A stretch of DNA of 64,000 nt. Source: Candidatus Poribacteria bacterium (GTDB lineage: Bacteria; Poribacteria; WGA-4E; WGA-3G). Of this stretch, positions 1-64,000 are shown piece after piece. Under the pieces are notes generated by a model, which was not told where the DNA came from, ran no database searches, and saw only the letters and a list, made by a program, of their open reading frames with translations. Position numbers and translations under genes: made by a program. The first letter of the stretch is position 1, and each line of letters opens with the position of its first letter. The stretch is from positions 4,269,987-4,333,986 of the forward strand of contig OZ241980.1 of the NCBI GenBank assembly GCA_965204285.1. Reading direction: 5' to 3'.

Positions 1-114
1 TTTAGAAATTAAGGTCCAAAGCGCAATGAATTGCGCGAGCACAAACAATACAACTTCACAGAAATGTCTTTTTTAAGCTTTACCAAAAATGACTCTGACA
101 CATAAAAAATGGTG

Positions 115-143
115 TTGACTCTTTTTGACATCTTTGTTACAAT
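115..143 (+). promoter_or_regulatory. sigma70-like promoter, TTGACT-17nt-TACAAT
   Basis: Seen in sequence: TTGACT (115-120), 17-nt spacer, TACAAT (138-143), about 115 nt upstream of the first CDS start. Confidence 0.4.
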
Positions 144-260
144 TTCTCTGGTCTTGATAGATTTTCACAATAACAGAGTGGAGTCTACCAAATCCTCTTA
201 TGTGCTGCTGTGTTACCTACCTCAACGCGCAGCATTACTATAATAAAAGAGACGAATAAA

Positions 261-1076
261 ATGAGAACGCAAAAGTTCAAACCTATCTTGATCGCAATCA
301 CCGCTATCGTATACCTTTTCCTTATTGTTCAAAATAGCGAGGCTATTCGGATTGTTGAGATGGACCCAAGCCATGGTACCGAAGTTTATTCTTCTGGGGG
401 TGTCAACTACCATACAGCTTATGTACGAACGACTGAAGGTTTAGACTCCGTAGAATGGTACGTTGGTGCTGAATTAGCACATACGAGTGTAATGACGAAT
501 GGTGAGACAGAAGCTTATTTCTCTCCCTACTGGTTAGGAGGCAATCTGCAAGGGATAGATTATACGATCACTGCCGTTGCAATTTCTGACGAGGATGAGG
601 ATGAGGATGGCGAACCGGATACGGACAGTCGTTCCTATGAGTTAAAGGTCTGGGAGTCTGTTGTGGTGCCGCTCGTTTCTAACCACACCAATACTTCTGG
701 ATACGTAGAAATTACCAAACTCTACTATGATTCGGGATCCGCCGTTTGCGATGGTAACATCTATGTGTATAATCTGAGTTCCGACGAAACGTATGATATA
801 GTAGACTGGGGTGGCCGCCTTTCATGCTATGCAACTAACGATGGCCAAGTCCTTGCACCCGATGAGAAAAAGCATATATGGGGAGGGACATTAGGTCCCG
901 GTGAAACTTTTAGTAAATCCATAGCTCTCTCCATGGATCTTGCCTCAAGAGGTGCAAATGATGGGACACAGTACACGATGCAAGCCGATTATTGGATAAA
1001 CTTATCAACCGGTGATGACAATGAGGTAGATGGTGTTAACGTTTCGGATACCCATGGTTTCACATATCACCCCTAA
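261..1076 (+). CDS. hypothetical secreted/anchored protein with acidic DEDEDEDGEPDTD linker
   Basis: ORF track 210..1076. ATG at 261 precedes a hydrophobic segment (ILIAITAIVYLFLIVQNSEA) that looks like a signal peptide or anchor. No recognisable catalytic motif. Confidence 0.5.
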   Translation: MRTQKFKPILIAITAIVYLFLIVQNSEAIRIVEMDPSHGTEVYSSGGVNYHTAYVRTTEGLDSVEWYVGAELAHTSVMTNGETEAYFSPYWLGGNLQGIDYTITAVAISDEDEDEDGEPDTDSRSYELKVWESVVVPLVSNHTNTSGYVEITKLYYDSGSAVCDGNIYVYNLSSDETYDIVDWGGRLSCYATNDGQVLAPDEKKHIWGGTLGPGETFSKSIALSMDLASRGANDGTQYTMQADYWINLSTGDDNEVDGVNVSDTHGFTYHP

Positions 1077-1089
1077 TAGGAGGTTACCA

Positions 1090-2091
1090 ATGATCAGAAA
1101 GTTGATAACCTACTGTCTGCTATTATGCTTTCCGAGTCTTGCTGCCGCCAAAATCGTGTTCATTTCAAATCGAGATGGTGGCAACAATATCTATATGATG
1201 GACGATGATGGCAGCAATGTCCAGAGACTCACCTTCACAGAGGCTCCGCAAGTCGATGGGGGACCTATTTGGTCCCCCGATGGCACACGCATTGCGTTTG
1301 AGAGAGATACAGATGCGGCTAAGCGTAAAACAAATCAAAAGTATGATATATTCCTGATGGATGCCGATGGCAGCAACGTGCAGCAGCTTACAGACGATCA
1401 CGCACTGGATGGCACAGGTACGTGGTCCCCGGATGGGCATCGTATTGCATTTACCAGCACCCGAAACAAGGGGTTTGATATCTATGTAATGGATATTTTA
1501 ACCCGAGAAGTTGAGCAACTGACGCACAACCCAGGGAATCGAGAATGGGCTAAGAGACCCTCCTGGTCGCCCAATGGCAAATATATTGCCTACGAACAGG
1601 CGATCAACGGAGGCTTTTTAAATGCGGGGACAACGATCTATATAATGAATGCAAACGGCAACGGGGCAAAAGAGCTTGTTCCCCCTCATAATGAGTGGTC
1701 ACGCGCGTCCCCCCGCTGGTCGCCCGATAGCAAATCTATTTTATACCACGAGTCACATTTCGCTTTAGTCGGGCAGATCACAAAGAAGGTTGCCAGCAAT
1801 GTTGTGATTCAGCGGCACGGTAGCAAAACACGGAGGATTTTAAATACTCCAAAAAATTGGTTAGTTAATAATGTGTGTTGGATGGATAACGGAAAACAGG
1901 TGCTGATTGCCGCGCGGGAAGGTATAGATGAGAAGAATGACATCTATCGGTATCACCTTGTTACCGGACAGATAACTAACCTTACAAACCATCCAGCATC
2001 TGACTACTCAATGGATTGGATCAGTGATGATGTGCTGTCTGTAACGCCACAAGGCAAAAAAACAGTCCAGTGGGGAGCACTTAAGAAGTAA
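1090..2091 (+). CDS. TolB-like PD40 (WD40-like) beta-propeller periplasmic protein
   Basis: Repeated W-SPDG/SPNG PD40 motifs (IWSPDGTRIAF, TWSPDGHRIAF, SWSPNGKYIAY, RWSPDSKSILY). Signal peptide (CLLLCFPSLAAA). ATG at 1090 preceded by TAGGAGG. Confidence 0.75.
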   Translation: MIRKLITYCLLLCFPSLAAAKIVFISNRDGGNNIYMMDDDGSNVQRLTFTEAPQVDGGPIWSPDGTRIAFERDTDAAKRKTNQKYDIFLMDADGSNVQQLTDDHALDGTGTWSPDGHRIAFTSTRNKGFDIYVMDILTREVEQLTHNPGNREWAKRPSWSPNGKYIAYEQAINGGFLNAGTTIYIMNANGNGAKELVPPHNEWSRASPRWSPDSKSILYHESHFALVGQITKKVASNVVIQRHGSKTRRILNTPKNWLVNNVCWMDNGKQVLIAAREGIDEKNDIYRYHLVTGQITNLTNHPASDYSMDWISDDVLSVTPQGKKTVQWGALKK

Positions 2092-2144
2092 ATTCACCAA
2101 TACCTAATGTGCATTTGGTGTTGATTTAGCAGATTGCATCAGAA

Positions 2145-2184
2145 GAGAGGCAAGTAACGGGACGGTTACCTGCCTCTCTTTTTT
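2145..2184 (+). terminator. Rho-independent terminator, 14-bp stem (1 mismatch) plus T6
   Basis: GAGAGGCAAGTAAC-gggacg-GTTACCTGCCTCTC followed by TTTTTTG, 54 nt after the TolB-like stop. Confidence 0.6.
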
Positions 2185-2281
2185 GTTATTGGTATTCTCT
2201 GCCTCAGTTTTATATCCCAATTTATTTGCCATTTTTTCATCTGTGTGGTATCCTATATCTTCAAGGAGGAATACGGAACCT

Positions 2282-3040
2282 GTGGCATCTATTAATGACA
2301 TCGCAAACGAATTTATCCGAGAAGAAATTGAAGAATACCTTGAACGTCCCGATGAGATTGAGTTTTTCATTGAGATGTTCACCCAAGCAACGCCCGAAAT
2401 GCAGGACATCGCCGCTGCACTGATTGATGGTGACCATCACACCGTTGATGAATTAACACAAGAATCACTCGCGGAAGGTACAGAAGCATTGGAAATTATG
2501 GACGACGGACTGATTTCAGGGATGGGTATCGTTGGCATTAAGTTTCGCGAGAACTTTATTTTTGTGCCCGAAGTGCTTGCATGCGCCCGTGCAATGAAAG
2601 CAGGCATGGCACATATTGAACCTATACTCTCCGATTCAGGAATTGAACCTGTCGGCACGGTGATTATGGGCACAGTCAAGGGGGACCTACACGACATTGG
2701 CAAAAACTTGTGTATCATGATGTTGCGAGGTGCAGGTTTTGTCGTCCACGATTTGGGCGTAGATACCTCCGAAGATGACTTTATAGAGGCAGTGGAAGAA
2801 TACGAAGCACCAATCTTAGGGATGTCCGCACTGCTAACGACAACAATGCCAAATATGGGCAAAACAATTGATGCTTTTATTGACGAAGACCTGCGTGAGG
2901 AAGTCAAAATTATGGTCGGCGGTGCTCCTGTTACACAAATATTCGCTGATGATATGGGGGCTGATGGATACGGTAAGGATGCCTTGGCGTGTGTTGCGCT
3001 CGCAAAACATTTTCTTGAGGCAGAAGATGAAGAATGGTAA
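2282..3040 (+). CDS. corrinoid (cobalamin-binding) protein, MtaC/MtmC/MtgC-like cognate corrinoid protein of a methyltransferase system
   Basis: B12-binding DxHxxG motif (GDLHDIGKN) and downstream S-x-L / GG elements (MSALLTT, MVGGAPV). B12-binding N-terminal cap-like helical region. Likely GTG start at 2282, 7 nt after AAGGAGGA. The ORF-track 2183 start would add a hydrophobic leader that I judge spurious. Confidence 0.7.
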   Translation: MASINDIANEFIREEIEEYLERPDEIEFFIEMFTQATPEMQDIAAALIDGDHHTVDELTQESLAEGTEALEIMDDGLISGMGIVGIKFRENFIFVPEVLACARAMKAGMAHIEPILSDSGIEPVGTVIMGTVKGDLHDIGKNLCIMMLRGAGFVVHDLGVDTSEDDFIEAVEEYEAPILGMSALLTTTMPNMGKTIDAFIDEDLREEVKIMVGGAPVTQIFADDMGADGYGKDALACVALAKHFLEAEDEEW

Positions 3041-3064
3041 AACCGTGTCAGGTATTTTTTGTAG

Positions 3065-4963
3065 ATGAAAAAAATAGACAAAACAGAATACGAAAAACGA
3101 CTGAATAAAATTACAGAGATTTTTGAAGAACTCGTTGTCCACGCTGACGAACAGTCAAGCTACCGTTGCCCTTACAAAAATCGCTTTGACCACTGCACGG
3201 CAAAATTCGGCTGCCGAAACCAACGTAAAATTGATGAAGGCACGGGACTCCTATGCGTAGGAGATGACAAGTTAGATTATCGCAGTGCATGGGAAATCGA
3301 CCCAAACGACGAGACAGGCCAGCCACACCAGAAAGCGAAAGGCACAATCACTTGTAAAGGTAAAACATATCAACTCTCCCCCGGAAAAACCGTCTTTGAC
3401 TATGCAGATGATTTAGCCGTACAAGTTCCTACCTCGTGCTTCCGAACAGGGCAATGCCACGAATGTATCGTTGAGATCAAACAAGGTATGGACAGCCTTC
3501 GTCCACCCAACGAGGCAGAGGCATTTCTCCGAGACAACTATCGACTCGCCTGCCAAGCCGTTGTCCTGAACGTAGATGAGCATATTGAATTCACACCGCT
3601 ACGGCGCACGCCAAAAATTCTGACACATATCGGCACAGAAAACGACACACCCCTATCTCTGAATCCGTTGGTCACACATCGCGATGGAATTGTCTATTAC
3701 GACAACGAACCCGTTGATAGATTTCGGGGGCACATCTATGGACTTGCATTAGACATTGGCACGACGACTGTGGTAGCGAATCTCGTGGATTTAGAAAGCG
3801 GCGAAACTGTCTCTGTAAGTTCATTTGAAAATCCACAACGTTTCGGTGGAAGTGACATCATGCACCGAATTTCTTATGATGGTGAGTTTGAGGGTGAATT
3901 ACGTAAATCGCTGATAGCAGCATTGAATAGTCAAATCATGGAGATGTGTGAAAGACACAACTTTGTTCGTCAGGAAATTTATGAGATCGTTGTAGCAGGT
4001 AATACAACCATGCGCGACATCTTTTTTAGACAAGATGTCCAAAGCATTGGGCAGAAACCGTATAAATCCGTCATTGAGTATGAATATCGTGACGGTATCC
4101 GTTCAACGACATCACTGACCGAGAAATCTCGTAGACTCGGTATTCGTTCCAATCCGAAAGCGATGGTCCATAGTTTACCGTTGATTGCAAGCCACGTTGG
4201 AGCAGATGTTGCAGCAGATTTAGTTGCAGTTGACATGCAATCACAAGACGAAGTTATTATGCTGGTTGATGTTGGCACAAATACTGAGGTCGTTGTTGGC
4301 AATGCAAAGCGGATGGTTGCGGCCTCGTGTCCAGCCGGTCCTGCGTTTGAAGGCGGTGGCATAGAATATGGGATGCCTGCTTACCCGGGGGCAATTGAAT
4401 CGGTGAAATGGGTTGACGGTGAGATTGGCTACGAGACGATTGGTAAAGAAATACCGCAAGGCTTATGCGGTTCGGGGCTAATTTCCCTACTTGCTGAACT
4501 TCGCCGCCACAATCAGATGAGCGCAAAAGGCGTTTTTGCTGATAGAAAACAGCGGATAATGCCGCTTTTACCTGAACACGGTATTACCTTCTCACGCGAT
4601 GACGCAAGCAACTTAGCACAAGCAAAGGCAGCAAACTATTGTGGGCAATACATTGTTCTCCGCCATTTCGGTTGTTCTCCGCAAGACATCACTAAACTCT
4701 ATTTAGCAGGCGGTTTTGCCAACTATGTTAACGTACAAGATGCCATTGACATCGGTTTTCTTGCACCTGTCCCTCAAGATCGGATTGTCAAAATTGGGAA
4801 CGCAGCAGTAGGTGGTGCAAAAGCAGTCTTACTTTCAAGAGAAAAACGGGCGGAGATTGAAAAATTCGTCCAAAACATTGAACATATTGAACTTGAAACA
4901 ACCCCTGATTTCTTTGAGATATTTGTTGATGGGTGTCAATTCAAGCCGATGTCTATGGAATAA
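3065..4963 (+). CDS. RACo/RamA-like ATP-dependent reductive activator of corrinoid proteins (COG3894-type): N-terminal [2Fe-2S] ferredoxin plus ASKHA ATPase
   Basis: Plant-type ferredoxin Cys pattern CFRTGQCHEC...LACQAVV. An extra N-terminal Cys cluster (CPYKNRFDHCTAKFGC). ASKHA phosphate motif (LALDIGTTTV). Confidence 0.65.
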   Translation: MKKIDKTEYEKRLNKITEIFEELVVHADEQSSYRCPYKNRFDHCTAKFGCRNQRKIDEGTGLLCVGDDKLDYRSAWEIDPNDETGQPHQKAKGTITCKGKTYQLSPGKTVFDYADDLAVQVPTSCFRTGQCHECIVEIKQGMDSLRPPNEAEAFLRDNYRLACQAVVLNVDEHIEFTPLRRTPKILTHIGTENDTPLSLNPLVTHRDGIVYYDNEPVDRFRGHIYGLALDIGTTTVVANLVDLESGETVSVSSFENPQRFGGSDIMHRISYDGEFEGELRKSLIAALNSQIMEMCERHNFVRQEIYEIVVAGNTTMRDIFFRQDVQSIGQKPYKSVIEYEYRDGIRSTTSLTEKSRRLGIRSNPKAMVHSLPLIASHVGADVAADLVAVDMQSQDEVIMLVDVGTNTEVVVGNAKRMVAASCPAGPAFEGGGIEYGMPAYPGAIESVKWVDGEIGYETIGKEIPQGLCGSGLISLLAELRRHNQMSAKGVFADRKQRIMPLLPEHGITFSRDDASNLAQAKAANYCGQYIVLRHFGCSPQDITKLYLAGGFANYVNVQDAIDIGFLAPVPQDRIVKIGNAAVGGAKAVLLSREKRAEIEKFVQNIEHIELETTPDFFEIFVDGCQFKPMSME

Positions 4964-4991
4964 AAAAGACGTAAGGAGAAAAGACACAAGC

Positions 4992-5993
4992 GTGGAAACT
5001 TTTCGTGAACGTATAAAATCTGATAAACCGATACTATATGATGGCGGATTTGGATCGCAGCTTTTTGCTCGTGATATTGAACTCGCCAACAGTGCACTTG
5101 CTAACGAATCTCATCCTGATGATATTGTAGGTATCCATTTAGATTATATCAGTGCTGGTGCTGAGGCAATCGGCACAAATACATTTGTCGTGTCCCCTCT
5201 TCACCTGGAAATGGCAGGACAGGATAAATCAGATGCGCAACGACTCACACGACTTGGCGTGGAGCATGCAAAGCGTGCAGTTGGGGCAAGTGATAAACAA
5301 ATATACATTGCCGGTTCTGTTGGACCATCGCCAGGTGCTATTGAAGCAGATAGTGGCGATACAACTTTCGGTATTCCAAATGCTGACGTTAGGGAAGCAC
5401 ATAAACTGGTAATCTATACGCTTGCAGAAGAAGGTGTTGATTTTCTCTGTCTTGAGACAATGTTTTCTGCGAAAGAAGCCGCTATCGCTGTTGATATTGC
5501 CCGCGAGACAGACCTACCGATAGCGGTGAATATGACATACAAATGGACGAAAGAACGCAGCACAGGCAAAGAGATTTATAAAACCGACTGGGGACATTCT
5601 GCTGCCGACTTACTCCAAATGCTTGCCAGCGGTGAATTTTCGGGAGGGGACTCACTTTTAGATTATGTTAATATTATCGGTCTAAACTGCGGCGCAGAAT
5701 CAAAGCGAACGGAACATTCGGGCATGCCGTACGCCATCACTGGTACCGAGCAACTCCATGCCGCATTATCAGAAATAGGTATCAACGGCAAACGCATGAT
5801 GGCATATCCAAACGCTGGAATGCCCGAACTTGATGAAAATTATGAAACTGTCTATACACAAACATCAACAGAGATGGCTGGTCATATCCCCGCACTCATT
5901 GAAGCAGGTGCATACATAATCGGGGGTTGTTGTGGCACTACGCCTTCACATATAAAGGCTTTCCGTGAGGCAATTGATGCGAACGCGCGTTAA
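4992..5993 (+). CDS. homocysteine/thiol S-methyltransferase-domain protein (Pfam S-methyl_trans; MetH N-terminal-module-like, zinc-dependent)
   Basis: YDGGFGSQL, ISAGAEAIGTNTF, IGLNCG and C-terminal GGCCGTTP (the Zn Cys triad arrangement of MetH/BHMT). Start placed at GTG 4992 after TAAGGAGAA. The ORF-track start 4812 overlaps the previous gene by 150 nt. Confidence 0.65.
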   Translation: METFRERIKSDKPILYDGGFGSQLFARDIELANSALANESHPDDIVGIHLDYISAGAEAIGTNTFVVSPLHLEMAGQDKSDAQRLTRLGVEHAKRAVGASDKQIYIAGSVGPSPGAIEADSGDTTFGIPNADVREAHKLVIYTLAEEGVDFLCLETMFSAKEAAIAVDIARETDLPIAVNMTYKWTKERSTGKEIYKTDWGHSAADLLQMLASGEFSGGDSLLDYVNIIGLNCGAESKRTEHSGMPYAITGTEQLHAALSEIGINGKRMMAYPNAGMPELDENYETVYTQTSTEMAGHIPALIEAGAYIIGGCCGTTPSHIKAFREAIDANAR

Positions 5994-6597
5994 AATTTGT
6001 GGCATAATCAATCTTACAGATGCAGAAATAGCAATAGCAGCAGGTGCAGATGCCCTCGGATTTATTTTTGTGCCGGAAACGCCACGTTACATAAAACCCA
6101 CCGATGCAGCTGAAATCATCCGCGCGTTACCTCCGTTTATTACAACAGTTGGCGTTTTCAGGAATGTTGAACACGAAGTCATTGAGGGTATTGCTATGCA
6201 AACCAGTATCACATCTATTCAATTACATGGCGGAGAATCACCAGAATTTTGCACACAAATATCACTACCTGTCGTTAAGGTATTTGAACTACAAAACGAA
6301 AGAGATTTACAAACCTTAAACGATTATAACGTGAGTGCATATCTCGTAGATAAACCAAAATTCATCTCAGGTGGGACGATCAATTTGGAATTAGCACTGA
6401 AGGCGCGACATCAAACAAAAAGGTTGATCCTTGCTGGCGGTTTAAACCCAGAAAATGTCGCTAAAGCGATCAAATATGTTAAGCCGTATGCTGTTGATGT
6501 TGCCAGTGGCGTTGAATCGGAAAAACGTAGCAAAGACCCAAGAAAAATTAAGGCGTTCATCGGAGCGGTTAGACGAGCTGATGAAGTAAGAACGTAA
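5977..6597 (+). CDS. trpF: N-(5'-phosphoribosyl)anthranilate isomerase
   Basis: VKICGI...AGADALGFIFVPETPRYI, typical TrpF N-terminus; about 205 aa. Overlaps the end of the upstream methyltransferase gene (stop 5991-5993). Confidence 0.7.
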   Translation: MRTRVKICGIINLTDAEIAIAAGADALGFIFVPETPRYIKPTDAAEIIRALPPFITTVGVFRNVEHEVIEGIAMQTSITSIQLHGGESPEFCTQISLPVVKVFELQNERDLQTLNDYNVSAYLVDKPKFISGGTINLELALKARHQTKRLILAGGLNPENVAKAIKYVKPYAVDVASGVESEKRSKDPRKIKAFIGAVRRADEVRT

Positions 6598-6599
6598 AG

Positions 6600-7097
6600 A
6601 TGCAAACAATAACCTTAACCTATAAAAGACTGCCGAATCGGGTTAATTATTTCAAACAGCAACTGCTTTATGAAGACGAAAGGGTTATTGTCACATCTCA
6701 ACGCGTAAAACCATCCTCTCCAATCATTTTAAACGGTGAAACAGTTTTAGATGATAATTACACTGCAATCTGGTTTGTGTTTACAGGATTGTGGTACGAC
6801 ATCGGTAAAATCTATAATCTTAAGGATGAATGGACAGGATATTATTGCGATATTATGAAACCCGTTAAGCGGAGTCCAGATCAATTCGAAATTGTTGACC
6901 TATTTCTTGATTTGTGGGTAACCCCCAATGGTAATTATGAAATCCAAGATGAAGATGAGTTTGAAACCGCCCTTGAAGAGGGTATTATAAGCACTGAATT
7001 AGCAGAAAAAGCGAGGCATGCGTTAGACGACTTAATCAGTGAAGTCGTGTCAGGAAAATTTCCGCCCGAATTTGTGAAAAATTTTGGAGCTCAATAA
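6600..7097 (+). CDS. DUF402 (FomD/Ntdp-like nucleoside-diphosphatase fold) protein
   Basis: Family-like YxD..KP...W.DLxLD pattern (YCDIMKPV...DLFLDLWVTPNG). Call from memory of the family. Confidence 0.4.
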   Translation: MQTITLTYKRLPNRVNYFKQQLLYEDERVIVTSQRVKPSSPIILNGETVLDDNYTAIWFVFTGLWYDIGKIYNLKDEWTGYYCDIMKPVKRSPDQFEIVDLFLDLWVTPNGNYEIQDEDEFETALEEGIISTELAEKARHALDDLISEVVSGKFPPEFVKNFGAQ

Positions 7098-7114
7098 ACA
7101 ATTGGAGACTTCAC

Positions 7115-8323
7115 ATGTCTATTTTAGCAACCAATGGCGGTGAACCGATCCGCACCAAACCTTATCCTACATGGCCTACCCTTGATCCTGCCGACACAGA
7201 AGCATTTGAAAGTATCTACAACAGCAGGCAATGGGGTGTTGGCGGGACAAAAGTGCCTGAATTTGCGAAACAATTTGCTGAATTCCAAGGCGCAAACTAT
7301 GGTGTTTGTGTAAATAGCGGCACCACAGCACTCTATATTGCTTTAAAAGCGGCGGAGGTAGGTCCAGGCGATGAAGTAATTACTACTCCGTATACATTTC
7401 AGGCTACCATCGTTGCCATCCTGATGACACATGCAGTGCCTGTTTTTGTAGACACTGCACCCGACAGTTTTCTGTTGGATATTTCCAAAGTGGAAGATGC
7501 CATCACAGAAAAGACGAAAGCGATCCTACCTGTTCATATTGCCGGTTATCCTGCTGATCTTGACGCGCTCGTAGATATTGGCAATCGACATAATCTAAGG
7601 ATTATTGAGGACTGCGCGCAGGCGCACGGTGCTGAATGGCGTGGCAGAGGTGTTGGGAGTTGGGGAGATTTCGGATGTTTCAGTTTCCAATCATCAAAAA
7701 ACCTATGTGCTGGCGAGGGCGGAATCGTTTTGATGAATGATAGAGAACTCTATGAACGCGCCTGGGCACTCCACAACTGTGGACGCACACCACCTGATGC
7801 AGAATCCGGCAATATAGAACCGTTTGGCGGAAATTTCAGAATGACAGAATGGCAGGCGGGACTCCTCCTCTCACGCTTAACACGACTTGAGGCTGAAACT
7901 AACCACAGACACATGAATATGCGCTGGTTAGACGGTTGGTTCGGTGAAATTCCGGGTATCAAGGTAACACCGCTTGATCCGCGTGCAACGAGATGCGGTT
8001 CTCACGGCTACAAGACGATTTTCGATTCAGAAGAGTTTGAAGATATATCGCGTAGCACGTTTATCAGCGCGATGCGCGCAGAAGGCATTCCTATCGGATA
8101 TTGGTACAGCACGCCGATGTATCGTGCCTCGTTTCTTTCCTCTAATCTTTTTGGCAGTGACCTTGATTTTTCAGATGTTCACTGTGCCGAAACCGAAAAA
8201 ATTTGTCAATCAGGACTTGCCTTTGGTCAAAATGTTTTAATGGGAACAGAGGAAGATATGGAAGACATTATTAAGGCGGCAATAAAAATCAGACGTAATG
8301 TGGGCGAATTAAAGAAAGGTTGA
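7115..8323 (+). CDS. DegT/DnrJ/EryC1/StrS-family PLP-dependent sugar aminotransferase
   Basis: GTTALYIALKA, DCAQAHGAEW, catalytic-Lys motif FQSSKNLCAGEGG. Confidence 0.8.
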   Translation: MSILATNGGEPIRTKPYPTWPTLDPADTEAFESIYNSRQWGVGGTKVPEFAKQFAEFQGANYGVCVNSGTTALYIALKAAEVGPGDEVITTPYTFQATIVAILMTHAVPVFVDTAPDSFLLDISKVEDAITEKTKAILPVHIAGYPADLDALVDIGNRHNLRIIEDCAQAHGAEWRGRGVGSWGDFGCFSFQSSKNLCAGEGGIVLMNDRELYERAWALHNCGRTPPDAESGNIEPFGGNFRMTEWQAGLLLSRLTRLEAETNHRHMNMRWLDGWFGEIPGIKVTPLDPRATRCGSHGYKTIFDSEEFEDISRSTFISAMRAEGIPIGYWYSTPMYRASFLSSNLFGSDLDFSDVHCAETEKICQSGLAFGQNVLMGTEEDMEDIIKAAIKIRRNVGELKKG

Positions 8324-8453
8324 TAATTACACGCTGTATAGCAAATAGTGGAGATTAACCACGAAAAATTGTATTTTTTTACAATTTTACTATCCTTTTT
8401 ATATCTCAAGGACTCTATAGTGTCAAAAGCATCTATGATAAGGAGATTTTAAA

Positions 8454-9020
8454 ATGAGTAATGAACGTGAAACCCAAAAGGAAGTCCGCAGAATTGTCCG
8501 AATGTTAGAAGCAACAACAAGACATCTTGAAAAAGCTTCTATATTAGACGGTTTGTCCAGTGGAGAAGCAAGGTGCATCCGACAATTCAACAATGCCCTG
8601 GCACGATTATATGATTTAGAGGCATTGCCTGAAGGATTGTTCGATCCCTTAGACGAGGATGCGTCTGTCGGGGATATTGGTCAGGCATATCATCAAGTTG
8701 CCACGTATCTCAAAGAAGCCACAAGTTTTGATTTCGATTTTGATTTTAAGAAAGAGAAGGAAACGATCGGCAACGTGATGAAAGATGTTGGCGAAGTTGT
8801 AACTCGTTCTATCTTCAGTATGAGGGAAACGGATTCGGAGGATGATGAATCATCAGGATCAGCGACGGTGGAAGTTGTTGAAGTAGAGGATGATGAGAAA
8901 CCGGATCCCGTTGAACCACGGCTGGACAAATTAGAGGAACAGATGGAAACTGTTGTCGAGATTCTTCAGGAACTCCGATCCAAAAAGAATAAAAAGGATG
9001 AGAAGGGTGAGAAAAAGTAG
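8454..9020 (+). CDS. hypothetical acidic coiled-coil protein
   Basis: ATG preceded by AAGGAG. FDFDFDF and a D/E-rich C-terminus. No known motif. Confidence 0.5.
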   Translation: MSNERETQKEVRRIVRMLEATTRHLEKASILDGLSSGEARCIRQFNNALARLYDLEALPEGLFDPLDEDASVGDIGQAYHQVATYLKEATSFDFDFDFKKEKETIGNVMKDVGEVVTRSIFSMRETDSEDDESSGSATVEVVEVEDDEKPDPVEPRLDKLEEQMETVVEILQELRSKKNKKDEKGEKK

Positions 9021-9085
9021 AGTGAACGCCATTCGCGCGTGATGAAGTAAAACAAAGGATCCCTTCAATCTTATAGGAGGATACT

Positions 9086-9886
9086 ATGACACGCATACAA
9101 TACTGGGGGCTTGCCGCCCTCATTATTCTATTGACTGGAGCCGCCATTCTATTGACTGGAGCCGCCGTGATGTGGTATCGACACGGACTTGCAGAAATCC
9201 GCCAACTTGAACAAGAGGCTGCAGCAGCAGAAAAACTGTTAGCGGAAAGCAACAAGGAAAAAGAAACGCCTGAGGAAGTTAACGCTGACAGTGTCAACAC
9301 TGAAGAAGATGATAAAGTGAAAGTATCTGATGCAGATATAGAGAAATTTCTCAAGGAACTTGCTGCGGAGGGAAAAATCTCTGAGGCAGACGTAGAGAAA
9401 TTAGTTGCGGATGTTGCTGCGGAGGAGGAAGAGGTGAAGGACACTCTCTCGCCTGAAGAGTTAGCAAAACGAGAGAATCGGCGAAAAGCGCGGGAACTCT
9501 GGGACAAAATTGGCAATATAATTGGCGGAGGTATACACTCTTCAACGCATCCAGAAGAGATGCAAGAGTTGGTTCGCCTTTTTGAAGAAGCCGCAGGAGG
9601 TCCCACCATACTTACCGACATGAATAATTTAGCAACGGTACTCCATAAATATATGGACACAAACGGTAATGTGCGTACTTCCGATCTCTTAAAAATTGCA
9701 GATGCCCATGAATCCGTACCCGGCGAATTTGGCGAATTCATGACCGCTCCTGCAACGTTTTATCGTCAGTTAGCACAATATGCCACTACTAAAGGCTACG
9801 ATGAAATTAATATTTACGAGATAATTACAAATCCTCCTGATGACTTTGAAAAAGTTCTGAAGGAGTATTATGAGTCGACCAAATGA
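9086..9886 (+). CDS. hypothetical membrane-anchored acidic protein
   Basis: AGGAGG RBS. N-terminal TM helix containing a perfect 2x21-nt tandem duplication (ILLTGAA twice). E/K-rich coiled coil. Confidence 0.5.
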   Translation: MTRIQYWGLAALIILLTGAAILLTGAAVMWYRHGLAEIRQLEQEAAAAEKLLAESNKEKETPEEVNADSVNTEEDDKVKVSDADIEKFLKELAAEGKISEADVEKLVADVAAEEEEVKDTLSPEELAKRENRRKARELWDKIGNIIGGGIHSSTHPEEMQELVRLFEEAAGGPTILTDMNNLATVLHKYMDTNGNVRTSDLLKIADAHESVPGEFGEFMTAPATFYRQLAQYATTKGYDEINIYEIITNPPDDFEKVLKEYYESTK

Positions 9887-10065
9887 TGCCTAAACCTCGC
9901 GGAGGGTTTTACGACATTATAGTCCAACCGATAATTATGGACACACTTTAGCATCTGTCTGCTCTCCCCTCGCTTGCGGGGCGGGATAAGAGGGTAGGCT
10001 TTTCATGTGTCCGCTTAATTGTCGAATCTTCTATAATTCTCTATTTCTTGTGGTTTTATTGGTGT

Positions 10066-11973
10066 TTACCAATGCTTAAACGAATACATCCGCTGTCCGA
10101 AAGATAAACCCAAAATCGCCCATAAACTGCCCATGACAAATTCACCCAACATTGCACCAAAAAATAGCGGTAATGCCTTACGGTATGCACCAATTCCGCC
10201 GTGCCGGACAAGTATGGACTTTATTACCCATGCTAAGAACACAGGAAACCAAAGCCTCCCAAAGTTCCAATTGCCAGCAAGCGGATAGGCGAGTGGGTGA
10301 AGTTGCCACCAGATAAAACGCAATCGCATAAAAAGTGTGCTTAAAGTCAGAACAATGCCGAATCCGAAGAAGCCGAGATGCCGCCATTCTGTTTCACTCG
10401 GAAATGTCAACCAGCGTTGAAGGTCATTAAACGCTTCTTGCCCACGCCATGTTCCCAAACTTCCGTGTAGATAGCCAGCGTGTAGGAAGGCGACAAACCC
10501 AATAAGCAGTCCAATAACAGACGATCCCCACATGACCCAAAGCAGTTGACGACTGTTGATTGCACCTTTTTCAGCAAGCTTAAAACCTTCAAGTTGATTC
10601 GGCATCGGTTGCGAACGATAGTTGCGGGTAAACCCGTAGAGGAATGCAAATCCCGTTAAGGTTTGTGCCCCAATCTTCCTTGAACCGAAAAGTGAAGTTA
10701 GGAAAAAACTTGGACCGGCACGATAGAAATCCTGTGTCGGTGTTCCGAGTTCTGCCCGCATCCGTGTGAACGCCAAAACCAGTATGAAATGGATACTGAA
10801 AAATCCAACGATTCCCCACCACGACATGCCTGCCTTTAGGCAAAATCCAAACACAATGGCAATACTAATCAGAAATCCGAAAAACGCACTGCGATACCCT
10901 ATCGGTTCACTTGACGAATCAAGGTCAGTTCTCATACCAATGATATTGCGAAATACTTTCCATAAGTGCTTATGCGTTATCCAAAGTGCAAAGAAACACA
11001 GTCCAAAGTATGCACCAAGCGATTGCATATCAATATGCGGGTAACCAGGTGTTTGGTTCAAACCTGACATAGCCCCGAATATAAGTTGCACTTTCCAAAA
11101 AAGATAGAACACCCAGCAAGATAACGACAAATCAAGCGGCATTAAAAAACCGATGCCGATGGCGTAAGGATTTAGGTGAATAGGGGTTGAACCAATTGCG
11201 TTTAAGGGTTTTTCAGTAAACAACCGCCCAATGTCATGTCGAATAGGAATCGCGGGAACAAAGGGAAAAAGGAAATTCATCCCGTTTAGCAGGTCAAGTC
11301 CTAATCCTACGCCGAATCCGATCCAAAGGAGTCTATTACGGTAGAAAACACTGCCTTTCGTCATTTCAAACGGAAGTAAAATAATAGGGTAACTCAGTTT
11401 TTCGTGTTCAATCCACTGTTTTCGGAGAATCGCGCTCAGCATTATCATAGAAAAAGCGAGCGCAGAAAAGAAAAGTAACCAGAACAGGACAGGCGTGAGC
11501 CATGCCCGAATGTGATCTATTTCAAACAGATTCGATGTGCCTTCGTAATAACCTGTCAAGGCATTGCGATCCATCACAGCAATCCAGTCCGGTATATGCC
11601 GAAAGAAAAGGGATTGCCACTCATTTTCAGGTGTAGCGAACCAACTTGCATGCCCAAGAATACACATCGTTGCCTGCAACAAATCATGTCCGCAGACAAC
11701 GCATGCAAGCGTTACCATGAGATATGTTGTAAGCATTTCTCCTTGTGTCAGCTGCCATTTCGGAAGATATCGTGTTAGGAATAGGTTACAGATTGCAACA
11801 AGGAATAGCGTAAAGACGGCGTTGAAAAAGATCGCCATCGTGGTAGGATATTGTGTTGTCCAGACAGTTTCTGTTTGAACAACAAGGTATATATTGAGGG
11901 GAAGCGACAGCAGACCTATAATTATGGCTCGCCAGGTGATATTTTCAGTTGATAAGCGAGGCGATTTATCCAT
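10066..11973 (-). CDS. large polytopic integral membrane protein (at least 12 predicted TM helices), function unknown
   Basis: 635-aa ORF with many hydrophobic segments. Possibly a DUF678x-type family; not assignable by eye. Confidence 0.55.
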   Translation of the reverse strand: MDKSPRLSTENITWRAIIIGLLSLPLNIYLVVQTETVWTTQYPTTMAIFFNAVFTLFLVAICNLFLTRYLPKWQLTQGEMLTTYLMVTLACVVCGHDLLQATMCILGHASWFATPENEWQSLFFRHIPDWIAVMDRNALTGYYEGTSNLFEIDHIRAWLTPVLFWLLFFSALAFSMIMLSAILRKQWIEHEKLSYPIILLPFEMTKGSVFYRNRLLWIGFGVGLGLDLLNGMNFLFPFVPAIPIRHDIGRLFTEKPLNAIGSTPIHLNPYAIGIGFLMPLDLSLSCWVFYLFWKVQLIFGAMSGLNQTPGYPHIDMQSLGAYFGLCFFALWITHKHLWKVFRNIIGMRTDLDSSSEPIGYRSAFFGFLISIAIVFGFCLKAGMSWWGIVGFFSIHFILVLAFTRMRAELGTPTQDFYRAGPSFFLTSLFGSRKIGAQTLTGFAFLYGFTRNYRSQPMPNQLEGFKLAEKGAINSRQLLWVMWGSSVIGLLIGFVAFLHAGYLHGSLGTWRGQEAFNDLQRWLTFPSETEWRHLGFFGFGIVLTLSTLFMRLRFIWWQLHPLAYPLAGNWNFGRLWFPVFLAWVIKSILVRHGGIGAYRKALPLFFGAMLGEFVMGSLWAILGLSFGQRMYSFKHW

Positions 11974-11999
11974 ACGTCTGTATCGGTTTTTGATAGTGT

Positions 12000-13970
12000 T
12001 TAGAACGCACGTTCAACGCCAATAAAAAGCTGCGGTTGAGGTGATGTATCTGACGGTGAATCAAGCGGAAATGCCAACTCAATACGAAAGATACCTGCGT
12101 CGCTTACCTGGGAAACGCTACCGCGCAACCCAAATCCTACGCTCGGTTTTACTTCTTTTATATCAAATGTATTATAACTATCCCAGATGTAACCGATATC
12201 CGTGAATGCAGTTGCACTCAAAACGAGGCCAAGATCAACGATACGGTCTTTGATAAAAGGCTTAGCAAAGAATGTAGCAACCTTGGTCAGACCGTCATTC
12301 ATCTTTCTGAAAAAGTCACCGCCGCAAAGGGTACGGCTTTCTATACTTAGCACCATCATTTTTTCACCGTTAAACTGTCGCAGTCCGTATCCACGCAAAC
12401 CGTTGACAGCACCTAAGACAACTTGGCTTTCACCGCGCCATCCAAACTGCATCTCCGATTTAAATTGAGCGACAAATGTCTGTTGAAAATCAAATAAACC
12501 GTTCTCACGAAATCCTGTGTCTACTCTATAAATATCACCTGTGTTGAATACATCTCGGAAAAATAATGCACTTCGTGCTTGAAGGACAGAACGTTCAATT
12601 TGATTAGTAAAACTTGTTGCAAATTTAATAAGCGCTGTTCCAAAAAAACGATTCTGACTCACCCAACCACCATTTAAACCGAGGTCTGCATAATATTCGG
12701 TGCGCTCAGAACCAAACAGTGGAGAAGCATATCCAAAGGAAGTGCTGAATTGAGAGCCACTCAAAAAATCTTCATCTCCTCCCATTCCTCTGAGGAATCG
12801 TGTTTGATGAAACCCAACATTCCTCCGCCCCAAGGTTATCCCTACACGTTTGATGTTACGATTTAATGGCGCTGCGTCGGATTGGGCAATAGATTCAATT
12901 GACAGATAACTTTTACGGTGTGAATTTACCCAGAGTCCTATGTAGTTTTGATGATGACGGTCGCCAAAGTACCGAAGTATATTTCCGGATGTCTTGTGGA
13001 GGGTTCGCTCAAAAGTGTCTGTTTCTTTGCCGTCTTCATACCAACGGACATGATTTATCGATTCAGAGACGCTAAAATTTGTACTCCAACGACTTTTTAA
13101 GGTATACTGGGGTCGTTCCAATAACACACGCCATGAATCACCTTCTCGCTCTTGGATGTATTCACTATCTAAATTCCAATGGGAATCGACGAGGCGAGGC
13201 ATCCGATATTTAAATGTAAATATACCTCGTGTTTTTTCTCCGATTTCGCTAATTCGCTCATATCTTATTTGCCCTGCTTGTCCAGACCCAAAAATATTAG
13301 CTTCTCTGACTTGAGCCAGAAAATACCCACTCTGGTTGTTAATTCCTGGGTCAAGCGCTCCGGTTATAGAAAAAAGTTCTGTAACGGTGACATGAATTGA
13401 GACACTTTCCAATTCTACATCCCACTTCGGTTCTATCTTTGCTGCACCGATATACCGTTTCTGTCTCAGAATCCGTTCACTTTCTTTTTTATCTGCTTCT
13501 ATGTACACATCACCTTTTTCAAATAGCAGTTCACGTAAAATAACGTTATCTCTCGTTTTCGTATTTCCGGACAGTGTAATTGTGCCAATTTTTCCCTCAT
13601 CTATCTCAACCCCGATAAAAACGCCATCCTCATATTTTTTAGGCGATTCGGTCACTCTTGCATAAGTGATGCCTTTGTTGCGTAAAAAACGAGTGATCCT
13701 TTCGGAATCTTCTTTCAATACTTCAACGTCATAAGGTTTTTCTTTTTTTGTTTGCATTAGTTCAAGAATTTGTATTTTAGAAAATGACTGATTGCCTGAT
13801 ATTACAACACTACGGACAATGTTTGCTTGGTCTGCAAAGGCGGATTGTAAGTTGAGACAGAACAACACAACAAGATATAAAAAACTATAGTGTACAAAGG
13901 TGGCAAGGTGGCGCACAAAATAAGCAGGAAAAGTGCAGAAAAAAGAAGAGATCCCTTTAGATTTTTCCAT
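12000..13970 (-). CDS. Omp85/BamA-like outer-membrane protein (POTRA repeats plus beta-barrel)
   Basis: Signal peptide. POTRA-like N-terminal repeats. C-terminal barrel with aromatic-rich strands and terminal ...GVERAF (C-terminal Phe). Confidence 0.65.
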   Translation of the reverse strand: MEKSKGISSFFCTFPAYFVRHLATFVHYSFLYLVVLFCLNLQSAFADQANIVRSVVISGNQSFSKIQILELMQTKKEKPYDVEVLKEDSERITRFLRNKGITYARVTESPKKYEDGVFIGVEIDEGKIGTITLSGNTKTRDNVILRELLFEKGDVYIEADKKESERILRQKRYIGAAKIEPKWDVELESVSIHVTVTELFSITGALDPGINNQSGYFLAQVREANIFGSGQAGQIRYERISEIGEKTRGIFTFKYRMPRLVDSHWNLDSEYIQEREGDSWRVLLERPQYTLKSRWSTNFSVSESINHVRWYEDGKETDTFERTLHKTSGNILRYFGDRHHQNYIGLWVNSHRKSYLSIESIAQSDAAPLNRNIKRVGITLGRRNVGFHQTRFLRGMGGDEDFLSGSQFSTSFGYASPLFGSERTEYYADLGLNGGWVSQNRFFGTALIKFATSFTNQIERSVLQARSALFFRDVFNTGDIYRVDTGFRENGLFDFQQTFVAQFKSEMQFGWRGESQVVLGAVNGLRGYGLRQFNGEKMMVLSIESRTLCGGDFFRKMNDGLTKVATFFAKPFIKDRIVDLGLVLSATAFTDIGYIWDSYNTFDIKEVKPSVGFGLRGSVSQVSDAGIFRIELAFPLDSPSDTSPQPQLFIGVERAF

Positions 13971-16048
13971 TATGCTTCACCTGCAGTTAATGTGCTGGCG
14001 CGGTTAGAAAGAAATCCTTCCAGAAGTAAGAGACAAACTGCTAAAATTAGCAATTCTCCCCAAATTTCCCTGCCATGTCTTTTGATGTCCAGTGCTTCAG
14101 TGTCCAATTCACCTATTTCATTCGTCGAACTGGCTTGTGCGTTTACGCGTTGAGATGCCTGCTGAAGGGAAATTGAAGTTAAATTGGCTTCAGCAGTTGG
14201 GGTGTTGACAGCAAAGAAATCTCGGAACAGTCTATCTTTTGTTTTGACATCTATTTGATAAATACCGGGAAATTCTGTAGCCTCAAAACGTGTCGTACCA
14301 TCTTCACCAATTGGAACCGCTGTCATGGCATTTTCATCTGATGATTCAAGTCTTTTGATCCACGCTCTTCCTCCGGAATTTTCAGGGAAACTGGCAAGGT
14401 AGGCTTCTCCGACGTTTATATTTTTTTCTGTGCCACTGTGCATTACATACAACACACTATGTTGAAGAAGAGGTAAGAAATATGGATTTACAAGTAGCTC
14501 GCTATTATTAGGTTGTTGCTGGAGTCCGCAGTTGAAGAATAAAATATGGCTTTTCCCTTCACGCCGTTCTACGAGAAATGGTGTTTCATCTTCAAAACGT
14601 GCAATAACGGTTGCATCCGATGCTGGCGTTACCGTCATACTCTGGTAAAATTGCGGTCCATATTGACCCGAAAAGACATTCTCAGGAAAAATCTCAAAGA
14701 TAGGGTGCGATTCCTCATATTTGCTGACCTGTTGCGGTATCTGCCATATAATTGGTTGACCGAATTGAACGGGTGTCCATGATAGGTTGTAATTAGTAGT
14801 GCCGAAAACAATTATACTTTTTCCTTGATGGATGAATCCTTGTAACTGTGCTTTAACCTTTGGAGAAATCTTTGGTACATCTGCAAGGAGGATAACATCG
14901 TATCCTTCAAGTGGAAATGTCTCAAATTCTGCGGGAGTGCACTCCGTGGGTTGTATCATAGATGATTGTGCTGGTGCTTCCGTAGTTTGCTTGCTAACCA
15001 TTGGATTCAATACCAAATTTAGATATTCTGTCTGGTCGCCAACACAAAGCACCCGAATTTCACCGAGTGCTTCAAGAGCGAAATATTGCCGATTATCTGC
15101 ATTCAAGCGGTCAGCGGTTAACTCAAAAAATCCAGTATGCGTTCCTGGTGTTGAAAAAGTATGTGTTAAAGTGGTTACTATTGATTCATCTGCTGTAGCA
15201 GAAAATGTCTGTGTTTTCCTTTTCTTATCTCCTACATAAAAAATAAGTGTTGTTTGTGCTATAGGCGTATCAGAATAATTTCTAATCGTGGTGTTCAAGT
15301 GAAACGGTAAATCAACGCCGATTAGTTGATGAGAGGGTAGGATTTCTTCAATATTTGTATTATGTGGAATTCTTTCACTAACAGGTAAAAGGACAATTCG
15401 AGAGCCAGATCGATTTGCAATGGTTTCCCAATTGTTCCAACCGTTCTGCGCAAAATCGGATATTAAATACAGTTCTTTATTTTGTTGAGTTGACTCAGAG
15501 AGAATTTCGTGTGCAAGTTCAACGCTTGGTTGGACGTTTGTAGCGCGATGAGATACTTCCGCGTTTTGAATTGCTGCTATAACACTTTCAAGGTCAGGGG
15601 TAAGTTGCCAAAAAATAGGTTGTGGAATATCCGACATTAAAATGAGACTGGCAGAATCCCCATGCCGAAGTGAACGGAGTATGTCGGTAGCCAAAGTTTT
15701 TGCTTTCTCAAACCAAACACCGTCTACGTCTTGATACCCCATACTGTGGGAATTATCTAAAACAATTACCACGTCAGTTTTGGCTCGCACAGCAGCAAGC
15801 GGAAGACCGAGTGTTAGAAATGGGCGTGCCAAAGCGAGGGCGATTAGTGCCACAATTAACATGCGTAAAAGTAAAATCAGAAGTTGTTTAAGTTGTAGCC
15901 GCCGCACATTTTGACGATGTGCCGCAACCAAGAACATTAAACTACTAAAGTCTACAGTCACCGCTTGGCGGCGGCTCCATAGATGAATAAGCAGCGGAAT
16001 TCCAGCAGCGAATAAACCTAATAGAAATAGTGGGTTAAGAAAAGCCAA
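13970..16048 (-). CDS. BatA-like protein: N-terminal double-TM 'aerotolerance' domain plus von Willebrand factor A domain
   Basis: N-terminus MAFLNPLFLLGLFAAGIPLLIHLW (TIGR02226-like). vWA MIDAS start (VVIVLDNSHSM). Confidence 0.65.
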   Translation of the reverse strand: MAFLNPLFLLGLFAAGIPLLIHLWSRRQAVTVDFSSLMFLVAAHRQNVRRLQLKQLLILLLRMLIVALIALALARPFLTLGLPLAAVRAKTDVVIVLDNSHSMGYQDVDGVWFEKAKTLATDILRSLRHGDSASLILMSDIPQPIFWQLTPDLESVIAAIQNAEVSHRATNVQPSVELAHEILSESTQQNKELYLISDFAQNGWNNWETIANRSGSRIVLLPVSERIPHNTNIEEILPSHQLIGVDLPFHLNTTIRNYSDTPIAQTTLIFYVGDKKRKTQTFSATADESIVTTLTHTFSTPGTHTGFFELTADRLNADNRQYFALEALGEIRVLCVGDQTEYLNLVLNPMVSKQTTEAPAQSSMIQPTECTPAEFETFPLEGYDVILLADVPKISPKVKAQLQGFIHQGKSIIVFGTTNYNLSWTPVQFGQPIIWQIPQQVSKYEESHPIFEIFPENVFSGQYGPQFYQSMTVTPASDATVIARFEDETPFLVERREGKSHILFFNCGLQQQPNNSELLVNPYFLPLLQHSVLYVMHSGTEKNINVGEAYLASFPENSGGRAWIKRLESSDENAMTAVPIGEDGTTRFEATEFPGIYQIDVKTKDRLFRDFFAVNTPTAEANLTSISLQQASQRVNAQASSTNEIGELDTEALDIKRHGREIWGELLILAVCLLLLEGFLSNRASTLTAGEA

Positions 16049-16119
16049 TCGTAATCTGCTCCTGTTGATGGGTATTATCTACGAAAGTGGGTTTTATTCA
16101 TTTAAATCCGATCAATTCC

Positions 16120-17613
16120 TCATTCAACAACATCAATTTCAAGCTGATTGAGCGTACGGAAAACACCTTCAGTATATTCAGTCATCGTGTCAGATTCTAA
16201 GGTCCCGCCCCCAAGTTGAATGTGGTTCGCATCGGCGATAATTTGCCCTAATGTAGGATCCATTTGAATCCATGTCCCGACGTAGACTTCTGTCCAAAAA
16301 TGGTAATAAAATGCATCTCCAGCGAAAAATAGCCCTGAACAGATTCGCGCCGGAATTCCGACTGAACGCGCCATTGCTATTAGCAGGACGGTGTGTTCTG
16401 TACAGTCCCCCGAAAACGATTCAAGCGTTTTGAGTGATGAATTGAAACCACCGCTTAATTTTTTATTGCGGATAGATCTGTAAACCCACTCGCATAGCTT
16501 TTTTGCAGCTCGCCAAGAATTAACCTCACCGTCTAAGATTTCTACTGCTTTTGCGTGTATGTTCGGATGGGCGGCTTCAATAAAGGCTGTTGCCGAAAGA
16601 AAAGTTTGGAGTTCTGGATTCTGGATTGGTAAATCAACGCATTTGTCCTCATCAACATTTGGAGTCTCAATGGAAAGTTTTCCTGACCGCTCAGAATTTA
16701 CCTCAAGTTTCTGATGACTGCTTGTCATGATAGCTTCATTTAGGCTACCTTTTGAGAGTTGGACATTCGCTACCAACTGTGATGCGCCCCGTTTCAGTTT
16801 TTTTCCTGTAGGGATAATGCGAGTCCCCAACATAATATCAACCTCTTCAACGGCATCAAGGGCTTTTTCCCTATCTGTTTTCGTTGCCACCATAGAGAAT
16901 CCCATCATATCTGTTGCAGATTTGTAAGTTGTGCCGTCACGGGTAACCCACAAACGAGCGGTAATGCCACCCATAATGTCCATCTTCTGTTCAAGGATAT
17001 AGACCTGTTTTTCTTCAGAATCGTATGTTAAACTCGATTCATCTAAAACCTTAAGTTCTGTTTTGATGGATTGAAGTAGATCGAAACTGAAAGTATTATA
17101 GTTGAGTTTTTCACCAATTTTTAATCGGTCTTTAGATAACAGATAGTTTACTGCGACAGTATCAGAAATCGTATTGTCTGGGACAGCAATTTCTGATTCT
17201 GTTGTTTGACCGTTGAGTGTCGTCTTCATATATGCCACGTTATCTTTAATTTTTCCTTCAACTTTTTTCTCTCCAGATTCATTAGAGGTTGAAACGAAAT
17301 AGCGAGGCATAAAGTTAGAATCTGAATATTCAATACGATTGATCTCAATTTTCATTGTTTTTCCCAATCCCTTGAGTTGCATTACCGTATCTATTCTACT
17401 TCGCAGCATTTCCTCTCCTTGATACTCGGCTTTTTCGAGGTATATATGCATGTAACCTATTTTCATCCCCATCATGCTCAAATTATACCAATGTTCTTCG
17501 GGATGTTTTAACATTTCTTCAAATTTCAATTGTTCAGTCTCCGCAGCTTCGCAAATCAAGCAAAAAACCGTCAACAATAGCGCAGATATCCAGATAAATT
17601 GTGAGCATTTCAT
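16120..17613 (-). CDS. secreted transglutaminase-like cysteine-protease-fold protein
   Basis: Core motif SGDCTEHTVLLIAMARSVGIPARICSG, with FYYHFWTEVY downstream. Signal peptide. Confidence 0.7.
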   Translation of the reverse strand: MKCSQFIWISALLLTVFCLICEAAETEQLKFEEMLKHPEEHWYNLSMMGMKIGYMHIYLEKAEYQGEEMLRSRIDTVMQLKGLGKTMKIEINRIEYSDSNFMPRYFVSTSNESGEKKVEGKIKDNVAYMKTTLNGQTTESEIAVPDNTISDTVAVNYLLSKDRLKIGEKLNYNTFSFDLLQSIKTELKVLDESSLTYDSEEKQVYILEQKMDIMGGITARLWVTRDGTTYKSATDMMGFSMVATKTDREKALDAVEEVDIMLGTRIIPTGKKLKRGASQLVANVQLSKGSLNEAIMTSSHQKLEVNSERSGKLSIETPNVDEDKCVDLPIQNPELQTFLSATAFIEAAHPNIHAKAVEILDGEVNSWRAAKKLCEWVYRSIRNKKLSGGFNSSLKTLESFSGDCTEHTVLLIAMARSVGIPARICSGLFFAGDAFYYHFWTEVYVGTWIQMDPTLGQIIADANHIQLGGGTLESDTMTEYTEGVFRTLNQLEIDVVE

Positions 17614-17700
17614 AGTTATATCCCCTAATTAGATTAAATTTAGATTTCAAATTTATACCTATTGGAGTGTCCACTCCAAAATTATGAGTCAAAGAAATCG

Positions 17701-17766
17701 GGAATCGGAGTTCCCTCCTACAAAGACAGACCCATCTTCTGTAGGAGCGATCTCCGAATTGCGATA
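17701..17766 (-). repeat. copy of a dispersed intergenic repeat family, inverted relative to the 63.6-kb copies
   Basis: GGAATCGGAGTTCCCTCCTAC ... TGTAGGAGCGATCTCCGAATTGCGAT is the reverse complement of motifs at 63631-63790. Internal inverted repeat (CTCCTACA...TGTAGGAG). Confidence 0.6.
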
Positions 17767-17810
17767 TTTATCTATAAAATATGAGTAGACACAGCACTAT
17801 ATTCACTCAA

Positions 17811-18383
17811 TTAAGTCAGAGTTGCCATCGCAACCGTATGTGTGTTTCGTTGTTTAACCTTCCGATAGTTTCCAAATACTTGAATAAAATTGCGTTTAAT
17901 GAATTTTCGAAGCCCAGAAATTGTAACAACATATAGCCTACCATTTTGTTTGAGGTATCGCTTGGCATCAGCGAAGAATCTCTGTAAGAGTTCTTTACCA
18001 ACATTGGCGGGTAAATTAGAAGCTATCACATCAAAATGAACGTCGGGAAGATGGCTAAATCCGTTGCTTAAAAGAACATGGCAATTTTGAAGTCCATTTT
18101 GGTTCACATTTTTACGAGCATATTCTATTGCAACAAAATCTTTGTCCACCATGTAGACATCTGCTGTCTGTGCGCACTTTGACATCGCTACACCAATGGC
18201 ACCGTACCCACATCCAAGGTCAAGACAGGTATCGCCTTCTGCGATTTCTAACTGATCTATCAACAATTGTGTGCCTGCGTCTACAGCTTTTGGAGAAAAA
18301 AGTCCCCACGTAGTTGTAAAAGTAAGGTCGAATCCACGCAATTTCGTGTGAAAGGTGATCTCTGATTGTGTCTTTGGTGCCAT
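17811..18383 (-). CDS. class I SAM-dependent methyltransferase (MTS small-domain, RsmC/RlmG-like)
   Basis: LDLGCGYGAIGV (motif I), VIASNLP (motif IV-like). Confidence 0.6.
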   Translation of the reverse strand: MAPKTQSEITFHTKLRGFDLTFTTTWGLFSPKAVDAGTQLLIDQLEIAEGDTCLDLGCGYGAIGVAMSKCAQTADVYMVDKDFVAIEYARKNVNQNGLQNCHVLLSNGFSHLPDVHFDVIASNLPANVGKELLQRFFADAKRYLKQNGRLYVVTISGLRKFIKRNFIQVFGNYRKVKQRNTHTVAMATLT

Positions 18384-18399
18384 ACTTAGGAGTTTCGCT

Positions 18400-19374
18400 T
18401 TACCACTTTATCAATACACCGAGTGTATCTCCGGGCGTATTCCATAGCAGATCAAAGGCTGCTTTCGCTTCTGTATAGTGAAAACGATGCGTAATCATAT
18501 CAGATGCGCGAATCTCACCTTTTTGTATTTTTTGCAGCGCACGGGTAGCAATATTTGCGCGTGGCTCATCAGTAAGGATGCCTGCAACAAGCCGTTTGCT
18601 CATCATCTTTGACGAATGTAACGGGAGTGGTTTTTGTTGGTAAAGCGCAATGAGTTGAATGATTCCGTATTGACACACCATATCTTGCGCTTGTTCAAAA
18701 GATTTAACGCCTGCATGCCCACCGACACAATCTATAACTAAATCTGCACCTTTCCCATCGGTAAGGCGACGAACTGCTTGGACAGGGTCCTCTTCTTCAG
18801 CGTTTATTGATTCATCTGCACCGAGTTTGAGTGAAAGCTCACATCGTGACGGCAGTGCATCTACAGTGATAATCCGTTCAGGAGAATAACTACGGACGAC
18901 CTGCATCATCAAACTGCCAACCAAGCCTTGCCCCAAGACAACGACTGTGTCACCCTCTTTTATACCTGAAGAGTCTGCCCAAGCAACAGAACTGGTTGCA
19001 AGAGGAAGGAAAGTGCCCTCTTCAAAGCTGACATCTTCAGGAAGCGTAACAATTCGCGCATCAGTTGCGTTGGGTTCAGCAACTACGTATTCAGCATGTG
19101 GTGCCACAACCATCACCCGATCTCCAATATCATAATCCGTAACTTGATCTCCCGCGGCGTCTACAGTTCCCGTAAGGGAATATCCCATGATTGATGGTGA
19201 AACCGCTTCCTCAAGAATGTATCGTCTAAAAAGTTCAGAACCACGGCTTATTAAGGTTGTATCTGTTTTTACCCGTATTTGATTTGTGCTTATGTCTGGA
19301 ATCGGCACCTCTTCTAATTGGATATTGCCGAAGCCTTCTGGTTTAGTTACCCGAAACATGTTTCTAATCTCCAA
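18400..19374 (-). CDS. medium-chain dehydrogenase/reductase (MDR, GroES-like plus Rossmann) family oxidoreductase
   Basis: VVVLGQGLVGSLMMQ Rossmann motif and overall MDR architecture. Zn ligands not obvious. Confidence 0.5.
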   Translation of the reverse strand: MEIRNMFRVTKPEGFGNIQLEEVPIPDISTNQIRVKTDTTLISRGSELFRRYILEEAVSPSIMGYSLTGTVDAAGDQVTDYDIGDRVMVVAPHAEYVVAEPNATDARIVTLPEDVSFEEGTFLPLATSSVAWADSSGIKEGDTVVVLGQGLVGSLMMQVVRSYSPERIITVDALPSRCELSLKLGADESINAEEEDPVQAVRRLTDGKGADLVIDCVGGHAGVKSFEQAQDMVCQYGIIQLIALYQQKPLPLHSSKMMSKRLVAGILTDEPRANIATRALQKIQKGEIRASDMITHRFHYTEAKAAFDLLWNTPGDTLGVLIKW

Positions 19375-19405
19375 AGTTATTCCTGTCAGGGAATGAAATA
19401 AAGTA

Positions 19406-20791
19406 TTATCCTTTCTGTTTTAAACGCTTTACTAAATCTTCACGACTAATAGGTTTATTTAGATCCATTAAATAGATGTGAAAGTTATCACTTCTATCGG
19501 AAACAAATGCTATGTAACGTCCATCAGGTGAGAAAGCAGGTTGAATAGACCTGCCGATGTCGTTTGTGATTCTACGTTCATTTTTCCCATCAGTATCAAT
19601 AAGGTGAATTTCCCAATCCGCATCTCTTGCTGATACATAGGCAATTGTTTTCCCATCTGGTGAGACGGTGGGATTGTAACAATCGTAGCGATTTGGATTG
19701 AAATGTTTTTCGTTCTGTCCATTAACATTTATAGTATAGAGTTGGTGCACGTCATTTCGTGAGGAAACAAACACAATACGTTTCCCGTCAGGAAAGAAGG
19801 CGGGACTTCCTTCATCAGTTTCATTGTGTGTAATACGTTTCGGTTTGATTTGTTCAGGTGTGATTTGTGTGAGGTTAAGTCCATCTTCTAAATCAAGAAG
19901 ATATAATTCCAAATTTCCATCAGTATTTGATTCGTAAACTATTTGGTTACCTGAAGAAGAGGATCGTGGGACGCGTGCGCCAAAACTGATTGGTATAACG
20001 GAACAAGTGATTTTGCTGTGGATATGTGTTACGTTAAAACCTGTATAAATAGGAGTTGAACCACTACTCTGAAGGACTATTTTGACTTCTCGTGACGATT
20101 TTGGTTCACTGCTATAGAATATATGGTTTGGAGTTTTTAAATATGCTGGTGAGTCGTCATTAAAATCTGTAGAGTAGGTTACACGGCGTTGGATCCGACC
20201 ATTTAAATCCATCAGATAAATTTCGCCATTATCAAGACGAAAAGAGGCAAAAGCAATTTGTGTGCCATCTGGCGAGAAAACAGGTGAATAGTTATCGGAA
20301 TTGCCACGTGTAAGCTGTTTAGACGAATAGCTGTCTCCTACAAGCTCGATGATTTTTTGCAAGACCTTAGAGTCTGAAGTGCCTTTTTGAACAATGCTGA
20401 GTATACGAAATGCAGAATCTCTATCACCAAATATGAGATAAGTGCGTGCCAATTCAAGACGAGCAACAATCCGTTTTTCTGGTTGTCCAGTATAAAGTTG
20501 CGAGGCTTTTTGAAACTGCTCAATCGCATCATTATGCCGCCCTAATTCATTATATGCTTTTCCAAGCAACATCCGTGTTCTTGGATTCTTAGGGTCTGCT
20601 TCAATTAAAGCCTCCAATTTTTCCACAGCCTCTCGCGGCATTCCAGCATGGATAAGTGCTTCGATTTTGTTTAAGGAGTTGTCTTGACACCCCAGAATTA
20701 CCAGTATAGCAAGAGATAAACTGCAGCAAAAAATAAATGTGCAATTCAGTTTTACTTTTCGGGTTGCTCTTAGCATATCGAGCCAATCCAT
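19406..20791 (-). CDS. TPR-repeat plus TolB-like PD40 beta-propeller protein
   Basis: N-terminal TPR (LGKAYNELGRHNDAIEQFQKA). C-terminal FSPDG/VSPDG/FFPDG/FSPDG repeats. Signal/anchor. Confidence 0.65.
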   Translation of the reverse strand: MDWLDMLRATRKVKLNCTFIFCCSLSLAILVILGCQDNSLNKIEALIHAGMPREAVEKLEALIEADPKNPRTRMLLGKAYNELGRHNDAIEQFQKASQLYTGQPEKRIVARLELARTYLIFGDRDSAFRILSIVQKGTSDSKVLQKIIELVGDSYSSKQLTRGNSDNYSPVFSPDGTQIAFASFRLDNGEIYLMDLNGRIQRRVTYSTDFNDDSPAYLKTPNHIFYSSEPKSSREVKIVLQSSGSTPIYTGFNVTHIHSKITCSVIPISFGARVPRSSSSGNQIVYESNTDGNLELYLLDLEDGLNLTQITPEQIKPKRITHNETDEGSPAFFPDGKRIVFVSSRNDVHQLYTINVNGQNEKHFNPNRYDCYNPTVSPDGKTIAYVSARDADWEIHLIDTDGKNERRITNDIGRSIQPAFSPDGRYIAFVSDRSDNFHIYLMDLNKPISREDLVKRLKQKG

Positions 20792-20836
20792 TGTAGAATA
20801 GTAACACTTTCAGTATAATTTGATATTTAGATTTTC

Positions 20837-21346
20837 TTAAAGTAAGGAGTGTGTTACAGAATTTCCGTGTTCTAATCTGTCTCTATTTTGTCTATACTTG
20901 GATTTACGCCTACCACGCCATCCGCCACTCACCGCGTATATCCAACATACTATTGCCTGGATAGACGAAGTGACTTTTAGAATCCAAGAAGGGCGAAACA
21001 TTAACTTTTTTCCACTATCAAGTGTCCAAAGATGAATTGAACGATCAGAATCTGTTTCCGTATTTGTCTTATCATTTGTTGTAGTTTCAGCTTGCGCAAT
21101 AGGCTGAAATCGGATTAAATCTTGCCATCCCCTTACCGGATATGAGTTAATATAAAAAATACCAATTGCCGAAGCAAATACAACAAAGATTATACACCCC
21201 TTAACAAATTGATGTAAGTATATCTGTCCAAGTCCGGGGAGAAGTGCTGATAATACCATCGCAGAATAAGAACGAGTTTGAACGGATGGCTCTTGTTTCT
21301 TTATAGAAATGTTGTCAGAGTGAATATCGGATGTTGATTCTTGCAT
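20837..21346 (-). CDS. hypothetical single-pass membrane protein
   Basis: ALLPGLGQIYL...KG TM motif. No assignable family. Confidence 0.4.
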   Translation of the reverse strand: MQESTSDIHSDNISIKKQEPSVQTRSYSAMVLSALLPGLGQIYLHQFVKGCIIFVVFASAIGIFYINSYPVRGWQDLIRFQPIAQAETTTNDKTNTETDSDRSIHLWTLDSGKKLMFRPSWILKVTSSIQAIVCWIYAVSGGWRGRRKSKYRQNRDRLEHGNSVTHSLL

Positions 21347-21349
21347 CGA

Positions 21350-21733
21350 TTAAGTTTCTCCTTGCGCCACAAGATAAACACCGATACAGATAATAATTGC
21401 CCCGATTATGCGAACTCTGGGAATTGATTCTTTGAAAAACAACCATGAAAATGGTATTGTCAGGACATATCCCAAGCTCAACATTGGGTACGCGATACTC
21501 AGTTTAACGCGCGAGAGAATGACGAGCCAGACGAATGTTGTGAAACCGTAGATTGAAATACCACCAATCACATACGGATTTAACATTACCTGCGTCAGTT
21601 TTGGTACTAATTCACGAAATTTGATTACTCCGACCTTGCTGACTCCCTGTTTTAGCAGAATTTGTCCCATGACTGTCAATAAGACATTGAAAAAAAGTAA
21701 TATATAGTCTTTCATATCACTATTATACCACAT
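21350..21733 (-). CDS. small 4-TM DMT-superfamily (EamA/SMR, ArnE-like) transporter subunit
   Basis: 127 aa with four hydrophobic helices. GQILLKQG motif as in ArnE/EamA half-transporters. Confidence 0.45.
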   Translation of the reverse strand: MWYNSDMKDYILLFFNVLLTVMGQILLKQGVSKVGVIKFRELVPKLTQVMLNPYVIGGISIYGFTTFVWLVILSRVKLSIAYPMLSLGYVLTIPFSWLFFKESIPRVRIIGAIIICIGVYLVAQGET

Positions 21734-21787
21734 GTATAAGTGTTTTGCAATTTTGCAGGCATGAATTCAGAACTATTCAAATTTCTG

Positions 21788-21816
21788 TTGCTTTTTGTTT
21801 AAGAAATCGTTACAAT
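21788..21816 (+). promoter_or_regulatory. candidate sigma70 promoter, TTGCTT-17nt-TACAAT
   Basis: In the divergent intergenic region; -10 lies 21 nt upstream of ATG 21837. Confidence 0.3.
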
Positions 21817-21836
21817 TTTCAGACAAGGAGGAGAAT

Positions 21837-22634
21837 ATGGTTGAACTCACACCAGAAGACATTGGATTTTTCAGAGACAACGGTTATTTGATCAAACGGA
21901 ACGTTCTCAACCCTGAACTCATGGAACGAGCACGGGCGAAGTTATGGGAAGGCGCGCCGGAAGGAAGACTCCGCGAAGTCCCAGAAACATGGGTGGGTCC
22001 CTTCAAATCTGAAGAAGAGAATGAAGATAACTCAAATAGACGGAAAGGTTTCCGTTGGAATTACCGTGAACCCGGCGGCGAAGCATGGATGGTTAAACTG
22101 CTTGCGACAGATCCGAATGTCTGGCGAATGGCAGAACAGTTCTTAGGTGAAGGGAACTTGGTAATACCTGAACGTGTGCGTGGTATTTATTGCACATTAC
22201 CTTATGGGGATGTTCCGAAAAAGTCAATAGGATGTCATGTTGATGCACATCCGTTCCATCTTGGCGTTGTTGGCTATATTGATGATGTTCCACCTGAAGG
22301 CGGTGGGTTTACCGTTTGGCCGGGAAGCCATAAAGTATTCTATTACGACTATAAATCGCAATATAAGAACGAGCCGACACCACAATACGACGTTGATCGA
22401 GAACGTCTAAGTAGGGAACAGGGTGTGGATTGCTACGGTAATGCGGGTGATATTGTCTTTTGGCATCATCGTATCGGTCATGCTGCAGGACATAATTATA
22501 CACGCCAGATTCGTCAGGCAGTGTTATATGATTTCAGAAAAACGGAATTGTCAGAGACACAAGAGGAACCACCGAATGAAGATATGTGGCGAGATTGGCC
22601 CGGCATAAAAGCGCTGGAAAAATCTCAGTCTTAG
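21837..22634 (+). CDS. phytanoyl-CoA dioxygenase (PhyH)-family Fe(II)/2-oxoglutarate oxygenase
   Basis: HVDAHP (HxD) ... WHHRIGHAAG distal His. AAGGAGG RBS before ATG 21837. Confidence 0.5.
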   Translation: MVELTPEDIGFFRDNGYLIKRNVLNPELMERARAKLWEGAPEGRLREVPETWVGPFKSEEENEDNSNRRKGFRWNYREPGGEAWMVKLLATDPNVWRMAEQFLGEGNLVIPERVRGIYCTLPYGDVPKKSIGCHVDAHPFHLGVVGYIDDVPPEGGGFTVWPGSHKVFYYDYKSQYKNEPTPQYDVDRERLSREQGVDCYGNAGDIVFWHHRIGHAAGHNYTRQIRQAVLYDFRKTELSETQEEPPNEDMWRDWPGIKALEKSQS

Positions 22635-22662
22635 GATTTGTTAACAATTATACACCCCAGTA

Positions 22663-22684
22663 GGTGCGGTTTCCTAACCGCACC
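22663..22684. terminator. 9-bp perfect hairpin between convergent genes
   Basis: GGTGCGGTT-tcct-AACCGCACC. No clear T-tract. Confidence 0.3.
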
Positions 22685-22711
22685 AAACACCAGCAGAAAA
22701 AGTACTTTTCG

Positions 22712-23533
22712 TTATCTTAACCCTAATTTTTTCAAAGTTTCTGCCATCATTTCATAAGCAATCCGCGCCTTCTCCATCCGCATGTGTGGGAACGTCTCCA
22801 CAGAGATATACTTATCGTAGCCGACTTTTCCCAAACTCTCAGCAAAAGTTCTGAAATCCAACTCGTCCCCCGACTCACCCGGAATTAGAAATGTGCTGTA
22901 GGGATACATCCCTGTTACACCTTTGACGTGGCAATGTGCGGTAAGATGTCCCAATTCTTCGGTAACTTTAGCGATATCTTCTCCCATGTGATAGAAATTG
23001 GTGATGTCGTTGAGTGCCTTCAAGGAGTCGGATCCAACATGTTCAATCAGCAGTGTGACTTTTGGTGATGAATCGATAGTATTTGCTTCGTGATTATGGA
23101 TATTCATCGTAATCCCAAGTTTCTCAGCACGTTGGCAAATCGGTTTTAGCACGTCAACGAGAAGTTTCCATGCAAATGCATCGCCTTTGTCACCACCATA
23201 TCCTGTGAGGAAGTTGACACCGTGCGCACCAAGTGCGACTGCCACGTCTTGGAGCAGTGCATAGTGATCAATTGCTGCCTGTTTATCCTCTATTGCCAAA
23301 TGATATAACCCTTTTCCGGTAAACGGGTTGATGACAGAGACTTCTAATCCGTGGTCGGTTGTCATCGTTTTTACTTCTTTGAGCAGGTTGTCCGTTACTT
23401 CGCCAGAGGGGATGTGTGCTTCTGGTCCACACATCATCTCAATTGCATCATAACCGACTTCGGAGAGTATAGTGATAACTTCTTGTAGTGGGAGGTCTTT
23501 CATGCCTCCTGCATGGTATGATATGCCGATCAT
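22712..23533 (-). CDS. sugar phosphate isomerase/epimerase (xylose-isomerase-like TIM barrel)
   Basis: TIM-barrel AP-endonuclease 2/XylA-like pattern (GYDAIEM...HVK..E..). Confidence 0.55.
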   Translation of the reverse strand: MIGISYHAGGMKDLPLQEVITILSEVGYDAIEMMCGPEAHIPSGEVTDNLLKEVKTMTTDHGLEVSVINPFTGKGLYHLAIEDKQAAIDHYALLQDVAVALGAHGVNFLTGYGGDKGDAFAWKLLVDVLKPICQRAEKLGITMNIHNHEANTIDSSPKVTLLIEHVGSDSLKALNDITNFYHMGEDIAKVTEELGHLTAHCHVKGVTGMYPYSTFLIPGESGDELDFRTFAESLGKVGYDKYISVETFPHMRMEKARIAYEMMAETLKKLGLR

Positions 23534-23596
23534 TGGGTGTTTCCTTTCAAGTAAAGTTTAGGGTGTTTATTTTAAAGGCTTTCCACATATTGATTT

Positions 23597-25051
23597 TTAT
23601 AGATCCTGACTGGCAGTAGTATACGTCTTAAGGTGCTTTAAAGCACTCCCATCGTCCATCACCGATTGTGCGCGCTTGAGTGCTTCGTGTGGGTCCGAAC
23701 ATATCCCTAACAGATAATCTACCATAGCCGTGTTGAGAAGAATCCTATCGTAAATCTGTCCTTTTTCGCCCGATAACGCAGCTACACCTGCTTCTGCAAA
23801 AGCATCCGCGCTAACATTTTCTGGGCGTGGATTCAGAGCATATTCAAACCCATAGATTTTAGGATCGATATCTAAAGCGAAGTCTTCACGTTTGCCTTTA
23901 ATGCATCGAAAACCTTGAGAATAATTGACCGCCATCCTGTCGGGTGTAGAGGGTTTTCCGAGTCGCAGTGCATAATGGCTCGTGCCTTCTTCCCCTTTAA
24001 CAGCAACTGCAGCCTGAAACCCTCGTTCCAACGCCATCTGAAGTAAAGGTTTTTCATAACCAATATGATAATATCCAAGCACCATATAGTTTGCTTTTCG
24101 GGCAGAAAAGAATTGTTGTGCCTTCTCAGTTGCAGCCCATGGTGGTCGTTTCTTGATATGCACCCGTAATTCCCGCACTTTATATGCCCCTGGCGAATAT
24201 TCTCGTTGACTGATATATCCAAAACCAACCGATTTATTGGTGATGAGCGAGGCAGTCTGTTCAAGAGATAGGTCAGTCTTTGCGCCGAGTGCTTGCAAAA
24301 TAGACTCTTCAGTTACCCCATTTTTCGGTGGCATCACATCCACACTATGAAGAAGTGAGGGTTCTCCTAATGCTGCACGGACAGCTGCAACAAAAAGGGT
24401 TGGACGAAAATAACGCGTTGCGCCATCGTAAGGTTGACCAAAATGCGTAAGCGTATCCACATCAATCGGGCGAACCTGCTCAGGTGCAAAATAGGCATCA
24501 AGGTATCCTCGCACCTCCTCGTAAGTTTCTCTGTTCATGCGTTGTCCGATAAGTGCGGCGCCTTTCAGGGCAGGTTTAACATCATCAGTGAGGATAGCCT
24601 CACACATCTGTCGAGTTTCAGCATAACTCAAATGTTTTGCCCTTAATATTTTTTCTAATGCTTTCACGACAATGGCTTCTGTCGGATTTCTCGGAATATA
24701 CCCAGGTTCTGGGTTCATGAGAAATTGAATCTCTTTGGGAAGACGAGGCAATAATGTGGGTTGGTATTTCTGGAATGCTGCTTTTTCCGCGTGGGACCAT
24801 TGCGTTGCCTCAGGAAAATATTTTCGAAGCGTCATTGCAACGAAAAACGCTCCCATCTGTGCCTCAGAAACAGTTTCTTTATCTCCTAATTCACCTTCCA
24901 AAGATTTTAAGATGGTTTCAAGGATAGCATCAGGTTGTGGTCCATCGTTAGGTTTCTTTCCTAAAGGTCGTGTTTGGTGTGGACCTGTGCAGACTCGTGC
25001 TTGTGCTTCAAGCATCTCTTCATTGGGTCCGGGATATTGTGGCGTATACAT
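23597..25051 (-). CDS. divergent glycosyltransferase-family-3 (anthranilate phosphoribosyltransferase TrpD-like) protein
   Basis: Weak resemblance to the TrpD N-terminal helical domain (ILETILKSLEGELGDKETVSEAQMGAFFVAMTLRK) and core (ILQALGAKTDLSLEQ...GFGYI). GTGGD motif not found. Tentative. Confidence 0.3.
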   Translation of the reverse strand: MYTPQYPGPNEEMLEAQARVCTGPHQTRPLGKKPNDGPQPDAILETILKSLEGELGDKETVSEAQMGAFFVAMTLRKYFPEATQWSHAEKAAFQKYQPTLLPRLPKEIQFLMNPEPGYIPRNPTEAIVVKALEKILRAKHLSYAETRQMCEAILTDDVKPALKGAALIGQRMNRETYEEVRGYLDAYFAPEQVRPIDVDTLTHFGQPYDGATRYFRPTLFVAAVRAALGEPSLLHSVDVMPPKNGVTEESILQALGAKTDLSLEQTASLITNKSVGFGYISQREYSPGAYKVRELRVHIKKRPPWAATEKAQQFFSARKANYMVLGYYHIGYEKPLLQMALERGFQAAVAVKGEEGTSHYALRLGKPSTPDRMAVNYSQGFRCIKGKREDFALDIDPKIYGFEYALNPRPENVSADAFAEAGVAALSGEKGQIYDRILLNTAMVDYLLGICSDPHEALKRAQSVMDDGSALKHLKTYTTASQDL

Positions 25052-25140
25052 TTTATGTTCCTCTATTCTCAGTATCTGATTGGTTTAAATATATCACATT
25101 CGGTGGATATAGTCAAATCCCAAATGTCCGTTCAATAAAC

Positions 25141-25169
25141 TTGACAGCAAGTTAGAAAGAAGATATAAT
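25141..25169 (+). promoter_or_regulatory. consensus sigma70 promoter, TTGACA-17nt-TATAAT
   Basis: Perfect -35 and -10 hexamers with a 17-nt spacer, 70 nt upstream of the hen1 ATG. Confidence 0.55.
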
Positions 25170-25238
25170 AATGAACGCTGATACGAAGAAGCCCTATTTT
25201 ATAATTCCGCTATTAGTTAATCCACTCAATTCATCGCA

Positions 25239-26648
25239 ATGCTTTTGACAATCACAACGACTTATTCTCCTGCGACAGACCTTGGATTTCTGTTGCATAA
25301 GCACCCTGAACGACTTCAATCCTTTGATCTTGCTTTCGGGCAAGCGCATGTCTTTTATCCTGAAGCGAATACGGAAAAATGTACAGCTGCCTTATTACTT
25401 GATGTGGATTCTGTTGGGTTGGTCCGTCGTTATCACGGACAGGTGCGGGATAATTTCGCACTGGCGGAATATGTCAACGACCGCCCTTATGTCGCCTCCT
25501 CATTTATGAGCGTAGCAATTGCCAAAGTGTTTAGCAGCGCGTTATCAGGGAAAAGTAAAGATCGTCCTGAACTTGTGGAAACACCGATACCCTTAAGTGC
25601 AAAGTTATCCACGTTGCCGTGTCGGGGTGGAGAAAAGTTCTTGAGACGGCTCTTTGAACCACTTGGATATAATGTGAATGCTGAAAGACACATCTTAGAT
25701 GCACAGTTCACAGATTGGGGTGAAAGTCGTTATTTCAGTGTCACTTTGGATAAAGTTTGCCGTTTGAGTGAACTCCTCACACATCTTTACGTTTTAATCC
25801 CTGTGCTTGATGATGAAAAACATTACTGGGTCGACCAAGCAGAAATAGATAAACTATTGAAACACGGTGGTGATTGGCTTTCCGAACATCCTGAACAGGA
25901 ATCTATTGTTAATCGTTACCTGAAACGTCAACGTAGACTTACCCGTCAAGCACTTGCTCAATTGCGTGAAACAGATGTTGATGAAATTGAAGAACAGATT
26001 CAAGAAGAAGCACAGATTGAAGAGCGCATTGGTCTAAACGAAATCCGTTTAACCAAGACGACTGAGGTAATCAAAGAGTCCGGAGCAAAACGGGTTCTTG
26101 ATTTAGGGTGTGGTGAAGGAAAACTTCTACGAAAACTGATGGCAGAAAAACAGTTTGAAGAGATTGTAGGCGTAGATGTTTCACATCGATCACTAAAAAT
26201 CGCACAGCAGAGGCTGCATTATGATCGGTTACCTGACAAACAGAAGGAGCGCCTCAAGCTTTTTCAAGGGTCTCTCTGCTATCGAGATAAAAGGTTAGGG
26301 GGATATGACGCAGCGGCTGTAATAGAGGTAATCGAACATTTAGATCCTCCACGTCTTTCTGCCTTTGAAAGAGTTCTATTTGAATTCGCACGCCCACAAA
26401 TGGTTGTATTGACAACGCCTAATGTGGAATATAACGTAAAGTTTGAGAATCTGCCAGAGGGACGATTTCGACACAGAGACCATCGTTTTGAATGGACACG
26501 GGAAGAATTTCAATCTTGGGCATCGGATATTTCCAACTGCTTTGGCTATGCTGTTGTGTTTCACCCAATCGGAGAAACAGATGAAGATGTTGGCTCACCG
26601 ACTCAGATGGCTGTGTTTACAGAAGAAAGATCCGAACAGAAAACCTAA
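25239..26648 (+). CDS. hen1: bacterial Hen1 RNA 3'-terminal 2'-O-methyltransferase (RNA repair)
   Basis: N-terminal bacterial-Hen1 domain (MLLTITTTYSPATDLGFLLHKHPER). C-terminal SAM MTase (VLDLGCGEGKLL). Adjacent to pnkp. Confidence 0.75.
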   Translation: MLLTITTTYSPATDLGFLLHKHPERLQSFDLAFGQAHVFYPEANTEKCTAALLLDVDSVGLVRRYHGQVRDNFALAEYVNDRPYVASSFMSVAIAKVFSSALSGKSKDRPELVETPIPLSAKLSTLPCRGGEKFLRRLFEPLGYNVNAERHILDAQFTDWGESRYFSVTLDKVCRLSELLTHLYVLIPVLDDEKHYWVDQAEIDKLLKHGGDWLSEHPEQESIVNRYLKRQRRLTRQALAQLRETDVDEIEEQIQEEAQIEERIGLNEIRLTKTTEVIKESGAKRVLDLGCGEGKLLRKLMAEKQFEEIVGVDVSHRSLKIAQQRLHYDRLPDKQKERLKLFQGSLCYRDKRLGGYDAAAVIEVIEHLDPPRLSAFERVLFEFARPQMVVLTTPNVEYNVKFENLPEGRFRHRDHRFEWTREEFQSWASDISNCFGYAVVFHPIGETDEDVGSPTQMAVFTEERSEQKT

Positions 26649-26699
26649 ATATCATTTCTGACTGTAGTTTGATTAACCATTTGTAATTGATTTTGAAAT

Positions 26700-29264
26700 A
26701 TGCTTATCAAAATTCCTGACCCTTCACTTGTAATCCTCATTGGTGCTTCAGGTTCGGGTAAATCTACTTTTGCCCAAAAGCATTTTAAGCCGACAGAAAT
26801 CCTTTCGTCTGATTTCTGTCGTGGTCTTGTTTCTGATGACGAAACCGACCAGTCTGCAACGGCTGATGCGTTTGAAGTACTGCACTTCATTGCTGCGAAG
26901 CGACTCGCCGCTGGAAAATTGACAGTGATTGATGCTACGAATGTTCAGGCGGAGGCACGAAAATCGTTGCAGGCACTTGCAAAGGAATATCATTATTTAA
27001 CTACTGCTATAGTGTTTAACCTACCAGCTAAACTCTGTCAAGAGAGAAACGATGCGCGTCCTGACCGGAATTTCAAACCACATGTCATTCGTAATCAGAC
27101 CAGTCAACTGCGTAGATCACTACGCGGACTTAAGCGCGAGGGTTTCCGGAACTTTTTATATGTTATGTCTTCACCGGAGGAGGTTGAAGCAGCTCAAGTT
27201 GAACGGCAACCGTTGTGGACAGATCGTAAGCATGAAGTAGGTCCGTTTGACATAATTGGAGATATTCACGGTTGTTTTGATGAACTTGTGGAATTGCTGA
27301 AAAAACTCGGTTATGAAATTTCGAATCAATCGGATGGTGGGATAGTTGTTAGACATCTACAGGATAGAAAAGTCGTTTTTGTTGGAGATTATGTTGACCG
27401 AGGACCAAAAGTGGTTGAAGTGCTACGATTAGTTATGGAAATGCACAAAACAGATATGGCAATTTGTGTTCCGGGAAATCATGATACAAAACTTGTTCGG
27501 GCACTCAGAGGTAAAAATGTGAATCCGACGCATGGGTTAGCTGAGTCGCTTGCTCAATTAGAAAAAGAACCAGAGGAATTTAAGACAGACATAGCGGATT
27601 TTATTGAAGGCATGGTGAGCCACTATGTTCTGGACAACGGAAAACTTGTGGTGGCACATGCAGGAATGAAGAAGGAATTTCAAGGAAGAGCATCTGGGCG
27701 TGTCCGAGAATTCGCGCTTTATGGTGAAACCACTGGAGAAACTGACGAATTTGGCTTGCCTGTTCGGCTTAATTGGGCTGAGGAATATCGTGGTGATGCG
27801 ACTGTTGTTTATGGACATACGCCTGTTTCTGAACCGCAATGGATAAATCGCACCATTAATATTGATACAGGATGTGTTTTCGGGGGCAATCTGACAGCAT
27901 TGCGATACCCTGAAAGGGAACTCGTGTCTGTACCTGCGCGGCAAACCTATTATGAACCAGCTAAATCGCTGCTTGATGAATCGGACAAAAAGGCTTCATC
28001 AGAAAAGCAAATTGATGAAGGAATCTTGGACATTAGTGATGTTATAGGAAGACGAGTGATTAGCACTCGATTAAATCACAATGTAACGATTCGTGAAGAG
28101 AATACTATCGCAGCGCTGGAGGTGATGAGTCGTTTTGCAATTGATCCGAAATGGCTTATCTATTTACCGCCAACAATGTCTCCAACTGAAACCTCAAGCA
28201 AACCAAATCTGCTTGAACATCCAGCAGAAGGATTTGCTTATTATCGGAATCAAGGTGTGTCTCAAGTCGTTTGGGAAGAAAAACACATGGGATCACGTGC
28301 TGTTGTTATTGTATGCAAAAGCACCGAAACGGCAAAAAAGCGTTTTAGCATATCAGATGATAGAATTGGCGTCTGTTACACGCGCACTGGTAGACCTTTT
28401 TTTGACGAGGTATTGATGGAATCTGAACTACTGAAACAAGTCAAACAGGCAGCAGACAGCGCTGATTTTTGGGAAGCATTAGATACGGGTTGGATTTGTT
28501 TGGATTGTGAGCTGATGCCGTGGTCAGTGAAAGCACAAGAGTTGTTACGACAACAGTATGCCCCTGTTGGAACATCCGCAGGTATCGCGGTTCAAGATGC
28601 GATTGGTACTTTAGAAGCCGCAGAGAAACGGGGAATTGAGGTCAAGGATATATTGGACGGTTATCTACAACGCACTGTTGCTGTTAGTGAATATGTCAAT
28701 GCCTATCAACGATATTGCTGGTCTGTGGAATCTATCACCGATCTGAAACTTGCTCCGTTCCATCTATTGGCAACAGAGGGGAATGTACATGTTGATAAAG
28801 ACCATCTGTGGCACATGGAGATACTTTCAAAACTTTGTAACGGTTCTGATGACAATCTGTTATTTGCTACTTCATACGGCACGGTTGATTTAACTAACGA
28901 GAATAGTGAAACTGAAGCGATTCGTAAATGGGAAGACCTTACTGCACAAGGCGGTGAAGGTATTGTTATCAAACCATTGAATTTTGTTGTTAAAGGCAAA
29001 CGCGGACTTGTTCAACCGGCTGTTAAATGTCGGGGTAGAGAATATCTTCGTATAATTTATGGACCTGAATACACATTACCCCACTACTTAGAACGTCTTC
29101 GATCCAGAGGATTGTCGCACAAACGTTCGCTTGCAATCAGAGAATTTGCATTAGGTGTTGAAGCACTTGAAAGGTTTGTACATCATGAACCTTTGTCTAA
29201 GGTTCATGAATGTGTTTTCGGCGTATTAGCACTTGAAAGTGAAACAGTTGATCCGAGGTTATGA
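26700..29264 (+). CDS. pnkp: polynucleotide kinase-phosphatase/ligase Pnkp (RNA repair): P-loop 5'-kinase, calcineurin-like 2',3'-phosphoesterase, C-terminal adenylyltransferase/ligase
   Basis: GASGSGKST P-loop. GDIHGCFDEL / GDYVDRGP / GNHD metallophosphoesterase motifs. C-terminal nucleotidyltransferase region with candidate Lys nucleophile (EEKHMGSRAVV). Confidence 0.8.
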   Translation: MLIKIPDPSLVILIGASGSGKSTFAQKHFKPTEILSSDFCRGLVSDDETDQSATADAFEVLHFIAAKRLAAGKLTVIDATNVQAEARKSLQALAKEYHYLTTAIVFNLPAKLCQERNDARPDRNFKPHVIRNQTSQLRRSLRGLKREGFRNFLYVMSSPEEVEAAQVERQPLWTDRKHEVGPFDIIGDIHGCFDELVELLKKLGYEISNQSDGGIVVRHLQDRKVVFVGDYVDRGPKVVEVLRLVMEMHKTDMAICVPGNHDTKLVRALRGKNVNPTHGLAESLAQLEKEPEEFKTDIADFIEGMVSHYVLDNGKLVVAHAGMKKEFQGRASGRVREFALYGETTGETDEFGLPVRLNWAEEYRGDATVVYGHTPVSEPQWINRTINIDTGCVFGGNLTALRYPERELVSVPARQTYYEPAKSLLDESDKKASSEKQIDEGILDISDVIGRRVISTRLNHNVTIREENTIAALEVMSRFAIDPKWLIYLPPTMSPTETSSKPNLLEHPAEGFAYYRNQGVSQVVWEEKHMGSRAVVIVCKSTETAKKRFSISDDRIGVCYTRTGRPFFDEVLMESELLKQVKQAADSADFWEALDTGWICLDCELMPWSVKAQELLRQQYAPVGTSAGIAVQDAIGTLEAAEKRGIEVKDILDGYLQRTVAVSEYVNAYQRYCWSVESITDLKLAPFHLLATEGNVHVDKDHLWHMEILSKLCNGSDDNLLFATSYGTVDLTNENSETEAIRKWEDLTAQGGEGIVIKPLNFVVKGKRGLVQPAVKCRGREYLRIIYGPEYTLPHYLERLRSRGLSHKRSLAIREFALGVEALERFVHHEPLSKVHECVFGVLALESETVDPRL

Positions 29265-29321
29265 TGTGTCCAAAAATCTTGAGAGTTCAGTAGAATCGCA
29301 ATCCTAATTTGAAGAAAATTC

Positions 29322-30239
29322 ATGAGAATTACAACAAAGATGCAAATGAAGATTAAACATTTCCAATTATACTATTATATACTCATTATCGGCTTCATTT
29401 TTTGGATTTGTGGATGCCAAGATTCATCCTCAGTTATTGATGGATCCAAAAAAGATTCTGAAGTTGTACTACGAGACTATGTACTGTCAGAAGATGAAAC
29501 TTGGGAATCAGAGAAAATCTATATTGTGCACGGAACATTAGAGATTCCATCCAACATAGCCCTTGAAGTATTGCCTGGAACTGTCGTTAAATTCGGTCAA
29601 GATGCACATGTCAATGTGAGAGGAACGCTAAAGATTGGAACACCACTATCACAGGATGGGTTGGGGGAATTAGTCCATTTAACTTCAAATAATAGTAATC
29701 CAGAATCTGGTGATTGGGACGGTATCCTATTTGATCACACACATGATTCAGAAAGTTTCCTAAGGGGAACAGTAATAGAATATGCTACGGTTGCTCTTGA
29801 CATCAAAACAAGTTCTCCAAATGTGGCAGATTGTACATTCCGCTATAATGAAACTGCAATTGCTTTAGATGGTAGTAACGCAAAAATTCAGTATAATGCA
29901 ATTCAAGAAAATAACATCGGTGTATATACCATTGGTCGACAAACCCGTCCTCGAATTGAAAGAAATAACATCACCAAAAATGATACTGGAATTTTCTGCG
30001 AAAATGTTCAGTCAATCATTCAAAATAATAATCTTGAAAACAACAATTACGCGTTAAGTTTAAATGTAAAATTTGATCTTGGAATTTCCAACAATTGGTG
30101 GGGAACAGTTGTTAATGAAGAAATTGATAGGATTATCTTAGATTCTAATGACTCAAACATTATAACAAAACCTCTTGGAACGGTCAATTATGAGCCAATT
30201 GCTGAAACACGTTTCGCAGATGCGGGGCCTCGGGAGTGA
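29322..30239 (+). CDS. secreted/lipoprotein right-handed parallel beta-helix (PbH1) repeat protein
   Basis: Signal peptide. Repeated N-N-I/N-I-T-x-N PbH1-like turns (IQENNIGVYTIG, NNITKNDTGIFCEN, IQNNNLENNNYALSL). Confidence 0.55.
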   Translation: MRITTKMQMKIKHFQLYYYILIIGFIFWICGCQDSSSVIDGSKKDSEVVLRDYVLSEDETWESEKIYIVHGTLEIPSNIALEVLPGTVVKFGQDAHVNVRGTLKIGTPLSQDGLGELVHLTSNNSNPESGDWDGILFDHTHDSESFLRGTVIEYATVALDIKTSSPNVADCTFRYNETAIALDGSNAKIQYNAIQENNIGVYTIGRQTRPRIERNNITKNDTGIFCENVQSIIQNNNLENNNYALSLNVKFDLGISNNWWGTVVNEEIDRIILDSNDSNIITKPLGTVNYEPIAETRFADAGPRE

Positions 30240-30245
30240 AGGATT

Positions 30246-31448
30246 ATGTTGACAATACTGAATGTTTCCCAAAATCATTATATTCGCGGCGGTTCCGATA
30301 GATATTTTTTTACGATGGCGGAATTATTGCAAAAACATGGACACAACGTAATTCCGTTCGCCGCAGCAAACCCCAAAAATGAACACTCTGAATGGGAACA
30401 ATATTTCCCACGTGGAGCCGATTTTGAAAAACCGAAACCGATTGACCTACTACGTTTTTTGTATTCACGTGATGCTGTTAAATCGATTCAAAAGTTGTTG
30501 GACACTACAGATGTAGATATTGCACACTTTCATATTTACTACGGCAAATTGACTGCATCAATTTTGGGAAGCCTTGAAAAAGCTGGAATTCCTCTAATTC
30601 AGACATTGCACGAATATAAATTAACTTGTCCTGTTTATAGCCACTTGTCAAACGATGAGATATGTGAAGACTGTGAAGGAAAACACTTTTGGCGTGCACT
30701 TCCAAAACGGTGTAATAGAGGCTCACTTGCACGTACAGCCCTGAGTGTTACCGAGTCCTATGTTTCACGGCAATTAGGTGCCGTTGAAAAGTTTGACCAT
30801 TTCATTTCCGTTTCCCATTTTCTTCGAAAAAAAATGATACAGTATGGAATTCCTAAAGAAAAGATTTCAACGGTTCATAATTTTGCAGATGTTTCTGACA
30901 TCACGCCAAATTTTTCTATCGGTGAATATATACTCTACTTTGGCAGGGTGCATCGTAGCAAAGGTATTTTGACACTGATAGAGGCTGCAGCTCCACTAAA
31001 ACAAGTCCCACTCTATATCGTTGGTGATGGTGAAGCGATGCCTGAAGTTCAAAAAATTGTAGAACAGAACGGGTGTGAACATATCCACCTGTTAGGCTTT
31101 AAACAGGGTGATGAACTGCAAGAACTGATTCTAAATAGCATCTGCACAGTTTTGCCATCTGAATGGTATGAAAATTGCCCCATGTCCGTTTTAGAATCTT
31201 TTGCTTATGGGAGACCAGTGATCGGCGCGGATATAGGAGGTATCCCAGAATTAATTAAAGACGAAGTTGATGGATTTCTCGTTCCCTCCGCTGGAACAGA
31301 AGCACTTCGAGAAAAATTGTTGTGGATGTTTGAACATAAAGTTGAAGCCGCTGAGATGGGGAAAGCTGGACGCCATAAAATGGAGACCGAATTTAATGCC
31401 GATATTCACTATGAAAAGATCATGAATGTCTATCGGAAGTTTTTGTAA
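30246..31448 (+). CDS. family GT4 (GT-B) glycosyltransferase
   Basis: EX7E region EWYENCPMSVLESFAYGRPVIGADIGGIPELI. Rossmann-like N-domain. Confidence 0.75.
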   Translation: MLTILNVSQNHYIRGGSDRYFFTMAELLQKHGHNVIPFAAANPKNEHSEWEQYFPRGADFEKPKPIDLLRFLYSRDAVKSIQKLLDTTDVDIAHFHIYYGKLTASILGSLEKAGIPLIQTLHEYKLTCPVYSHLSNDEICEDCEGKHFWRALPKRCNRGSLARTALSVTESYVSRQLGAVEKFDHFISVSHFLRKKMIQYGIPKEKISTVHNFADVSDITPNFSIGEYILYFGRVHRSKGILTLIEAAAPLKQVPLYIVGDGEAMPEVQKIVEQNGCEHIHLLGFKQGDELQELILNSICTVLPSEWYENCPMSVLESFAYGRPVIGADIGGIPELIKDEVDGFLVPSAGTEALREKLLWMFEHKVEAAEMGKAGRHKMETEFNADIHYEKIMNVYRKFL

Positions 31449-31687
31449 TAGATCCAAAAACATTTGTTGTTTCCAGTCTGAATCCTATAATCTATTTGTG
31501 CAGTGGATTTCAAATCACCATCAGTCTGGACTAATTAATTCTTCAAAAGTTTGTTCCTTCTTCCTAATGTTTTTCGTCGTATTTAATACTGGATAGTTTG
31601 TATTAATCGAAAAAAAGACCGTAAATAAAACCCTTTTTTGAAGTAGCAAATAGCGTAAAACTGAACGGGATGGTAGATGTAAAATAT

Positions 31688-31716
31688 TTGACATTTATCA
31701 TCTAATATAGTATTAT
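31688..31716 (+). promoter_or_regulatory. candidate sigma70 promoter, TTGACA-17nt-TATTAT
   Basis: Lies in the 387-nt AT-rich non-coding gap, 120 nt upstream of ATG 31836. Confidence 0.35.
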
Positions 31717-31835
31717 TTTTATGAAAATATATTAAACAGTGAACCCTTAAAATAAACTGTTTTGTTGTTTAAGGGTTACTCATAAAGTCAACTTTTCATC
31801 TACATTTAAGTAAATTTTAGAGAAGGAGCATATTA

Positions 31836-32486
31836 ATGTTAAAATTTCAAATTCCCTTAATTATTTTTCTGCTGGGTTGTGTTGTATTTGTTTCGTGTGA
31901 GAGAGCATCTCAAATGTTGGAACCTGCTATGCCGGATATGGATTCCACGGATACTATGGATTCCACGGATACCATGGATACCTCAGACACAGGGATGATG
32001 GATACAGATAAAATGATGGACACCGTTATGGAAGGGGCTCCAGTTGTAATTAACGAATTGATGGCAGATAACGACAATACCGTTCCTGACCCACAAGGCG
32101 ACTATGATGACTGGCTTGAGTTGCATAACCTTACCGATATGGCTTTACCCTTAACAGGACTGTATCTGAGTGACAAAGAGGACAATCCTACAAAATGGGC
32201 ATTTCCTGAAGGTACAGAGATTCCAGCAAATGGGTATTTGATTGTGTGGTTAGATGAAGATCATGATGATGAAAATGCTACAGAAGGACTGCATGCCAAC
32301 TTCAAACTTTCAAAAAGTGGCGAAACGGTCATGCTTGTGAGTCCTGATGCTCAAGGCAATATGGTGCTTGATAGCGTTGCCTTTGGAGAGCAAGAAACAG
32401 ACGTTGCTTATGGACGCTTGCCGAATGGTACCGGTGAATTCCAAGTTGTAGTAGCAACACCAGGTGCGGCAAATTGGGGTGAATAA
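31836..32486 (+). CDS. lipoprotein with Met/Asp/Thr-rich repeat followed by a lamin-tail domain (LTD)
   Basis: Lipobox-like FVSC. MDSTDTMDSTDTMDTSDTGMMDTDKMMDTVM low-complexity tract. LTD-like VVINELMADND...DWLELHNLTD...GLYLSD...GYLIVW. Confidence 0.55.
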   Translation: MLKFQIPLIIFLLGCVVFVSCERASQMLEPAMPDMDSTDTMDSTDTMDTSDTGMMDTDKMMDTVMEGAPVVINELMADNDNTVPDPQGDYDDWLELHNLTDMALPLTGLYLSDKEDNPTKWAFPEGTEIPANGYLIVWLDEDHDDENATEGLHANFKLSKSGETVMLVSPDAQGNMVLDSVAFGEQETDVAYGRLPNGTGEFQVVVATPGAANWGE

Positions 32487-32672
32487 AATCCAAATTGTAA
32501 TCTATATGCTGCAGAAAGATGTTTAGTTCTAAAACTTCTTTCTGAAGTTACAACCAAGTTTAAAAGTGTAAGACTGGGAGATTGAAAGGGATACACTTGT
32601 TGTTCTCTTACATTCTTTCAGTCTTTTCAAATATGGAATTGATTCTCTCATATTCCTAAGGGGATAGATCAA

Positions 32673-35600
32673 TTGATATTTTCAACATATATTGGCTCAA
32701 TACATAAAAAGTCCAAAAGGTTGAATTTGAGACTTACCCAGGTAGGTGGTCTTATTCTTTTTGTGTATATGTTCTTTTTAGGACATCACCAGATGGCAAC
32801 AGCGCAAACTGTTCACATTCCTGACCCAGGTCTCCGCGCTGTTCTTGAATTGGCATTGGATAAAGAGGTAGGTGACGACATCACTCAGGCGGATATGGAG
32901 AGTTTGAAAACACTTCAAGCAGTCAAATCTGGTATTCACGATCTCACAGGTCTTGAGTTCGCAACGAATCTGGAAATCTTAGAGTTTGGACAAAACCAAA
33001 TATCAGATATATCCCCACTTAAAGATTTGATAAAGCTGACAAAACTACGTCTTGGGGACAACCGTGAGATATCAGATGCGTCTCCGCTCAAAAATTTGAC
33101 AAATCTGACGTTCCTGGATATTGATAGTAATCAGGTATCGGATGTGTCTCCGCTCAAAAATTTGATAAATTTGACTTGGTTAGACCTTGACGACAACGGT
33201 ATCTCAGATTTGTCTCCACTTAGCACTTTGACAAAGCTGAGGTACTTGGATCTTGACGGCAACCTTATCTCAGATTTATCTCCACTTAGCACTTTGACAA
33301 ATCTGACATTTCTGGATCTTGATGAAAACGAGATATCAGATTTTTCCATACTCAGTACTTTGATAAACTTGACAGTGCTTGATCTTGAAGGTAACAAGAT
33401 ATCGGATGTGTCCCCCCTCAGCACCTTGATAAATCTGACAGAATTGGATCTACATAACAACAAGATATCGGATGTGTCTCCCCTCAGCAATTTGATAAAC
33501 TTGACAGTGCTTGACCTTCGGGGCAACCAGATATCAGATTTTTCCCCAATCAATGGATTGATAGATAATTTAGTGGAATATTATAACAGCGACCAAACCA
33601 TTCCAACCCATATACCTGAAAATGTGAATCGCGATGGCAACCCAGAACTTGTCCACATTCCAGACCGAGGTCTCCGTACTGCTCTTGAATTCGCATTGAG
33701 CAAAACACCAGTTGAAAACATAACTCAGTCAGATATGGCGAGTTTAAAAGTGCTTCAAGCAAGCAAATGCCGCTATTTAGGATTAGCGGAAGTGGGAGCA
33801 CGAGCGCCAAACCGGTGGGAATGCGGGTTTACTGATGTTACGTCTGGATATAGTATTCAAAATCTAACCGGCCTTGAGTTTGCTACTAATCTGAGAGAGT
33901 TACATCTTGGTCGAAATGAGATATCTGATGTGTCTCCACTCAAAAATTTGACAGAATTAACATACCTTGATCTTGGTAACAACCAGCAAATATCAGATGT
34001 ATCCCCACTCAGAAACTTGACAAATTTGACATTCTTAAACCTTAGATTTAATCGTATATCAGATATATCTCCACTCAAAAATTTGACAAAGCTGATTGAA
34101 CTCGGTCTACGCGGCAATGAATTATCGGATGTGACTCCACTCCGTCCCTTGATAAGCTTGAAGTATCTAAGCGTTAGAGATAATCGTTTATCAGATGTGA
34201 CTCCTTTACGAAACTTGACACAATTGGTAATCCTGAATCTGCGTGAAAATAATATATCAGATGTGACTCCATTCAAAGGTTTGGTGAACTTGACACACCT
34301 TTATCTTAGAGAAAACCAAGTATTGGATGTGTCACCTCTCAGAGATATGATAAATATGAGAGAACTGGACCTTGAAGATAACCAAGTATCAGATGTGACT
34401 CCACTCAGAGATATGACGGAACTGGTATACCTGGATATGGACAGCAACGCAGTACCGGACGTGTCTGCATTAAAAAATATGACAAAACTAAGAATTCTGG
34501 ATTTTTCCGATAACCAGATATCAGATATTTCACCACTCACAGATATGTTATATCTAAGTCGCCTGGATCTTGATGACAATCCAATATTGGATGTGTCACC
34601 TCTCGAAAACTTGACAAGACTGATATGGTTAGATCTGGATGATAACGAGATATTGGATGTGTCACCTCTCAAAAACTTGACAAGACTGACATGGTTAGAT
34701 CTGGATGACAACCAAATATCGGATCTATCTCCGCTTAAAAATTTGATGGAACTGACATACCTGGACCTTGATGGCAACGAGATATCAGATTTATCGCCAC
34801 TCAAAGATATGACAAAACTGGAAGTCTTGGATCTTGATGGTAATAACATATCTGATGTGTCCCCACTCAGTACATTAATAAATCTAATAGAGTTGGATCT
34901 TCACGACAACGAAATATCTGATATATCCGCACTCCAAAATATGACAAATCTGATGGATCTGGATATTGACGACAACCAGATAACTGATGTATCACCTCTG
35001 AAAAATATGATTAAATTAACAATACTTGATGCTGACGGCAACCTGATATTGAATGTGTCCCCACTCAAAGATTTGACAAATCTTACTGAACTGGATCTTC
35101 ACGACAACGAAATATCTGATATATCCGCACTCCAAAATATGACAAAACTCAAAGTGCTTGATCTTCGTGGCAATCAGATATCAGATTTTTCGCCAATCGC
35201 CGGATTGATAGATAATTTAGTAGAATATTATAACAGCAACCAAACATTTCCTGCCTACAAGCGTGAAGATGTGAATCGAGATGGTGTCGTGAATATTACT
35301 GATCTTGTCTTAGCGGCAACTAACTTTGACGATCCTGACTTGACGGTACTTGCTCGGAGAAATCTCTATCCAGATGTTAACAACGACGGTGTTGTGGATA
35401 TCAGAGACTTAGTTCTAATCGCTGCGGAGATAGGTTCGGCTGCTGCTCCAGCACTTAGCAAAAGCTCAATTGAAACATCGAATCTCACTGCCAAAAATCT
35501 CACGCAGTGGATACGGCTTGCCAAGAAACTTGATATGTCCAATCTGCAGATGCAGAAAGGGGTTGCTGTTTTGGAGCAGCTTTTAGCAGTGCTGTCCCAT

Positions 35601-35909
35601 GCAGAGAGGTTACCGAAAGAGACGGCACTATTAATGAACTATCCAAATCCGTTCAACCCAGAGACTTGGATACCTTATCAGCTGGCAAAACCAACAGAGG
35701 TAGTTATTTCTATCCATTCTGTAGATGGGAAGCTTGTTCGGAGGCTGGTGTTAGGGCATTTACCTGTGGGTATATATCGTAGCAAATCTCGCGCTGCACA
35801 TTGGGATGGTCGGAATGAGTCGGGTGAACTTGTGGCAAGTGGTGTCTATTTTTATACACTCACTACTGATAATTTTACGGCTACTCGCAAAATGCTCATT
35901 CAGAAGTAA
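32673..35909 (+). CDS. internalin-like LRR surface protein, in-frame fusion of two paralogous LRR units, with C-terminal dockerin-like pair plus T9SS-type CTD
   Basis: TTG start conserved with paralogs (AAGGGGA RBS). About 33 22-residue LRRs (L..LTNLT.LDL..N.ISDVSPL). A second N-cap (VHIPDRGLRTALEFAL...C...C) at about aa 320. C-terminus DVNRDGVVNITD / DVNNDGVVDIRD then NYPNPFNPETWIPYQL...GVYFYTL. Confidence 0.75.
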   Translation: MIFSTYIGSIHKKSKRLNLRLTQVGGLILFVYMFFLGHHQMATAQTVHIPDPGLRAVLELALDKEVGDDITQADMESLKTLQAVKSGIHDLTGLEFATNLEILEFGQNQISDISPLKDLIKLTKLRLGDNREISDASPLKNLTNLTFLDIDSNQVSDVSPLKNLINLTWLDLDDNGISDLSPLSTLTKLRYLDLDGNLISDLSPLSTLTNLTFLDLDENEISDFSILSTLINLTVLDLEGNKISDVSPLSTLINLTELDLHNNKISDVSPLSNLINLTVLDLRGNQISDFSPINGLIDNLVEYYNSDQTIPTHIPENVNRDGNPELVHIPDRGLRTALEFALSKTPVENITQSDMASLKVLQASKCRYLGLAEVGARAPNRWECGFTDVTSGYSIQNLTGLEFATNLRELHLGRNEISDVSPLKNLTELTYLDLGNNQQISDVSPLRNLTNLTFLNLRFNRISDISPLKNLTKLIELGLRGNELSDVTPLRPLISLKYLSVRDNRLSDVTPLRNLTQLVILNLRENNISDVTPFKGLVNLTHLYLRENQVLDVSPLRDMINMRELDLEDNQVSDVTPLRDMTELVYLDMDSNAVPDVSALKNMTKLRILDFSDNQISDISPLTDMLYLSRLDLDDNPILDVSPLENLTRLIWLDLDDNEILDVSPLKNLTRLTWLDLDDNQISDLSPLKNLMELTYLDLDGNEISDLSPLKDMTKLEVLDLDGNNISDVSPLSTLINLIELDLHDNEISDISALQNMTNLMDLDIDDNQITDVSPLKNMIKLTILDADGNLILNVSPLKDLTNLTELDLHDNEISDISALQNMTKLKVLDLRGNQISDFSPIAGLIDNLVEYYNSNQTFPAYKREDVNRDGVVNITDLVLAATNFDDPDLTVLARRNLYPDVNNDGVVDIRDLVLIAAEIGSAAAPALSKSSIETSNLTAKNLTQWIRLAKKLDMSNLQMQKGVAVLEQLLAVLSHAERLPKETALLMNYPNPFNPETWIPYQLAKPTEVVISIHSVDGKLVRRLVLGHLPVGIYRSKSRAAHWDGRNESGELVASGVYFYTLTTDNFTATRKMLIQK

Positions 35910-36029
35910 GAGATGATTACATCAGGTCTTTTAGTTTGATGTATATGCTGCTTGTTTCTTTCTGAATCCTTGCTTGTAGAAACTTTCAGAATTTCCTGAT
36001 TAACCGAAAACAAAGGAGCAAGAAATATC

Positions 36030-38225
36030 TTGATACTTTTTACATCATATAAAGGATCGCTATCCGAATATTTCTCAAACCGGAATTTAGAATTTACCCG
36101 TGTTGTTATTCTTGTATTTATAGCGTGTGCCTTTTTTGGGGCACCACACCGTATAGCAACCGCACAGACTGTCCACATTCCGGATTCTGATCTTCGCACC
36201 GCTGTTGAGTTAACATTGAACAAAGAGATAGGTGAAGACATCACTCCAGCAGATATGGCAAGTTTGCAAATACTTCAAGCAAGTAACTGTCACTTTTTGA
36301 GGCGATCAGGAGTGCCACGATGGATACCAATACGCCAGAGATGTCCACACAATTTATTAGAATCCCACGTTCAAGACCTAACAGCACTTGAATTCGCAAT
36401 TAATCTGGAAGAGTTACATCTTGCTCATAACCTGATATCTGATGTATCCCCACTCAAAAATATGAAAAAACTGATTGTGTTAGATCTGCACAACAACTTT
36501 ATGATATCTGATGTATCACCACTTAGTGCTTTGACAAATCTTACGCACTTATCTCTTTGGGGCAACCAAGTTTCCGATCCCTCTCCCCTCAGTGTACTAA
36601 AAAACCTCACATATTTATCTCTTGAAAACAATGGAGTATCTGATGTATTCCCACTCAAAGGTTTGACCAACTTGGAGGGACTGGATGTTGAAACCAACCG
36701 AATCTCCGATTTATCCCCGCTCAGAGGTTTGACAAAACTTACGTTCCTTGATTTTGACCAGAATAGAGTATCTGATGTATCACCACTCAAAAACATGACA
36801 GAACTAACACAACTGGATGCATCCGACAACCAGATTTCAGATATATCTCCGCTCAGTGCTATGACAGAAATAACACAGCTGGATATTGACGATAATCAGA
36901 TAATAGATATATCCGCACTCAAAAATATGACAAAAATGTTATGGCTGGATATTGACGGTAACCAGATAATAGGTTTGTCCGCACTCAAAAATATGACAAA
37001 TCTGACAAGGGCGAACATTGATGACAATAACATATCAGATGTGTCCCCACTGGAAAATTTAACAAAATTAGAAAAACTTGATCTTGACCATAACAACATA
37101 TCAGATGTATCACCACTGAAAAATATGGTAAAACTGACATGGTTAGATATTGACGATAACCAGATAATAGATATATCCGCACTCAAAAATATGATAAGGT
37201 TGCAATTGTTGGATTTAGGTGACAATGAAATATTAGATATATCCGCACTCAAAAATATGACGAAATTGACAGAATTAGATCTTAACGACAACGAAATATT
37301 AGATATATCCGCACTCAAAAATATGACAAAACTCAAAGTGCTTGATCTTAACGGCAATCGGATATCAAACATATCCGCACTGAAAAATATGACAAAATTG
37401 ACAGAATTAGATCTTCACGACAACCAGATATCAGATATATCCGCACTCAAAGATTTGACAAATCTCAAAGTGTTGGATCTTCGTGGCAACCATATATCTG
37501 ATTTTTCACCAATCGCAGGATTGATAGATAATTTAGTGGAATATTACAACAGCGACCAAACACTCCCGACCCACAAATTAGAAGATGTGAACCGAGATGG
37601 TATCGTAAATATTACTGATCTTGTTTTAGCCGCATTAAATCTTGACAATCCTGATTTAGCGTCACTCGCTCGGAGAAATCTCTATCCAGATGTTAACAAT
37701 GACGGTGTTGTGGATATCAGGGACTTGGTACTAATCGCTGCAGAGATAGGTTCACCCGCTGCTCCAGCGCTCAGCAAAAACGCGGTTGAAACATCCAACC
37801 TCACTGCTAAAAATCTCACACGGTGGATACGGCTTGCCAAACAGCTTGATACACAAGAGCCGCAAATACAAAGAGGGATTTCTGTTTTAGAACAGTTCTT
37901 AGCAGTTCTGATTGACGTAGAAGTGCCACCAAAAGAGACTGCCCTACTAACCAACTATCCAAATCCGTTCAACCCTGAAACTTGGATACCTTATCAGTTG
38001 GCAAAACCAGCGAAGGTAAATATCTCTATTCATTCTGCGGATGGTAAACTTATTCGTCTGATACCAATGGGGCACTTGCCTGCAGGCACATATCACAGCA
38101 AATCTCGCGCAGCTTATTGGGATGGTCGGAATGACTCAGGTGAGACTGTAGCAAGTGGCGTCTATTTTTATACACTCACTGCAGATGATTTCACCGCTAC
38201 TCAAAAAATGCTAATCCGAAAGTGA
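36030..38225 (+). CDS. internalin-like LRR surface protein with C-terminal dockerin-like pair plus T9SS-type CTD (paralog 2)
   Basis: TTG start and AAAGGAG RBS. Signal peptide and Cys-loop N-cap (NCHFL...RQRCPHN). About 17 LRRs. Same C-terminal module. Confidence 0.75.
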   Translation: MILFTSYKGSLSEYFSNRNLEFTRVVILVFIACAFFGAPHRIATAQTVHIPDSDLRTAVELTLNKEIGEDITPADMASLQILQASNCHFLRRSGVPRWIPIRQRCPHNLLESHVQDLTALEFAINLEELHLAHNLISDVSPLKNMKKLIVLDLHNNFMISDVSPLSALTNLTHLSLWGNQVSDPSPLSVLKNLTYLSLENNGVSDVFPLKGLTNLEGLDVETNRISDLSPLRGLTKLTFLDFDQNRVSDVSPLKNMTELTQLDASDNQISDISPLSAMTEITQLDIDDNQIIDISALKNMTKMLWLDIDGNQIIGLSALKNMTNLTRANIDDNNISDVSPLENLTKLEKLDLDHNNISDVSPLKNMVKLTWLDIDDNQIIDISALKNMIRLQLLDLGDNEILDISALKNMTKLTELDLNDNEILDISALKNMTKLKVLDLNGNRISNISALKNMTKLTELDLHDNQISDISALKDLTNLKVLDLRGNHISDFSPIAGLIDNLVEYYNSDQTLPTHKLEDVNRDGIVNITDLVLAALNLDNPDLASLARRNLYPDVNNDGVVDIRDLVLIAAEIGSPAAPALSKNAVETSNLTAKNLTRWIRLAKQLDTQEPQIQRGISVLEQFLAVLIDVEVPPKETALLTNYPNPFNPETWIPYQLAKPAKVNISIHSADGKLIRLIPMGHLPAGTYHSKSRAAYWDGRNDSGETVASGVYFYTLTADDFTATQKMLIRK

Positions 38226-38342
38226 AGCGAGATGACACAGCAGCATTTTAGTTAGATGTATGCTGCTTGCTTCTGCTTTGAAGCCTTGTGGGTGATACTT
38301 TTCAGCGTTATCCGTTGACCTAAGACATAGGAGTATTATCTC

Positions 38343-40700
38343 TTGAAACTTTTTACATCATATAAGGTATTACTGTCCAAACCTTTCTCAGACCGGAGTG
38401 TAGAATTTACCCGGATTGTTATTCTTGTTTTTATCGCGGGCATGCTTTTTGGGGCATCACACCCGATAGCAATGGCACAGCCTGTCCACATTCCGGACCC
38501 CGGCCTCCGTGCTGCTCTTGAATTAGCACTGGATAAAGAGATAGGTGAGGACATTACCGAGGCTGAGATGGCGAGTTTGAAAATACTTCAAGCAAGTAAC
38601 TGCCGTTTTTTATGGTTGTCGGAAATAGGACACTGGGCTGTAAATAGGCGATGGATATGTCAGTCTGCTGACGATACGTTGGGAACCGGTGATAATATGT
38701 TTGAATATGATATTCGAGATTTGACGGGCCTTGAGTTTGCTACTAATCTGACAGATCTGCATCTTGGCCGGAATCGGATATCTGATATTTCTCCACTCAA
38801 AGACTTGACAAACTTAACATATCTTGATCTCGGACTCAACCGGAGGATATCGGATGTGTCTCCACTTGAAAACTTAACAAACTTGACACACTTGAATCTA
38901 ACAGGTAATCGGATATCGGATGTGTCTCCACTTAAAAACTTAACAAAACTGGTAGACTTGGATCTCCAATACAATCGGATATCGGATGTGTCTCCACTTG
39001 AAAACTTAACAAACTTGATTTTTTTAGATATCCGCAGCAACCAGATATCAGATATATCTCCACTCAAAAATTTGACAAACTTGACACACCTGAGACTTAA
39101 AGAGAACCAAATATTTGATGTTACCCCGCTCAAAAACTTAACAGACTTATCACACCTTAGTCTTCAATCCAATCAGATATCGGATGTGTCCCAACTCACT
39201 TCCTTGGCAAATTTAGTTTATCTGGATCTTGACAGCAACCAGATATCAGATGTATCTGTGCTCAAGAACTTTAAAGAACTGAGACATCTGGATATTTCTG
39301 ACAACCAAGTATCGGATGTATCTCCCCTCCAAGATCTGATATTCCTGGGACGTCTGGATATTGACGATAACCCTCTATCGGATGTGTTCCCGCTCAGAAA
39401 ATTGACTAACCTTGTATTTTTAGATATTGATGATTGTCAGATATTAGATATTTCTCCTCTCAGAGACTTGATCAGGTTGACAGTTTTAGATCTTGATGAT
39501 AATAAGATATCCGATGTATTTCCTCTCAAGGACTTGACAAGATTGGTAGTTTTGGATCTTGATGGCAATGAATTATCGGATATATCTCCACTTGAAAACT
39601 TGACAAGACTGACAGAACTGGATCTTGATGGTAATCAGATATCGGATGTGTCCCCGCTCAAAGTTTTGAGAAATTTAAAACTACTTGATCTTCACAACAA
39701 CCTGATATCTGATTTGGCGCCACTCAGTGACTTAACAAGACTGGCTTTTCTGGATCTTGACGACAATCAGATATTAGATGTGTCTCCACTCAGAAATTTG
39801 ACAAACTTGACGGAACTGGATCTTGATGGTAATCAGGTATCGGATGTAACACCTCTTAAAGATTTAACAAATCTGACAGTGTTAGACCTCCGCGACAATC
39901 AGATATTAGATGTGTCTCCACTCAACGGTTTGGTAAACCTGAAAATCTTAGATATTAGTGACAACCATATATCTGATTTTTCTCCAATTGCCGGATTGAT
40001 AGATAATTTGGAGGAATATTATAACAGCAACCAAACATTTCCTGCCTACAAGCGGGAAGATGTGAACCGCGATGGTGTCGTGAATATTACTGATCTTGTC
40101 TTAGCAGCAACCAACTTTGACGATCCTGACTTGGGCGCACTTGCCCGGATAAACCTCTATCCAGATGTTAACAACGACGGTGTTGTGGATATTAGAGACC
40201 TGGTCCTTATTGCTGCAGAGATAGGTTCCGCTGCTGCACCTACACTTAGCAAAAATTCCATTATAGCAATAGAGCTCACTGCGAAGGACCTCACGCCGTG
40301 GATTGCTCTCGCAAAACAACTTGACACACAAGATATACAGATACAAAAAGGTATTGCTGTATTGGAGCAGCTTTTAGCTGCCCTTACTCTTTCCGAGATT
40401 TTACCGCGAGAGACAGCCCTGTTAGCGAACTATCCAAATCCGTTCAATCCTGAAACGTGGATACCGTATCAGCTGTCAAAACCGGCAGCGGTTACGATAT
40501 CTATTCATTCTGCGGATGGTAAACTTATTCGCTCATTATATATTGGGCGTTTGTCTGCTGGTATCTATCGTAGCAAATCCCGTGCGGCGTATTGGGATGG
40601 TCGAAATGAGTCGGGTGAACTTGTAGCAAGCGGTGTTTATTTTTATACACTCACTGCGGGTGATTATACTGCAACGAAGAAAATGCTTATCAAAAAGTAA
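38343..40700 (+). CDS. internalin-like LRR surface protein with C-terminal dockerin-like pair plus T9SS-type CTD (paralog 3)
   Basis: TTG start and AGGAG RBS. N-cap NCRFLWLSEIGHWAVNRRWIC. About 22 LRRs. Same C-terminal module. Confidence 0.75.
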   Translation: MKLFTSYKVLLSKPFSDRSVEFTRIVILVFIAGMLFGASHPIAMAQPVHIPDPGLRAALELALDKEIGEDITEAEMASLKILQASNCRFLWLSEIGHWAVNRRWICQSADDTLGTGDNMFEYDIRDLTGLEFATNLTDLHLGRNRISDISPLKDLTNLTYLDLGLNRRISDVSPLENLTNLTHLNLTGNRISDVSPLKNLTKLVDLDLQYNRISDVSPLENLTNLIFLDIRSNQISDISPLKNLTNLTHLRLKENQIFDVTPLKNLTDLSHLSLQSNQISDVSQLTSLANLVYLDLDSNQISDVSVLKNFKELRHLDISDNQVSDVSPLQDLIFLGRLDIDDNPLSDVFPLRKLTNLVFLDIDDCQILDISPLRDLIRLTVLDLDDNKISDVFPLKDLTRLVVLDLDGNELSDISPLENLTRLTELDLDGNQISDVSPLKVLRNLKLLDLHNNLISDLAPLSDLTRLAFLDLDDNQILDVSPLRNLTNLTELDLDGNQVSDVTPLKDLTNLTVLDLRDNQILDVSPLNGLVNLKILDISDNHISDFSPIAGLIDNLEEYYNSNQTFPAYKREDVNRDGVVNITDLVLAATNFDDPDLGALARINLYPDVNNDGVVDIRDLVLIAAEIGSAAAPTLSKNSIIAIELTAKDLTPWIALAKQLDTQDIQIQKGIAVLEQLLAALTLSEILPRETALLANYPNPFNPETWIPYQLSKPAAVTISIHSADGKLIRSLYIGRLSAGIYRSKSRAAYWDGRNESGELVASGVYFYTLTAGDYTATKKMLIKK

Positions 40701-40777
40701 TACCAAATCAGGTAATGCCAAACGGTCTTAATTCTGATAAAAATACCTTTTTAAGTGGCTACACTACAAGGAGCAAA

Positions 40778-43408
40778 ATGAGAACATCAATAGTATTATT
40801 TTTCATTTTCTGTCTGCTGTCAACAGCATTAGGTGACATCCAGTTTGAAGAAGTTTCACATCAAGCAGGCATCACCCGCATCGGTGAAAGTTGGGGAAAT
40901 GCATGGGGTGATTTTGACGGTGATGGTTATCTTGACTTATGGGCAACAAACCATAAGCATAAACCGAGCCTTTATCGGAACAACGGTGACGGAACTTTTA
41001 CAGATATTATTGACGAAGTCTGGAACGCGAATCCGCATGCCGATACACATGGTGTCGCGTGGGCAGATTTTGATAACGATGGCGACCAGGATCTAATTGT
41101 GTTATGTGGAAGTGGTGGTGGGAGAACAAGTGTAACTAATCCAACTCAGGATAACCATTTTTACATTAACGAAAATGGTATGCTTATAGAACGGGCGTCT
41201 GAGTTGGGTGTTGTATTTCCACTTTTACGAGGTAGAACACCTCTCTGGTTAGATTGGAATACCGATGGGGAGTTGGATCTTGTTCTAACTGGAATTCTCC
41301 GAATGGATGGGAACGGTGAGTTAGTGGCAGCCTCTTTATTTGAACAGACAACGGGTGGTTTTCAAGATGTAAGCTCTGCTTCAGGTTTTTTGATAGAAAA
41401 AAGTACTTCGTTAGCGCAACTGGTGGATATAACACACGATGGAGTCATGGATTTGGTTGTTCAAGGGAACCCTCATCCGCTGCAAGTATATGACATGTCT
41501 TCAATGTTTTTTAATCCTGTAACAACGCCTAACTTCCCGAAACGTTTTAATGTAAAAGATGCCGTTTATGCCGATTTCAACGGGGATTTGATGTTGGATA
41601 GTTTTCTTGGAAGAGGTGTATCCAGTTCCTACATTGACACACAAAATCCAAATAGAATGGTAGCCGGTATATCTGCCAACATGGAAGAAAAAGGTGTTAG
41701 TTTCAAAGCCGAAGGTGATGTGCATTTTGAAATCTATTCAGCTTGGGCAACTTGGCGTTCTCATCTATTAATTGGTGCCGAAGGACATCAATTAACACAA
41801 TTTGATGGTGAATTTATTGGAACAGACCCGATTCGTAATGTAGCATCTTTCAAATTTGTTCTATCTCCCGATGACCCTAAAGCAGTAGGGCTCAAAAATA
41901 GACCGGAATTTGAAAATCAAAGGATTTATGTCGGTTATGATCATGTGACGGAAAGATGGACCGTCCTGTTTCATACAATGCCTCGTAATAAGATCACTGG
42001 GAATATAACCATGAGTGCGATTATCCATTCATCTCAATCAATATCAGATGTAGAACCCATTAACTTTTCCACATCAGAATTACGGAACAGACCGCAATCA
42101 ATTCTTTTTATTAACGAAGGGAATAAACTTGCATCTACTAACGATGCTTTTGCAAGTGATGTTGTCTCAATTGGTTCAGGTGACTTTGATAACGATATGG
42201 ATGTGGACCTTTACCTCGTACGTTCAAGCAGTGTCGGGAATCTCCCAAATTACCTTTATGAAAACATGGGAGCTGGATCTTTTATTGAACACGATGCAGG
42301 AGGTGGCGCTGTTGCAAGCGAACAAGGAAGAGGACAAAGCGTCGCGGTGGCTGACTATGACAAAGATGGATACCTTGACCTTTTTGTCACGAACGGCAAA
42401 GGAGTGTTCCCCTTTAACAATGGACCTGACCAACTTTTCCGAAATACAGACAGTGGCAACAATTGGCTGCAAATTGATTTGGAGGGAACTGTTTCTAATC
42501 GTGATGGTATCGGCGCGCGACTTTTCGCAACAACACCTGATGGTAAAACTCAATTACGAGAAAACAGCGGAGGTATTCATTGGTGTCAACAGGACCAGAA
42601 ACGTATCCATTTTGGGCTTGCACAGAATGAGAAAGTCAGCGAATTGGTTATCCATTGGCCAAGCGGAATATTCCAAAAGTTGACCAACATAGAAGTTAAT
42701 CAAGTATTACACGTCGTTGAGGATGGGATTCAAACACAGCTTCCAGGGGATGTCAATCGAGATGGGCAGGTAGATATATTGGATCTCCTTGTTGTTGTAT
42801 CGCACTTTGGAGAAGATCCACCTTCAAACGCGCGAAGTGATACCAACAAAGATGGACAAGTAAATCTTGAAGATGTTGTTTGGATTATCAAGATTATTGA
42901 AGAGAACCAGAATAGTAATGCAGCGCCTGTTCAGAGACCTTCAACCCGATCTATTCCGAATACTATGTCAAACGGTATTGCCACGTTGTCGGACACGGAT
43001 ATAGCACTCCTTCATTCCTTTTATCAAAAAATTGAAGAAATGCAAGGGAACTCTACACAAATAGAATTGGTCAAACGATTTTTAAGACATCTACTAATGC
43101 CCGCGGATAATCCGTTGAAAACGAAACTCTATGCGAATTACCCGAATCCTTTTAATCCGGAAACATGGATTCCATATCAACTTGCGGAGGATGTTGAAAT
43201 TACTATACGTATCTATAACACAGCAGGTAAGATTGTAAGGACTCTTTTTTCTGGACATCAAAAATCAGGGTATTACATCACCCGTAGCAAAGCCGCATAT
43301 TGGGATGGTCAGAACGAATTCGGAGAAGCAGTTGCCAGTGGTGTCTATATCTATGAACTGGTAACCCCAAAAACTAAACACACAAAACGACTCGTAGTAA
43401 TAAAGTAA
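40778..43408 (+). CDS. FG-GAP repeat / UnbV_ASPIC (CRTAC1-like) protein with C-terminal dockerin-like pair plus T9SS-type CTD
   Basis: FG-GAP/VCBS motifs (DFDGDGYLDLW, DFDNDGDQDLIV, DYDKDGYLDLFV). ASPIC domain (RDGIGARLFATTPDGKTQLRENSGGIHWCQQDQKRIHFGL...IHWPSG). Then DVNRDGQVDILD / DTNKDGQVNLED and NYPNPFNPETWIPYQLA...GVYIYEL. Confidence 0.75.
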   Translation: MRTSIVLFFIFCLLSTALGDIQFEEVSHQAGITRIGESWGNAWGDFDGDGYLDLWATNHKHKPSLYRNNGDGTFTDIIDEVWNANPHADTHGVAWADFDNDGDQDLIVLCGSGGGRTSVTNPTQDNHFYINENGMLIERASELGVVFPLLRGRTPLWLDWNTDGELDLVLTGILRMDGNGELVAASLFEQTTGGFQDVSSASGFLIEKSTSLAQLVDITHDGVMDLVVQGNPHPLQVYDMSSMFFNPVTTPNFPKRFNVKDAVYADFNGDLMLDSFLGRGVSSSYIDTQNPNRMVAGISANMEEKGVSFKAEGDVHFEIYSAWATWRSHLLIGAEGHQLTQFDGEFIGTDPIRNVASFKFVLSPDDPKAVGLKNRPEFENQRIYVGYDHVTERWTVLFHTMPRNKITGNITMSAIIHSSQSISDVEPINFSTSELRNRPQSILFINEGNKLASTNDAFASDVVSIGSGDFDNDMDVDLYLVRSSSVGNLPNYLYENMGAGSFIEHDAGGGAVASEQGRGQSVAVADYDKDGYLDLFVTNGKGVFPFNNGPDQLFRNTDSGNNWLQIDLEGTVSNRDGIGARLFATTPDGKTQLRENSGGIHWCQQDQKRIHFGLAQNEKVSELVIHWPSGIFQKLTNIEVNQVLHVVEDGIQTQLPGDVNRDGQVDILDLLVVVSHFGEDPPSNARSDTNKDGQVNLEDVVWIIKIIEENQNSNAAPVQRPSTRSIPNTMSNGIATLSDTDIALLHSFYQKIEEMQGNSTQIELVKRFLRHLLMPADNPLKTKLYANYPNPFNPETWIPYQLAEDVEITIRIYNTAGKIVRTLFSGHQKSGYYITRSKAAYWDGQNEFGEAVASGVYIYELVTPKTKHTKRLVVIK

Positions 43409-43420
43409 AAGGCAAAAAAT

Positions 43421-44416
43421 ATGAAAAAAACCTCATTGGTTACTGGTGGAGCAGGTTTTATGGGTGCCCACCTCGTTAATGAGTTACTTCGCGATGAAAA
43501 TCATCAAGTGGTTGCACTTGATGACCTGAGCGGTGGATTTCACGAAAATGTCAATCCAAATGCAACATTTGTTGAAGGTAGTATACTTGATGTTCAACTA
43601 ATAAACCAACTCTGTGAGCAGTATAAATTTAACTATATCTATCATCTTGCGGCGTATGCAGCAGAGGGATTGAGTCACTTTATCAAACGATTTAACTATC
43701 AAAATAACCTTATCGGTAGTGTCAACCTGATAAATGCCGCTGTGAACTATAATGTTAAACGGTTTGTGTTCACCTCTTCCATCGCTGTTTATGGTGAAAA
43801 CCAACTTCCGATGCACGAAGGACTCATACCGATGCCTGAAGATTCCTACGGTATCGCCAAATATGCTGTAGAACAAGAATTGGTCGTTTCTAAACACCTC
43901 TTTGACTTGGATTACACCATTTTCCGACCACATAATGTTTATGGTGAACTTCAGAATATTAGTGATAAATATCGCAATGTTATCGGCATCTTCATGAATA
44001 AAATTATGCAAAATGAACCCTTGGTTATCTTTGGAGATGGAGAGCAGACACGCGCTTTTACACATATCGCAGATGTCGCACCGCATATCGCACACTGCGT
44101 AGATATACCGGAAGCCTCATGTGAAGTTTTCAATGTCGGTTCGGATAAACATGTTTCTGTCAATGAATTAGCACATCTCGTCATGACAGCCATGGAAAAG
44201 GAGGTACCTGTAAAACATCTTCGAGAAAGGGAAGAGGTGAAGCATGCCTATTGCACGCATGAAAAATTCCACAAGGTTTTTGGAGAAACGTCACAGGTTT
44301 CACTTCCAGAAGGTTTAGGTAGGATGACAACATGGGCAAAGTCTGTCGGACCACGGGATTCCACCTTATTTAAGGACATTGAAATTCGCAAAAACCTACC
44401 TGAAGGTTGGAAATAA
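43421..44416 (+). CDS. NAD-dependent sugar epimerase/dehydratase (extended SDR)
   Basis: VTGGAGFMGAHL (GxxGxxG). YGIAKYAVEQ (YxxxK). Confidence 0.8.
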   Translation: MKKTSLVTGGAGFMGAHLVNELLRDENHQVVALDDLSGGFHENVNPNATFVEGSILDVQLINQLCEQYKFNYIYHLAAYAAEGLSHFIKRFNYQNNLIGSVNLINAAVNYNVKRFVFTSSIAVYGENQLPMHEGLIPMPEDSYGIAKYAVEQELVVSKHLFDLDYTIFRPHNVYGELQNISDKYRNVIGIFMNKIMQNEPLVIFGDGEQTRAFTHIADVAPHIAHCVDIPEASCEVFNVGSDKHVSVNELAHLVMTAMEKEVPVKHLREREEVKHAYCTHEKFHKVFGETSQVSLPEGLGRMTTWAKSVGPRDSTLFKDIEIRKNLPEGWK

Positions 44417-44445
44417 TTTTCTCCATCTCTGGATTCCAAATTTGC

Positions 44446-45762
44446 ATGGTGAAAAAACTTCTACGGCACAATACCTTTTGGGTAATGGTGATTACCTTTG
44501 TTGGAATGGGATTAAGTCTACTCACCCGTGCCATCTTGATTCCTAAGCGGTTTGATATCGGCATAACATCAGACGCACTGATTACCGCATTAAAAGTGGT
44601 GTTATTAGTCGATACGGTGGTACGGGAAGGTGCTAAGTTTAGTCTTGTTCCGCTCTTTATCACATGCGAAAAGGAGATGACGGATACAGAATACCTGCGT
44701 TTTACAAATAGTCTACTCAACTTTTTGCTCTGTGTTGGTTTAGGTATATTTATCCTTATTGAACTTTCCGCACCTTGGATTGTGAGGGCATTATCGTCAA
44801 CCATTGATGCGCAGAAGACGACTACACTGTTGCGATTATCTGCCCCATTGATTATCTTTGGATGTGGTAGCACCGTACTGGGTGCGTTGCTGAACAGTCG
44901 GCAGCGTTTTAAGACGGTAGCTCTCCGAAACGCACTCCCTCCCGGTGTCGCCGCTGTAGTATTTTTGTTCCTGTGGCACACTGAAAACTTAGAAAATTGG
45001 ATAGCGATTGCATACACAGGGGGTTTTGTCTTATATTTTGGATGGTTGTGCATCGGGATGTATCGAACGGGACATCGGTTTCAGTTTGAAGGAATTTCCC
45101 TTGATACGCTGCGTTCTTTGAAAAACACGGTTACGCTGCCAACACTCGGTTTCACTGTTCGACAGGTTACGAATCGTTTGTTGGTTGAAGTATCCCTTGT
45201 CTCACAACTCGGAAGTGGGGCAGTTACGCTCTATGAATGCGCTTTCAGGATTTTCTCTGCATTACAGACACTTATCGGGATCAGTATTGCTACAACTGGC
45301 TTGCCGGATATGGCGACACAAGATGTGGAGGATAATCAGCTCAAATTGAGACGCACACTCAAACGGAACATAGCAACAGCATTTTGCATTGCACTTCCAG
45401 TGACATTACTACTTCTTTTGAGCCACACAAAAATTGTCTCGCTTTTGTATACTGGGAATAAATTTGATCACGCGTCAATTCAACAGATCGCGCAAGTACT
45501 CTTCTGGCTCAGCACAGGGATGGTTTTTTCGTGTTTGATACCTGTGTTAAACGCTGGACTCTATGCTCAAAAAGCGTACGGATTGATTTTTAGAAACATG
45601 TTAACGATGGCAGTTTTAAACTTTGCTTTGGCTTATGGATTTGTTAAAGCATGGGGACTTCTTGGTATCGCTTTAGCCGTTTCAGTCACTGCAATTCTTG
45701 CTGTAGCCAATTTGACATATTTACTTCGAAAAACAGGAATAGTCTTGCTACCGAGAGATTGA
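44446..45762 (+). CDS. MOP-superfamily polysaccharide flippase (Wzx/MurJ-like)
   Basis: About 440 aa and about 12-14 TM helices, with typical Wzx/MurJ topology. Overlaps the epimerase stop. Confidence 0.5.
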   Translation: MVKKLLRHNTFWVMVITFVGMGLSLLTRAILIPKRFDIGITSDALITALKVVLLVDTVVREGAKFSLVPLFITCEKEMTDTEYLRFTNSLLNFLLCVGLGIFILIELSAPWIVRALSSTIDAQKTTTLLRLSAPLIIFGCGSTVLGALLNSRQRFKTVALRNALPPGVAAVVFLFLWHTENLENWIAIAYTGGFVLYFGWLCIGMYRTGHRFQFEGISLDTLRSLKNTVTLPTLGFTVRQVTNRLLVEVSLVSQLGSGAVTLYECAFRIFSALQTLIGISIATTGLPDMATQDVEDNQLKLRRTLKRNIATAFCIALPVTLLLLLSHTKIVSLLYTGNKFDHASIQQIAQVLFWLSTGMVFSCLIPVLNAGLYAQKAYGLIFRNMLTMAVLNFALAYGFVKAWGLLGIALAVSVTAILAVANLTYLLRKTGIVLLPRD

Positions 45763-45829
45763 AGCATATTTTTAGTAGAATTGGACTCAACGATTACATT
45801 GAGGACTCGGTTTAATTCTGGACGAATTT

Positions 45830-46810
45830 ATGAGTACTCCTACAAAAAAAGTCAGTGATTACCGTTATCTAATTGTAGGTGGGACAACAAAGGCAGCAAC
45901 TACATCCTTGTTTGCATATCTCGCAGACCATCCCACAATTTGCGGTGCTACCTATAAGGAAACACGATTTTTCCTTGACAGTAACTATCCCTTGCCATCA
46001 AAATATCGATACACTGGAGATTTGGAGGAATACAATCTTCTGTTTTCTTCTTGTGATGATGATCAAGTTCGCCTTGATTCAACACCGGATTATCTGTATT
46101 GCCCACAAGCCCTTGAACGAATCGCTACATTTCTGCCACATGCCAAGATAATTTTTAGCCTTCGCGAACCGATTTCACGTTTAGTTTCATGGTATCGATT
46201 CGCGAAACAAATTGGGAAATTGCCGCAAAACCTAAATTTTGATGCTTATGTAGAAAAGCTTTTTGACATAGAAGAACATTTACAAGTGGACAGTACTTCC
46301 ACAGATGAAAAACCTATCACTGAACAGTACATGCAGGCACTTAGGCAAGGGTGTTATGCCTTATATCTGAAAGAGTATTTTAAACAATTTAAGTCAAATC
46401 GTCTCTACATCCTCTTTTATGAAGACCTTGCCGCATACCCTTCAAAAGTGCTTACAGAGTTATGCAACTTTGCTGGCATAGATGCTAATTTTTATGAGGG
46501 CTACGCATTTAAAGTCACGAATCGTACCGAAACGATGAAAAATTCGGAGTTTCATAAAAAGTATAGAGACTTCCGATTTCGCTTACGTCAATGGACACAT
46601 AACAAGCCTCTAATTCACAATCCTTTAAGGTTACTGAGACGAACAATTGAACCGCTTTATCTTCGATTAAACACACGTCCAACTGAAAACGTCCACATGT
46701 CAGAAGATACACAAAAGCAATTAATAAATTACTACAAAAGCGATGTCCGTGATCTTACAGAATTAATTGGAAAAATACCGCCTTGGGAACAATTTACTTC
46801 GGCCCCGTAG
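45830..46810 (+). CDS. sulfotransferase-family protein (PAPS-dependent)
   Basis: 5'-PSB-like P-loop YLIVGGTTKAATTSL. 3'-PB-like IIFSLREPISRLVS. Confidence 0.6.
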   Translation: MSTPTKKVSDYRYLIVGGTTKAATTSLFAYLADHPTICGATYKETRFFLDSNYPLPSKYRYTGDLEEYNLLFSSCDDDQVRLDSTPDYLYCPQALERIATFLPHAKIIFSLREPISRLVSWYRFAKQIGKLPQNLNFDAYVEKLFDIEEHLQVDSTSTDEKPITEQYMQALRQGCYALYLKEYFKQFKSNRLYILFYEDLAAYPSKVLTELCNFAGIDANFYEGYAFKVTNRTETMKNSEFHKKYRDFRFRLRQWTHNKPLIHNPLRLLRRTIEPLYLRLNTRPTENVHMSEDTQKQLINYYKSDVRDLTELIGKIPPWEQFTSAP

Positions 46811-46853
46811 TACGAAAGTTTCGTGTTAGGTATTTCATTCAAGGAGAGTCAGT

Positions 46854-47759
46854 TTGGTTGATAAGTTAATCCAACTCATGATTGTGGGGACGCAGAAGTC
46901 GGGAACGTCTTCGTTACTGCATTATTTAGCACAACATCCTGATATCTATACGCATCCACAACCAGAGATGACTTTTTTCCTCCAAAATCATGAATATACA
47001 CGCGGGTACGAATCGGCATTTGCTAAATATTTCTCTCAATCTCCAGAAGATAAAAAACTTATTGCCAAAAATGTAATGGTGATGCATTCTCCAGAGATAA
47101 TGCAACGAATTCATGAACATAATCCGGAAATACATCTTGTTGTGCTACTGCGGGAACCTGTGGCACGCGCATACTCCGCCTATTGGTGGGCAAGACGCAG
47201 AGGTTGGGAAAATATCAAGACATTTGAAGAAGCGCTTGCTGCTGAGGAAACACGCCTTGAGGAAGATTGGTTCAAATGGCGGCAGTGTGGGTATCTCAAT
47301 AACAGCACTTATTATCCGCACGTCAAAAGTTTAATTGCACAATTTGGAGAGAGACACGTTCACTGCCTTTTAACCGGTGAATTACAAATAGATCCTCTGA
47401 CTGTTTGTCAACGCCTCTATAAACTTCTCAATATCGGCACCGATTTTGAACCTATCGTGGAAGAAAGACATAACCAAGCAGCAATGCCTCGATCTGAAAA
47501 GTTTAATTTCCTCTTTACACAGTTTCTATCATCTCATAATCCATTGAAACGTGCGATTCGTAAACTTGTGCCAGATGCTGCCGCTTACAAATTAAGAAAA
47601 AAAATCCTAAACTGGAACGACAAACCTTTCACGCCGCCGCCAATGAACCCGAAGACACGCGAAGAATTAAAAAATTATTTTACACCTTTTAATCAAGAAT
47701 TAGCAGAATTATTAGGACAAGATTTATCACATTGGAATGCCCATAAAGCAGTTACGTAA
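46854..47759 (+). CDS. sulfotransferase-family protein (PAPS-dependent)
   Basis: MIVGTQKSGTSSL (5'-PSB, PKxGTT-like). VVLLREPVARAYSAYWW (3'-PB RxxxRxxS-like). Confidence 0.65.
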   Translation: MVDKLIQLMIVGTQKSGTSSLLHYLAQHPDIYTHPQPEMTFFLQNHEYTRGYESAFAKYFSQSPEDKKLIAKNVMVMHSPEIMQRIHEHNPEIHLVVLLREPVARAYSAYWWARRRGWENIKTFEEALAAEETRLEEDWFKWRQCGYLNNSTYYPHVKSLIAQFGERHVHCLLTGELQIDPLTVCQRLYKLLNIGTDFEPIVEERHNQAAMPRSEKFNFLFTQFLSSHNPLKRAIRKLVPDAAAYKLRKKILNWNDKPFTPPPMNPKTREELKNYFTPFNQELAELLGQDLSHWNAHKAVT

Positions 47760-47803
47760 TGCTCAAACCAATAAATACTCCTTATCCGATTAGTATGTGA
47801 AAA

Positions 47804-49153
47804 ATGTTCATAATCTATTTTCTCACAGGTTACGTCGCTTTTGAAGAGTTTGTACTGAAATTTCTGCCTGTCAGTGATGCTGTATATTCTTACCTAAGAT
47901 TCTTAGGAGAGCTACTTATCTATGCGGCATTTGCAAAACTTGTTATTCACAAACTCTACAAAGGAATACCTTTCGTCAAAACAGCGATAGATTTGCCAAT
48001 TATCGGTTTTTACGTTGTGGTATTTCTTTCAATGGTAATAAACCGTTCACCATTGATCGGAAGCATTTATAATATCCGTCCATTTGCGCGGTATATAGTC
48101 CTCTTTTATCTTATTGCTAATTCACCTTTGTCTGAAAAACGCATTGCAACTTTTCTACGGGTAATTTTATGCGTTGGTGTAGCACAACTCTTTGCAGGTA
48201 TGATTCAATGGGCTGGTGGTCGCGGAGCTTTTGACTTCTTCCTTCCGCGTGCGTCAACGCTTGAAGTCGGTGGGTTCACAAAAGAATACAGATTGCTTGA
48301 ACTCGGTCGAGAAATTGGAAGTATCTATGGCACTTTGGGGGATACGGTTATTTACGGGGTGTTCATGATTCTTATCCTCGTCATTTTTCTTTCACGCATA
48401 AGGCGGTTGGAGTATCTGAATTTACTTGGAATAGTCGTTCTGTTGATGTTCATTGCCCGTTCTTACTCACGCGCTGCTACTTTTTCCGCGATTCTTGCAT
48501 GTGCAGCATGGTTCTACTTTCAATACGGTTGGAAGAAAACACTCCGTTTATCATTAGCAATAATACTCGTCTTCGGAATTCTTTTGGCGATAGTGAATCC
48601 ATTTAGCTTGGAATACGTTAATCCGAGAAAAGCGAAAGTTGGTTTGGTTGGGAATGTAACAGGTGTATTTTCTGGTTCTTATGTTCGTATAGCACAAAAA
48701 CAGAGACTTGGTGCCTTAATTGGGAATGTGCCGACAGTACTCGCAAACAAACCGATTTTAGGATATGGTGCAGATCAGAACAGCACGATTGAAAAACTGA
48801 ATATGAGCAAACGTTCATTTCTTTTAAAAGTACTCAGTAAAAAAGGATTTAAAGATGTGTATTGGGTTGCTATTCTCTGTTTTTACGGCCTGTTAGGGTT
48901 GGGTTTATTCAGTTTAATATTTCTCCGTCTTTTTATCGCGGCATTAAGTCTTTACAAGCGCGCAGTTAGTAGATACGCTAAGGAGATCGCGATGATAATG
49001 CTTTGTCTTGTTACAGTAACTGTCTTTTTGCTCTTTTTTAATCGAACACTTGAATTTCGTGGCTATGGGTTCTACTTTTGGCTGTGCGCGGGACTGATGT
49101 TTGCCAGTGATGCTTCACTTAAAACCTATAAACCGCTAAGGATTACTTTATGA
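47804..49153 (+). CDS. Wzy/O-antigen-ligase-like polytopic membrane protein
   Basis: About 10-12 TM helices with a large periplasmic loop. Locus context. Family call tentative. Confidence 0.4.
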   Translation: MFIIYFLTGYVAFEEFVLKFLPVSDAVYSYLRFLGELLIYAAFAKLVIHKLYKGIPFVKTAIDLPIIGFYVVVFLSMVINRSPLIGSIYNIRPFARYIVLFYLIANSPLSEKRIATFLRVILCVGVAQLFAGMIQWAGGRGAFDFFLPRASTLEVGGFTKEYRLLELGREIGSIYGTLGDTVIYGVFMILILVIFLSRIRRLEYLNLLGIVVLLMFIARSYSRAATFSAILACAAWFYFQYGWKKTLRLSLAIILVFGILLAIVNPFSLEYVNPRKAKVGLVGNVTGVFSGSYVRIAQKQRLGALIGNVPTVLANKPILGYGADQNSTIEKLNMSKRSFLLKVLSKKGFKDVYWVAILCFYGLLGLGLFSLIFLRLFIAALSLYKRAVSRYAKEIAMIMLCLVTVTVFLLFFNRTLEFRGYGFYFWLCAGLMFASDASLKTYKPLRITL

Positions 49154-50772
49154 GATATGTTAACCAAGATCGAACTGAGAAACGGAAATTATTCTCATCA
49201 TTTACATTCTTATTTTCTATCATTTTAGTATTATGCCTGCTATTCTTAGTAATTCGTGGTTGTGAAAAAAAATCTCTAATTTCCAGAGGAGTACGCTTTG
49301 AGGTTGACACACAAGCAAAAACGTTTTTGAGAAAAGAACTTTACGGCTTTAATACAAACATGATAAGCGGAGATTATGGGTATCTTGATACAGATTTTTT
49401 TACCTTAACAAAGGCACTTCAACCGAAAACATTGAGATTCCCTGGTGGGACAGTCGGCAATTTCTATCATTGGAAAACCAAAGGTTTTATTGAAAGCGAA
49501 ATGGGGTCAACTCTATATCCTCAACTGAATAAACGAAACAGAGGGAATTACATTAGACTCCAAAAGCGGCGGAACGGTATTATTTCTTTTGATGATTTTA
49601 TGCAGTTGTGCCAAGAATTAAATATTACGCCTATTGTCGTTGTTAATCTGTGGACGGGTACTCCCGAAGAGAGTGCTGATTGGGTGCGTTATGCCAAAAC
49701 CAAAGGATACAAGATTACGCATTGGGAACTTGGCAATGAGTACTATCTTCCACATTATGCCAACAAATTCCGTACTGCAGAAATTTATATGAGAGAAGCC
49801 AAAAAACATGCATTAGCAATGAAAGCCGTTGACCCCAACATAAAAGTGTCTGTATGCGCAACTCCTATAGCTTTCCACAAAGATGGGTGGTTAATAAAAA
49901 CAGCACAACGTAAATGGGATAAAAAACTCGCTGAGAACACTTATCCTTTGACAAATAGCTGGTATGATGCCTACACTGTTCATGTTTATGCATACAAAGC
50001 AGTCCGGAAAACAGATATTGAGAATATGCGAGGCTACCTCTTTGGATGGATTCACTTTGGCATAGATGAAGCAATGGAGTACTATGAGAAATTGTTTCCT
50101 GATAAAGAGATGTGGGTAACGGAGTGGAACATCGCTAATCCTGCTAACCGGGTCGCTAACACACAACTACATGCCATGTATGTCGGCGATTTTTTTCTGA
50201 AATTGCTCAGTATACCAAACATAACACAAGCAAACTTTCACGTGATTACTGGTCCGGGCAAAGGATTTCCAGTTTTTTCGCGGATTACACCTGTATCAAA
50301 ACGCACCTTTTGGAAATATGGCGGGGAACCAGAATCGGATTATGGAGACACAATTCGCCGCACTGTCTACTTCCCTTTTCAATTAATTGGTGAAGCATTC
50401 GCAGAATCAGATACGCAGTTTGCTGTTTCACTACAAAATATGCCAATGCTTGAAGGACAATTAGAGTATAAAGGAAGGCAAATGTCCGCGGTTCAAGTTC
50501 AAGCAATCGGAAACATTGAAACCGTCTACATATTTGTCAGTAATCGCTCTGCAGACGAACTAACACCACAACTTGCTATTGACGGAAAACAGTTGAAAAA
50601 AGAAATTAACTATCGCTATATTGCAAATGAGAGTCTCACAGCGACCAATGGTGGCAATGCTGAAATGGAAGGATCCGGCGAAATTGAGGTGCAAATTCAG
50701 GAATGGACAGGAAATTCTGCAGAACTCACAATTCCTAAAAACAGTTTTGGTGTGATAGAGGTCAAAAAGTGA
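49150..50772 (+). CDS. clan GH-A glycoside hydrolase (GH5/GH30/GH51/GH79-like), membrane-anchored
   Basis: N-terminal TM anchor. RFPGGTVGNFYHW. Acid/base WELGNEYY. Candidate nucleophile region VTEWN. 4-nt start/stop overlaps on both sides. Confidence 0.5.
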   Translation: MRYVNQDRTEKRKLFSSFTFLFSIILVLCLLFLVIRGCEKKSLISRGVRFEVDTQAKTFLRKELYGFNTNMISGDYGYLDTDFFTLTKALQPKTLRFPGGTVGNFYHWKTKGFIESEMGSTLYPQLNKRNRGNYIRLQKRRNGIISFDDFMQLCQELNITPIVVVNLWTGTPEESADWVRYAKTKGYKITHWELGNEYYLPHYANKFRTAEIYMREAKKHALAMKAVDPNIKVSVCATPIAFHKDGWLIKTAQRKWDKKLAENTYPLTNSWYDAYTVHVYAYKAVRKTDIENMRGYLFGWIHFGIDEAMEYYEKLFPDKEMWVTEWNIANPANRVANTQLHAMYVGDFFLKLLSIPNITQANFHVITGPGKGFPVFSRITPVSKRTFWKYGGEPESDYGDTIRRTVYFPFQLIGEAFAESDTQFAVSLQNMPMLEGQLEYKGRQMSAVQVQAIGNIETVYIFVSNRSADELTPQLAIDGKQLKKEINYRYIANESLTATNGGNAEMEGSGEIEVQIQEWTGNSAELTIPKNSFGVIEVKK

Positions 50773-51824
50773 AATTGGATAAAATGCTTTTTGTTGTAGG
50801 GAATAGTCGAAGTGGAACAACAATGATGGGACGTATTTTAGGGAAACATTCTGATGTCTATACTTTTGGCGAACTCCACTTTTTTGGACAGTTATGGTCT
50901 CCTGCATTTTCTTCTGAATTACAAAAACAGAAAGCAGAAAAGTTGGCTTCGCAGCTATTCTGTATTCAACGAGAAGGATACCGGACACACGGCAACCCCA
51001 GTAGTTTTCTGGGAGAATCTCAGAACTTTCTCAATGAATTAACTGAATATCCTACAACACCTGACCGTCTTTTTTCAGCGTTCCTCCAATACGAGGCATC
51101 GCTAAATTGTAAAACGATCCCTTGCGACCAGACACCACGTAATGTGTTTTACATTGAAGACATCCTCCAATTTTATCCACAAGCAAAGATTATTAACATG
51201 ATTCGGGATCCGCGGGATGTACTCCTATCTCAAAAGCAAAAATGGAAACGCCGCTTTCTCGGTGGTAGTGATATGCCAAGAAAAGAGACGTTCCGTGATT
51301 GGATTAACTATCATCCTGTAACGATCAGCCGAATTTGGCATACTGCTGTTACTGCCGGAGATAAATTAGTTGATAGTGAACGAGTTATTTCAATTTACTT
51401 TGAAAAACTTCTTGCACATCCTGAAGCGACAGTCGCTGATGTTTGTGACTTTATAGGTATTGATTACGCTGCTTCAATGTTACAAGTGCCGCAAGTCGGT
51501 TCTTCTGTTAACACAGATAAACCCAATCAACTCGGCATAAATCCGACTCGCACACATAACTGGCACACCAATCACAAAAGTAAAAAAGATTCTGATCTCC
51601 CAACCGAAAGACGAGAATCCCTCAGTTCCACGGAAATTTACATATCCGAAAAAATAAACAGGACGCTGATGGAAAAACATAACTATATTCCTGTTTCAAC
51701 ACGTCCAAACATTTTTAGCTTAGTTGTTAATATCCTCTCATTTCCAATGAAATTAGCGGCAGCTTTCGTTTGTAACCTTGATAGAATGAAAAACATCCGT
51801 GAAACCTTAAAAAGACGTTTATAA
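50769..51824 (+). CDS. sulfotransferase-family protein (PAPS-dependent)
   Basis: VVGNSRSGTTMMGRIL and MIRDPRDVLLS. Confidence 0.65.
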   Translation: MKLDKMLFVVGNSRSGTTMMGRILGKHSDVYTFGELHFFGQLWSPAFSSELQKQKAEKLASQLFCIQREGYRTHGNPSSFLGESQNFLNELTEYPTTPDRLFSAFLQYEASLNCKTIPCDQTPRNVFYIEDILQFYPQAKIINMIRDPRDVLLSQKQKWKRRFLGGSDMPRKETFRDWINYHPVTISRIWHTAVTAGDKLVDSERVISIYFEKLLAHPEATVADVCDFIGIDYAASMLQVPQVGSSVNTDKPNQLGINPTRTHNWHTNHKSKKDSDLPTERRESLSSTEIYISEKINRTLMEKHNYIPVSTRPNIFSLVVNILSFPMKLAAAFVCNLDRMKNIRETLKRRL

Positions 51825-51850
51825 TTCATATATTGACCTGTACGTAGAAC

Positions 51851-52852
51851 ATGATTGCTCAAATTAATTCTGAATATATCACAACGCGTCCAACAAAAGC
51901 GCTAACTCGCCTCATCAGTTATACCTTTTTTGAAGGACGACCTGTGACAACAAAAGGTAGGTGGATAAATCCAGTTGTATTTTCTCTCCTGAAGAAGGCT
52001 GCGAGTAGTAGTAGACGATTCACACCAATTGAGAAACCTATCTTTATTCTTGGGACAGGGCGGAGTGGAACGACAATCTTAGGAATTGTGCTTTCTATGC
52101 ATAAAGATATCGGGTACCTAAATGAACCAAAAGCGATATGGCACCTCATCCATCCACATGAAGACATCATTGGGAATTACAGTCTAAGCCACGCTAAGTA
52201 CCGTCTCAACGCTGAAGATGCAACAGATGAAATGTGTCAACGTGCTGCCCAGATGTTTGGTGCTTATTTGTCATTAACCGGTTCAAAACGTGTCGTTGAT
52301 AAATATCCTGAACTAATCTTCAGGGTTGATTTCGTCCGCGCTCTATTCCCTGATGCGCGGTTTATTTTTCTTGTCCGAAATGGGTGGGATACATGCCGTT
52401 CAATTGCCAACTGGTCAACACGACTCGGTGTTCAAGTCAATGGTGAGAAACACGATTGGTGGGGAGTGGACGACCGTAAATGGAAACTAATAATAGATCA
52501 ACTGGTTACTACCGACGCAGACTTGAAAAACATTGTTGAGGATGTGAAAAATTTTGATCGACACTTAGACAAAGCATCTGTTGAATGGGTATTAACAATG
52601 CGCGAAGGGCTGCATCTAATGCAAAACTTACCTAACTGTACCTACGAAGTTCATTTTGAAAAATTAACATCAAAGCCCCAAGAAGTACTACCACCTCTAT
52701 GCGAATTCTGTGACTTGCTAACAGACAGCACGTTCCTAAATTATGCACAGCATAGCCTAAATCCGGTGCCGCCAAGAGAACCATTTGATTTACATCCGAA
52801 GATAGCACCGATTTTCTATGACACGATGTCAAGATTAGGGTATAATAACTAA
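51851..52852 (+). CDS. sulfotransferase-family protein (PAPS-dependent)
   Basis: ILGTGRSGTTILGIVL and FLVRNGWDTCRS. Confidence 0.6.
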   Translation: MIAQINSEYITTRPTKALTRLISYTFFEGRPVTTKGRWINPVVFSLLKKAASSSRRFTPIEKPIFILGTGRSGTTILGIVLSMHKDIGYLNEPKAIWHLIHPHEDIIGNYSLSHAKYRLNAEDATDEMCQRAAQMFGAYLSLTGSKRVVDKYPELIFRVDFVRALFPDARFIFLVRNGWDTCRSIANWSTRLGVQVNGEKHDWWGVDDRKWKLIIDQLVTTDADLKNIVEDVKNFDRHLDKASVEWVLTMREGLHLMQNLPNCTYEVHFEKLTSKPQEVLPPLCEFCDLLTDSTFLNYAQHSLNPVPPREPFDLHPKIAPIFYDTMSRLGYNN

Positions 52853-52927
52853 GTGGCATTGAAATAAGAGGAGGTTGTCAATGTGAATTATCCACACAAG
52901 TGTATAGTTCACTTGAAAAAGTATAAT

Positions 52928-53452
52928 ATGAGATTTTTGATTCTAATAATGCTTTGCGAATCAGCATTCCTTATCGGGTGCGACCAACGGATGGAACAGT
53001 CCATCATGCAGGTTGTAGTTCCCTCAGAGAGTTCTATAGAAAAAGCAAGATCAGCAATGAAAAAGGTTAATGAAAGACGGACAGAGGCCCAACAAAGGGC
53101 AGAAAAAACAGGTAACTTTTCCACCATACTTACTTCTTCTGAGGACATCTTCAGAGAAGAACTCGGCTTTAGAAAGGGGCTATGGGTTGATTTAGTGGAA
53201 ATATATCGCCAAGAGAATCTGGAAAATGCTACACTATTGGAAGTACTTGAGAACCTACAAGATGCCTTTGCTGAAAAATTAACGGAAGGCACCCTTGGCA
53301 TGTTCTACTTTCAATATATCAGTTCCTTTGATGAAATAATTATTGAATATCTCCGTCTGTCATTTGATTTTCCAGAAAAGAGTGAGAAAGATCTTCTTAC
53401 GCTATTCAGAGAATCTGTGAATGATAGAAAAATTTCCATTGTTTTTCCATAA
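52928..53452 (+). CDS. hypothetical lipoprotein
   Basis: MRFLILIMLCESAFLIGC lipobox. Helical. No motif. Confidence 0.4.
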   Translation: MRFLILIMLCESAFLIGCDQRMEQSIMQVVVPSESSIEKARSAMKKVNERRTEAQQRAEKTGNFSTILTSSEDIFREELGFRKGLWVDLVEIYRQENLENATLLEVLENLQDAFAEKLTEGTLGMFYFQYISSFDEIIIEYLRLSFDFPEKSEKDLLTLFRESVNDRKISIVFP

Positions 53453-53466
53453 GGTTCATTTACATT

Positions 53467-55548
53467 ATGCACGAAACATCTACTGTACAAACACATAAAC
53501 AAGCATCTGAGAAGCGTCCTTTTACCCGACGCGATTTTCTTTCAACCAGCCTAAAAGCCGGTGCAGCGGCTTTCACAACAGCACTTTTACCCAGATTCCG
53601 TGCCGATGCTGCAGGACAATACAATGTGTTGTTTATCATGGTTGACGACCTACGCCCTATGTTAGGCTGCTATGGGCACTCACAGATGCATACGCCTAAC
53701 ATTGATAGACTTGCCCAGCGAGGCACACTTTTCAACCGTGCCTATTGTCAATATCCGCTTTGTAGCCCATCTCGAACCTCTATGATAACTGGGTTGCGCC
53801 CAGAAACAACAGATGTCCTTAATAATTCAGATGATTTTCGGCAGAAATTGCCTGATGTAGTGACACTACCACAGAATTTTAAAAGATACGGATACCATAC
53901 ACAATCTGTCGGTAGAGTTGCCCATCTTCCAAGACTCCAAGATGATGAAAACTCATGGAGTGCTCCGTCATGGAGGCCTACATGGATACCTTTTGACATA
54001 GAGACAACTCCATCTTGGCAGGCACTTGACGTTGAAGACGACGAACTTAGGGATGGAAAAACTGCAAGGCGAGCCGTTCAGGTTTTAGAACAGATTAAAC
54101 ATCAACAATTCTTTCTGACTGTTGGATTTTATAAACCGCATCTTCCCCTGAAAGCACCACGGAAATATTTTGAGTTATACGATACGCAAGACTTTGACTT
54201 ACCCGCTTCTAATATGCCACCTATAGATGCGCCTGAAAGGGCACTCACTAATTGGAGTTCTATCAGAAGATATCAAGATCTACCTGCCGGAACAGAACCA
54301 CTTTCTGACGAGAAAACTTTGGAGTTAACTCAAGCATACGCGGCAGCTACAAGTTACATAGATGCACAAATTGGACGCGTATTAACAAAATTAGATGCTC
54401 TTGGTCTCACTGAAAAAACTGTCATCGTTTTCTGTGGAGATCATGGACATCATCTCGGTGAGCAGGGGATATGGGGCAAGCAAACTTTGTTTGAAGTTTC
54501 GCTCCGTTCACCTCTAATTGTGAGTGTTCCAGGGCAACAGACAGCAGAGACGAATGCCCTATCTGAACTTGTTGACATCTATCCAACGTTGTGTGATGCA
54601 TGTCAACTTCCAATACCTCCACAATTAGAAGGTCTGAGTCTGATGCCAATCATAGAGCAGCCGACACGTCCATGGAAAACCTCTGCCTTTAGTCAATTCG
54701 GTCAAGGAAACTCTATGCGGACAGAACAGTACCGATATACCGAATGGGGAAATAATGGGAGCCTTGGGCTGGAACTTTACGATTATTACACTGACCCGAA
54801 TGAGACAGTCAATATTGCACATCTTCCAGAAAACGAGGAACTTGTTGAACAACTCAGCGAAAAACTGCATGCTGGCTGGCAAGGAGCTCTATCTGATATA
54901 CCGGACCAATTCCATGTTCCACAAACGTTACCGTGGGATATAAACAATGACGGTGTTGTTGATTTCCAAGACCTTGTTTTGATCTCAAGTAATTTTGGTA
55001 CTGAGGCACCTGAAAATCCGAAAGTTGACGTGAATAGAGATGGTAATGTTAACATCATTGATTTGCTCATAGTTGCTGCACATCTCGGTGAATCTACCAA
55101 CACGGGGGCACCTGCAACACAGGCAGAGATTTTCCCAAAACACTTTAGTTTAGTGGATGAATGGCTCACAGAAGCACGTTTAGTGGATGATGGTTCAGAT
55201 GTTTTTAAACTGGGTATCGCTACCTTGGAAGGATTACTTAATATTGTAACTCCAGAAAAAACAGTGCTTTTACCGAACTTCCCGAATCCTTTTAATCCAG
55301 AGACTTGGATACCTTACGATTTAGCACAAGACACGGATGTTCACATCCATATCTTTAATCTGAAGGGCGAATCAATTCGTGAGTTACCACTTGGTTTCCA
55401 AACCGCTGGCACATATAGGTCTCAGGCGCAAGCCGCATATTGGGATGGGCGTAATTCTGAGGGTGAGCTTGTTGCAAATGGAGTTTATTTTTGTACACTC
55501 CACGCGGGACAAACACGAGGAACACGCAAAATGGTAATAAGAAAATAA
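53467..55548 (+). CDS. Tat-signal arylsulfatase-family (Cys-type, C-x-P-x-R) enzyme with C-terminal dockerin-like pair plus T9SS-type CTD
   Basis: TRRDFLSTSLKAGAAAF twin-arginine motif. FIMVDDLRP. Active-site CSPSRTSMITG (53761-53775). GDHGHHLGE. C-terminus DINNDGVVDFQD / DVNRDGNVNIID and NFPNPFNPETWIPYDL...GVYFCTL. Confidence 0.8.
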   Translation: MHETSTVQTHKQASEKRPFTRRDFLSTSLKAGAAAFTTALLPRFRADAAGQYNVLFIMVDDLRPMLGCYGHSQMHTPNIDRLAQRGTLFNRAYCQYPLCSPSRTSMITGLRPETTDVLNNSDDFRQKLPDVVTLPQNFKRYGYHTQSVGRVAHLPRLQDDENSWSAPSWRPTWIPFDIETTPSWQALDVEDDELRDGKTARRAVQVLEQIKHQQFFLTVGFYKPHLPLKAPRKYFELYDTQDFDLPASNMPPIDAPERALTNWSSIRRYQDLPAGTEPLSDEKTLELTQAYAAATSYIDAQIGRVLTKLDALGLTEKTVIVFCGDHGHHLGEQGIWGKQTLFEVSLRSPLIVSVPGQQTAETNALSELVDIYPTLCDACQLPIPPQLEGLSLMPIIEQPTRPWKTSAFSQFGQGNSMRTEQYRYTEWGNNGSLGLELYDYYTDPNETVNIAHLPENEELVEQLSEKLHAGWQGALSDIPDQFHVPQTLPWDINNDGVVDFQDLVLISSNFGTEAPENPKVDVNRDGNVNIIDLLIVAAHLGESTNTGAPATQAEIFPKHFSLVDEWLTEARLVDDGSDVFKLGIATLEGLLNIVTPEKTVLLPNFPNPFNPETWIPYDLAQDTDVHIHIFNLKGESIRELPLGFQTAGTYRSQAQAAYWDGRNSEGELVANGVYFCTLHAGQTRGTRKMVIRK

Positions 55549-55559
55549 GGGAACGGTTT

Positions 55560-57596
55560 ATGAAAAACGATAAGCAACAGAAGACATCTTTTCAACCATT
55601 TACCCGACGGGATTTCCTATCAACAACTTTGAAAGCAGGTGCTGCCGCTTTCACGACAGGACTTTTGCCCAAACTCAAAGCAGACGCTAATTGTCAATAC
55701 AATGTGTTGTTTATCATGGCTGACGACCTACGCCCCCTACTTGGCTGCTACGGATATCCAGAGATGCATACGCCTAACATTGATAGACTTGCCCAGCGAG
55801 GCACACTCTTCAACCGTGCCTATTGCCAATTTCCTGTGTGTAACGCATCCCGGACCTCAATGCTCACTGGGTTAAGACCTGAGACAACAAGGGTGTTTTC
55901 CAATAGAGATAGATTTCGGGAGACGTTACCAAACGCTCTGACGCTCCCACAGCACTTTAAAGCATACGGATATCATACTCAATCGATTGGTAAAATTTTT
56001 CATAATCTTGCAATGCAAGATGACACCTATTCGTGGAGTGTTCCCTCGTGGGGACTGCCGATAACGAATCAGGGACCGTCGCATCCTTCTTGGAAAGCAT
56101 TTGAAGTTGAAGATAGTGAACTTAGTAGTGGTAAAACAGCAAAGCGCGCGATTGAGGTATTGGACGAAATTCAAGATACACAGTTTTTTCTCTCTGTTGG
56201 TTTTCACACACCACATTTACCTTTTTATGCCCCAAAGAGGTATTACGATTTATACAAAAACGAAAACTTCAGTTTTACATCTTCTTCCATCTACCCAAAT
56301 ACGAATATGAGGTTATTCCGAGATATCCCTGATGAAGGCCCTCTCACGGACGCAAAAGCGTTAGAATTAATTCGGGCGTACGCTGCATCAATTAGTTATA
56401 TGGACGCACAAATCGGACGTGTTTTAGACAGGATAGACGCACTCAGCTTGGCAGAAAAAACAGTTGTCATTTTTGCAGGTGACCACGGTTATCATCTTGG
56501 AGAGCATGGCAAATGGGGAAAGAATTATCTTTTTGAAGTTTCCCTCCGATCACCACTGATTGTCAGTGTTCCAGGACAGACATATCAGGGCGTTAAAACG
56601 GATGTCCTCACAGAACTTGTTGACATCTATCCAACATTGTGTGATGCATGTCAACTTCCAATACCTTCACAATTAGAAGGTTTGAGTCTGATGCCCGTCA
56701 TTGATGAACCGACACGTACGTGGAAAACTGCTGCTTTTAGCCAAGTAGGAAGGTCAAACGGGAATTCTATGCGGACAGAACAGTATCGATACACCGAGTG
56801 GGGAAACAATGGAAGACAAGGACAGGAACTTTACGATTATCATACTGACCCGAATGAGACAGTCAATATCGCGAATCTACCAGAAAACAAAGAACTTGTA
56901 GCACACCTCAGAGAACGGCTCCATGCTGGGTGGCAAGCGGCTTTGCCAGATGTACAAGAGCAAGTGCGTGTTCCGCAAACGTTACCATGGGATATAAACA
57001 ACGACGGTGTTGTAGATATTCAGGATCTGATCTTGGTTTCAAACAGTTTTGGGATGGAGACTCCAGAACATACGAAAGCAGATATAAATAAAGATGGAAA
57101 CGTTGATATAATAGATTTATTATATGTCGCATCGCATTTCGGGGAATCTTGCATTGCATCAGCATCCTCGGCATCAGTTTCACAAGAACATGTCAATAGC
57201 ATTTCTGAATGGTTGACTGAAGCACGCCAAGCAGATGACGGTTCTGACGTTTTTCGGCACGGAATTGCGAACTTAGAAGCGCTGTTTAACACCGTAACCC
57301 CTAAAAAAACAACCCTTCTTCCGAATTTTCCAAATCCTTTCAATCCAGAAACTTGGATACCTTATGATTTGGCGAGAGATACAGATGTCAACATTGAGAT
57401 CTATAATCTGAAGGGAGAAATTATTAGAAAGCTAAATATGGGATTACAAACTGCTGGCACCTATCGGAGTAAAACAAATGCAGCACATTGGGATGGACGT
57501 AATTCGGGGGGTGAACTTGTTGCAAGTGGCGTCTATTTTTATTCTCTTAACACTGGTATGGTAAAAGCTATCCGCCGAATGACAATTCTTAAATAA
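55560..57596 (+). CDS. Tat-signal sulfatase-family enzyme with variant C-N-A-S-R active-site motif and C-terminal dockerin-like pair plus T9SS-type CTD
   Basis: TRRDFLSTTLKAGAAAF. FIMADDLRP. CNASRTSMLTG (55839-55853; Ala in place of the canonical Pro). GDHGYHLGE. Same C-terminal module. Confidence 0.8.
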   Translation: MKNDKQQKTSFQPFTRRDFLSTTLKAGAAAFTTGLLPKLKADANCQYNVLFIMADDLRPLLGCYGYPEMHTPNIDRLAQRGTLFNRAYCQFPVCNASRTSMLTGLRPETTRVFSNRDRFRETLPNALTLPQHFKAYGYHTQSIGKIFHNLAMQDDTYSWSVPSWGLPITNQGPSHPSWKAFEVEDSELSSGKTAKRAIEVLDEIQDTQFFLSVGFHTPHLPFYAPKRYYDLYKNENFSFTSSSIYPNTNMRLFRDIPDEGPLTDAKALELIRAYAASISYMDAQIGRVLDRIDALSLAEKTVVIFAGDHGYHLGEHGKWGKNYLFEVSLRSPLIVSVPGQTYQGVKTDVLTELVDIYPTLCDACQLPIPSQLEGLSLMPVIDEPTRTWKTAAFSQVGRSNGNSMRTEQYRYTEWGNNGRQGQELYDYHTDPNETVNIANLPENKELVAHLRERLHAGWQAALPDVQEQVRVPQTLPWDINNDGVVDIQDLILVSNSFGMETPEHTKADINKDGNVDIIDLLYVASHFGESCIASASSASVSQEHVNSISEWLTEARQADDGSDVFRHGIANLEALFNTVTPKKTTLLPNFPNPFNPETWIPYDLARDTDVNIEIYNLKGEIIRKLNMGLQTAGTYRSKTNAAHWDGRNSGGELVASGVYFYSLNTGMVKAIRRMTILK

Positions 57597-57633
57597 AATT
57601 TATTTCATTTTGTTCCTTGGAGGCAGAAAATAC

Positions 57634-59262
57634 ATGTTTGGACGAATATTACTAATATTCTACATAGTTGCAAATTTCTGGTATTTCCCACGCGCCGACG
57701 CTGCTTCGCTAATAAACGTCCCCCTTAATCCAGATATATCTGATTTTAATACTGAAACCTACCGCTTTATTCATCGTTTACTTAATAAACGTGTGGTGTC
57801 GGGTGTGACGCGAGGTTCTTTACCGTTTACGCGAAAACAGGTTGCATCTTTGCTGGTAGAGGTGTCTCAAAAACTTGATAGAGGTGAACTCACTTTAAGC
57901 GTTAACGACCAGAAGCGCTTAAAGGACTTATCAGCCTTTTACTCAGAGGCTGGAACGCAAACCCCTCCCAATCGACGATTACACTTAGGCACACTTACTG
58001 ACAACTCTACCTCTCGTATCTCCTTTGATTTACGGGTTGGACACCAAGAGATCACACGTTTAGTTGATAACGTGTCCGAAGTGCCAAATGTTGAAGGGAA
58101 TATGCACGTTACAACGCTGTATCCACATCTATATGGGCAGTTTGAGGATAGTTTTGCTTTTTCAGGAGATATAGCATATAGGTCATTGTATGGAGACTTT
58201 TTTGACGATGTCTTTGCTGACGAATCGAAGCATAGACAATTGGAAGGAAAACTTAAAAACAGAATTGCTATCAATAGTTATCTTAAGTTTAATATGCCTT
58301 GGTTTGAATTGCAATTTGGACAAGATAATCTCCAATGGGGGCCTGGTTATCATGGAAATTTACTGATTTCCTCAGACCCATTAGCTATTGATATGGTAAA
58401 ATTTCAAACTAACTACAAAACTATATCGTTTACTGCATTCACTGGTGTATTAGAGGACATGTCAGAGGACATCAATGAGAAATATATTTCAGGTCACAGA
58501 ATTGAAGGATATTATTGGAATAGGTTTGGTTTTGGAATATCTGAGGTAGTTATCTATGGCAATCGGTTTGAACCTGGATATTTGAATCCTGTTAACATAT
58601 ATTTCATAAACGAACAGACTATATCACGGTCAGACAGTCGGGCTCCTGGTAGTGGTGATAATGTATTTGTCAGTGTTGATTTTCGGTTACGTCCTGTAGA
58701 TAATTTTGAGATATATGGTGAGTTGATGGTTGACGATGGGAATCCTGCTGTCAGTTTTAAACATTGGGATACGAAGTTTGGTATCCTCGGTGGGATTTAT
58801 CTTACGGACCCCTTTGGACTAACAGACACTGATTTTTACGCAGAATACACTTTTATAAACCAATACGCCTATACACACGTCAATCCTGCAAACGTATATA
58901 AACACTTTACCACGCCAATTGGACATCATATCGGTTCTGATGCAGATAATCTATGGATTGAACTGCGTAGACGTTTTACAGATAAGCTTGAAACCGTTTT
59001 TGGGTACGAACTTGAACGCCACGGTGAAGGAGACATAGACAAAAATCATCTACCTGGTGCACCAAAAGATGATGTGTGGACACCATTATCTGGAATCACG
59101 GAAAGTGAGCATCGTTTAAAAATCGGTTTTAATTGGGTTGCTATTGGTCATTATTCATTTTACGGTGAGTGGGCAAGGATTTGGAGGCGAAATCTCGAAA
59201 ATCGTCAAGATGTACATGAAACTGGAAATGAAATCCAAGCAAAAGCACTTTATAGATTTTAA
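57634..59262 (+). CDS. outer-membrane beta-barrel protein, possibly capsule-assembly Wzi-like
   Basis: Signal peptide. N-terminal helical segment (ETYRFIHRLLNKRVVSG...TRKQVASLL). Alternating amphipathic strands. C-terminal ...ALYRF (terminal Phe). Wzi assignment is from memory of the family and locus context. Confidence 0.35.
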   Translation: MFGRILLIFYIVANFWYFPRADAASLINVPLNPDISDFNTETYRFIHRLLNKRVVSGVTRGSLPFTRKQVASLLVEVSQKLDRGELTLSVNDQKRLKDLSAFYSEAGTQTPPNRRLHLGTLTDNSTSRISFDLRVGHQEITRLVDNVSEVPNVEGNMHVTTLYPHLYGQFEDSFAFSGDIAYRSLYGDFFDDVFADESKHRQLEGKLKNRIAINSYLKFNMPWFELQFGQDNLQWGPGYHGNLLISSDPLAIDMVKFQTNYKTISFTAFTGVLEDMSEDINEKYISGHRIEGYYWNRFGFGISEVVIYGNRFEPGYLNPVNIYFINEQTISRSDSRAPGSGDNVFVSVDFRLRPVDNFEIYGELMVDDGNPAVSFKHWDTKFGILGGIYLTDPFGLTDTDFYAEYTFINQYAYTHVNPANVYKHFTTPIGHHIGSDADNLWIELRRRFTDKLETVFGYELERHGEGDIDKNHLPGAPKDDVWTPLSGITESEHRLKIGFNWVAIGHYSFYGEWARIWRRNLENRQDVHETGNEIQAKALYRF

Positions 59263-59416
59263 GTCGTATCCTGATAAGTTCGCAGTTGTTCCTTACGATT
59301 AGAGTGGAATTACGAACTTCAACTAATAAGACATTTTTAATGAAGATTCATGTTGGTTATCGCATCAAAGAAATTGTTTTATAGGCTTATCTTGGTATCA
59401 TTCGGAAGGATTTAAG

Positions 59417-60538
59417 ATGAAAATTCGCGTATTGGGCATTCGTGGTCTTCCAGCAACTTATAGTGGTTTGGAGACCATCATGGGTGAACTTGCACCGCGC
59501 TGGGTGGAAGCGGGACATGAAGTCACTGTCTATTGCCGAAAAGCAGTTTTTAAAGAGAGACCACGCGAATGGAAAGGTATCAAGTTAGTCTATTTACCCA
59601 GCATTGAACATAAAGTATTTAGCACTCTCAGCCATAGTTTTTTGGCAACTTTACACGCTTCGTTTTCCCCTTCTGATGCTATTCTTGTATGGAATGCTGG
59701 TAATGGTCCCTTTGGTTGGTTTTTCCGTATTGCTGGTAAAAGTGCTGTTATCAACGTTGATGGTATGGAATGGCTTCGTCCAAAGTGGAAAGGTATAGGT
59801 GCTGTCTACTTCAAGTGGGCAGCAAAGATGGCTACTTCCGCGTTTCCGATTGTAATTACCGATGCCGAAGAAATGAAAAGACTCTACCTTGAAGAATTAG
59901 GCGCTGAAACGACATATATTGCTTACGGAGCAAACATTGAGCCATCTGAGCATCCTGAGATCCTTGACAATTATGGGCTTGAATCACGGAATTTCTATCT
60001 TATCGCGAGTCGCCTCGTTCCCGATAATAATGCAGACCTGATTTTGGAAGCATTTGTTAACTCAAATAGCGAGAAAAAACTTGCTATAGCTGGTGGGGCA
60101 GACTATAAAGGTAACAAACTTGAAAATGAATTTTTAGATAAATTGAAAAGTATAGCCAATGAAAACGTGATATTTTTGGGACATATTGATAGTTCAGAAC
60201 ATATAAAGGAACTTCACCATCACTGCTTTGCCTACATTCATGGACACCAATTCGGTGGCATCAATCCATCCATTTTGAAGGCGTTAGGATATTCTAACTG
60301 CATTTTGGCACTCAATACACCTTTCAACCATGAAGTCCTGGAGGGCGGTACTTACGGTGTGCTCTTTGACAAGAATTCAGAAGCGCTCAAAGTCGAAATT
60401 GAGACGTTAGAACAGAATCCAGGGAAGGTTGACGACTTCCGTCGGCGTGCTCCTGAACAGATACGAAAACGATTCAATTGGGACCATATTGCAGAACAAT
60501 ATATTGACGTTTTTGAAAAACTACAGAAGAAAAAATGA
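59417..60538 (+). CDS. GT4-type glycosyltransferase with DUF1972-like N-terminus
   Basis: MKIRVLGIRGLPATYSGLETIMGELAPR (DUF1972-like). C-terminal GT-B domain. Confidence 0.55.
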   Translation: MKIRVLGIRGLPATYSGLETIMGELAPRWVEAGHEVTVYCRKAVFKERPREWKGIKLVYLPSIEHKVFSTLSHSFLATLHASFSPSDAILVWNAGNGPFGWFFRIAGKSAVINVDGMEWLRPKWKGIGAVYFKWAAKMATSAFPIVITDAEEMKRLYLEELGAETTYIAYGANIEPSEHPEILDNYGLESRNFYLIASRLVPDNNADLILEAFVNSNSEKKLAIAGGADYKGNKLENEFLDKLKSIANENVIFLGHIDSSEHIKELHHHCFAYIHGHQFGGINPSILKALGYSNCILALNTPFNHEVLEGGTYGVLFDKNSEALKVEIETLEQNPGKVDDFRRRAPEQIRKRFNWDHIAEQYIDVFEKLQKKK

Positions 60539-60569
60539 AATCTACTAATTTCGGGTAGGATAAAGGATA

Positions 60570-61229
60570 ATGGCACATTTGCCAATAAAATTTAGCGTTT
60601 CCAAACCTGACTTTGCATATATGAACGACACAGCACAGCCTTCAGTTGAAAGACTTTCTTCCTTCTACGCAAAGCGAGGAAAATATTTGCTTGATTTTGT
60701 GGCAGCGTTTTTCTTGATACTTATATTTGCTCCACTAATGATTCTCATTTCAATACTGATTAAACTCTCCTCACGGGGACCAATTTTCTTCTCGCATAAA
60801 CGGGTTGGGAAAAATAATAAACTTTTTGTCATTCACAAGTTCAGAAGCCTCCATATTGATACGCCCTCCTATTCAGAAAAACCCGATTCAACAGAAGATG
60901 TTCGTATCACTTCGGTTGGTAAATGGATTCGTAAAACGAGTTTAGACGAATTGCCTCAGTTATTTAACGTGATTAAGGGTGAAATGAGTCTCGTGGGGCC
61001 TCGTCCAGAAATGCCATTCCTTGCTGAGAATTACGAAGAATGGGAAAATCAACGCCATCTCGTGCGCCCTGGAATGACGGGACTTTGGCAGTTGAGCCCG
61101 CGCCGCCGTGGGTCAATCCGTGAAGGAATTCCTGTTGATTTGGAATATATTGAGAATTTGTCCTTATGGAACGACTTCAAAATATTGCTACGGACGTTCA
61201 AAGTCTTTTGGGACGACAACACCTATTAA
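60570..61229 (+). CDS. polyprenyl-phosphate sugar phosphotransferase (bacterial sugar transferase, WbaP/WcaJ C-terminal-domain type); initiating enzyme
   Basis: Signature LDELPQLFNVIKGEMSLVGPRPE. Single N-terminal TM. Confidence 0.8.
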   Translation: MAHLPIKFSVSKPDFAYMNDTAQPSVERLSSFYAKRGKYLLDFVAAFFLILIFAPLMILISILIKLSSRGPIFFSHKRVGKNNKLFVIHKFRSLHIDTPSYSEKPDSTEDVRITSVGKWIRKTSLDELPQLFNVIKGEMSLVGPRPEMPFLAENYEEWENQRHLVRPGMTGLWQLSPRRRGSIREGIPVDLEYIENLSLWNDFKILLRTFKVFWDDNTY

Positions 61230-61251
61230 CTTTTAGCAGTCTGGTTCTAAC

Positions 61252-61632
61252 TTGCATTTGAACGCATATATGAAACTAACTTTTGGGAATCTCAAAAAGA
61301 TTTTGCAGTGCAGTTTTGGACTTAAGTGTCCACGATGTGAGGAAGGCTCACTCTTTCAAAAACGATTTAAGATGTTTACACGCTGCACAGTGTGTAATTT
61401 GAAGTTTGAACGCGAGCAAGGATATTTCATCGGCGCAATGTATATCAATTATGGTGCAACGGTATTACTTGCGTTTCCCGGTTACTTCATATTTGAAGTT
61501 TTCACATCCATCCCTTTCTCACTTAACTTTGGCGTGTGGGGTTTCATTTCTGCAGTATTCCCTATCTTTTTCTACCGCTATTCGAAGAGTTTGTGGTTGA
61601 ACTTTGACTACACGTTAAACCCAAGTGGTTAA
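61252..61632 (+). CDS. DUF983-like zinc-ribbon membrane protein
   Basis: CPRCEEG...CTVCNLKFEREQGYF followed by a TM segment. Confidence 0.4.
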   Translation: MHLNAYMKLTFGNLKKILQCSFGLKCPRCEEGSLFQKRFKMFTRCTVCNLKFEREQGYFIGAMYINYGATVLLAFPGYFIFEVFTSIPFSLNFGVWGFISAVFPIFFYRYSKSLWLNFDYTLNPSG

Positions 61633-61660
61633 TAGTTTCCAAAAACTATTTTAGATTCAA

Positions 61661-62410
61661 CTACCTTGTGAAAATCTGCCCACGAATGTAGGATGCCTCG
61701 TCAGAAGCCAGGAACGTTAATATTCGGGCAACCCCCGCTGGATCACCGAGTGATTTCAGCGCATTGGCAACTGCAGCCTCCGGATCGTTCCCATCTCGCT
61801 TTGCTGATTCAGCAATTTGTCCAAGTTTGAGCGGTGTAGCAAGTCCACCGGGACATATCGTGTGCATACGGATGTTTGCCCCGACTTGGCCTTCTACAGT
61901 CATCACAAGACCATTAACCCCGCCTTTACTTGAAGCATAAGCGACTGAAGAACTTCCGCCACGCACTCCTGCCCCTGAAGCAATACAGAGGATAACACCC
62001 CCACCACTTCTGCCCATTACGGGAACAGCGTGTTTGATCGCAAAAAAAGTTCCCTTTAGATTTACATCGATTACTGAATCGAAGGTTGCCTCCTCAAAAT
62101 CTTCAATTCGGACGCTTGGGCCGCGTAGCACTCCTGCAGAAGTTACCAATGTGTCAATTCGCCCGTACGCATCGTCTGCAGTTTTTATGAGTTGGGCAAC
62201 TTCAGGCTCGGAGGTGACATCGGTGCGACAGAATTTTGCTATTCCACCGTTTCTTACAATTGCCTTTGAGGTTTCCTGCCCATCAACTTCATTAATGTCT
62301 CCAAGAACGACCTTTGCCCCAGCTTCTGCATAAGCGATGGCAGTTGCAGCACCAATGCCTGTAGAGCCACCCGTAATAACTGCTACTTTACTTGATAGTT
62401 GAATATTCAC
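61661..62410 (-). CDS. short-chain dehydrogenase/reductase (SDR)
   Basis: VAVITGGSTGIGAATA (TGxxxGxG). NAG motif (TSAGV). Catalytic S...YxxxK (YASSK). Confidence 0.8.
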   Translation of the reverse strand: MNIQLSSKVAVITGGSTGIGAATAIAYAEAGAKVVLGDINEVDGQETSKAIVRNGGIAKFCRTDVTSEPEVAQLIKTADDAYGRIDTLVTSAGVLRGPSVRIEDFEEATFDSVIDVNLKGTFFAIKHAVPVMGRSGGGVILCIASGAGVRGGSSSVAYASSKGGVNGLVMTVEGQVGANIRMHTICPGGLATPLKLGQIAESAKRDGNDPEAAVANALKSLGDPAGVARILTFLASDEASYIRGQIFTR

Positions 62411-62552
62411 AGATTATTCTCCCTAATGAATGAAATTTAAAAAAGTATAGAATGAATCTTCTTACAAGGCAAGTGATTTTTGGATGGAGGAATTTAAGGG
62501 AGTTGCCTGATTATATAGATGACAAAGTTAAGGAGGGAATGTTAAAAACAGA

Positions 62553-63452
62553 TTAGCTTTTCAAACTAAAACGATACGGAATACGCAGACGTTGACTCAC
62601 AGCTACTTTGCCCTGCATCGCCGGTGTGAATAATGAGGATTTGAGTGCTTGAATTGCTGCTTCTTCACATCCAAGACCGTTAATTTTTATCACTTCAACG
62701 ACCTGAATGTTTTGCGCTTTTCCATCTATACCGATAGTGGCTTCAAGTACAACCAATCCCTCTTGATGCGTGGCGCGAGCAGATTCGGGATATATCGGCT
62801 CAACTTTTTTGAGGAAGGTAGCGTTTTGAGTCGGTTTATTGATAGTCGGCATGTTTAAAGGAATAGCATCTATCTGTAAATTGTCTAAATCTGGTGCTGG
62901 CACATCCGACTTTCGCTCAGTTTTTTGTGGAGAAAGATCAACAGTTGAAGTAGTAACTGGCTTCGTTTCAACTGGCATTGCAATTGGATATGCAACATCA
63001 GACAAAGTATGTTGTGAAACATTCAAGGTGAAGTTTTCAGTTAATGTCGTAACTTGGGTCAATGTGGTGACCTCTGGAGTTTCAGTCATTGTCACAGGTG
63101 TAGATGGACGGACTACTTGAGGCTGTTGACGATGCAAATGAACAGGTTGCGGTACAACTAATTTATGGATATGTTGTTTAGTAGGAGGACGGATCGCAAC
63201 TGGTTTCGGAGAAGACAGAGAAAAAACATCAATTTGCATAGCATTGCTACTACTATCTGTCGTTTTAACGGAAGATAGACCGATAATTGATATACCTATC
63301 AGATGTAAACTGACTGACAGCATAAATGACGCATTCGGCAAGAAACTACTGAAAAAAAGTTTACCAATGCCAAAACCTTTATGCGAACTATGTTGCTGAT
63401 TCTGTTTTGTGAGAAATCGAAATTTGTTCACAATTTGGACAACGATGTTCAT
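62553..63452 (-). CDS. TonB-family energy transducer (N-terminal anchor, Pro-rich spacer, TonB_C domain)
   Basis: TM anchor. Pro/Thr/Val-rich linker. C-terminus EPIYPESARATHQEGLVVLEATIGIDGKAQNIQVV... Confidence 0.65.
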   Translation of the reverse strand: MNIVVQIVNKFRFLTKQNQQHSSHKGFGIGKLFFSSFLPNASFMLSVSLHLIGISIIGLSSVKTTDSSSNAMQIDVFSLSSPKPVAIRPPTKQHIHKLVVPQPVHLHRQQPQVVRPSTPVTMTETPEVTTLTQVTTLTENFTLNVSQHTLSDVAYPIAMPVETKPVTTSTVDLSPQKTERKSDVPAPDLDNLQIDAIPLNMPTINKPTQNATFLKKVEPIYPESARATHQEGLVVLEATIGIDGKAQNIQVVEVIKINGLGCEEAAIQALKSSLFTPAMQGKVAVSQRLRIPYRFSLKS

Positions 63453-63630
63453 TTTCTATACACCTTTGCTATCTCTTTCAACAAATCCTTTGAAAACCTG
63501 TATAATACTTGTTGTGTCAATACAATTCTATTTTACTTTCTTTTACACTATAAACTGTTAAGCAAATTCCGTGCCATTTATTACGTAGAACGTGGAAAGG
63601 TCTTAATTATTTGGTAGATTACTCTTGCGG

Positions 63631-63827
63631 TAGGAGGGAACTCCGATTCCCGACTACAAACGGGTCGCGATTCGGAGATTGATGACATAATATGCGGCTG
63701 CGATTCGGAGATCGCTCCTAACAATATGCGGCTGTGATTCGGAGATTGATGACACAATATGCGGCTGCGATTCGGAGATCGCTCCTACAATGTGTGGCTG
63801 CGATTCGGAGATTGATGACACAATATT
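63631..63827 (+). repeat. tandem array (about 5 units of roughly 33 bp) of a REP/MITE-like intergenic repeat
   Basis: Repeated GCGGCTGCGATTCGGAGAT core alternating with two tail variants (TGATGACACAATAT / CGCTCCTACAATGT). Same family as 17701-17766. Confidence 0.65.
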
Positions 63828-63902
63828 GGACAAAATATTTACATATCCTAACGGTTTTGGTATAATTTCGGCATAGAGTTGGAGACATCTAAAGGATATG
63901 CC

Positions 63903-64000
63903 ATGAAAATCAAAGATATTCGCGTTGTAGAAATTACGTTAAATCCGAAACCAAAAACACCACGACGCACACCGAATCGCGCTAAGACATTCCGCTTGAA
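63903..64000 (+). CDS. 5' end of a CDS running off the window (MKIKDIRVVEITLNP...), possibly enolase-superfamily-like
   Basis: ATG at 63903 with the ORF open to the window end. Family guess is weak. Confidence 0.3.
   Translation, partial: MKIKDIRVVEITLNPKPKTPRRTPNRAKTFRL

What the first reader, a model, noticed from the sequence alone, without database searches (positions are those of the whole stretch)
2282..6597. Corrinoid methyl-transfer cassette lacking a substrate methyltransferase, with trpF translationally overlapped
Three consecutive genes encode:
- a B12-binding corrinoid protein (DxHxxG)
- a RACo/RamA-type [2Fe-2S]-ASKHA reductive activase
- a stand-alone Zn-dependent homocysteine/thiol S-methyltransferase domain (GGCCGT)

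Together these look like a split, MetH-like, methylcorrinoid:thiol methyltransferase with its own ATP-dependent reactivation. But no methyl-donor (MtaB/MttB/MtgB-type or pterin-binding) component is in the window, so donor and acceptor remain unknown.

trpF follows with an overlapping start/stop, then DUF402 and DegT genes. This context is odd for tryptophan biosynthesis.
Basis: partly seen in the sequence, partly recalled or inferred. Interest (0 to 1): 0.55.

Follow-up and report, generated by a model that had tools for sequence, protein, structure and literature searches.

The report
Split B12 methionine synthase, pared down

Summary
Window 2282-5993 encodes a corrinoid protein, a RACo/RamA-type reductive activase and a stand-alone homocysteine S-methyltransferase (HcyMT). 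trpF overlaps the HcyMT stop by 17 nt. No methyl-donor or pterin-binding gene lies anywhere in the 64 kb.

The organism is a sponge-associated Candidatus Poribacteria (Entoporibacteria). The triad is present in all 77 of 82 poribacterial loci long enough to show it.

Orthologous operons carry an MTHFR and a stand-alone pterin-binding protein between the activase and HcyMT genes. I found these in free-living Poribacteria, a Gemmatimonadota MAG and unnamed lineages. Their proteins are 79-87%, 65-71% and 61-66% identical to the window's corrinoid protein, activase and HcyMT.

So the cassette reads as three parts of a split cobalamin-dependent methionine synthase. This kind is genetically established in Phaeobacter and Ruegeria (MtgC/MtgD/MtgE plus RamA). 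Acceptor: homocysteine (Zn and Hcy motifs invariant). Donor: probably 5-methyl-THF through an unlinked pterin-binding protein. I could not locate that protein in Entoporibacteria, and the searches could not have shown its absence.

trpF adjacency is lineage-specific (21 of 82 loci) and looks incidental. Verdict: new member of a known kind, modest interest.

The parts
2146..2185 (+). Intrinsic-terminator hairpin ending the upstream PD40 gene. It marks the 5' boundary of the cassette's transcription unit.
   Evidence: Read directly from the sequence: GAGAGGCAAGTAAC-gggacg-GTTACCTGCCTCTC followed by TTTTTTG. The stem is 14 bp with one mismatch.
2226..2254 (+). Promoter-like site (TTGCCA-17-TATCCT with an extended TG). 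This is weak evidence only.
   Evidence: The number of such sites in the region is no higher than in shuffled sequence.
2282..3040 (+). Stand-alone corrinoid (B12-binding) protein, 252 aa. It acts as the methyl carrier, the MtgC/Cbp-like part.
   Evidence: PF02607 + PF02310. DLHDIG at aa 135-140. Best NCBIfam matches are MtgC and pyl_corrinoid, both below cut-off. Best PDB match is 1y80 at E 2e-61; MetH B12 domains reach only about 1e-24. 44% identical to Sinorhizobium MtgC. 81-97% identical across Poribacteria.
3065..4963 (+). RACo/RamA-type ATP-dependent reductive activase of corrinoid proteins, 632 aa. Layout: an about 95-aa N-terminal Cys4 extension, a [2Fe-2S] ferredoxin domain, a middle domain and an ASKHA domain.
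   Evidence: Fer2 + Raco_middle + RACo_C_ter. PDB 3zyy (RACo) at E 2e-72 over aa 223-623. Motifs. The N-terminal 95 aa have no Pfam hit.
4992..5993 (+). Stand-alone Zn-dependent homocysteine S-methyltransferase domain protein, 333 aa. This is the MtgE/Bmt-like part, a methylcorrinoid:homocysteine methyltransferase.
   Evidence: PF02574 at 177 bits. Best PDB match is the T. maritima MetH Hcy module 1q7m at E 1e-24; BHMT matches only the N-terminal half at E 1e-9. D17, G18, E155, T156, N232, C233, C313 and C314 are invariant in alignment A2.
5977..6597 (+). trpF (phosphoribosylanthranilate isomerase), 206 aa. It overlaps the HcyMT gene by 17 nt. It is probably co-transcribed but not part of the methyl-transfer system.
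   Evidence: PF00697. NF002298 scores 216.6 against a cut-off of 215. Present at this position in 21 of 82 loci, with the same overlap in 10.
6600..8323 (+). DUF402 (6600-7097) and DegT-family aminotransferase (7115-8323). These are conserved downstream neighbours in Entoporibacteria, with no evident link to methyl transfer.
   Evidence: each present in 81 of 82 loci. They are absent from the orthologous operons of other lineages.

Best explanation
The three genes encode three of the four catalytic or auxiliary parts of a split cobalamin-dependent methionine synthase.

Proposed cycle:
1. The corrinoid protein carries cob(I)alamin bound base-off/His-on through DLHDIG.
2. It is methylated to methyl-cob(III)alamin by a separate methyltransferase. 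Ancestrally this is a roughly 345-aa pterin-binding protein using 5-methyl-THF made by an MTHFR.
3. The stand-alone HcyMT activates homocysteine on its Cys3 zinc site and takes the methyl group, producing methionine.
4. When the cofactor is oxidised to cob(II)alamin, the RACo/RamA-type activase uses its [2Fe-2S] cluster and ATP hydrolysis to reduce it back to Co(I). This replaces the SAM/flavodoxin reactivation domain of canonical MetH.

In sponge-associated Poribacteria the MTHFR and pterin-binding genes, and an upstream URO-D-family gene, have been removed from the ancestral operon. The donor module must therefore be encoded elsewhere.

Shown here: domain content, motif conservation, orthology, operon comparisons and phylum-wide conservation.
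Inferred: the chemistry, homocysteine as substrate, and 5-methyl-THF as donor in this particular clade.
For: Domains and motifs:
- Domain and motif content as listed in the observation check.
- The HcyMT is closest to MetH Hcy modules among solved structures.
- It keeps the residues that are invariant across E. coli MetH, MmuM and alphaproteobacterial MtgE.

Conservation:
- All three genes are present in 77 of 82 Poribacteria loci.
- Identity to the window averages 91.5% for the corrinoid protein, 84% for the activase and 79% for HcyMT. That is strong purifying selection.

Orthologous operons elsewhere read corrinoid | RACo | MTHFR-DUF5981 | Pterin_bind | (PF13769) | HcyMT:
- L086-L088 and L092.
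- A Gemmatimonadota MAG, L093.
- L094 and L095.
- Ocean contigs labelled Candidatus Poribacteria, L096-L106.
- Identities to the window proteins: corrinoid 79-87%, activase 65-71%, HcyMT 61-66%.

Precedent in the literature:
- The same division of labour is genetically established in Phaeobacter inhibens. PF02574, PF00809 and cap+B12 proteins plus a Fer2-DUF4445 RamA-like protein all give methionine-auxotroph phenotypes (PMC5764234).
- It is also established in Ruegeria pomeroyi (PMC12478193).
- A Sinorhizobium replicon holds MtgE, MtgC, MtgD and RamA homologues within 17 kb.

Folate supply:
- All 26 Entoporibacteria genomes visible in Table S7 of PMC8546597 carry metF (K00297). They lack KEGG acsE and mttB. 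So 5-methyl-THF is made and needs a consumer.
Against: - No pterin-binding gene was found in the window or within 10 kb of the triad in any of 82 Poribacteria loci. Searches at E 0.5 found no remnant either.
- No Entoporibacteria sequence appeared in the two protein-database searches with pterin-binding queries.
- None appeared in the JGI metagenome scan.
- These negatives are weak. The protein lists stop at 120 rows (at least 62-64% identity), and the expected Entoporibacteria orthologue would be about 57-62% identical.
- Identity to the experimentally studied alphaproteobacterial parts is low: MtgE 28%, MtgC 44%, RamA 33%. No DUF1638 partner is present.
- No NCBIfam equivalog cut-off is reached by any of the three proteins.
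- There is no biochemical or genetic evidence for this lineage.
Confidence: 0.72

Rival explanations
1. Folate-independent methyl supply. Entoporibacteria lost the pterin-binding module altogether. The corrinoid protein is then methylated by an unlinked, substrate-specific methyltransferase acting on a host- or seawater-derived methylated compound. Candidates are URO-D-family, MttB-family or unrecognised enzymes. HcyMT still makes methionine.
For: - The MTHFR, pterin-binding and URO-D genes present in every orthologous operon are cleanly missing from all 82 Entoporibacteria loci.
- No Entoporibacteria pterin-binding protein surfaced.
- In Ruegeria the same corrinoid protein accepts methyl groups from MttB-family MtgB (PMC12478193).
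- The ancestral operon carries a URO-D-family methyltransferase of unknown substrate.
Against: - KEGG mttB is absent from the 26 visible Entoporibacteria genomes, while metF is present in all of them. That implies a methyl-THF consumer.
- The negative searches could not have detected an orthologue of 62% identity or less.
- No donor methyltransferase candidate lies in the 64 kb window.
Confidence: 0.13
2. The HcyMT works mainly as a cofactor-independent methyltransferase in the style of BHMT, MmuM or Bmt. It takes methyl groups directly from sulfonium or quaternary-ammonium donors such as DMSP, glycine betaine or S-methylmethionine. The corrinoid protein and activase serve another reaction.
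For: - Phaeobacter Bmt, the HcyMT part of its split MetH, makes methionine directly from DMSP or betaine in vitro (PMC12366255).
- PF02574 includes MmuM and BHMT. NCBIfam MmuM and BHMT models give sub-threshold hits.
Against: - The HcyMT gene is linked to the corrinoid and activase genes in 77 of 82 Poribacteria loci. It is also linked to them in the orthologous operons of other lineages, apart from L095, where no HcyMT gene lies nearby.
- Among solved structures it is closest to MetH Hcy modules. BHMT aligns only over the N-terminal half.
- A direct route would not explain the extreme conservation of the corrinoid protein.
Confidence: 0.06
3. The acceptor is a thiol or selenol other than homocysteine, or the system runs in the demethylating direction. 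An example would be methyl-sulfur or methyl-selenide metabolism, as proposed for mlp clusters.
For: - Corrinoid, RACE and thiol-methyltransferase clusters without a folate module have been proposed to act in methyl-sulfur or methyl-selenide metabolism (PMC10418091).
- The family carries clade-specific insertions near the barrel.
Against: - Those clusters use URO-D-family Mlp proteins, not PF02574, and occur in strict anaerobes.
- The DGG and ET motifs shared by homocysteine-using enzymes are invariant here.
- Orthologous operons pair the gene with an MTHFR and a pterin-binding protein.
Confidence: 0.04
4. The triad is a decaying remnant of the ancestral operon with no current function.
For: Four or five genes of the ancestral operon are missing.
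Against: - All three ORFs are intact.
- Conservation is strong across 82 loci drawn from about 80 species-level genomes: 81-97%, 78-94% and 74-90% identity.
- The catalytic motifs are retained.
Confidence: 0.02

Closest known systems
Split cobalamin-dependent methionine synthase of Rhodobacterales. In Phaeobacter inhibens: PGA1_c13370 (Bmt), PGA1_c13350 (Cbp), PGA1_c16040, plus RamA-like PGA1_c15200 and a DUF1638 protein. In Ruegeria pomeroyi: MtgC, MtgD, MtgE, RamA. Sources: PMC5764234, PMC12478193, PMC12366255.
   Same: - Same division into a PF02574 protein, a cap+B12 corrinoid protein and a Fer2 + DUF4445 (RACo_C_ter) activase in place of the MetH reactivation domain.
- The pterin-binding part is encoded at a distance there too.
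- The corrinoid protein groups with stand-alone methyltransferase corrinoid proteins rather than with the MetH B12 domain.
   Different: - Only 28% (HcyMT), 44% (corrinoid) and 33% (activase) identity to a Sinorhizobium set.
- No DUF1638 and no MttB-family MtgB.
- The activase has an extra Cys4 N-terminal domain.
- The ancestral operon of this lineage has an MTHFR-DUF5981 fusion, a PF13769 protein, a URO-D-family protein and a roughly 209-aa protein of unknown family.
- There is no experimental evidence for this lineage.
Canonical multidomain MetH (E. coli, T. maritima, Thermus; PDB 1q7m, 8ssc, 1bmt)
   Same: Homologous Hcy-binding barrel with the Cys3 zinc site, and a homologous cap + Rossmann B12 domain with DxHxxG.
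   Different: - Separate polypeptides rather than one chain.
- No pterin domain and no PF02965 reactivation domain in the window.
- Reactivation is predicted to be ATP-driven rather than SAM/flavodoxin-driven.
RACo of Carboxydothermus hydrogenoformans (PDB 3zyy), AcsV, and RamA of methanogens
   Same: The [2Fe-2S] domain, middle domain and ASKHA ATPase architecture. E 2e-72 to 3zyy. Pfam RACo domains.
   Different: - Scores far below the AcsV (295 vs 800) and RamA (120 vs 500) NCBIfam cut-offs.
- The partner is a monomeric MtgC-like corrinoid protein, not CoFeSP.
- It has an additional N-terminal roughly 95-aa Cys4 region.
Corrinoid methyltransferase systems of anaerobes (MtgBCA for glycine betaine, MtaABC, O-demethylases, mlp clusters)
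   Same: Three-component logic, MT1 to corrinoid protein to MT2, plus an ATP-dependent activase. The corrinoid protein's best family hits are MtgC and MtbC.
   Different: MT2 here is a PF02574 homocysteine methyltransferase rather than a THF or CoM methyltransferase. No MT1 is linked in this clade.

Membership tests
Split cobalamin-dependent methionine synthase (Price 2018; MtgCDE + RamA of Mausz 2025) | Stand-alone PF02574 protein with the Cys3 zinc site and homocysteine-binding motifs | tested here: met
   PF02574 at 177 bits. D17, G18, E155, T156, N232, C233, C313 and C314 are invariant against E. coli MetH, MmuM and Sinorhizobium/Paracoccus MtgE.
Split cobalamin-dependent methionine synthase (Price 2018; MtgCDE + RamA of Mausz 2025) | Stand-alone corrinoid protein with B12 cap + B12-binding domain and DxHxxG | tested here: met
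   PF02607 + PF02310. DLHDIG at aa 135-140. 44% identity to Sinorhizobium MtgC.
Split cobalamin-dependent methionine synthase (Price 2018; MtgCDE + RamA of Mausz 2025) | Separate pterin-binding (PF00809) methyl-THF:corrinoid methyltransferase in the same genome | tested here: inconclusive
   - Absent from the 64 kb window.
- Absent from the 10 kb either side of the triad in 82 Poribacteria loci.
- Present inside the orthologous operons of pelagic Poribacteria and other lineages.
- The rest of this genome could not be searched. The database searches were truncated above the identity expected for an Entoporibacteria orthologue.
Split cobalamin-dependent methionine synthase (Price 2018; MtgCDE + RamA of Mausz 2025) | RamA-like Fer2 + DUF4445 (RACo_C_ter) activase instead of a PF02965 reactivation domain | tested here: met
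   Fer2 + Raco_middle + RACo_C_ter. No PF02965 in the window.
Split cobalamin-dependent methionine synthase (Price 2018; MtgCDE + RamA of Mausz 2025) | DUF1638 (PF07796) partner protein, co-distributed with RamA in Alphaproteobacteria | tested here: not met
   No PF07796 hit in any window ORF. None was listed in the orthologous operons. This partner defines the alphaproteobacterial version, not the split-MetH principle.
Split cobalamin-dependent methionine synthase (Price 2018; MtgCDE + RamA of Mausz 2025) | Loss of any part causes methionine auxotrophy | not testable with these tools
   The organism is uncultured. This needs heterologous complementation.
Canonical MetH (TIGR02082 / PRK09490) | A single polypeptide with Hcy, pterin, cap, B12 and reactivation modules | tested here: not met
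   TIGR02082 gives only partial hits of 128 and 91 bits against a cut-off of 1011. The genes are separate, with no pterin or reactivation module.
MtgBCD glycine-betaine methyltransferase (MttB superfamily donor) | PF06253 MttB-family MT1 in the locus or genome | tested here: not met
   No PF06253 in the window. KEGG mttB is 0 in the 26 Entoporibacteria genomes visible in Table S7 of PMC8546597. MtgC NCBIfam models score 197 and 179 against cut-offs of 370 and 310.
BHMT / MmuM cofactor-independent homocysteine methyltransferases | Meets the family model, and the stand-alone enzyme uses betaine, SMM or SAM directly | tested here: not met
   Sequence part: PRK07534 (BHMT) scores 117 against 338 and PRK09485 (MmuM) 123 against 215. 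BHMT structures align only to aa 5-182. Direct donor use was not testable.
RACo / AcsV / RamA reductive activases | [2Fe-2S] or Fe-S domain + middle domain + ASKHA ATPase domain | tested here: met
   The equivalog cut-offs for AcsV and RamA are not reached. It is therefore a member of the superfamily, not of those specific families.

The most novel reading that the evidence does not exclude
Sponge-associated Poribacteria have truly lost the folate-binding module of their split methionine synthase, along with the linked MTHFR and URO-D genes. They keep the corrinoid protein, activase and homocysteine methyltransferase under strong selection.

Methionine synthesis in these symbionts would then draw methyl groups from a non-folate donor through an unrecognised corrinoid methyltransferase. 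The donor could be host-derived. That would be a symbiosis-linked rewiring of one-carbon metabolism.
Probability: 0.12. Interest if true: 0.65.

Novelty: new member of a known kind. Interest (0 to 1): 0.3.

Why it matters
**For annotation.** Automated pipelines name these proteins 'homocysteine S-methyltransferase family protein', 'dihydropteroate synthase' or 'hypothetical'. Methionine synthesis and B12 dependence would therefore be missed in Poribacteria. The same applies to the other lineages that share this operon type, where the few named hits are Gemmatimonadota and Acidobacteria. Recognising the cassette as a split MetH fills that gap and marks these abundant sponge symbionts as cobalamin consumers.

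**For evolution.** The comparison shows a clean, clade-wide excision of the MTHFR and pterin-binding genes from an otherwise conserved operon. Free-living Poribacteria keep them. This gives a concrete, testable question about how one-carbon metabolism was reorganised on the way to symbiosis.

**Limits.** In itself the mechanism is not new.

Tried and rejected
- **Donor gene in the window.** I scanned all ORFs of at least 150 aa with Pfam and ran E. coli MetH by tblastn. Nothing was found.
- **Donor gene near the triad in relatives.** I checked 82 Poribacteria loci of about 21 kb each. There were no pterin-binding, MTHFR or URO-D hits, even at E 0.5.
- **Riboswitch upstream (SAM or cobalamin).** No Rfam hit at gathering score across the window. 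Only chance-level hits in 1900-2500.
- **Literature on Poribacteria methionine synthase, corrinoid proteins or tetrahydrofolate.** Five searches gave nothing specific.
- **Plasmid collection.** Nothing above 32% identity. The Paracoccus 'bmt' gene is isolated. A Sinorhizobium replicon supplied the MtgC/D/E and RamA comparators.
- **Pterin-binding protein searches and JGI metagenome scan.** These found the protein in pelagic Poribacteria but not in Entoporibacteria.
- **mlp gene clusters (PMC10418091).** Considered and rejected as the same system: they use multiple URO-D Mlps, have no PF02574 protein, and occur in strict anaerobes.
- **Pseudogenised MetH fragments.** Rejected: the ORFs are intact and strongly conserved.
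- **trpF as a functional partner.** Rejected: present at this position in only 21 of 82 loci.
- **Not done.** I made no structure predictions, because sequence-level matches to solved structures were already unambiguous.

Full report
**1. What is in the sequence**

The region holds a co-directional run of genes with short or negative spacers. A strong hairpin followed by a T-run at 2146-2185 ends the upstream PD40-repeat gene. The cassette therefore starts its own transcription unit.

| Gene | Coordinates | Size | Key evidence |
|---|---|---|---|
| Corrinoid protein | GTG 2282-3040 (AAGGAGG upstream) | 252 aa | B12 cap + B12-binding domain; DLHDIG, SAL and GG motifs |
| Reductive activase | 3065-4963 | 632 aa | 2Fe-2S ferredoxin domain (Cys125/131/134/163), RACo middle domain, ASKHA domain (DIGTT, DVGTN) |
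| HcyMT | GTG 4992-5993 | 333 aa | PF02574 at 177 bits; DGG, LET, NC and GGCCGT motifs |
| trpF | ATG 5977-6597 | 206 aa | Overlaps the HcyMT 3' end by 17 nt |
| DUF402 | 6600-7097 | 165 aa | PF04167 |
| DegT | 7115-8323 | 402 aa | PF01041 |

No riboswitch was detected.

Pfam scans of every ORF of at least 150 aa found no pterin-binding, MttB, MtaB, URO-D, DUF1638 or MetH-reactivation domain. A tblastn of E. coli MetH found nothing beyond the corrinoid and HcyMT genes.

**2. Whose genome it is, and how conserved the cassette is**

The HcyMT has more than 120 database relatives at 77-90% identity. Every named one is 'Candidatus Poribacteria bacterium'.

A scan of one genome per GTDB species found 177 relatives. 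The best 80 are all Poribacteria MAGs. They include MAGs such as PCPOR1, PCPOR2a, MSPOR6 and SB0670_33, which a published table lists as sponge-associated Entoporibacteria.

Mapping the window's proteins onto 82 such loci gave these results:
- All three genes are present in all 77 loci long enough to show them, in the same order.
- In most loci they are directly adjacent.
- In about six loci extra genes are inserted, mostly between the corrinoid and activase genes. They look like restriction-modification genes, but I did not scan them against any family library.

Identity to the window proteins:
- Corrinoid protein: 81-97% (mean 91.5%).
- Activase: 78-94%.
- HcyMT: 74-90%.

These genes are intact, strongly constrained and phylum-typical. 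They are not fragments of a decayed MetH.

**3. trpF and the downstream genes**

- trpF follows HcyMT in only 21 of 82 loci.
- The 17-nt overlap is seen in the window and in 10 close relatives.
- In the other 11 loci the gap is 19-480 nt.
- 60 loci go straight from HcyMT to DUF402.
- In a pelagic relative, a trpF sits 6 kb away on the other strand.

The overlap is therefore a recent local arrangement, not a functional coupling to methyl transfer. DUF402 and DegT are constant neighbours within Entoporibacteria. They are absent from the orthologous operons of other lineages, so they too look like synteny rather than function.

**4. The decisive comparison**

A search of 50%-identity cluster representatives found few close clusters outside the poribacterial one. 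After that come 34-41% identical relatives of about 295, 600 and 800 aa. The two I looked up were a YitJ-type HcyMT-MTHFR fusion (597 aa) and a MetH-like protein (841 aa).

The closest outside cluster (P0271, 64% identical) lies in a single operon on three metagenome contigs. Its gene order is: GntR regulator | 207-aa protein without a Pfam hit | URO-D-family protein | corrinoid protein | RACo | MTHFR fused to DUF5981 (the 'MTHFR C-terminal' Cys-rich domain) | 347-aa pterin-binding protein (PF00809) | HcyMT | 91-aa PF13769 protein.

The same operon, with minor rearrangements, occurs in:
- a 5.7 Mb contig (L092);
- a Gemmatimonadota MAG (L093);
- two further multi-Mb contigs (L094 and L095);
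- ocean-water contigs whose proteins NCBI labels Candidatus Poribacteria (L096-L099);
- related TARA and JGI contigs (L100-L106).

In the pelagic Poribacteria, HcyMT is followed directly by a DUF6785 membrane protein. The same gene lies at 10066-11973 in the window, so this is the same ancestral locus.

Identities to the window's proteins are 79-87% (corrinoid), 65-71% (activase) and 61-66% (HcyMT). These are orthologues.

The Entoporibacteria cassette is thus a pared-down version of a widespread operon that couples MTHFR, a methyl-THF-binding methyltransferase, a corrinoid carrier, its activase and a homocysteine methyltransferase. That operon is, in effect, MetF plus a split MetH.

**5. What is known**

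This division of labour was proposed and genetically supported in Phaeobacter inhibens. Separate PF02574, PF00809 and cap+B12 proteins, a ferredoxin-DUF4445 RamA-like protein and a DUF1638 protein are all needed for growth without methionine (PMC5764234).

In Ruegeria pomeroyi the corrinoid protein (MtgC) and pterin protein (MtgD) serve two roles. They support methionine synthesis through MtgE and glycine-betaine demethylation through MttB-family MtgB (PMC12478193).

Phaeobacter Bmt, the HcyMT part, also forms methionine directly from DMSP or betaine in vitro (PMC12366255).

In those organisms the parts are partly dispersed in the genome. A missing pterin gene next to the other parts is therefore not unusual.

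The poribacterial proteins are only distantly related to a Sinorhizobium set: 28% for MtgE, 44% for MtgC, 33% for RamA, and 32-37% for the pterin proteins of the orthologous operons. The accessory genes also differ. There is no DUF1638 or MtgB. Instead this lineage has the MTHFR-DUF5981 fusion, PF13769, a URO-D-family protein and a Cys4 N-terminal extension on the activase.

It is best described as a separate lineage of the same kind of system.

**6. Acceptor and donor**

*Acceptor.* In an alignment with E. coli MetH, E. coli MmuM and Sinorhizobium and Paracoccus MtgE, several positions are invariant:
- the DGG motif (D17, G18);
- the ET motif (E155, T156);
- the first zinc cysteine in NC (C233);
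- the CC pair (C313, C314).

That these residues are the zinc ligands and homocysteine contacts of MetH and BHMT is from my own knowledge of those structures.

Among solved structures the best match is the T. maritima MetH Hcy module at E 1e-24, followed by full-length MetH structures. BHMT aligns only to the N-terminal half at E 1e-9. Homocysteine is therefore the well-supported acceptor.

*Donor.* In every orthologous operon the donor module is a PF00809 protein next to an MTHFR, so the ancestral donor is 5-methyl-THF. For Entoporibacteria this step is inferred only.
- Published KEGG tables show metF in all 26 visible Entoporibacteria genomes, and no mttB or acsE. This argues that methyl-THF is made and consumed.
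- I could not find their pterin-binding protein.
- The negative results do not show absence. The two protein searches list only the best 120 hits, down to 62-64% identity. Entoporibacteria proteins are somewhat more diverged from the queries than the pelagic ones, which themselves sat at the very bottom of the list.

**7. Verdict**

Its 'missing' component is explained by comparison: the pterin and MTHFR genes were excised from the operon in the sponge-associated clade.

The main open point is where Entoporibacteria encode the donor module, or whether they encode one at all. That leaves a roughly 12% chance of a more interesting, folate-independent arrangement.

Interest is modest. The result is useful for annotating methionine and B12 metabolism in Poribacteria and several other phyla, and it offers a neat example of operon reduction in a symbiont lineage.

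Noticed in passing
window 3065-3349 (activase aa 1-95); L093 4143-4418: The activase has an N-terminal extension of about 95 aa with four cysteines (C35, C44, C50, C64). It has no Pfam match at E<=1. The extension is conserved in all orthologues, and in a Gemmatimonadota MAG it is a separate 91-aa ORF. It may be an extra metal or Fe-S site, or a docking domain.
   Followed up: partly
L086 2949-4635 and 11013-11288; L092, L093, L099 equivalents: Orthologous operons outside Entoporibacteria always include three extra genes: a roughly 209-aa protein with no Pfam hit, a URO-D-family (PF01208) methyltransferase-like protein, and a 91-aa PF13769 ('Virulence_fact') protein. I found no description of this operon in the papers I read. 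The URO-D protein could be a second methyl-donor input.
   Followed up: partly
window 25239-29264 (+): An adjacent Hen1 (Hen1_L + methyltransferase) and Pnkp (kinase-phosphatase-ligase) pair, which is the bacterial RNA repair system.
   Followed up: no
window 32673-43408 (+): Three tandem leucine-rich-repeat proteins (1078, 731 and 785 aa) with dockerin, FlgD-Ig and Por_Secre_tail-like C-termini. They are followed by an FG-GAP/ASPIC protein with dockerin. These are eukaryote-like repeat proteins typical of sponge symbionts.
   Followed up: no
window 43421-61229 (+): A surface-polysaccharide cluster. It holds an epimerase, a MurJ-like flippase, four sulfotransferases, a Wzy_C-like protein, Wzi, glycosyltransferases and a sugar transferase. 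It also holds two sulfatases carrying dockerin and FlgD-Ig domains (53467-57596).
   Followed up: no
window 23597-25051 (-): A 484-aa protein with a Glycos_trans_3N domain and a weak Glycos_transf_3 match, so TrpD-like or nucleoside-phosphorylase-like. It is much longer than a normal TrpD. It is worth a look given the stray trpF 17 kb away.
   Followed up: no
L047, L052, L056, L073, L076 (between the corrinoid and activase genes): In several Entoporibacteria, 2-4 kb of extra genes is inserted between the corrinoid and activase genes without disrupting either. The inserted genes look like restriction-modification genes, including a recurring 437-aa protein, but I did not scan them against any family library.
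   Followed up: partly
window 10066-11973 (-): A DUF6785/DUF6784 multi-pass membrane protein. In pelagic Poribacteria it is the immediate downstream neighbour of HcyMT, which marks the conserved ancestral locus.
   Followed up: partly
window 210-2091 (+): A 288-aa protein with no Pfam hit overlaps by 47 nt the start of a PD40 beta-propeller (TolB-like) protein, as the ORFs are called. Of the 82 loci only one (L013) shares this upstream pair at high identity, so the region upstream of the cassette is variable.
   Followed up: no

What the first reader, a model, noticed from the sequence alone, without database searches (positions are those of the whole stretch)
25141..29264. Hen1-Pnkp RNA end-healing and sealing gene pair, with hen1 placed upstream of pnkp
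This is a complete bacterial RNA-repair pair. Pnkp has a 5'-kinase, a 2',3'-phosphatase and a ligase domain. Hen1 has its N-terminal Pnkp-binding domain plus a 2'-O-methyltransferase. A perfect-consensus sigma70 promoter (TTGACA-17-TATAAT) drives them.

The system is known: it repairs ribotoxin-cleaved tRNA and methylates the junction. It is sporadically distributed, which suggests this organism is exposed to RNA-targeting toxins.

As far as I recall, characterised operons have pnkp upstream of hen1. Here the order is reversed, hen1 then pnkp with a 51-nt gap. That would be a small organisational novelty if confirmed.
Basis: partly seen in the sequence, partly recalled or inferred. Interest (0 to 1): 0.5.

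Follow-up and report, generated by a model that had tools for sequence, protein, structure and literature searches.

The report
Ordinary Hen1-Pnkp RNA repair operon
This is a complete, textbook Hen1-Pnkp RNA-repair gene pair in a Candidatus Poribacteria genome, and the hen1-before-pnkp order that was flagged as unusual is in fact the normal order for this system.

Summary
hen1 lies at 25239-26648 (469 aa) and pnkp at 26700-29264 (854 aa), both on the + strand and 51 nt apart. An exact TTGACA-17-TATAAT lies at 25141-25169. Both proteins pass NCBI's equivalog models by about twofold (TIGR04074 725 bits against a cutoff of 340; TIGR04075 1414 against 750). They give full-length matches (E 1e-67 to 1e-167; about 60% identity measured for the ligase domain) to the crystallised C. 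thermocellum and Anabaena domains. Every catalytic residue I checked is present. The novelty claim is wrong. In 80 loci from one-genome-per-species contigs across many phyla, hen1 lay upstream of pnkp and co-oriented in 70 of the 71 loci that hold both genes. Four RefSeq-annotated plasmids show the same order. For the characterised Anabaena operon, a paper states that Hen1 is "synthesized first". The promoter hexamers are conserved in two of three related Poribacteria loci. The locus is syntenic in two of those three, so it looks like a resident chromosomal gene pair and not a mobile one. No ribotoxin, defence gene, tRNA or Rfam element occurs anywhere in the 64 kb. Verdict: a canonical, already-described system in its minimal two-gene form, of low interest.

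The parts
25141..25169 (+). Sigma70-type promoter: TTGACA (25141-25146), 17-nt spacer, TATAAT (25164-25169), ending 70 nt before the hen1 ATG
   Evidence: Read directly. It scored 12/12 and was the only exact match in the window. The TTGAC and TATAAT hexamers align in the Poribacteria loci L001 and L003 while the spacer and flanks diverge. That it drives transcription is inferred, not shown.
25170..25238 (+). Predicted leader of about 60 nt. It is A/U-rich, has no Shine-Dalgarno-like motif and has no significant structure.
   Evidence: The fold z-score is +0.85, so it is no more stable than shuffled sequence. No SD-like motif was found, although 25 of 46 window genes have one. There was no Rfam hit.
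25239..26648 (+). [quoted passage not shown] Residues 1-242 form the Pnkp-ligase-activating N-domain and residues about 255-462 form the Mn-dependent methyltransferase.
   Evidence: TIGR04074 equivalog 725 bits against a cutoff of 340, aligned 2-461 of 462. PF12623 Hen1_L E=3e-115. PDB 4dqz, the C. thermocellum Hen1 N-domain, E=1.4e-89. Anabaena Hen1 MTase 3jwh, E=5.9e-84. Motifs LDLGCGEG 287-294, EVIEH 363-367 and DHRFEW 414-419 are present.
26649..26699 (+). 51-nt hen1-pnkp spacer. It is A/T-rich and has no SD motif, no promoter-like site and no terminator.
   Evidence: Comparable spacers occur in relatives: about 62 nt in L001, about 45 nt in L003 and 62 nt in the Nostoc plasmid.
26700..27212 (+). 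pnkp, 5'-OH polynucleotide kinase domain (aa 1-171)
   Evidence: PDB 4gp6, the C. thermocellum Pnk domain, E=1.2e-69. The P-loop GASGSGKST is at 15-23 with K21 and S22, and D38, R41, R116, R120 and R123 are present. These are the residues named essential or contacting in PMC3902929.
27213..27962 (+). pnkp, binuclear metallophosphoesterase 2',3'-phosphatase/cyclic phosphodiesterase domain (aa 172-421)
   Evidence: PDB 4j6o E=1.9e-111. D188, H190, D230, R234, N260, H261, H320, H373 and D389 are present. They correspond to Cth D187, H189, D233, R237, N263, H264, H323, H376 and D392, which PMC3675462 lists as essential.
28023..29264 (+). pnkp, C-terminal RNA ligase (adenylyltransferase) domain with the Hen1-binding insert (aa 442-854, plus the stop codon)
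   Evidence: PF16542 PNKP_ligase E=5e-178. PDB 4drf/4e6n E=1.1e-167 across 442-854. KHMGSR at 528-533 is invariant in alignment A1, which includes the C. thermocellum sequence. From the chain numbering, K528 maps to Cth Lys531.

Best explanation
This is a canonical, intact, minimal two-gene Hen1-Pnkp RNA repair operon on the chromosome of a Candidatus Poribacteria bacterium. Mechanism, by homology to the C. thermocellum and Anabaena systems: the two proteins assemble as a (Pnkp)2(Hen1)2 tetramer. [quoted passage not shown] The Hen1 C-terminal domain then methylates the 2'-OH of the 3'-terminal nucleotide, and the Pnkp kinase phosphorylates the 5'-OH. The Pnkp ligase, which needs the Hen1 N-terminal domain to be active, seals the break. 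The 2'-O-methyl left at the junction blocks re-cleavage at the same site. Shown here: gene identity, domain architecture, conservation of catalytic residues, the canonical gene order, and conservation of the promoter hexamers and of local synteny within Poribacteria. Inferred: transcription from the TTGACA/TATAAT site as one hen1-pnkp mRNA, complex formation, enzymatic activities and the in vivo substrate.
For: The equivalog HMMs were passed about twofold over cutoff and all Pfam domains are present. The crystallised C. thermocellum and Anabaena domains align over their full length (E 1e-67 to 1e-167; 60% identity for the C. thermocellum ligase domain in alignment A1). All catalytic residues named in PMC3902929 and PMC3675462 are present. 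The pathway and the tetramer are described in PMC3675462. Gene order is hen1 then pnkp in 70 of 71 informative loci, in 4 annotated plasmids and in the Anabaena operon. The promoter hexamers are conserved in L001 and L003. The flanking genes (TrpD-like, NosD-like, GT4, LTD) are retained in L002, and all but the TrpD-like gene in L003. GC content is about 43%, similar to the flanks. Relatives at 85-90% identity are already named 'polynucleotide kinase-phosphatase [Candidatus Poribacteria bacterium]'.
Against: Nothing contradicts the identification. The caveats are as follows. No expression or activity data exist for this organism. Neither gene has an SD-like motif, so how translation starts, and whether the two genes are translationally coupled across a 51-nt gap, is unknown. 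No intrinsic terminator follows pnkp, so the 3' end of the transcript is undefined and it might run into the NosD-like gene 57 nt downstream. The closest relative, L001, does not share the flanking genes. No cognate ribotoxin was found, so the physiological trigger is unknown.
Confidence: 0.95

Rival explanations
1. One reading: a Hen1-Pnkp pair whose hen1-upstream arrangement is reversed relative to characterised operons, and therefore an organisational novelty.
For: None was found. The only pnkp-then-hen1 locus in the survey is L065, a Chloroflexales MAG.
Against: Hen1 is upstream in 70 of 71 loci that hold both genes, and a 71st locus (L015) has the hen1 3' end at the contig edge just upstream of pnkp. 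Four RefSeq plasmids from four phyla show the same order. The PMC4411300 supplement says of the Anabaena operon: 'Hen1 being synthesized first'.
Confidence: 0.01
2. The cassette is a recently acquired mobile or defence-island module, kept because this lineage is currently attacked by a specific ribotoxin encoded nearby or by competitors.
For: The family does occur on plasmids beside IS elements and toxin-antitoxin genes. In other genomes it recruits variable accessory genes. L001, the closest relative, has the pair in a different neighbourhood.
Against: In this window the flanks are metabolic and envelope genes. No transposase, integrase, toxin-antitoxin gene, PADLOC defence hit (other than a generic methyltransferase match) or tRNA occurs anywhere in the 64 kb. 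GC content matches the flanks. The same neighbourhood is kept in Poribacteria species that are only about 76% identical, which argues for long residence at this site.
Confidence: 0.08
3. The pair works mainly in routine RNA metabolism, for example 3'-end 2'-O-methylation or end-processing of particular cellular RNAs, and not in repairing toxin-cut tRNA.
For: There is a strong consensus promoter with conserved hexamers. The locus is a stable chromosomal one with no linked toxin or regulator. As far as I know, no in vivo substrate has been established for any bacterial Pnkp-Hen1. That last point is my own knowledge, not a tool result.
Against: All four activities needed for heal-methylate-seal are conserved together. 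This is hard to explain if methylation or end-trimming were the only function. In vitro reconstitution on ribotoxin-cut tRNA is the published activity (PMC4411300 and PMC12776372 introductions).
Confidence: 0.12

Closest known systems
Clostridium thermocellum Pnkp-Hen1 RNA repair cassette (PDB 4drf/4e6n, 3ty5, 4j6o, 4gp6, 4dqz, 3jwg)
   Same: The two-gene architecture and the domain order in each protein are the same. Every catalytic residue checked is conserved, and the alignments cover each crystallised domain end to end.
   Different: The host phylum differs, Poribacteria instead of Firmicutes. There are a few small indels, including a shorter beta3-beta4 hairpin region in the phosphatase and a 13-residue shorter insert in the ligase helical module. 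I could not retrieve the C. thermocellum genomic locus itself, so its spacer was not compared.
Anabaena variabilis Pnkp-Hen1 operon (Hen1 MTase PDB 3jwh/3jwj)
   Same: Hen1 is encoded first and Pnkp second, in one operon (PMC4411300 Suppl. Fig. 3a). The MTase domain aligns over 208 residues at E=5.9e-84. A related Nostoc plasmid has a 62-nt hen1-pnkp spacer, close to the 51 nt here.
   Different: Nothing of functional significance was detected.
Capnocytophaga gingivalis Pnkp1-Rnl-Hen1 three-protein system (PDB 4xrp/4xru)
   Same: The chemistry is the same: kinase, phosphatase, ligase and Hen1 methyltransferase.
   Different: In that system the ligase is a separate protein (Rnl) and hen1 is unlinked, about 55 kb away. 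The window proteins match it only weakly, at E=3e-9 for Rnl and E=3.5e-10 for Hen1. The window therefore holds the fused, linked Pnkp-Hen1 type and not this variant.
Expanded Hen1-X-Pnkp cassettes carrying RlaP, Thg1-like, HEAT or other inserts
   Same: They share the same hen1 and pnkp core and the same order.
   Different: About 21 of 70 surveyed loci carry one to three extra co-oriented genes between hen1 and pnkp. The window has none, so it is the minimal form.

Membership tests
Bacterial Pnkp (TIGR04075, polynucleotide kinase-phosphatase) | Full-length match to the equivalog model above its curated cutoff | tested here: met
   1413.7 bits against a cutoff of 750, aligned 2-854 to model positions 2-851 of 851.
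Bacterial Pnkp (TIGR04075, polynucleotide kinase-phosphatase) | N-terminal P-loop 5'-OH kinase with Lys21, Ser22, Asp38 and Arg41 | tested here: met
   GASGSGKST at 15-23 and SSDFCRG at 36-42. The residues are defined in PMC3902929. 4gp6 E=1.2e-69.
Bacterial Pnkp (TIGR04075, polynucleotide kinase-phosphatase) | Central binuclear metallophosphoesterase with the nine essential residues (Cth D187, H189, D233, R237, N263, H264, H323, H376, D392) | tested here: met
   GDIHG, GDYVDRG, GNHD, AHAG, GHTP and NIDTG are all present at the aligned positions. The list of essential residues comes from PMC3675462.
Bacterial Pnkp (TIGR04075, polynucleotide kinase-phosphatase) | C-terminal Pnkp-type ligase/adenylyltransferase domain with the motif I lysine | tested here: met
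   PF16542 592 bits. 4drf E=1.1e-167. K528 in KHMGSR is invariant in alignment A1. Equating it with the adenylylated Lys531 rests on chain numbering and on my own knowledge of Martins & Shuman 2005 and Smith et al. 2012, which are not held in the library.
Bacterial Pnkp (TIGR04075, polynucleotide kinase-phosphatase) | Kinase, phosphatase and adenylyltransferase activities of the protein | not testable with these tools
   This needs recombinant protein assays.
Bacterial Hen1 (TIGR04074) | Full-length match to the equivalog model above its curated cutoff | tested here: met
   725.2 bits against a cutoff of 340, aligned 2-461 to model positions 1-461 of 462.
Bacterial Hen1 (TIGR04074) | N-terminal Pnkp-ligase-associating domain (Hen1_L) | tested here: met
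   PF12623 E=3e-115 over residues 1-242. 4dqz E=1.4e-89 over 1-230.
Bacterial Hen1 (TIGR04074) | C-terminal Hen1-type methyltransferase with the SAM-binding GxGxG motif and the metal-binding E-x-x-E-H ... H motifs | tested here: met
   LDLGCGEG at 287-294, EVIEH at 363-367 and DHRFEW at 414-419 are identical in the aligned Anabaena Hen1. The protein also matches human HENMT1 and Arabidopsis HEN1 MTase domains. Assigning these residues as metal ligands rests on my own knowledge of the HEN1 structures.
Pnkp-Hen1 operon | Adjacent, co-oriented genes with hen1 upstream of pnkp | tested here: met
   In the window, hen1 ends at 26648 and pnkp starts at 26700, both on the + strand. The same order holds in 70 of 71 surveyed loci, in 4 annotated plasmids and in the Anabaena operon.
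Pnkp-Hen1 operon | Formation of a (Pnkp)2(Hen1)2 complex and Hen1-dependent ligation | not testable with these tools
   This is inferred from homology. The complex is described in PMC3675462.

The most novel reading that the evidence does not exclude
In one Poribacteria subclade the cassette may be functionally tied to the divergently transcribed TrpD-fold paralogue at 23597-25051 (-), which has weak sub-threshold similarity to YbiB/TrpD2 DNA-binding proteins. The two share the 187-nt intergenic control region, which would make a three-gene nucleic-acid repair module. A milder version is that the pair is a constitutively expressed, vertically inherited housekeeping function in Poribacteria and not a sporadic defence accessory.
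Probability: 0.05. Interest if true: 0.3.

Novelty: already known. Interest (0 to 1): 0.08.

Why it matters
It matters little beyond correct annotation. It adds one more Poribacteria genome to a system already known from many phyla. The useful outcome is the correction: hen1 then pnkp is the rule, and the reverse order is the rarity at 1 in 71. The survey also gives a small, reusable picture of how often accessory genes are wedged between hen1 and pnkp, roughly 30% of loci.

Tried and rejected
(1) I tried to read the primary gene-order sources (Jain & Shuman 2010, PMC2811661; Chan et al. 2009, PMC2764946) and the active-site papers (PMC3289333, PMC3039143). None is held.

(2) I searched the literature for the C. 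thermocellum and Anabaena locus tags as I remembered them and found nothing.

(3) I spent a second large protein search on the C. thermocellum ligase domain, hoping to get its id and fetch its genomic context. The C. thermocellum protein itself was not among the 120 rows listed, and the best hit was 83% identical. The C. thermocellum locus was therefore never inspected directly. The Anabaena statement and the survey stand in for it.

(4) I looked for ribotoxins, anticodon nucleases, toxin-antitoxin or defence genes with Pfam and PADLOC over essentially every ORF of the 64 kb. None was found. The only PADLOC hit was a generic methyltransferase-domain match of Hen1 to mad2.

(5) I looked for tRNA genes and Rfam elements and found none.

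(6) I folded the leader, the intergenic spacer and the region downstream of pnkp. None is more structured than shuffled sequence, so there is no riboswitch-like or attenuator-like element.

(7) I looked for a terminator after pnkp and found none. The only strong hairpin, at 29183-29209, lies inside the coding sequence.

(8) I considered a functional link to the TrpD-like neighbour. The adjacency recurs only in L002 among the 80 loci, so I treat it as coincidental.
Full report
**Observation.** The ORF listing gives a 469-aa ORF at 25239..26648 and an 854-aa ORF at 26700..29264. Both are on the + strand, both start with ATG, and they are separated by 51 nt. The sequence 25141-25169 reads TTGACA, 17 nt, TATAAT. 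It is the only 12/12 promoter-like site in the 10-kb scan and the only exact match in the 64-kb window. The window holds 7 sites with at most one mismatch, against 0.71 expected from dinucleotide shuffles. Consensus sigma70-type promoters therefore appear to be used generally by this organism.

**Identity.** The upstream protein matches NCBIfam TIGR04074 (bacterial Hen1, equivalog) at 725 bits against a cutoff of 340. The downstream protein matches TIGR04075 (bacterial Pnkp, equivalog) at 1414 bits against a cutoff of 750. Both matches are end to end. Pfam resolves Hen1 into Hen1_L (1-242) plus a SAM methyltransferase. It resolves Pnkp into AAA_33 kinase (10-141), Metallophos (182-376) and PNKP_ligase (471-848).

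Against the PDB, each module aligns along its whole length with the crystallised C. thermocellum or Anabaena domains:
- Kinase, 4gp6, E=1.2e-69.
- Phosphatase, 4j6o, E=1.9e-111.
- Ligase, 4drf/4e6n, E=1.1e-167.
- Hen1 N-domain, 4dqz, E=1.4e-89.
- Hen1 MTase, 3jwh, E=5.9e-84.

**Catalytic residues.** Using the residues named in the structural papers, I confirmed the following:
- Kinase: the P-loop GASGSGKST (K21, S22), the general base D38, R41, and the lid arginines R116, R120 and R123.
- Phosphatase: all nine essential residues, D188, H190, D230, R234, N260, H261, H320, H373 and D389, equivalent to Cth D187, H189, D233, R237, N263, H264, H323, H376 and D392.
- Ligase: motif I KHMGSR with K528, which maps to Cth Lys531 by chain numbering, plus EGIVIK and VKCRG.
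- Hen1: LDLGCGEG, EVIEH and DHRFEW.

The pair is complete and looks active.

**Gene order.** This was the only claim of novelty, and it fails. I built a 12-sequence Pnkp alignment that included the C. thermocellum ligase domain. I scanned the one-genome-per-species collection with it. They come from Poribacteria, Acidobacteriota, Chloroflexota, Verrucomicrobiota, Planctomycetota, Cyanobacteriota, Gemmatimonadota, Actinomycetota, Armatimonadota, Myxococcota, Bacteroidota, Firmicutes and others.

A tblastn of the window's Hen1 against these loci, each oriented with pnkp on the + strand, gave the following breakdown:
- 70 loci have hen1 upstream and co-oriented.
- 1 locus (L065, a Chloroflexales MAG) has hen1 downstream.
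- 9 loci gave no hit at E below 1e-10.
- Of those 9, 4 have less than 1 kb of upstream flank, and 1 (L015) shows the hen1 3' end at the contig edge just upstream of pnkp.
- The remaining 4 (L046, L061, L076, L079) have no hen1 within the available flank.

[quoted passage not shown] The Supplementary Fig. [quoted passage not shown] PMC3675462, Fig. [quoted passage not shown] The order in the window is the canonical one. The 51-nt spacer is also unremarkable. Tblastn-estimated spacers in directly adjacent pairs range from about -7 to about 300 nt, and the nearest relatives have about 45-62 nt.

**Source and context.** The Pnkp is 100% identical to a protein on a 5.08-Mb NCBI/ENA contig. Its nearest named relatives, at 85-90% identity, are 'polynucleotide kinase-phosphatase [Candidatus Poribacteria bacterium]'. 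The flanking genes are as follows:
- A PhyH-family dioxygenase.
- A xylose-isomerase-like TIM barrel.
- A divergent TrpD-fold paralogue.
- Downstream of the cassette, a NosD-like lipoprotein, a GT4 glycosyltransferase and an LTD-domain protein.

Two other Poribacteria species keep these neighbours, L002 and L003, which are only about 76% identical in Pnkp. L002 keeps all four: TrpD-like, NosD-like, GT4 and LTD. L003 keeps NosD-like, GT4 and LTD. The closest locus, L001, has different flanks.

GC content matches the surroundings. Scanning essentially all proteins of the window against Pfam, and the nearest ten against PADLOC, found no ribotoxin, anticodon nuclease, toxin-antitoxin pair, transposase or defence system. 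There are no tRNA genes and no Rfam families. I read this as a long-resident chromosomal locus and not a mobile island. The idea that it reports on a nearby toxin has no support.

**Expression signals.** The TTGAC and TATAAT hexamers align between the window, L001 and L003, while the spacer and flanking bases differ. That footprint favours a real promoter. L002 has a TTGACA-17-TATACT about 276 nt upstream of hen1 instead. The predicted leader of about 60 nt and the 51-nt spacer are A/U-rich and no more structured than shuffled sequence. Both lack SD-like motifs, whereas 25 of 46 genes in the window have one. No terminator follows pnkp, so the 3' end of the transcript is unknown. Transcription as a bicistron is inferred from the arrangement and by analogy with Anabaena.

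**Mechanism, by homology (PMC3675462; PMC4411300).** A (Pnkp)2(Hen1)2 tetramer is held together by the kinase homodimer and by 1:1 contacts between the ligase domain and the Hen1 N-domain. The phosphatase converts the 2',3'-cyclic phosphate to 2',3'-OH. The Hen1 MTase methylates the terminal 2'-OH. The kinase phosphorylates the 5'-OH. The Hen1-activated ligase then seals the break, and the 2'-OMe at the junction prevents re-cleavage. The sequence prerequisites for each step are shown here. The activities and the in vivo substrate are inferred.

**By-products of the survey.** About 21 of the 70 hen1-upstream loci carry one to three co-oriented genes inserted between hen1 and pnkp. These include pairs of RlaP (PF10127) nucleotidyltransferases in 6 loci, HEAT-repeat proteins in 5 loci and Thg1-like tRNA-His guanylyltransferase. 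They also include AAA_15 ATPase plus DUF3226, an RNA ligase plus an HD/AAA_33 kinase, DUF4291 and an R2K ATP-grasp protein. The link between RlaP and RNA-ligase operons is already in the literature (PMC12776372). The window carries the minimal form with no insert.

**Verdict.** The claimed organisational novelty is refuted. The system, its order and its presence in Poribacteria are already known or already annotated, so interest is low.

Noticed in passing
Loci L004, L023, L035, L044, L049, L059 (RlaP pairs); L017, L022, L033, L063, L069 (HEAT); L009, L068 (Thg1-like); L053, L068 (AAA_15 + DUF3226); L050 (RNA ligase + HD/AAA_33 kinase); L052 (DUF4291); L059 (R2K ATP-grasp). In each case the genes lie between hen1 and pnkp.: Roughly 30% of the surveyed Hen1-Pnkp cassettes have one to three extra co-oriented genes inserted between hen1 and pnkp. 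These are mostly RNA-modifying or RNA-repair-type enzymes. The window lacks any insert. The RlaP association is published. The HEAT, DUF4291, AAA_15/DUF3226 and R2K inserts may be less well described.
   Followed up: partly
L065: pnkp at 6001-8544, hen1 at 8569-9957 (Chloroflexales MAG, CALGUG010000061.1): This is the only locus of the 71 holding both genes with the reverse order, pnkp then hen1. The genes are co-oriented and about 24 nt apart.
   Followed up: partly
L079 (Chamaesiphon MAG), L046, L061, L076: These loci have a full-length pnkp with no recognisable hen1 within the available flank, which is 6 kb on both sides in L079. L046 has only a 17-residue hen1-like remnant upstream (E=0.32). 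They may be orphan or unlinked Pnkp genes.
   Followed up: no
window 23597-25051 (-): A 484-aa TrpD-fold (anthranilate phosphoribosyltransferase-like) paralogue with an N-terminal extension of about 130 aa. It scores below every curated cutoff (PRK07394 134 bits against 287; TrpD 59 against 199; YbiB 40 against 185). It is transcribed divergently from hen1 across a 187-nt spacer, and the adjacency recurs only in L002.
   Followed up: partly
window 29183-29209 (+), inside the pnkp 3' end: A perfect 11-bp hairpin (TCATGAACCTT...AAGGTTCATGA) followed by a T-rich run scores as terminator-like. It lies 55 nt before the pnkp stop codon, within the conserved HEPLSKVHE coding segment. It is probably a coincidence of codon choice.
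   Followed up: no
window 32673-43408 (+): Three tandem leucine-rich-repeat proteins (1078, 731 and 785 aa) and an FG-GAP/ASPIC/dockerin protein (897 aa). All have a C-terminal FlgD_ig-like domain, which may be a secretion or sorting tag. These are eukaryote-like repeat proteins of the kind typical of sponge-associated Poribacteria.
   Followed up: no
window 43421-61229 (+): A large co-oriented polysaccharide cluster. It holds an NAD epimerase, a MurJ-like flippase, four sulfotransferases, two sulfatases with dockerin domains, a Wzi-like protein, a GT4 and a Bac_transf priming transferase. It also holds three ORFs with no Pfam match (47804-49153, 49150-50772, 52883-53452). It suggests synthesis or remodelling of a sulfated glycan.
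   Followed up: no
window 10066-11973 (-): A 635-aa protein made of DUF6785 plus DUF6784 (E=5.6e-157), next to POTRA, BatA/VWA and transglutaminase-like genes. It is a conserved envelope gene set of unknown function.
   Followed up: no
window, all 46 mapped genes: Only 25 of 46 genes have an SD-like motif within 25 nt of the start codon, and hen1, pnkp and the NosD-like gene have none. Near-consensus TTGACA-17-TATAAT sites are about 10-fold enriched over shuffles (7 against 0.71).
   Followed up: partly

What the first reader, a model, noticed from the sequence alone, without database searches (positions are those of the whole stretch)
32673..57596. Six secreted proteins share one C-terminal module: dockerin-like EF-hand pair, helical linker and T9SS-type CTD
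Three LRR proteins, an FG-GAP/ASPIC protein and two sulfatases all end in the same module of about 230 aa.

Its parts, from the sequences:
- Two dockerin-type Ca-binding repeats (DVNRDGVVNITDLVLAA ... DVNNDGVVDIRDLVLIAAEIG).
- A conserved helical linker (..L.AK.LD....Q.GIAVLEQLLA..).
- A beta-sandwich tail NYPNPFNPETWIPYQLA...V.I.I....GKL.R.L..G.L.AG.Y.S...AA.WDGRN.SGE.VASGVYFYTL......K. This matches my memory of the T9SS type-A C-terminal sorting domain (Por_Secre_tail/TIGR04183-like).

Fusing a dockerin pair to a T9SS sorting tail is unusual. Dockerins are cellulosome adaptors, whereas T9SS CTDs are cleaved and replaced by a glycolipid anchor. Placing this one module on catalytic (sulfatase) and adhesin-like (LRR, FG-GAP) cargo suggests a dedicated surface-display system.
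Basis: partly seen in the sequence, partly recalled or inferred. Interest (0 to 1): 0.8.

Follow-up and report, generated by a model that had tools for sequence, protein, structure and literature searches.

The report
Dockerin–hairpin–sorting-tail module on poribacterial surface proteins
Six exported proteins of an uncultured Poribacteria-type bacterium end in the same three-part tail (a calcium-binding dockerin, a two-helix connector and a type-IX-secretion-style sorting domain), a tail used on thousands of proteins in this phylum, whose export machinery has never been identified.

Summary
Six + strand genes (three LRR, one FG-GAP/ASPIC, two Tat-signal sulfatases) end in one 207-219 aa module: a dockerin, a two-helix hairpin and a 94-aa beta-sandwich ending in an invariant Lys.

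The tail passes NCBIfam TIGR04183 (T9SS type A) in 5 of 6 proteins. It fails Pfam PF18962 in all six and passes FlgD_ig in 4 of 6. By fold it matches both FlgD and genuine T9SS CTDs.

The window is poribacterial. The complete module was found only in Candidatus Poribacteria MAGs, and 6,080 cluster representatives match at E<=1e-30. The tail alone is homologous to CTDs of FCB-type phyla. A similar dockerin-spacer-CTD layout recurs in Gemmatimonadota.

Poribacteria also encode true cohesins, some fused to the same tail, so a cohesin-dockerin surface assembly is plausible.

No T9SS core gene was found in the window or in about 717 kb of poribacterial DNA. Kamke et al. 2014 had already reported TIGR04183 tails in Poribacteria without Por machinery.

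Verdict: a real, abundant, largely undescribed variant of known parts. How it is exported is unresolved. Interest is moderate.

The parts
32673..35909 (+). LRR1: signal-peptide LRR (internalin-like) protein, 1078 aa, carrying the module
   Evidence: N-terminal hydrophobic stretch ending ..MATAQ seen by inspection.
35262..35906 (+). LRR1 module: dockerin 35262-35450, hairpin 35469-35597, CTD 35625-35906
   Evidence: Sub-profile coordinates. Those profiles include the window sequences, so they serve for coordinates only. Pfam and NCBIfam hits.
36030..38225 (+). LRR2: LRR protein, 731 aa. Module: dockerin 37578-37766, hairpin 37788-37913, CTD 37941-38222
38343..40700 (+). LRR3: LRR protein, 785 aa. 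Module: dockerin 40053-40241, hairpin 40260-40388, CTD 40416-40697
40715..43408 (+). FG-GAP/UnbV_ASPIC protein, 897 aa. Module: dockerin 42743-42916, a longer and more divergent hairpin region 42938-43111, CTD 43124-43405
53467..55548 (+). SULF1: sulfatase with a Tat leader (RRDFL) and Cys-type CSPSR motif, 693 aa. Module: dockerin 54931-55104, hairpin 55126-55251, CTD 55264-55545
   Evidence: Structure model.
55560..57596 (+). SULF2: sulfatase with a Tat leader and CNASR motif. The mechanical ORF starts at TTG 55491 and overlaps SULF1; the likely start is ATG 55560. Module: dockerin 56985-57158, hairpin 57174-57299, CTD 57312-57593
43421..53452 (+). Context lying between the two cargo groups, not part of the module: a sulfated-polysaccharide locus with an epimerase, a MurJ-like flippase, four sulfotransferases, a Wzy_C-like protein, a GH79-like protein and an unknown lipoprotein
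57610..59262 (+). Context: Wzi-like outer-membrane protein directly downstream of the sulfatase pair. The same order is seen in the nearest relative, L081

Best explanation
The window comes from a Candidatus Poribacteria-type genome. The six genes encode proteins that cross the inner membrane by Sec (the LRR and FG-GAP proteins) or Tat (both sulfatases). All six end in a phylum-typical three-part module.

(1) A type-I-like dockerin with two Ca2+-binding loops, each followed by a helix.

(2) A two-helix hairpin specific to Poribacteria. It follows the dockerin whenever another domain comes after it, so it most likely acts as a spacer or stabiliser for the dockerin.

(3) A 94-aa beta-sandwich homologous to the type A C-terminal sorting domains (CTDs) of FCB-group bacteria. 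It is always single, always at the extreme C-terminus, and ends in an invariant Lys.

Inferred mechanism: the tail directs transfer across the outer membrane, or attachment to it, in the manner of T9SS cargo. The dockerin then binds cohesin modules that Poribacteria place on other tail-bearing proteins (cohesin+CTD and cohesin+dockerin+CTD). Enzymes such as the sulfatases and eukaryote-like binding proteins (LRR, FG-GAP, WD40) would thereby be tied into a cell-surface protein network.

Shown here: the domain identities, the architecture, the distribution and the existence of cohesins in the phylum. Inferred: the export route, any cleavage or anchoring, and actual cohesin-dockerin pairing.
For: Domain calls: Dockerin_1, TIGR04183 and FlgD_ig; dockerin profile against PDB dockerins, E=1.8e-10.

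Structure: mean pLDDT 82, with dockerin 1-60, helices 71-87 and 92-108, and beta-sandwich 131-205. Foldseek hits include the PorU and PorZ CTDs and cargo CTDs bound in the SprA translocon.

Fixed C-terminal position: 90 aa from motif to stop in 63 of 68 copies. Invariant terminal Lys, matching the one near-invariant, functionally important residue of type A CTDs (PMC10994853).

Distribution: the tail alone is 34-45% identical to tails in Bacteroidota, Ignavibacteriota, Cloacimonadota, Calditrichia, Latescibacterota, KSB1 and Gemmatimonadota; the complete module occurs only in Poribacteria.

Abundance: 5,387 hits at E<=1e-5; 6,080 representatives at E<=1e-30, and in most of the top 150 the match ends exactly at the C-terminus.

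Architectures in 38 poribacterial loci: CTD only 31; dockerin+hairpin+CTD 30; dockerin+CTD 7; dockerin only 7; the hairpin never occurs alone. Tandem [dockerin-hairpin]x2+CTD in P0247, and 7-9 dockerins followed by one CTD in P0243, P0244, P0248 and P0259.

Cohesins: Pfam PF00963 on module proteins, adjacent to the dockerin, with the fold confirmed (all top 50 PDB hits are cohesins, TMt up to 0.79).

Leader peptides: Tat and Sec leaders seen in the sequences.

Precedent: a cohesin scaffoldin with a CTD plus dockerin-bearing enzymes was inferred in Cloacimonadota (PMC8542988).
Against: Pfam's T9SS tail model PF18962 is below its gathering cutoff in all six proteins, and one sulfatase is below the TIGR04183 cutoff.

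The best sequence and fold matches among solved structures are the FlgD Ig-like domains, not T9SS CTDs.

The same beta-sandwich family occurs as 12-15 internal tandem repeats in subtilisin-like proteases (P0241, P0242, P0245), so belonging to the family does not by itself imply a sorting function.

No T9SS core component was found in the window or in about 717 kb of poribacterial loci. FGE-domain lipoproteins score 110-127 bits on GldK against a cutoff of 350. The best PorU and PorZ matches among the 62 CTD-bearing ORFs are to the CTD portion only.

Kamke et al. 2014 found no Por structural genes in poribacterial single-cell genomes, and NCBI does not place Poribacteria in the FCB group.

No cohesin is encoded in this window. 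No binding or localisation data exist.
Confidence: 0.6

Rival explanations
1. The tail is an ordinary Ig-like (FlgD_ig family) structural or adhesive domain, not a secretion signal. The proteins leave the periplasm by some other route, or stay there. The tail might bind a surface glycan, such as the sulfated polysaccharide made by the neighbouring locus.
For: FlgD_ig is above the Pfam cutoff in 4 of 6 proteins while PF18962 is below it in 6 of 6. FlgD is the best PDB match by sequence and by fold. The same domain family forms internal tandem arrays in proteases. No T9SS genes were found (PMC3909097). The cargo genes flank a polysaccharide locus with a Wzi-like protein.
Against: In Poribacteria the domain is single and strictly terminal, 90 aa from motif to stop in 63 of 68 copies. 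It ends in an invariant Lys as type A CTDs do. It passes TIGR04183 in 5 of 6 window proteins, and TIGR04183 matched 57 of the 69 sampled ORFs scanned, 62 of which carry the tail. It sits on very diverse exported cargo, which is the pattern of a sorting tag rather than a functional repeat. The same tail is used in phyla reported to have a T9SS.
Confidence: 0.15
2. These are plain T9SS cargo. Poribacteria do possess a canonical, perhaps divergent, T9SS that was missed in the 2014 draft genomes. The dockerin is a non-cellulosomal Ca2+-binding stabilising element with no cohesin partner for these six proteins.
For: The tail is clearly homologous to CTDs of FCB-type phyla. NCBI already names poribacterial homologues 'T9SS type A sorting domain-containing protein'. 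The 2014 absence rested on incomplete single-cell genomes. No cohesin is present in the window.
Against: No core gene was seen in about 717 kb sampled, although that is only a fraction of one genome's worth of sequence. True cohesins are frequent in the same protein family and often sit next to the dockerin. Proteins ending in a dockerin alone, and multi-dockerin proteins, also exist. Both points argue for a working cohesin-dockerin system.
Confidence: 0.2

Closest known systems
T9SS type A C-terminal domains of Bacteroidota cargo (e.g. RgpB, PorU, PorZ, RemZ, NucA; TIGR04183 / PF18962)
   Same: An Ig-like beta-sandwich of about 90 aa at the extreme C-terminus of signal-peptide proteins. A PNP-type motif at its start, a G.Y motif and a near-terminal Lys. 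TIGR04183 passes in 5 of 6 proteins. Fold matches to the PorU, PorZ, NucA and RemZ CTDs.
   Different: PF18962 is below its cutoff. The N[YF]PNPFNPETWIPY block is far more rigidly conserved than in the other tails seen here. The host phylum is outside the FCB group and has no reported T9SS machinery. Two of the cargo proteins use Tat leaders.
Clostridial cellulosome type I dockerin-cohesin pairs
   Same: A duplicated 12-residue Ca2+ loop plus helix. A profile hits cellulosomal dockerins at E=1.8e-10. Poribacterial cohesins have the cohesin fold.
   Different: The setting is Gram-negative. The dockerin is internal, followed by a hairpin and a sorting tail, rather than terminal. The cargo is sulfatases and LRR, WD40 and FG-GAP proteins, not cellulases. 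Cohesin and dockerin are often on the same polypeptide.
Cellulosome-like system inferred in Ca. Stygibacter (Cloacimonadota), PMC8542988
   Same: It combines cohesin-dockerin modules with a T9SS-type CTD in an uncultured lineage.
   Different: There the CTD is on the scaffoldin and the dockerins are C-terminal on the enzymes. Here the dockerin and the CTD are fused in one module on each cargo protein, joined by a dedicated helical connector.
TIGR04183-bearing eukaryote-like proteins of Poribacteria (Kamke et al. 2014, PMC3909097)
   Same: The same phylum, the same tail and the same cargo types (WD40, LRR), and the same unresolved lack of Por machinery.
   Different: That report did not describe the dockerin, the hairpin, the cohesins or the modular architectures.
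Dockerin-spacer-CTD proteins of Gemmatimonadota (chromosome CP070758.1; P0125, P0126, P0129, P0130, P0132, L066)
   Same: The same order: a dockerin pair, a spacer of about 35-45 aa that looks helical by eye, and a QNYPNPFNP-type CTD. At least six paralogues.
   Different: The spacer is not detectably homologous to the poribacterial hairpin: the hairpin profile gives 0 hits even at E<=10.
Type II/III X-dockerin (XDoc) modules
   Same: A dockerin that comes with an obligate companion module (my own knowledge; PDB XDoc entries appear).
   Different: The X module is an Ig-like domain N-terminal to the dockerin. Here the companion is a two-helix hairpin C-terminal to it.

Membership tests
Dockerin type I (PF00404) | Score at or above the Pfam gathering cutoff (22.9 bits) | tested here: met
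   24.0, 24.9, 37.5, 40.9 and 36.2 bits pass. LRR3 at 22.4 bits is marginally below.
Dockerin type I (PF00404) | Two duplicated segments, each a 12-residue Ca2+-binding loop (DxNxDGxxxxxD) followed by a helix | tested here: met
   Two loops per protein, 30 or 35 residues apart. Helices 14-21 and 44-51 in the model. PDB dockerin hit at E=1.8e-10.
Dockerin type I (PF00404) | Ca2+-dependent binding to a cognate cohesin | not testable with these tools
   Cohesins exist in the phylum, but none is in this window. No binding assay or multimer model was possible.
T9SS type A CTD (TIGR04183 / PF18962) | Score at or above the NCBIfam TIGR04183 cutoff (23 bits) | tested here: met
   35.1, 34.8, 36.2, 34.7 and 25.6 bits pass. 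SULF1 at 18.8 bits fails.
T9SS type A CTD (TIGR04183 / PF18962) | Score at or above the Pfam PF18962 gathering cutoff (27 bits) | tested here: not met
   20.6-24.0 bits in all six proteins.
T9SS type A CTD (TIGR04183 / PF18962) | A single domain at the extreme C-terminus of a protein that has an N-terminal export signal | tested here: met
   Motif to stop is 90 aa in 6 of 6 window copies. Sec-type or Tat leaders were seen by inspection; no signal-peptide predictor was run.
T9SS type A CTD (TIGR04183 / PF18962) | A seven-stranded Ig-like beta-sandwich fold | tested here: inconclusive
   The model gives a beta-sandwich at 128-205 (pLDDT 85-93), but the first conserved segment, 110-126, has pLDDT below 50. 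Foldseek: PorU 1e-3, PorZ 1.8e-3, NucA and RemZ CTDs at TMt 0.53-0.58, but FlgD scores better at 8e-5.
T9SS type A CTD (TIGR04183 / PF18962) | A near-invariant Lys close to the C-terminus | tested here: met
   The terminal K is invariant in the six proteins and at least 90% conserved across 52 homologues. The criterion comes from PMC10994853.
T9SS type A CTD (TIGR04183 / PF18962) | T9SS core machinery (SprA/Sov, PorV, PorU, PorK/L/M/N) in the same genome | tested here: inconclusive
   None in the 64-kb window or in about 717 kb of poribacterial loci. Kamke 2014 found none in draft genomes. A whole closed genome could not be scanned with these tools.
T9SS type A CTD (TIGR04183 / PF18962) | Removal of the tail by PorU and attachment of the cargo to anionic LPS | not testable with these tools
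   This needs proteomics or biochemistry.
FlgD hook-cap protein (PF13860 FlgD_ig in its native context) | The FlgD_ig domain embedded in a FlgD protein that also has the FlgD N-terminal region | tested here: not met
   FlgD_ig passes its cutoff in 4 of 6 proteins. FlgD equivalog models score only 12-23 bits against cutoffs of 230-383, and the proteins are LRR, FG-GAP and sulfatase proteins.
T9SS type B CTD / CHU_C (PF13585) | Score at or above the gathering cutoff (27 bits) | tested here: not met
   14.6-21.5 bits. No TIGR04131 hit was listed.

The most novel reading that the evidence does not exclude
Poribacteria truly lack the canonical T9SS. In that case this very rigidly conserved tail (N[YF]PNPFNPETWIPY ... 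K) is read by an undiscovered outer-membrane export or attachment pathway. Together with the fused dockerin-hairpin units and cohesins, it would build a self-assembling protein coat that displays eukaryote-like repeat proteins and sulfatases to the sponge host or to marine particles.
Probability: 0.25. Interest if true: 0.8.

Novelty: new variant of a known kind. Interest (0 to 1): 0.5.

Why it matters
Poribacteria are dominant sponge symbionts. Their LRR, WD40 and FG-GAP 'eukaryote-like' proteins and their sulfatases are thought to mediate host interaction and breakdown of sulfated glycans. How these proteins reach the cell surface has been an open question since 2014.

This analysis shows that thousands of them share one tail, and that the tail joins a cohesin-dockerin assembly element to a T9SS-style sorting domain. 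That gives a concrete, testable model for surface display in an uncultured phylum.

Closed poribacterial chromosomes now exist, so the presence or absence of a T9SS can be settled directly. If it is absent, the tail points to a new export pathway. If it is present, T9SS and cellulosome-like assembly extend to a phylum outside the FCB group.

Tried and rejected
(1) An exact-protein look-up of a window sulfatase found nothing. The source genome is not in the collection. The nearest relative is a JGI metagenome contig with 88% module identity and the same sulfatase-sulfatase-Wzi order.

(2) I looked for machinery by clustering 489 ORFs from 37 poribacterial loci plus the window. The recurrent neighbours were enolase-family, ABC, LamG, WD40, LRR, GFO/IDH, DUF6785 and FGE-domain proteins, none of which looks like machinery.

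(3) FGE-domain lipoproteins next to CTD genes looked like possible PorK/GldK proteins. I rejected this: they score 110-127 bits against a cutoff of 350, about the same as they score on EgtB, and no gldLMN genes follow them.

(4) I looked for a PorU or PorZ among the CTD-bearing ORFs using the per-family best E-value. Only CTD-portion hits appeared.

(5) The short 'cohesin+dockerin+CTD' proteins of about 350 aa at first looked like free-standing adaptors. At least one (P0065 in L080) is probably the C-terminal fragment of a larger gene split by an in-frame TGA and a frameshift in a long-read assembly. Many hits of 200-300 aa are similarly truncated gene calls.

(6) The poribacterial hairpin profile found nothing in the Gemmatimonadota modules. 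The inter-dockerin spacers of P0243, P0244, P0248 and P0259 resemble the hairpin only by eye and fall below my profile's threshold.

(8) Literature searches for Poribacteria with dockerin, cohesin or T9SS found no description of this module.

(9) A genome-wide T9SS search in Poribacteria was not possible.

Full report
WHAT IS THERE

Pfam assigns LRR repeats to three of them, FG-GAP plus UnbV_ASPIC to one, and Sulfatase plus SGSH_C to two.

Their last 207-219 residues align throughout. Identity is 36-45% between cargo classes, 78-81% among the three LRR paralogues and 66% between the two sulfatases. Fifty-two columns are invariant, including the block N[YF]PNPFNPETWIPY.

That block lies exactly 90 residues before the stop codon in all six proteins. 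Between cargo classes the tails are only 61-63% identical at DNA level. The conservation is therefore selective and not due to recent duplication or gene conversion. The LRR genes, and separately the sulfatase genes, are more recent tandem duplicates. No further copy of the tail or dockerin exists in any frame of the window.

The four LRR and FG-GAP proteins start with hydrophobic Sec-type leaders. Both sulfatases start with twin-arginine leaders (..TRRDFLS..) and carry Cys-type formylglycine motifs, CSPSR and CNASR (read directly from the sequences).

DOMAIN IDENTITIES

Dockerin. Pfam Dockerin_1 passes its cutoff in five proteins and misses by 0.5 bit in the sixth. Each protein has two canonical DxNxDGxxxxxD loops. 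A 52-sequence profile of the module hits solved cellulosomal dockerins, the best being 2y3n_B at E=1.8e-10.

Tail. NCBIfam TIGR04183 (T9SS type A sorting domain) passes its 23-bit cutoff in five of six proteins, at 35.1, 34.8, 36.2, 34.7 and 25.6 bits; SULF1 scores 18.8. Pfam Por_Secre_tail PF18962 is below its 27-bit cutoff in all six (20.6-24.0). Pfam FlgD_ig passes in four. The type B model CHU_C is below its cutoff.

Structure. An AlphaFold2 model of the SULF1 module (mean pLDDT 82) shows four parts:
- a dockerin at residues 1-60;
- a confident two-helix hairpin (71-87 and 92-108);
- a low-confidence stretch at 110-126, which is the invariant NFPNPFNPE segment;
- a confident beta-sandwich at about 128-205.

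Foldseek against the PDB ranks FlgD Ig-like domains first (E about 1e-4, 25-27% identity). The CTDs of PorU (6za2) and PorZ (5m11) follow, then the cargo CTDs bound in the SprA-PorV translocon (8glk_D and 8gl8_D, TMt 0.53-0.58). These all share one fold, so structure does not discriminate between them.

What favours a sorting tail is the context:
- the domain is single and strictly terminal;
- it sits on diverse exported cargo;
- it ends in an invariant Lys. According to the translocon structures, that is the one almost invariant, functionally important residue of type A CTDs, while the other conserved motifs mainly specify the fold (PMC10994853).

WHOSE GENOME, AND HOW COMMON

A search with the SULF1 module found 5,387 proteins at E<=1e-5. 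Every hit that carries an organism name is from Candidatus Poribacteria, annotated 'dockerin type I domain-containing' or 'T9SS type A sorting domain-containing'.

A scan of one genome per GTDB species returned at least 585 relatives. Matches covering the complete module (residues 1-207) came only from Poribacteria MAGs or from unassigned 'uncultured bacterium' MAGs (L011, L017), never from another named phylum. They include several closed chromosomes. The tail alone (residues about 110-207, 34-45% identity) also matched Bacteroidota, Ignavibacteriota, Cloacimonadota, Calditrichia, Latescibacterota, KSB1, Zixibacteria, Marinimicrobia, Krumholzibacteriia and Gemmatimonadota. Those tails have the same layout: QNYPNPFNP.T.I.Y ... 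WDG ... SG.Y.Y ... KM.L.K.

An exhaustive profile search of 1.84 billion cluster representatives gave 327,708 hits at E<=1e-3 and 6,080 at E<=1e-30. Most of the top 150 match profile positions about 4-216, ending exactly at the C-terminus of proteins 250-2,700 aa long.

The nearest relative of the window is a JGI metagenome contig with 88% module identity and the same sulfatase-sulfatase-Wzi gene order.

ARCHITECTURES IN THE PHYLUM

I analysed 37 poribacterial loci plus the window: 717 kb and 489 ORFs of at least 120 aa. The counts were:
- 31 proteins with the tail only;
- 30 with dockerin + hairpin + tail;
- 7 with dockerin + tail but no detectable hairpin;
- 7 ending in a dockerin alone.

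The hairpin never occurs without its neighbours. P0247 has two tandem dockerin-hairpin units before the tail. P0243, P0244, P0248 and P0259 have 7-9 dockerins, separated by spacers that look helical, followed by one tail. The hairpin therefore belongs with the dockerin and appears when another domain follows it. It is not simply a linker tied to the tail.

Cargo in these proteins is dominated by WD40 propellers (13 of the 31 dockerin+tail proteins), internalin-like LRR, FG-GAP, PD40/TolB-like propellers with S9 peptidase, and Ig-like domains.

Cohesin domains (PF00963) are frequent. They often sit immediately N-terminal to the dockerin, and they also occur in proteins that have a tail but no dockerin. 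An AlphaFold2 model of P0068 gives a confident N-terminal beta domain, and all of its top 50 PDB matches are cohesin modules, with TMt up to 0.79. No cohesin is encoded in the window itself.

OUTSIDE PORIBACTERIA

One Gemmatimonadota chromosome encodes at least six paralogues with a dockerin pair, a spacer of about 35-45 residues that looks helical by eye (not predicted here), and the CTD. NCBI names them T9SS type A sorting domain proteins. Cohesin + CTD proteins appear in the same hit list, although their source organisms are not named.

The poribacterial hairpin profile does not detect the Gemmatimonadota spacer, giving 0 hits even at E<=10. The layout recurs but the connector is lineage-specific.

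The beta-sandwich family also occurs as 12-15 internal tandem repeats in subtilisin-like proteases (P0241, P0242, P0245). Family membership alone therefore does not prove a sorting role.

MACHINERY

No T9SS core gene is present in the window. In the sampled poribacterial loci no neighbour family recurs strongly.

FGE-domain lipoproteins sit next to tail-bearing genes in several loci. They score 110-127 bits on the GldK/PorK model against a cutoff of 350, about what they score on EgtB. Among the 62 tail-bearing ORFs, the best PorU and PorZ scores (1.8e-9 and 4e-7) come from the CTD portion only.

This sample is small, and a full genome could not be scanned.

The literature held in the library has one relevant statement. 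Kamke et al. 2014 noted TIGR04183 domains on many poribacterial eukaryote-like proteins, especially WD40. [quoted passage not shown] A 2024 paper on the T9SS C-terminal domain states in its introduction that T9SS genes are confined to Bacteroidota and possibly other FCB phyla (PMC11285876). NCBI lists Poribacteria among the candidate phyla, outside the FCB group.

Studied T9SS organisms such as Fibrobacter and rumen Bacteroidetes are reported to lack cohesins and dockerins. The only published parallel I found is an inferred cellulosome-like system in Cloacimonadota, where the scaffoldin carries the CTD (PMC8542988). No paper describing the dockerin-hairpin-CTD module was found.

INTERPRETATION

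The best-supported reading has two parts. First, the tail is a type-A-CTD-like sorting and attachment signal. Second, the dockerin-hairpin unit ties the cargo into a cohesin-dockerin network on the cell surface.

The domain identities, architectures, distribution and the existence of cohesins are shown by the results above. The export route, any cleavage or anchoring, and cognate cohesin-dockerin binding are inferred.

The six genes flank a sulfated-polysaccharide biosynthesis locus with four sulfotransferases, a MurJ-like flippase, a Wzy_C-like protein, a Wzi-like outer-membrane protein and glycosyltransferases. By analogy with attachment of T9SS cargo to anionic LPS, that polymer could be the anchor. 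This is speculation.

There are two main rivals. One is that the tail is merely a structural or adhesive Ig-like domain. The other is that Poribacteria have an overlooked canonical T9SS and these are plain cargo. The single most decisive step is an HMM scan for T9SS core genes on the closed poribacterial chromosomes now available.

VERDICT

The tail itself was already known in this phylum. The fusion is common rather than rare, and public annotation already labels the individual domains.

What appears to be undescribed:
- the three-part module and its lineage-specific hairpin;
- its coupling to true cohesins, including multi-dockerin and cohesin-dockerin-tail proteins;
- the scale at which it is used.

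I rate it a new variant of known kinds, of moderate interest. The interest would rise considerably if Poribacteria prove to lack a T9SS.

Noticed in passing
window 43421-53452, 57610-60538, 30246-31448: A sulfated-polysaccharide biosynthesis locus: an epimerase, a MurJ-like flippase, four sulfotransferases (45830, 46854, 50769, 51851), a Wzy_C-like membrane protein, a GH79-like protein, a Wzi-like outer-membrane protein and two GT4 glycosyltransferases. The six module genes flank it. The sulfatase-sulfatase-Wzi order is conserved in the nearest relative, L081.
   Followed up: partly
window 53467-53600 and 55560-55700: Both sulfatases that carry the T9SS-type tail have twin-arginine (Tat) leaders (RRDFL). 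Their formylglycine motifs are CSPSR and CNASR. I did not check whether Tat leaders have been reported on CTD-bearing cargo.
   Followed up: no
window 55491-55560: The mechanical ORF of the second sulfatase starts at TTG 55491 and overlaps the first sulfatase by 58 nt. The probable true start is ATG 55560 (MKNDKQQ..), 12 nt after the upstream stop.
   Followed up: partly
window 52883-53452: A 189-aa ORF with a lipoprotein-like leader (..LIGCDQ) and no Pfam hit, directly upstream of the sulfatase pair.
   Followed up: no
window 10066-17613 (- strand): A cluster comprising a DUF6785/DUF6784 membrane protein, a 655-aa protein with POTRA domains but no recognised barrel family, a BatA/VWA protein, and a transglutaminase/DUF3108 protein. 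DUF6785 proteins recur in 3 of the sampled poribacterial loci near tail-bearing genes.
   Followed up: partly
window 25239-29264: A Hen1 methyltransferase and Pnkp (kinase-phosphatase-ligase) RNA repair gene pair. Homologues were seen in one other poribacterial locus.
   Followed up: no
window 2183-5993: A corrinoid methyltransferase set: a B12-binding protein, a RACo-type reductive activator and a homocysteine S-methyltransferase-like protein.
   Followed up: no
window 31836-32486: A small secreted protein with a lamin-tail domain (LTD) and an Asp/Thr/Met-rich low-complexity N-terminal region, immediately upstream of the first LRR gene.
   Followed up: no
L080 7926-11056: A pectate-lyase-like piece, a DUF4955/lectin-like piece and a cohesin-dockerin-hairpin-tail piece are separated by one frameshift and one in-frame TGA. 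This is probably one large gene broken by long-read assembly errors, and it warns that many short 'module-only' database proteins are truncated gene calls.
   Followed up: partly
P0243, P0244, P0248, P0259 (database proteins, poribacterial-type tail): Proteins of about 1,000-1,100 aa made of 7-9 tandem dockerins with spacers that look helical, followed by a single sorting tail. This is the inverse of a scaffoldin: a multi-dockerin connector.
   Followed up: partly
P0241, P0242, P0245 (database proteins): Subtilisin-like proteases with 12-15 internal tandem copies of the same FlgD_ig/CTD-like beta-sandwich (PDPF.P ... WDG ... G.Y.Y) and no terminal K motif. This shows that the fold family is also used as an ordinary repeat.
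   Followed up: partly
L007 13211-14032, L019 13722-14903, L018 13562-15376, L022 6825-7475: Lipoproteins adjacent to tail-bearing genes in several poribacterial loci; those in L007, L018 and L019 carry an FGE-sulfatase domain, whereas L022 showed none in the NCBIfam scan. They are not PorK/GldK by score. Their role (sulfatase maturation in the periplasm, or something else) is unknown.
   Followed up: partly
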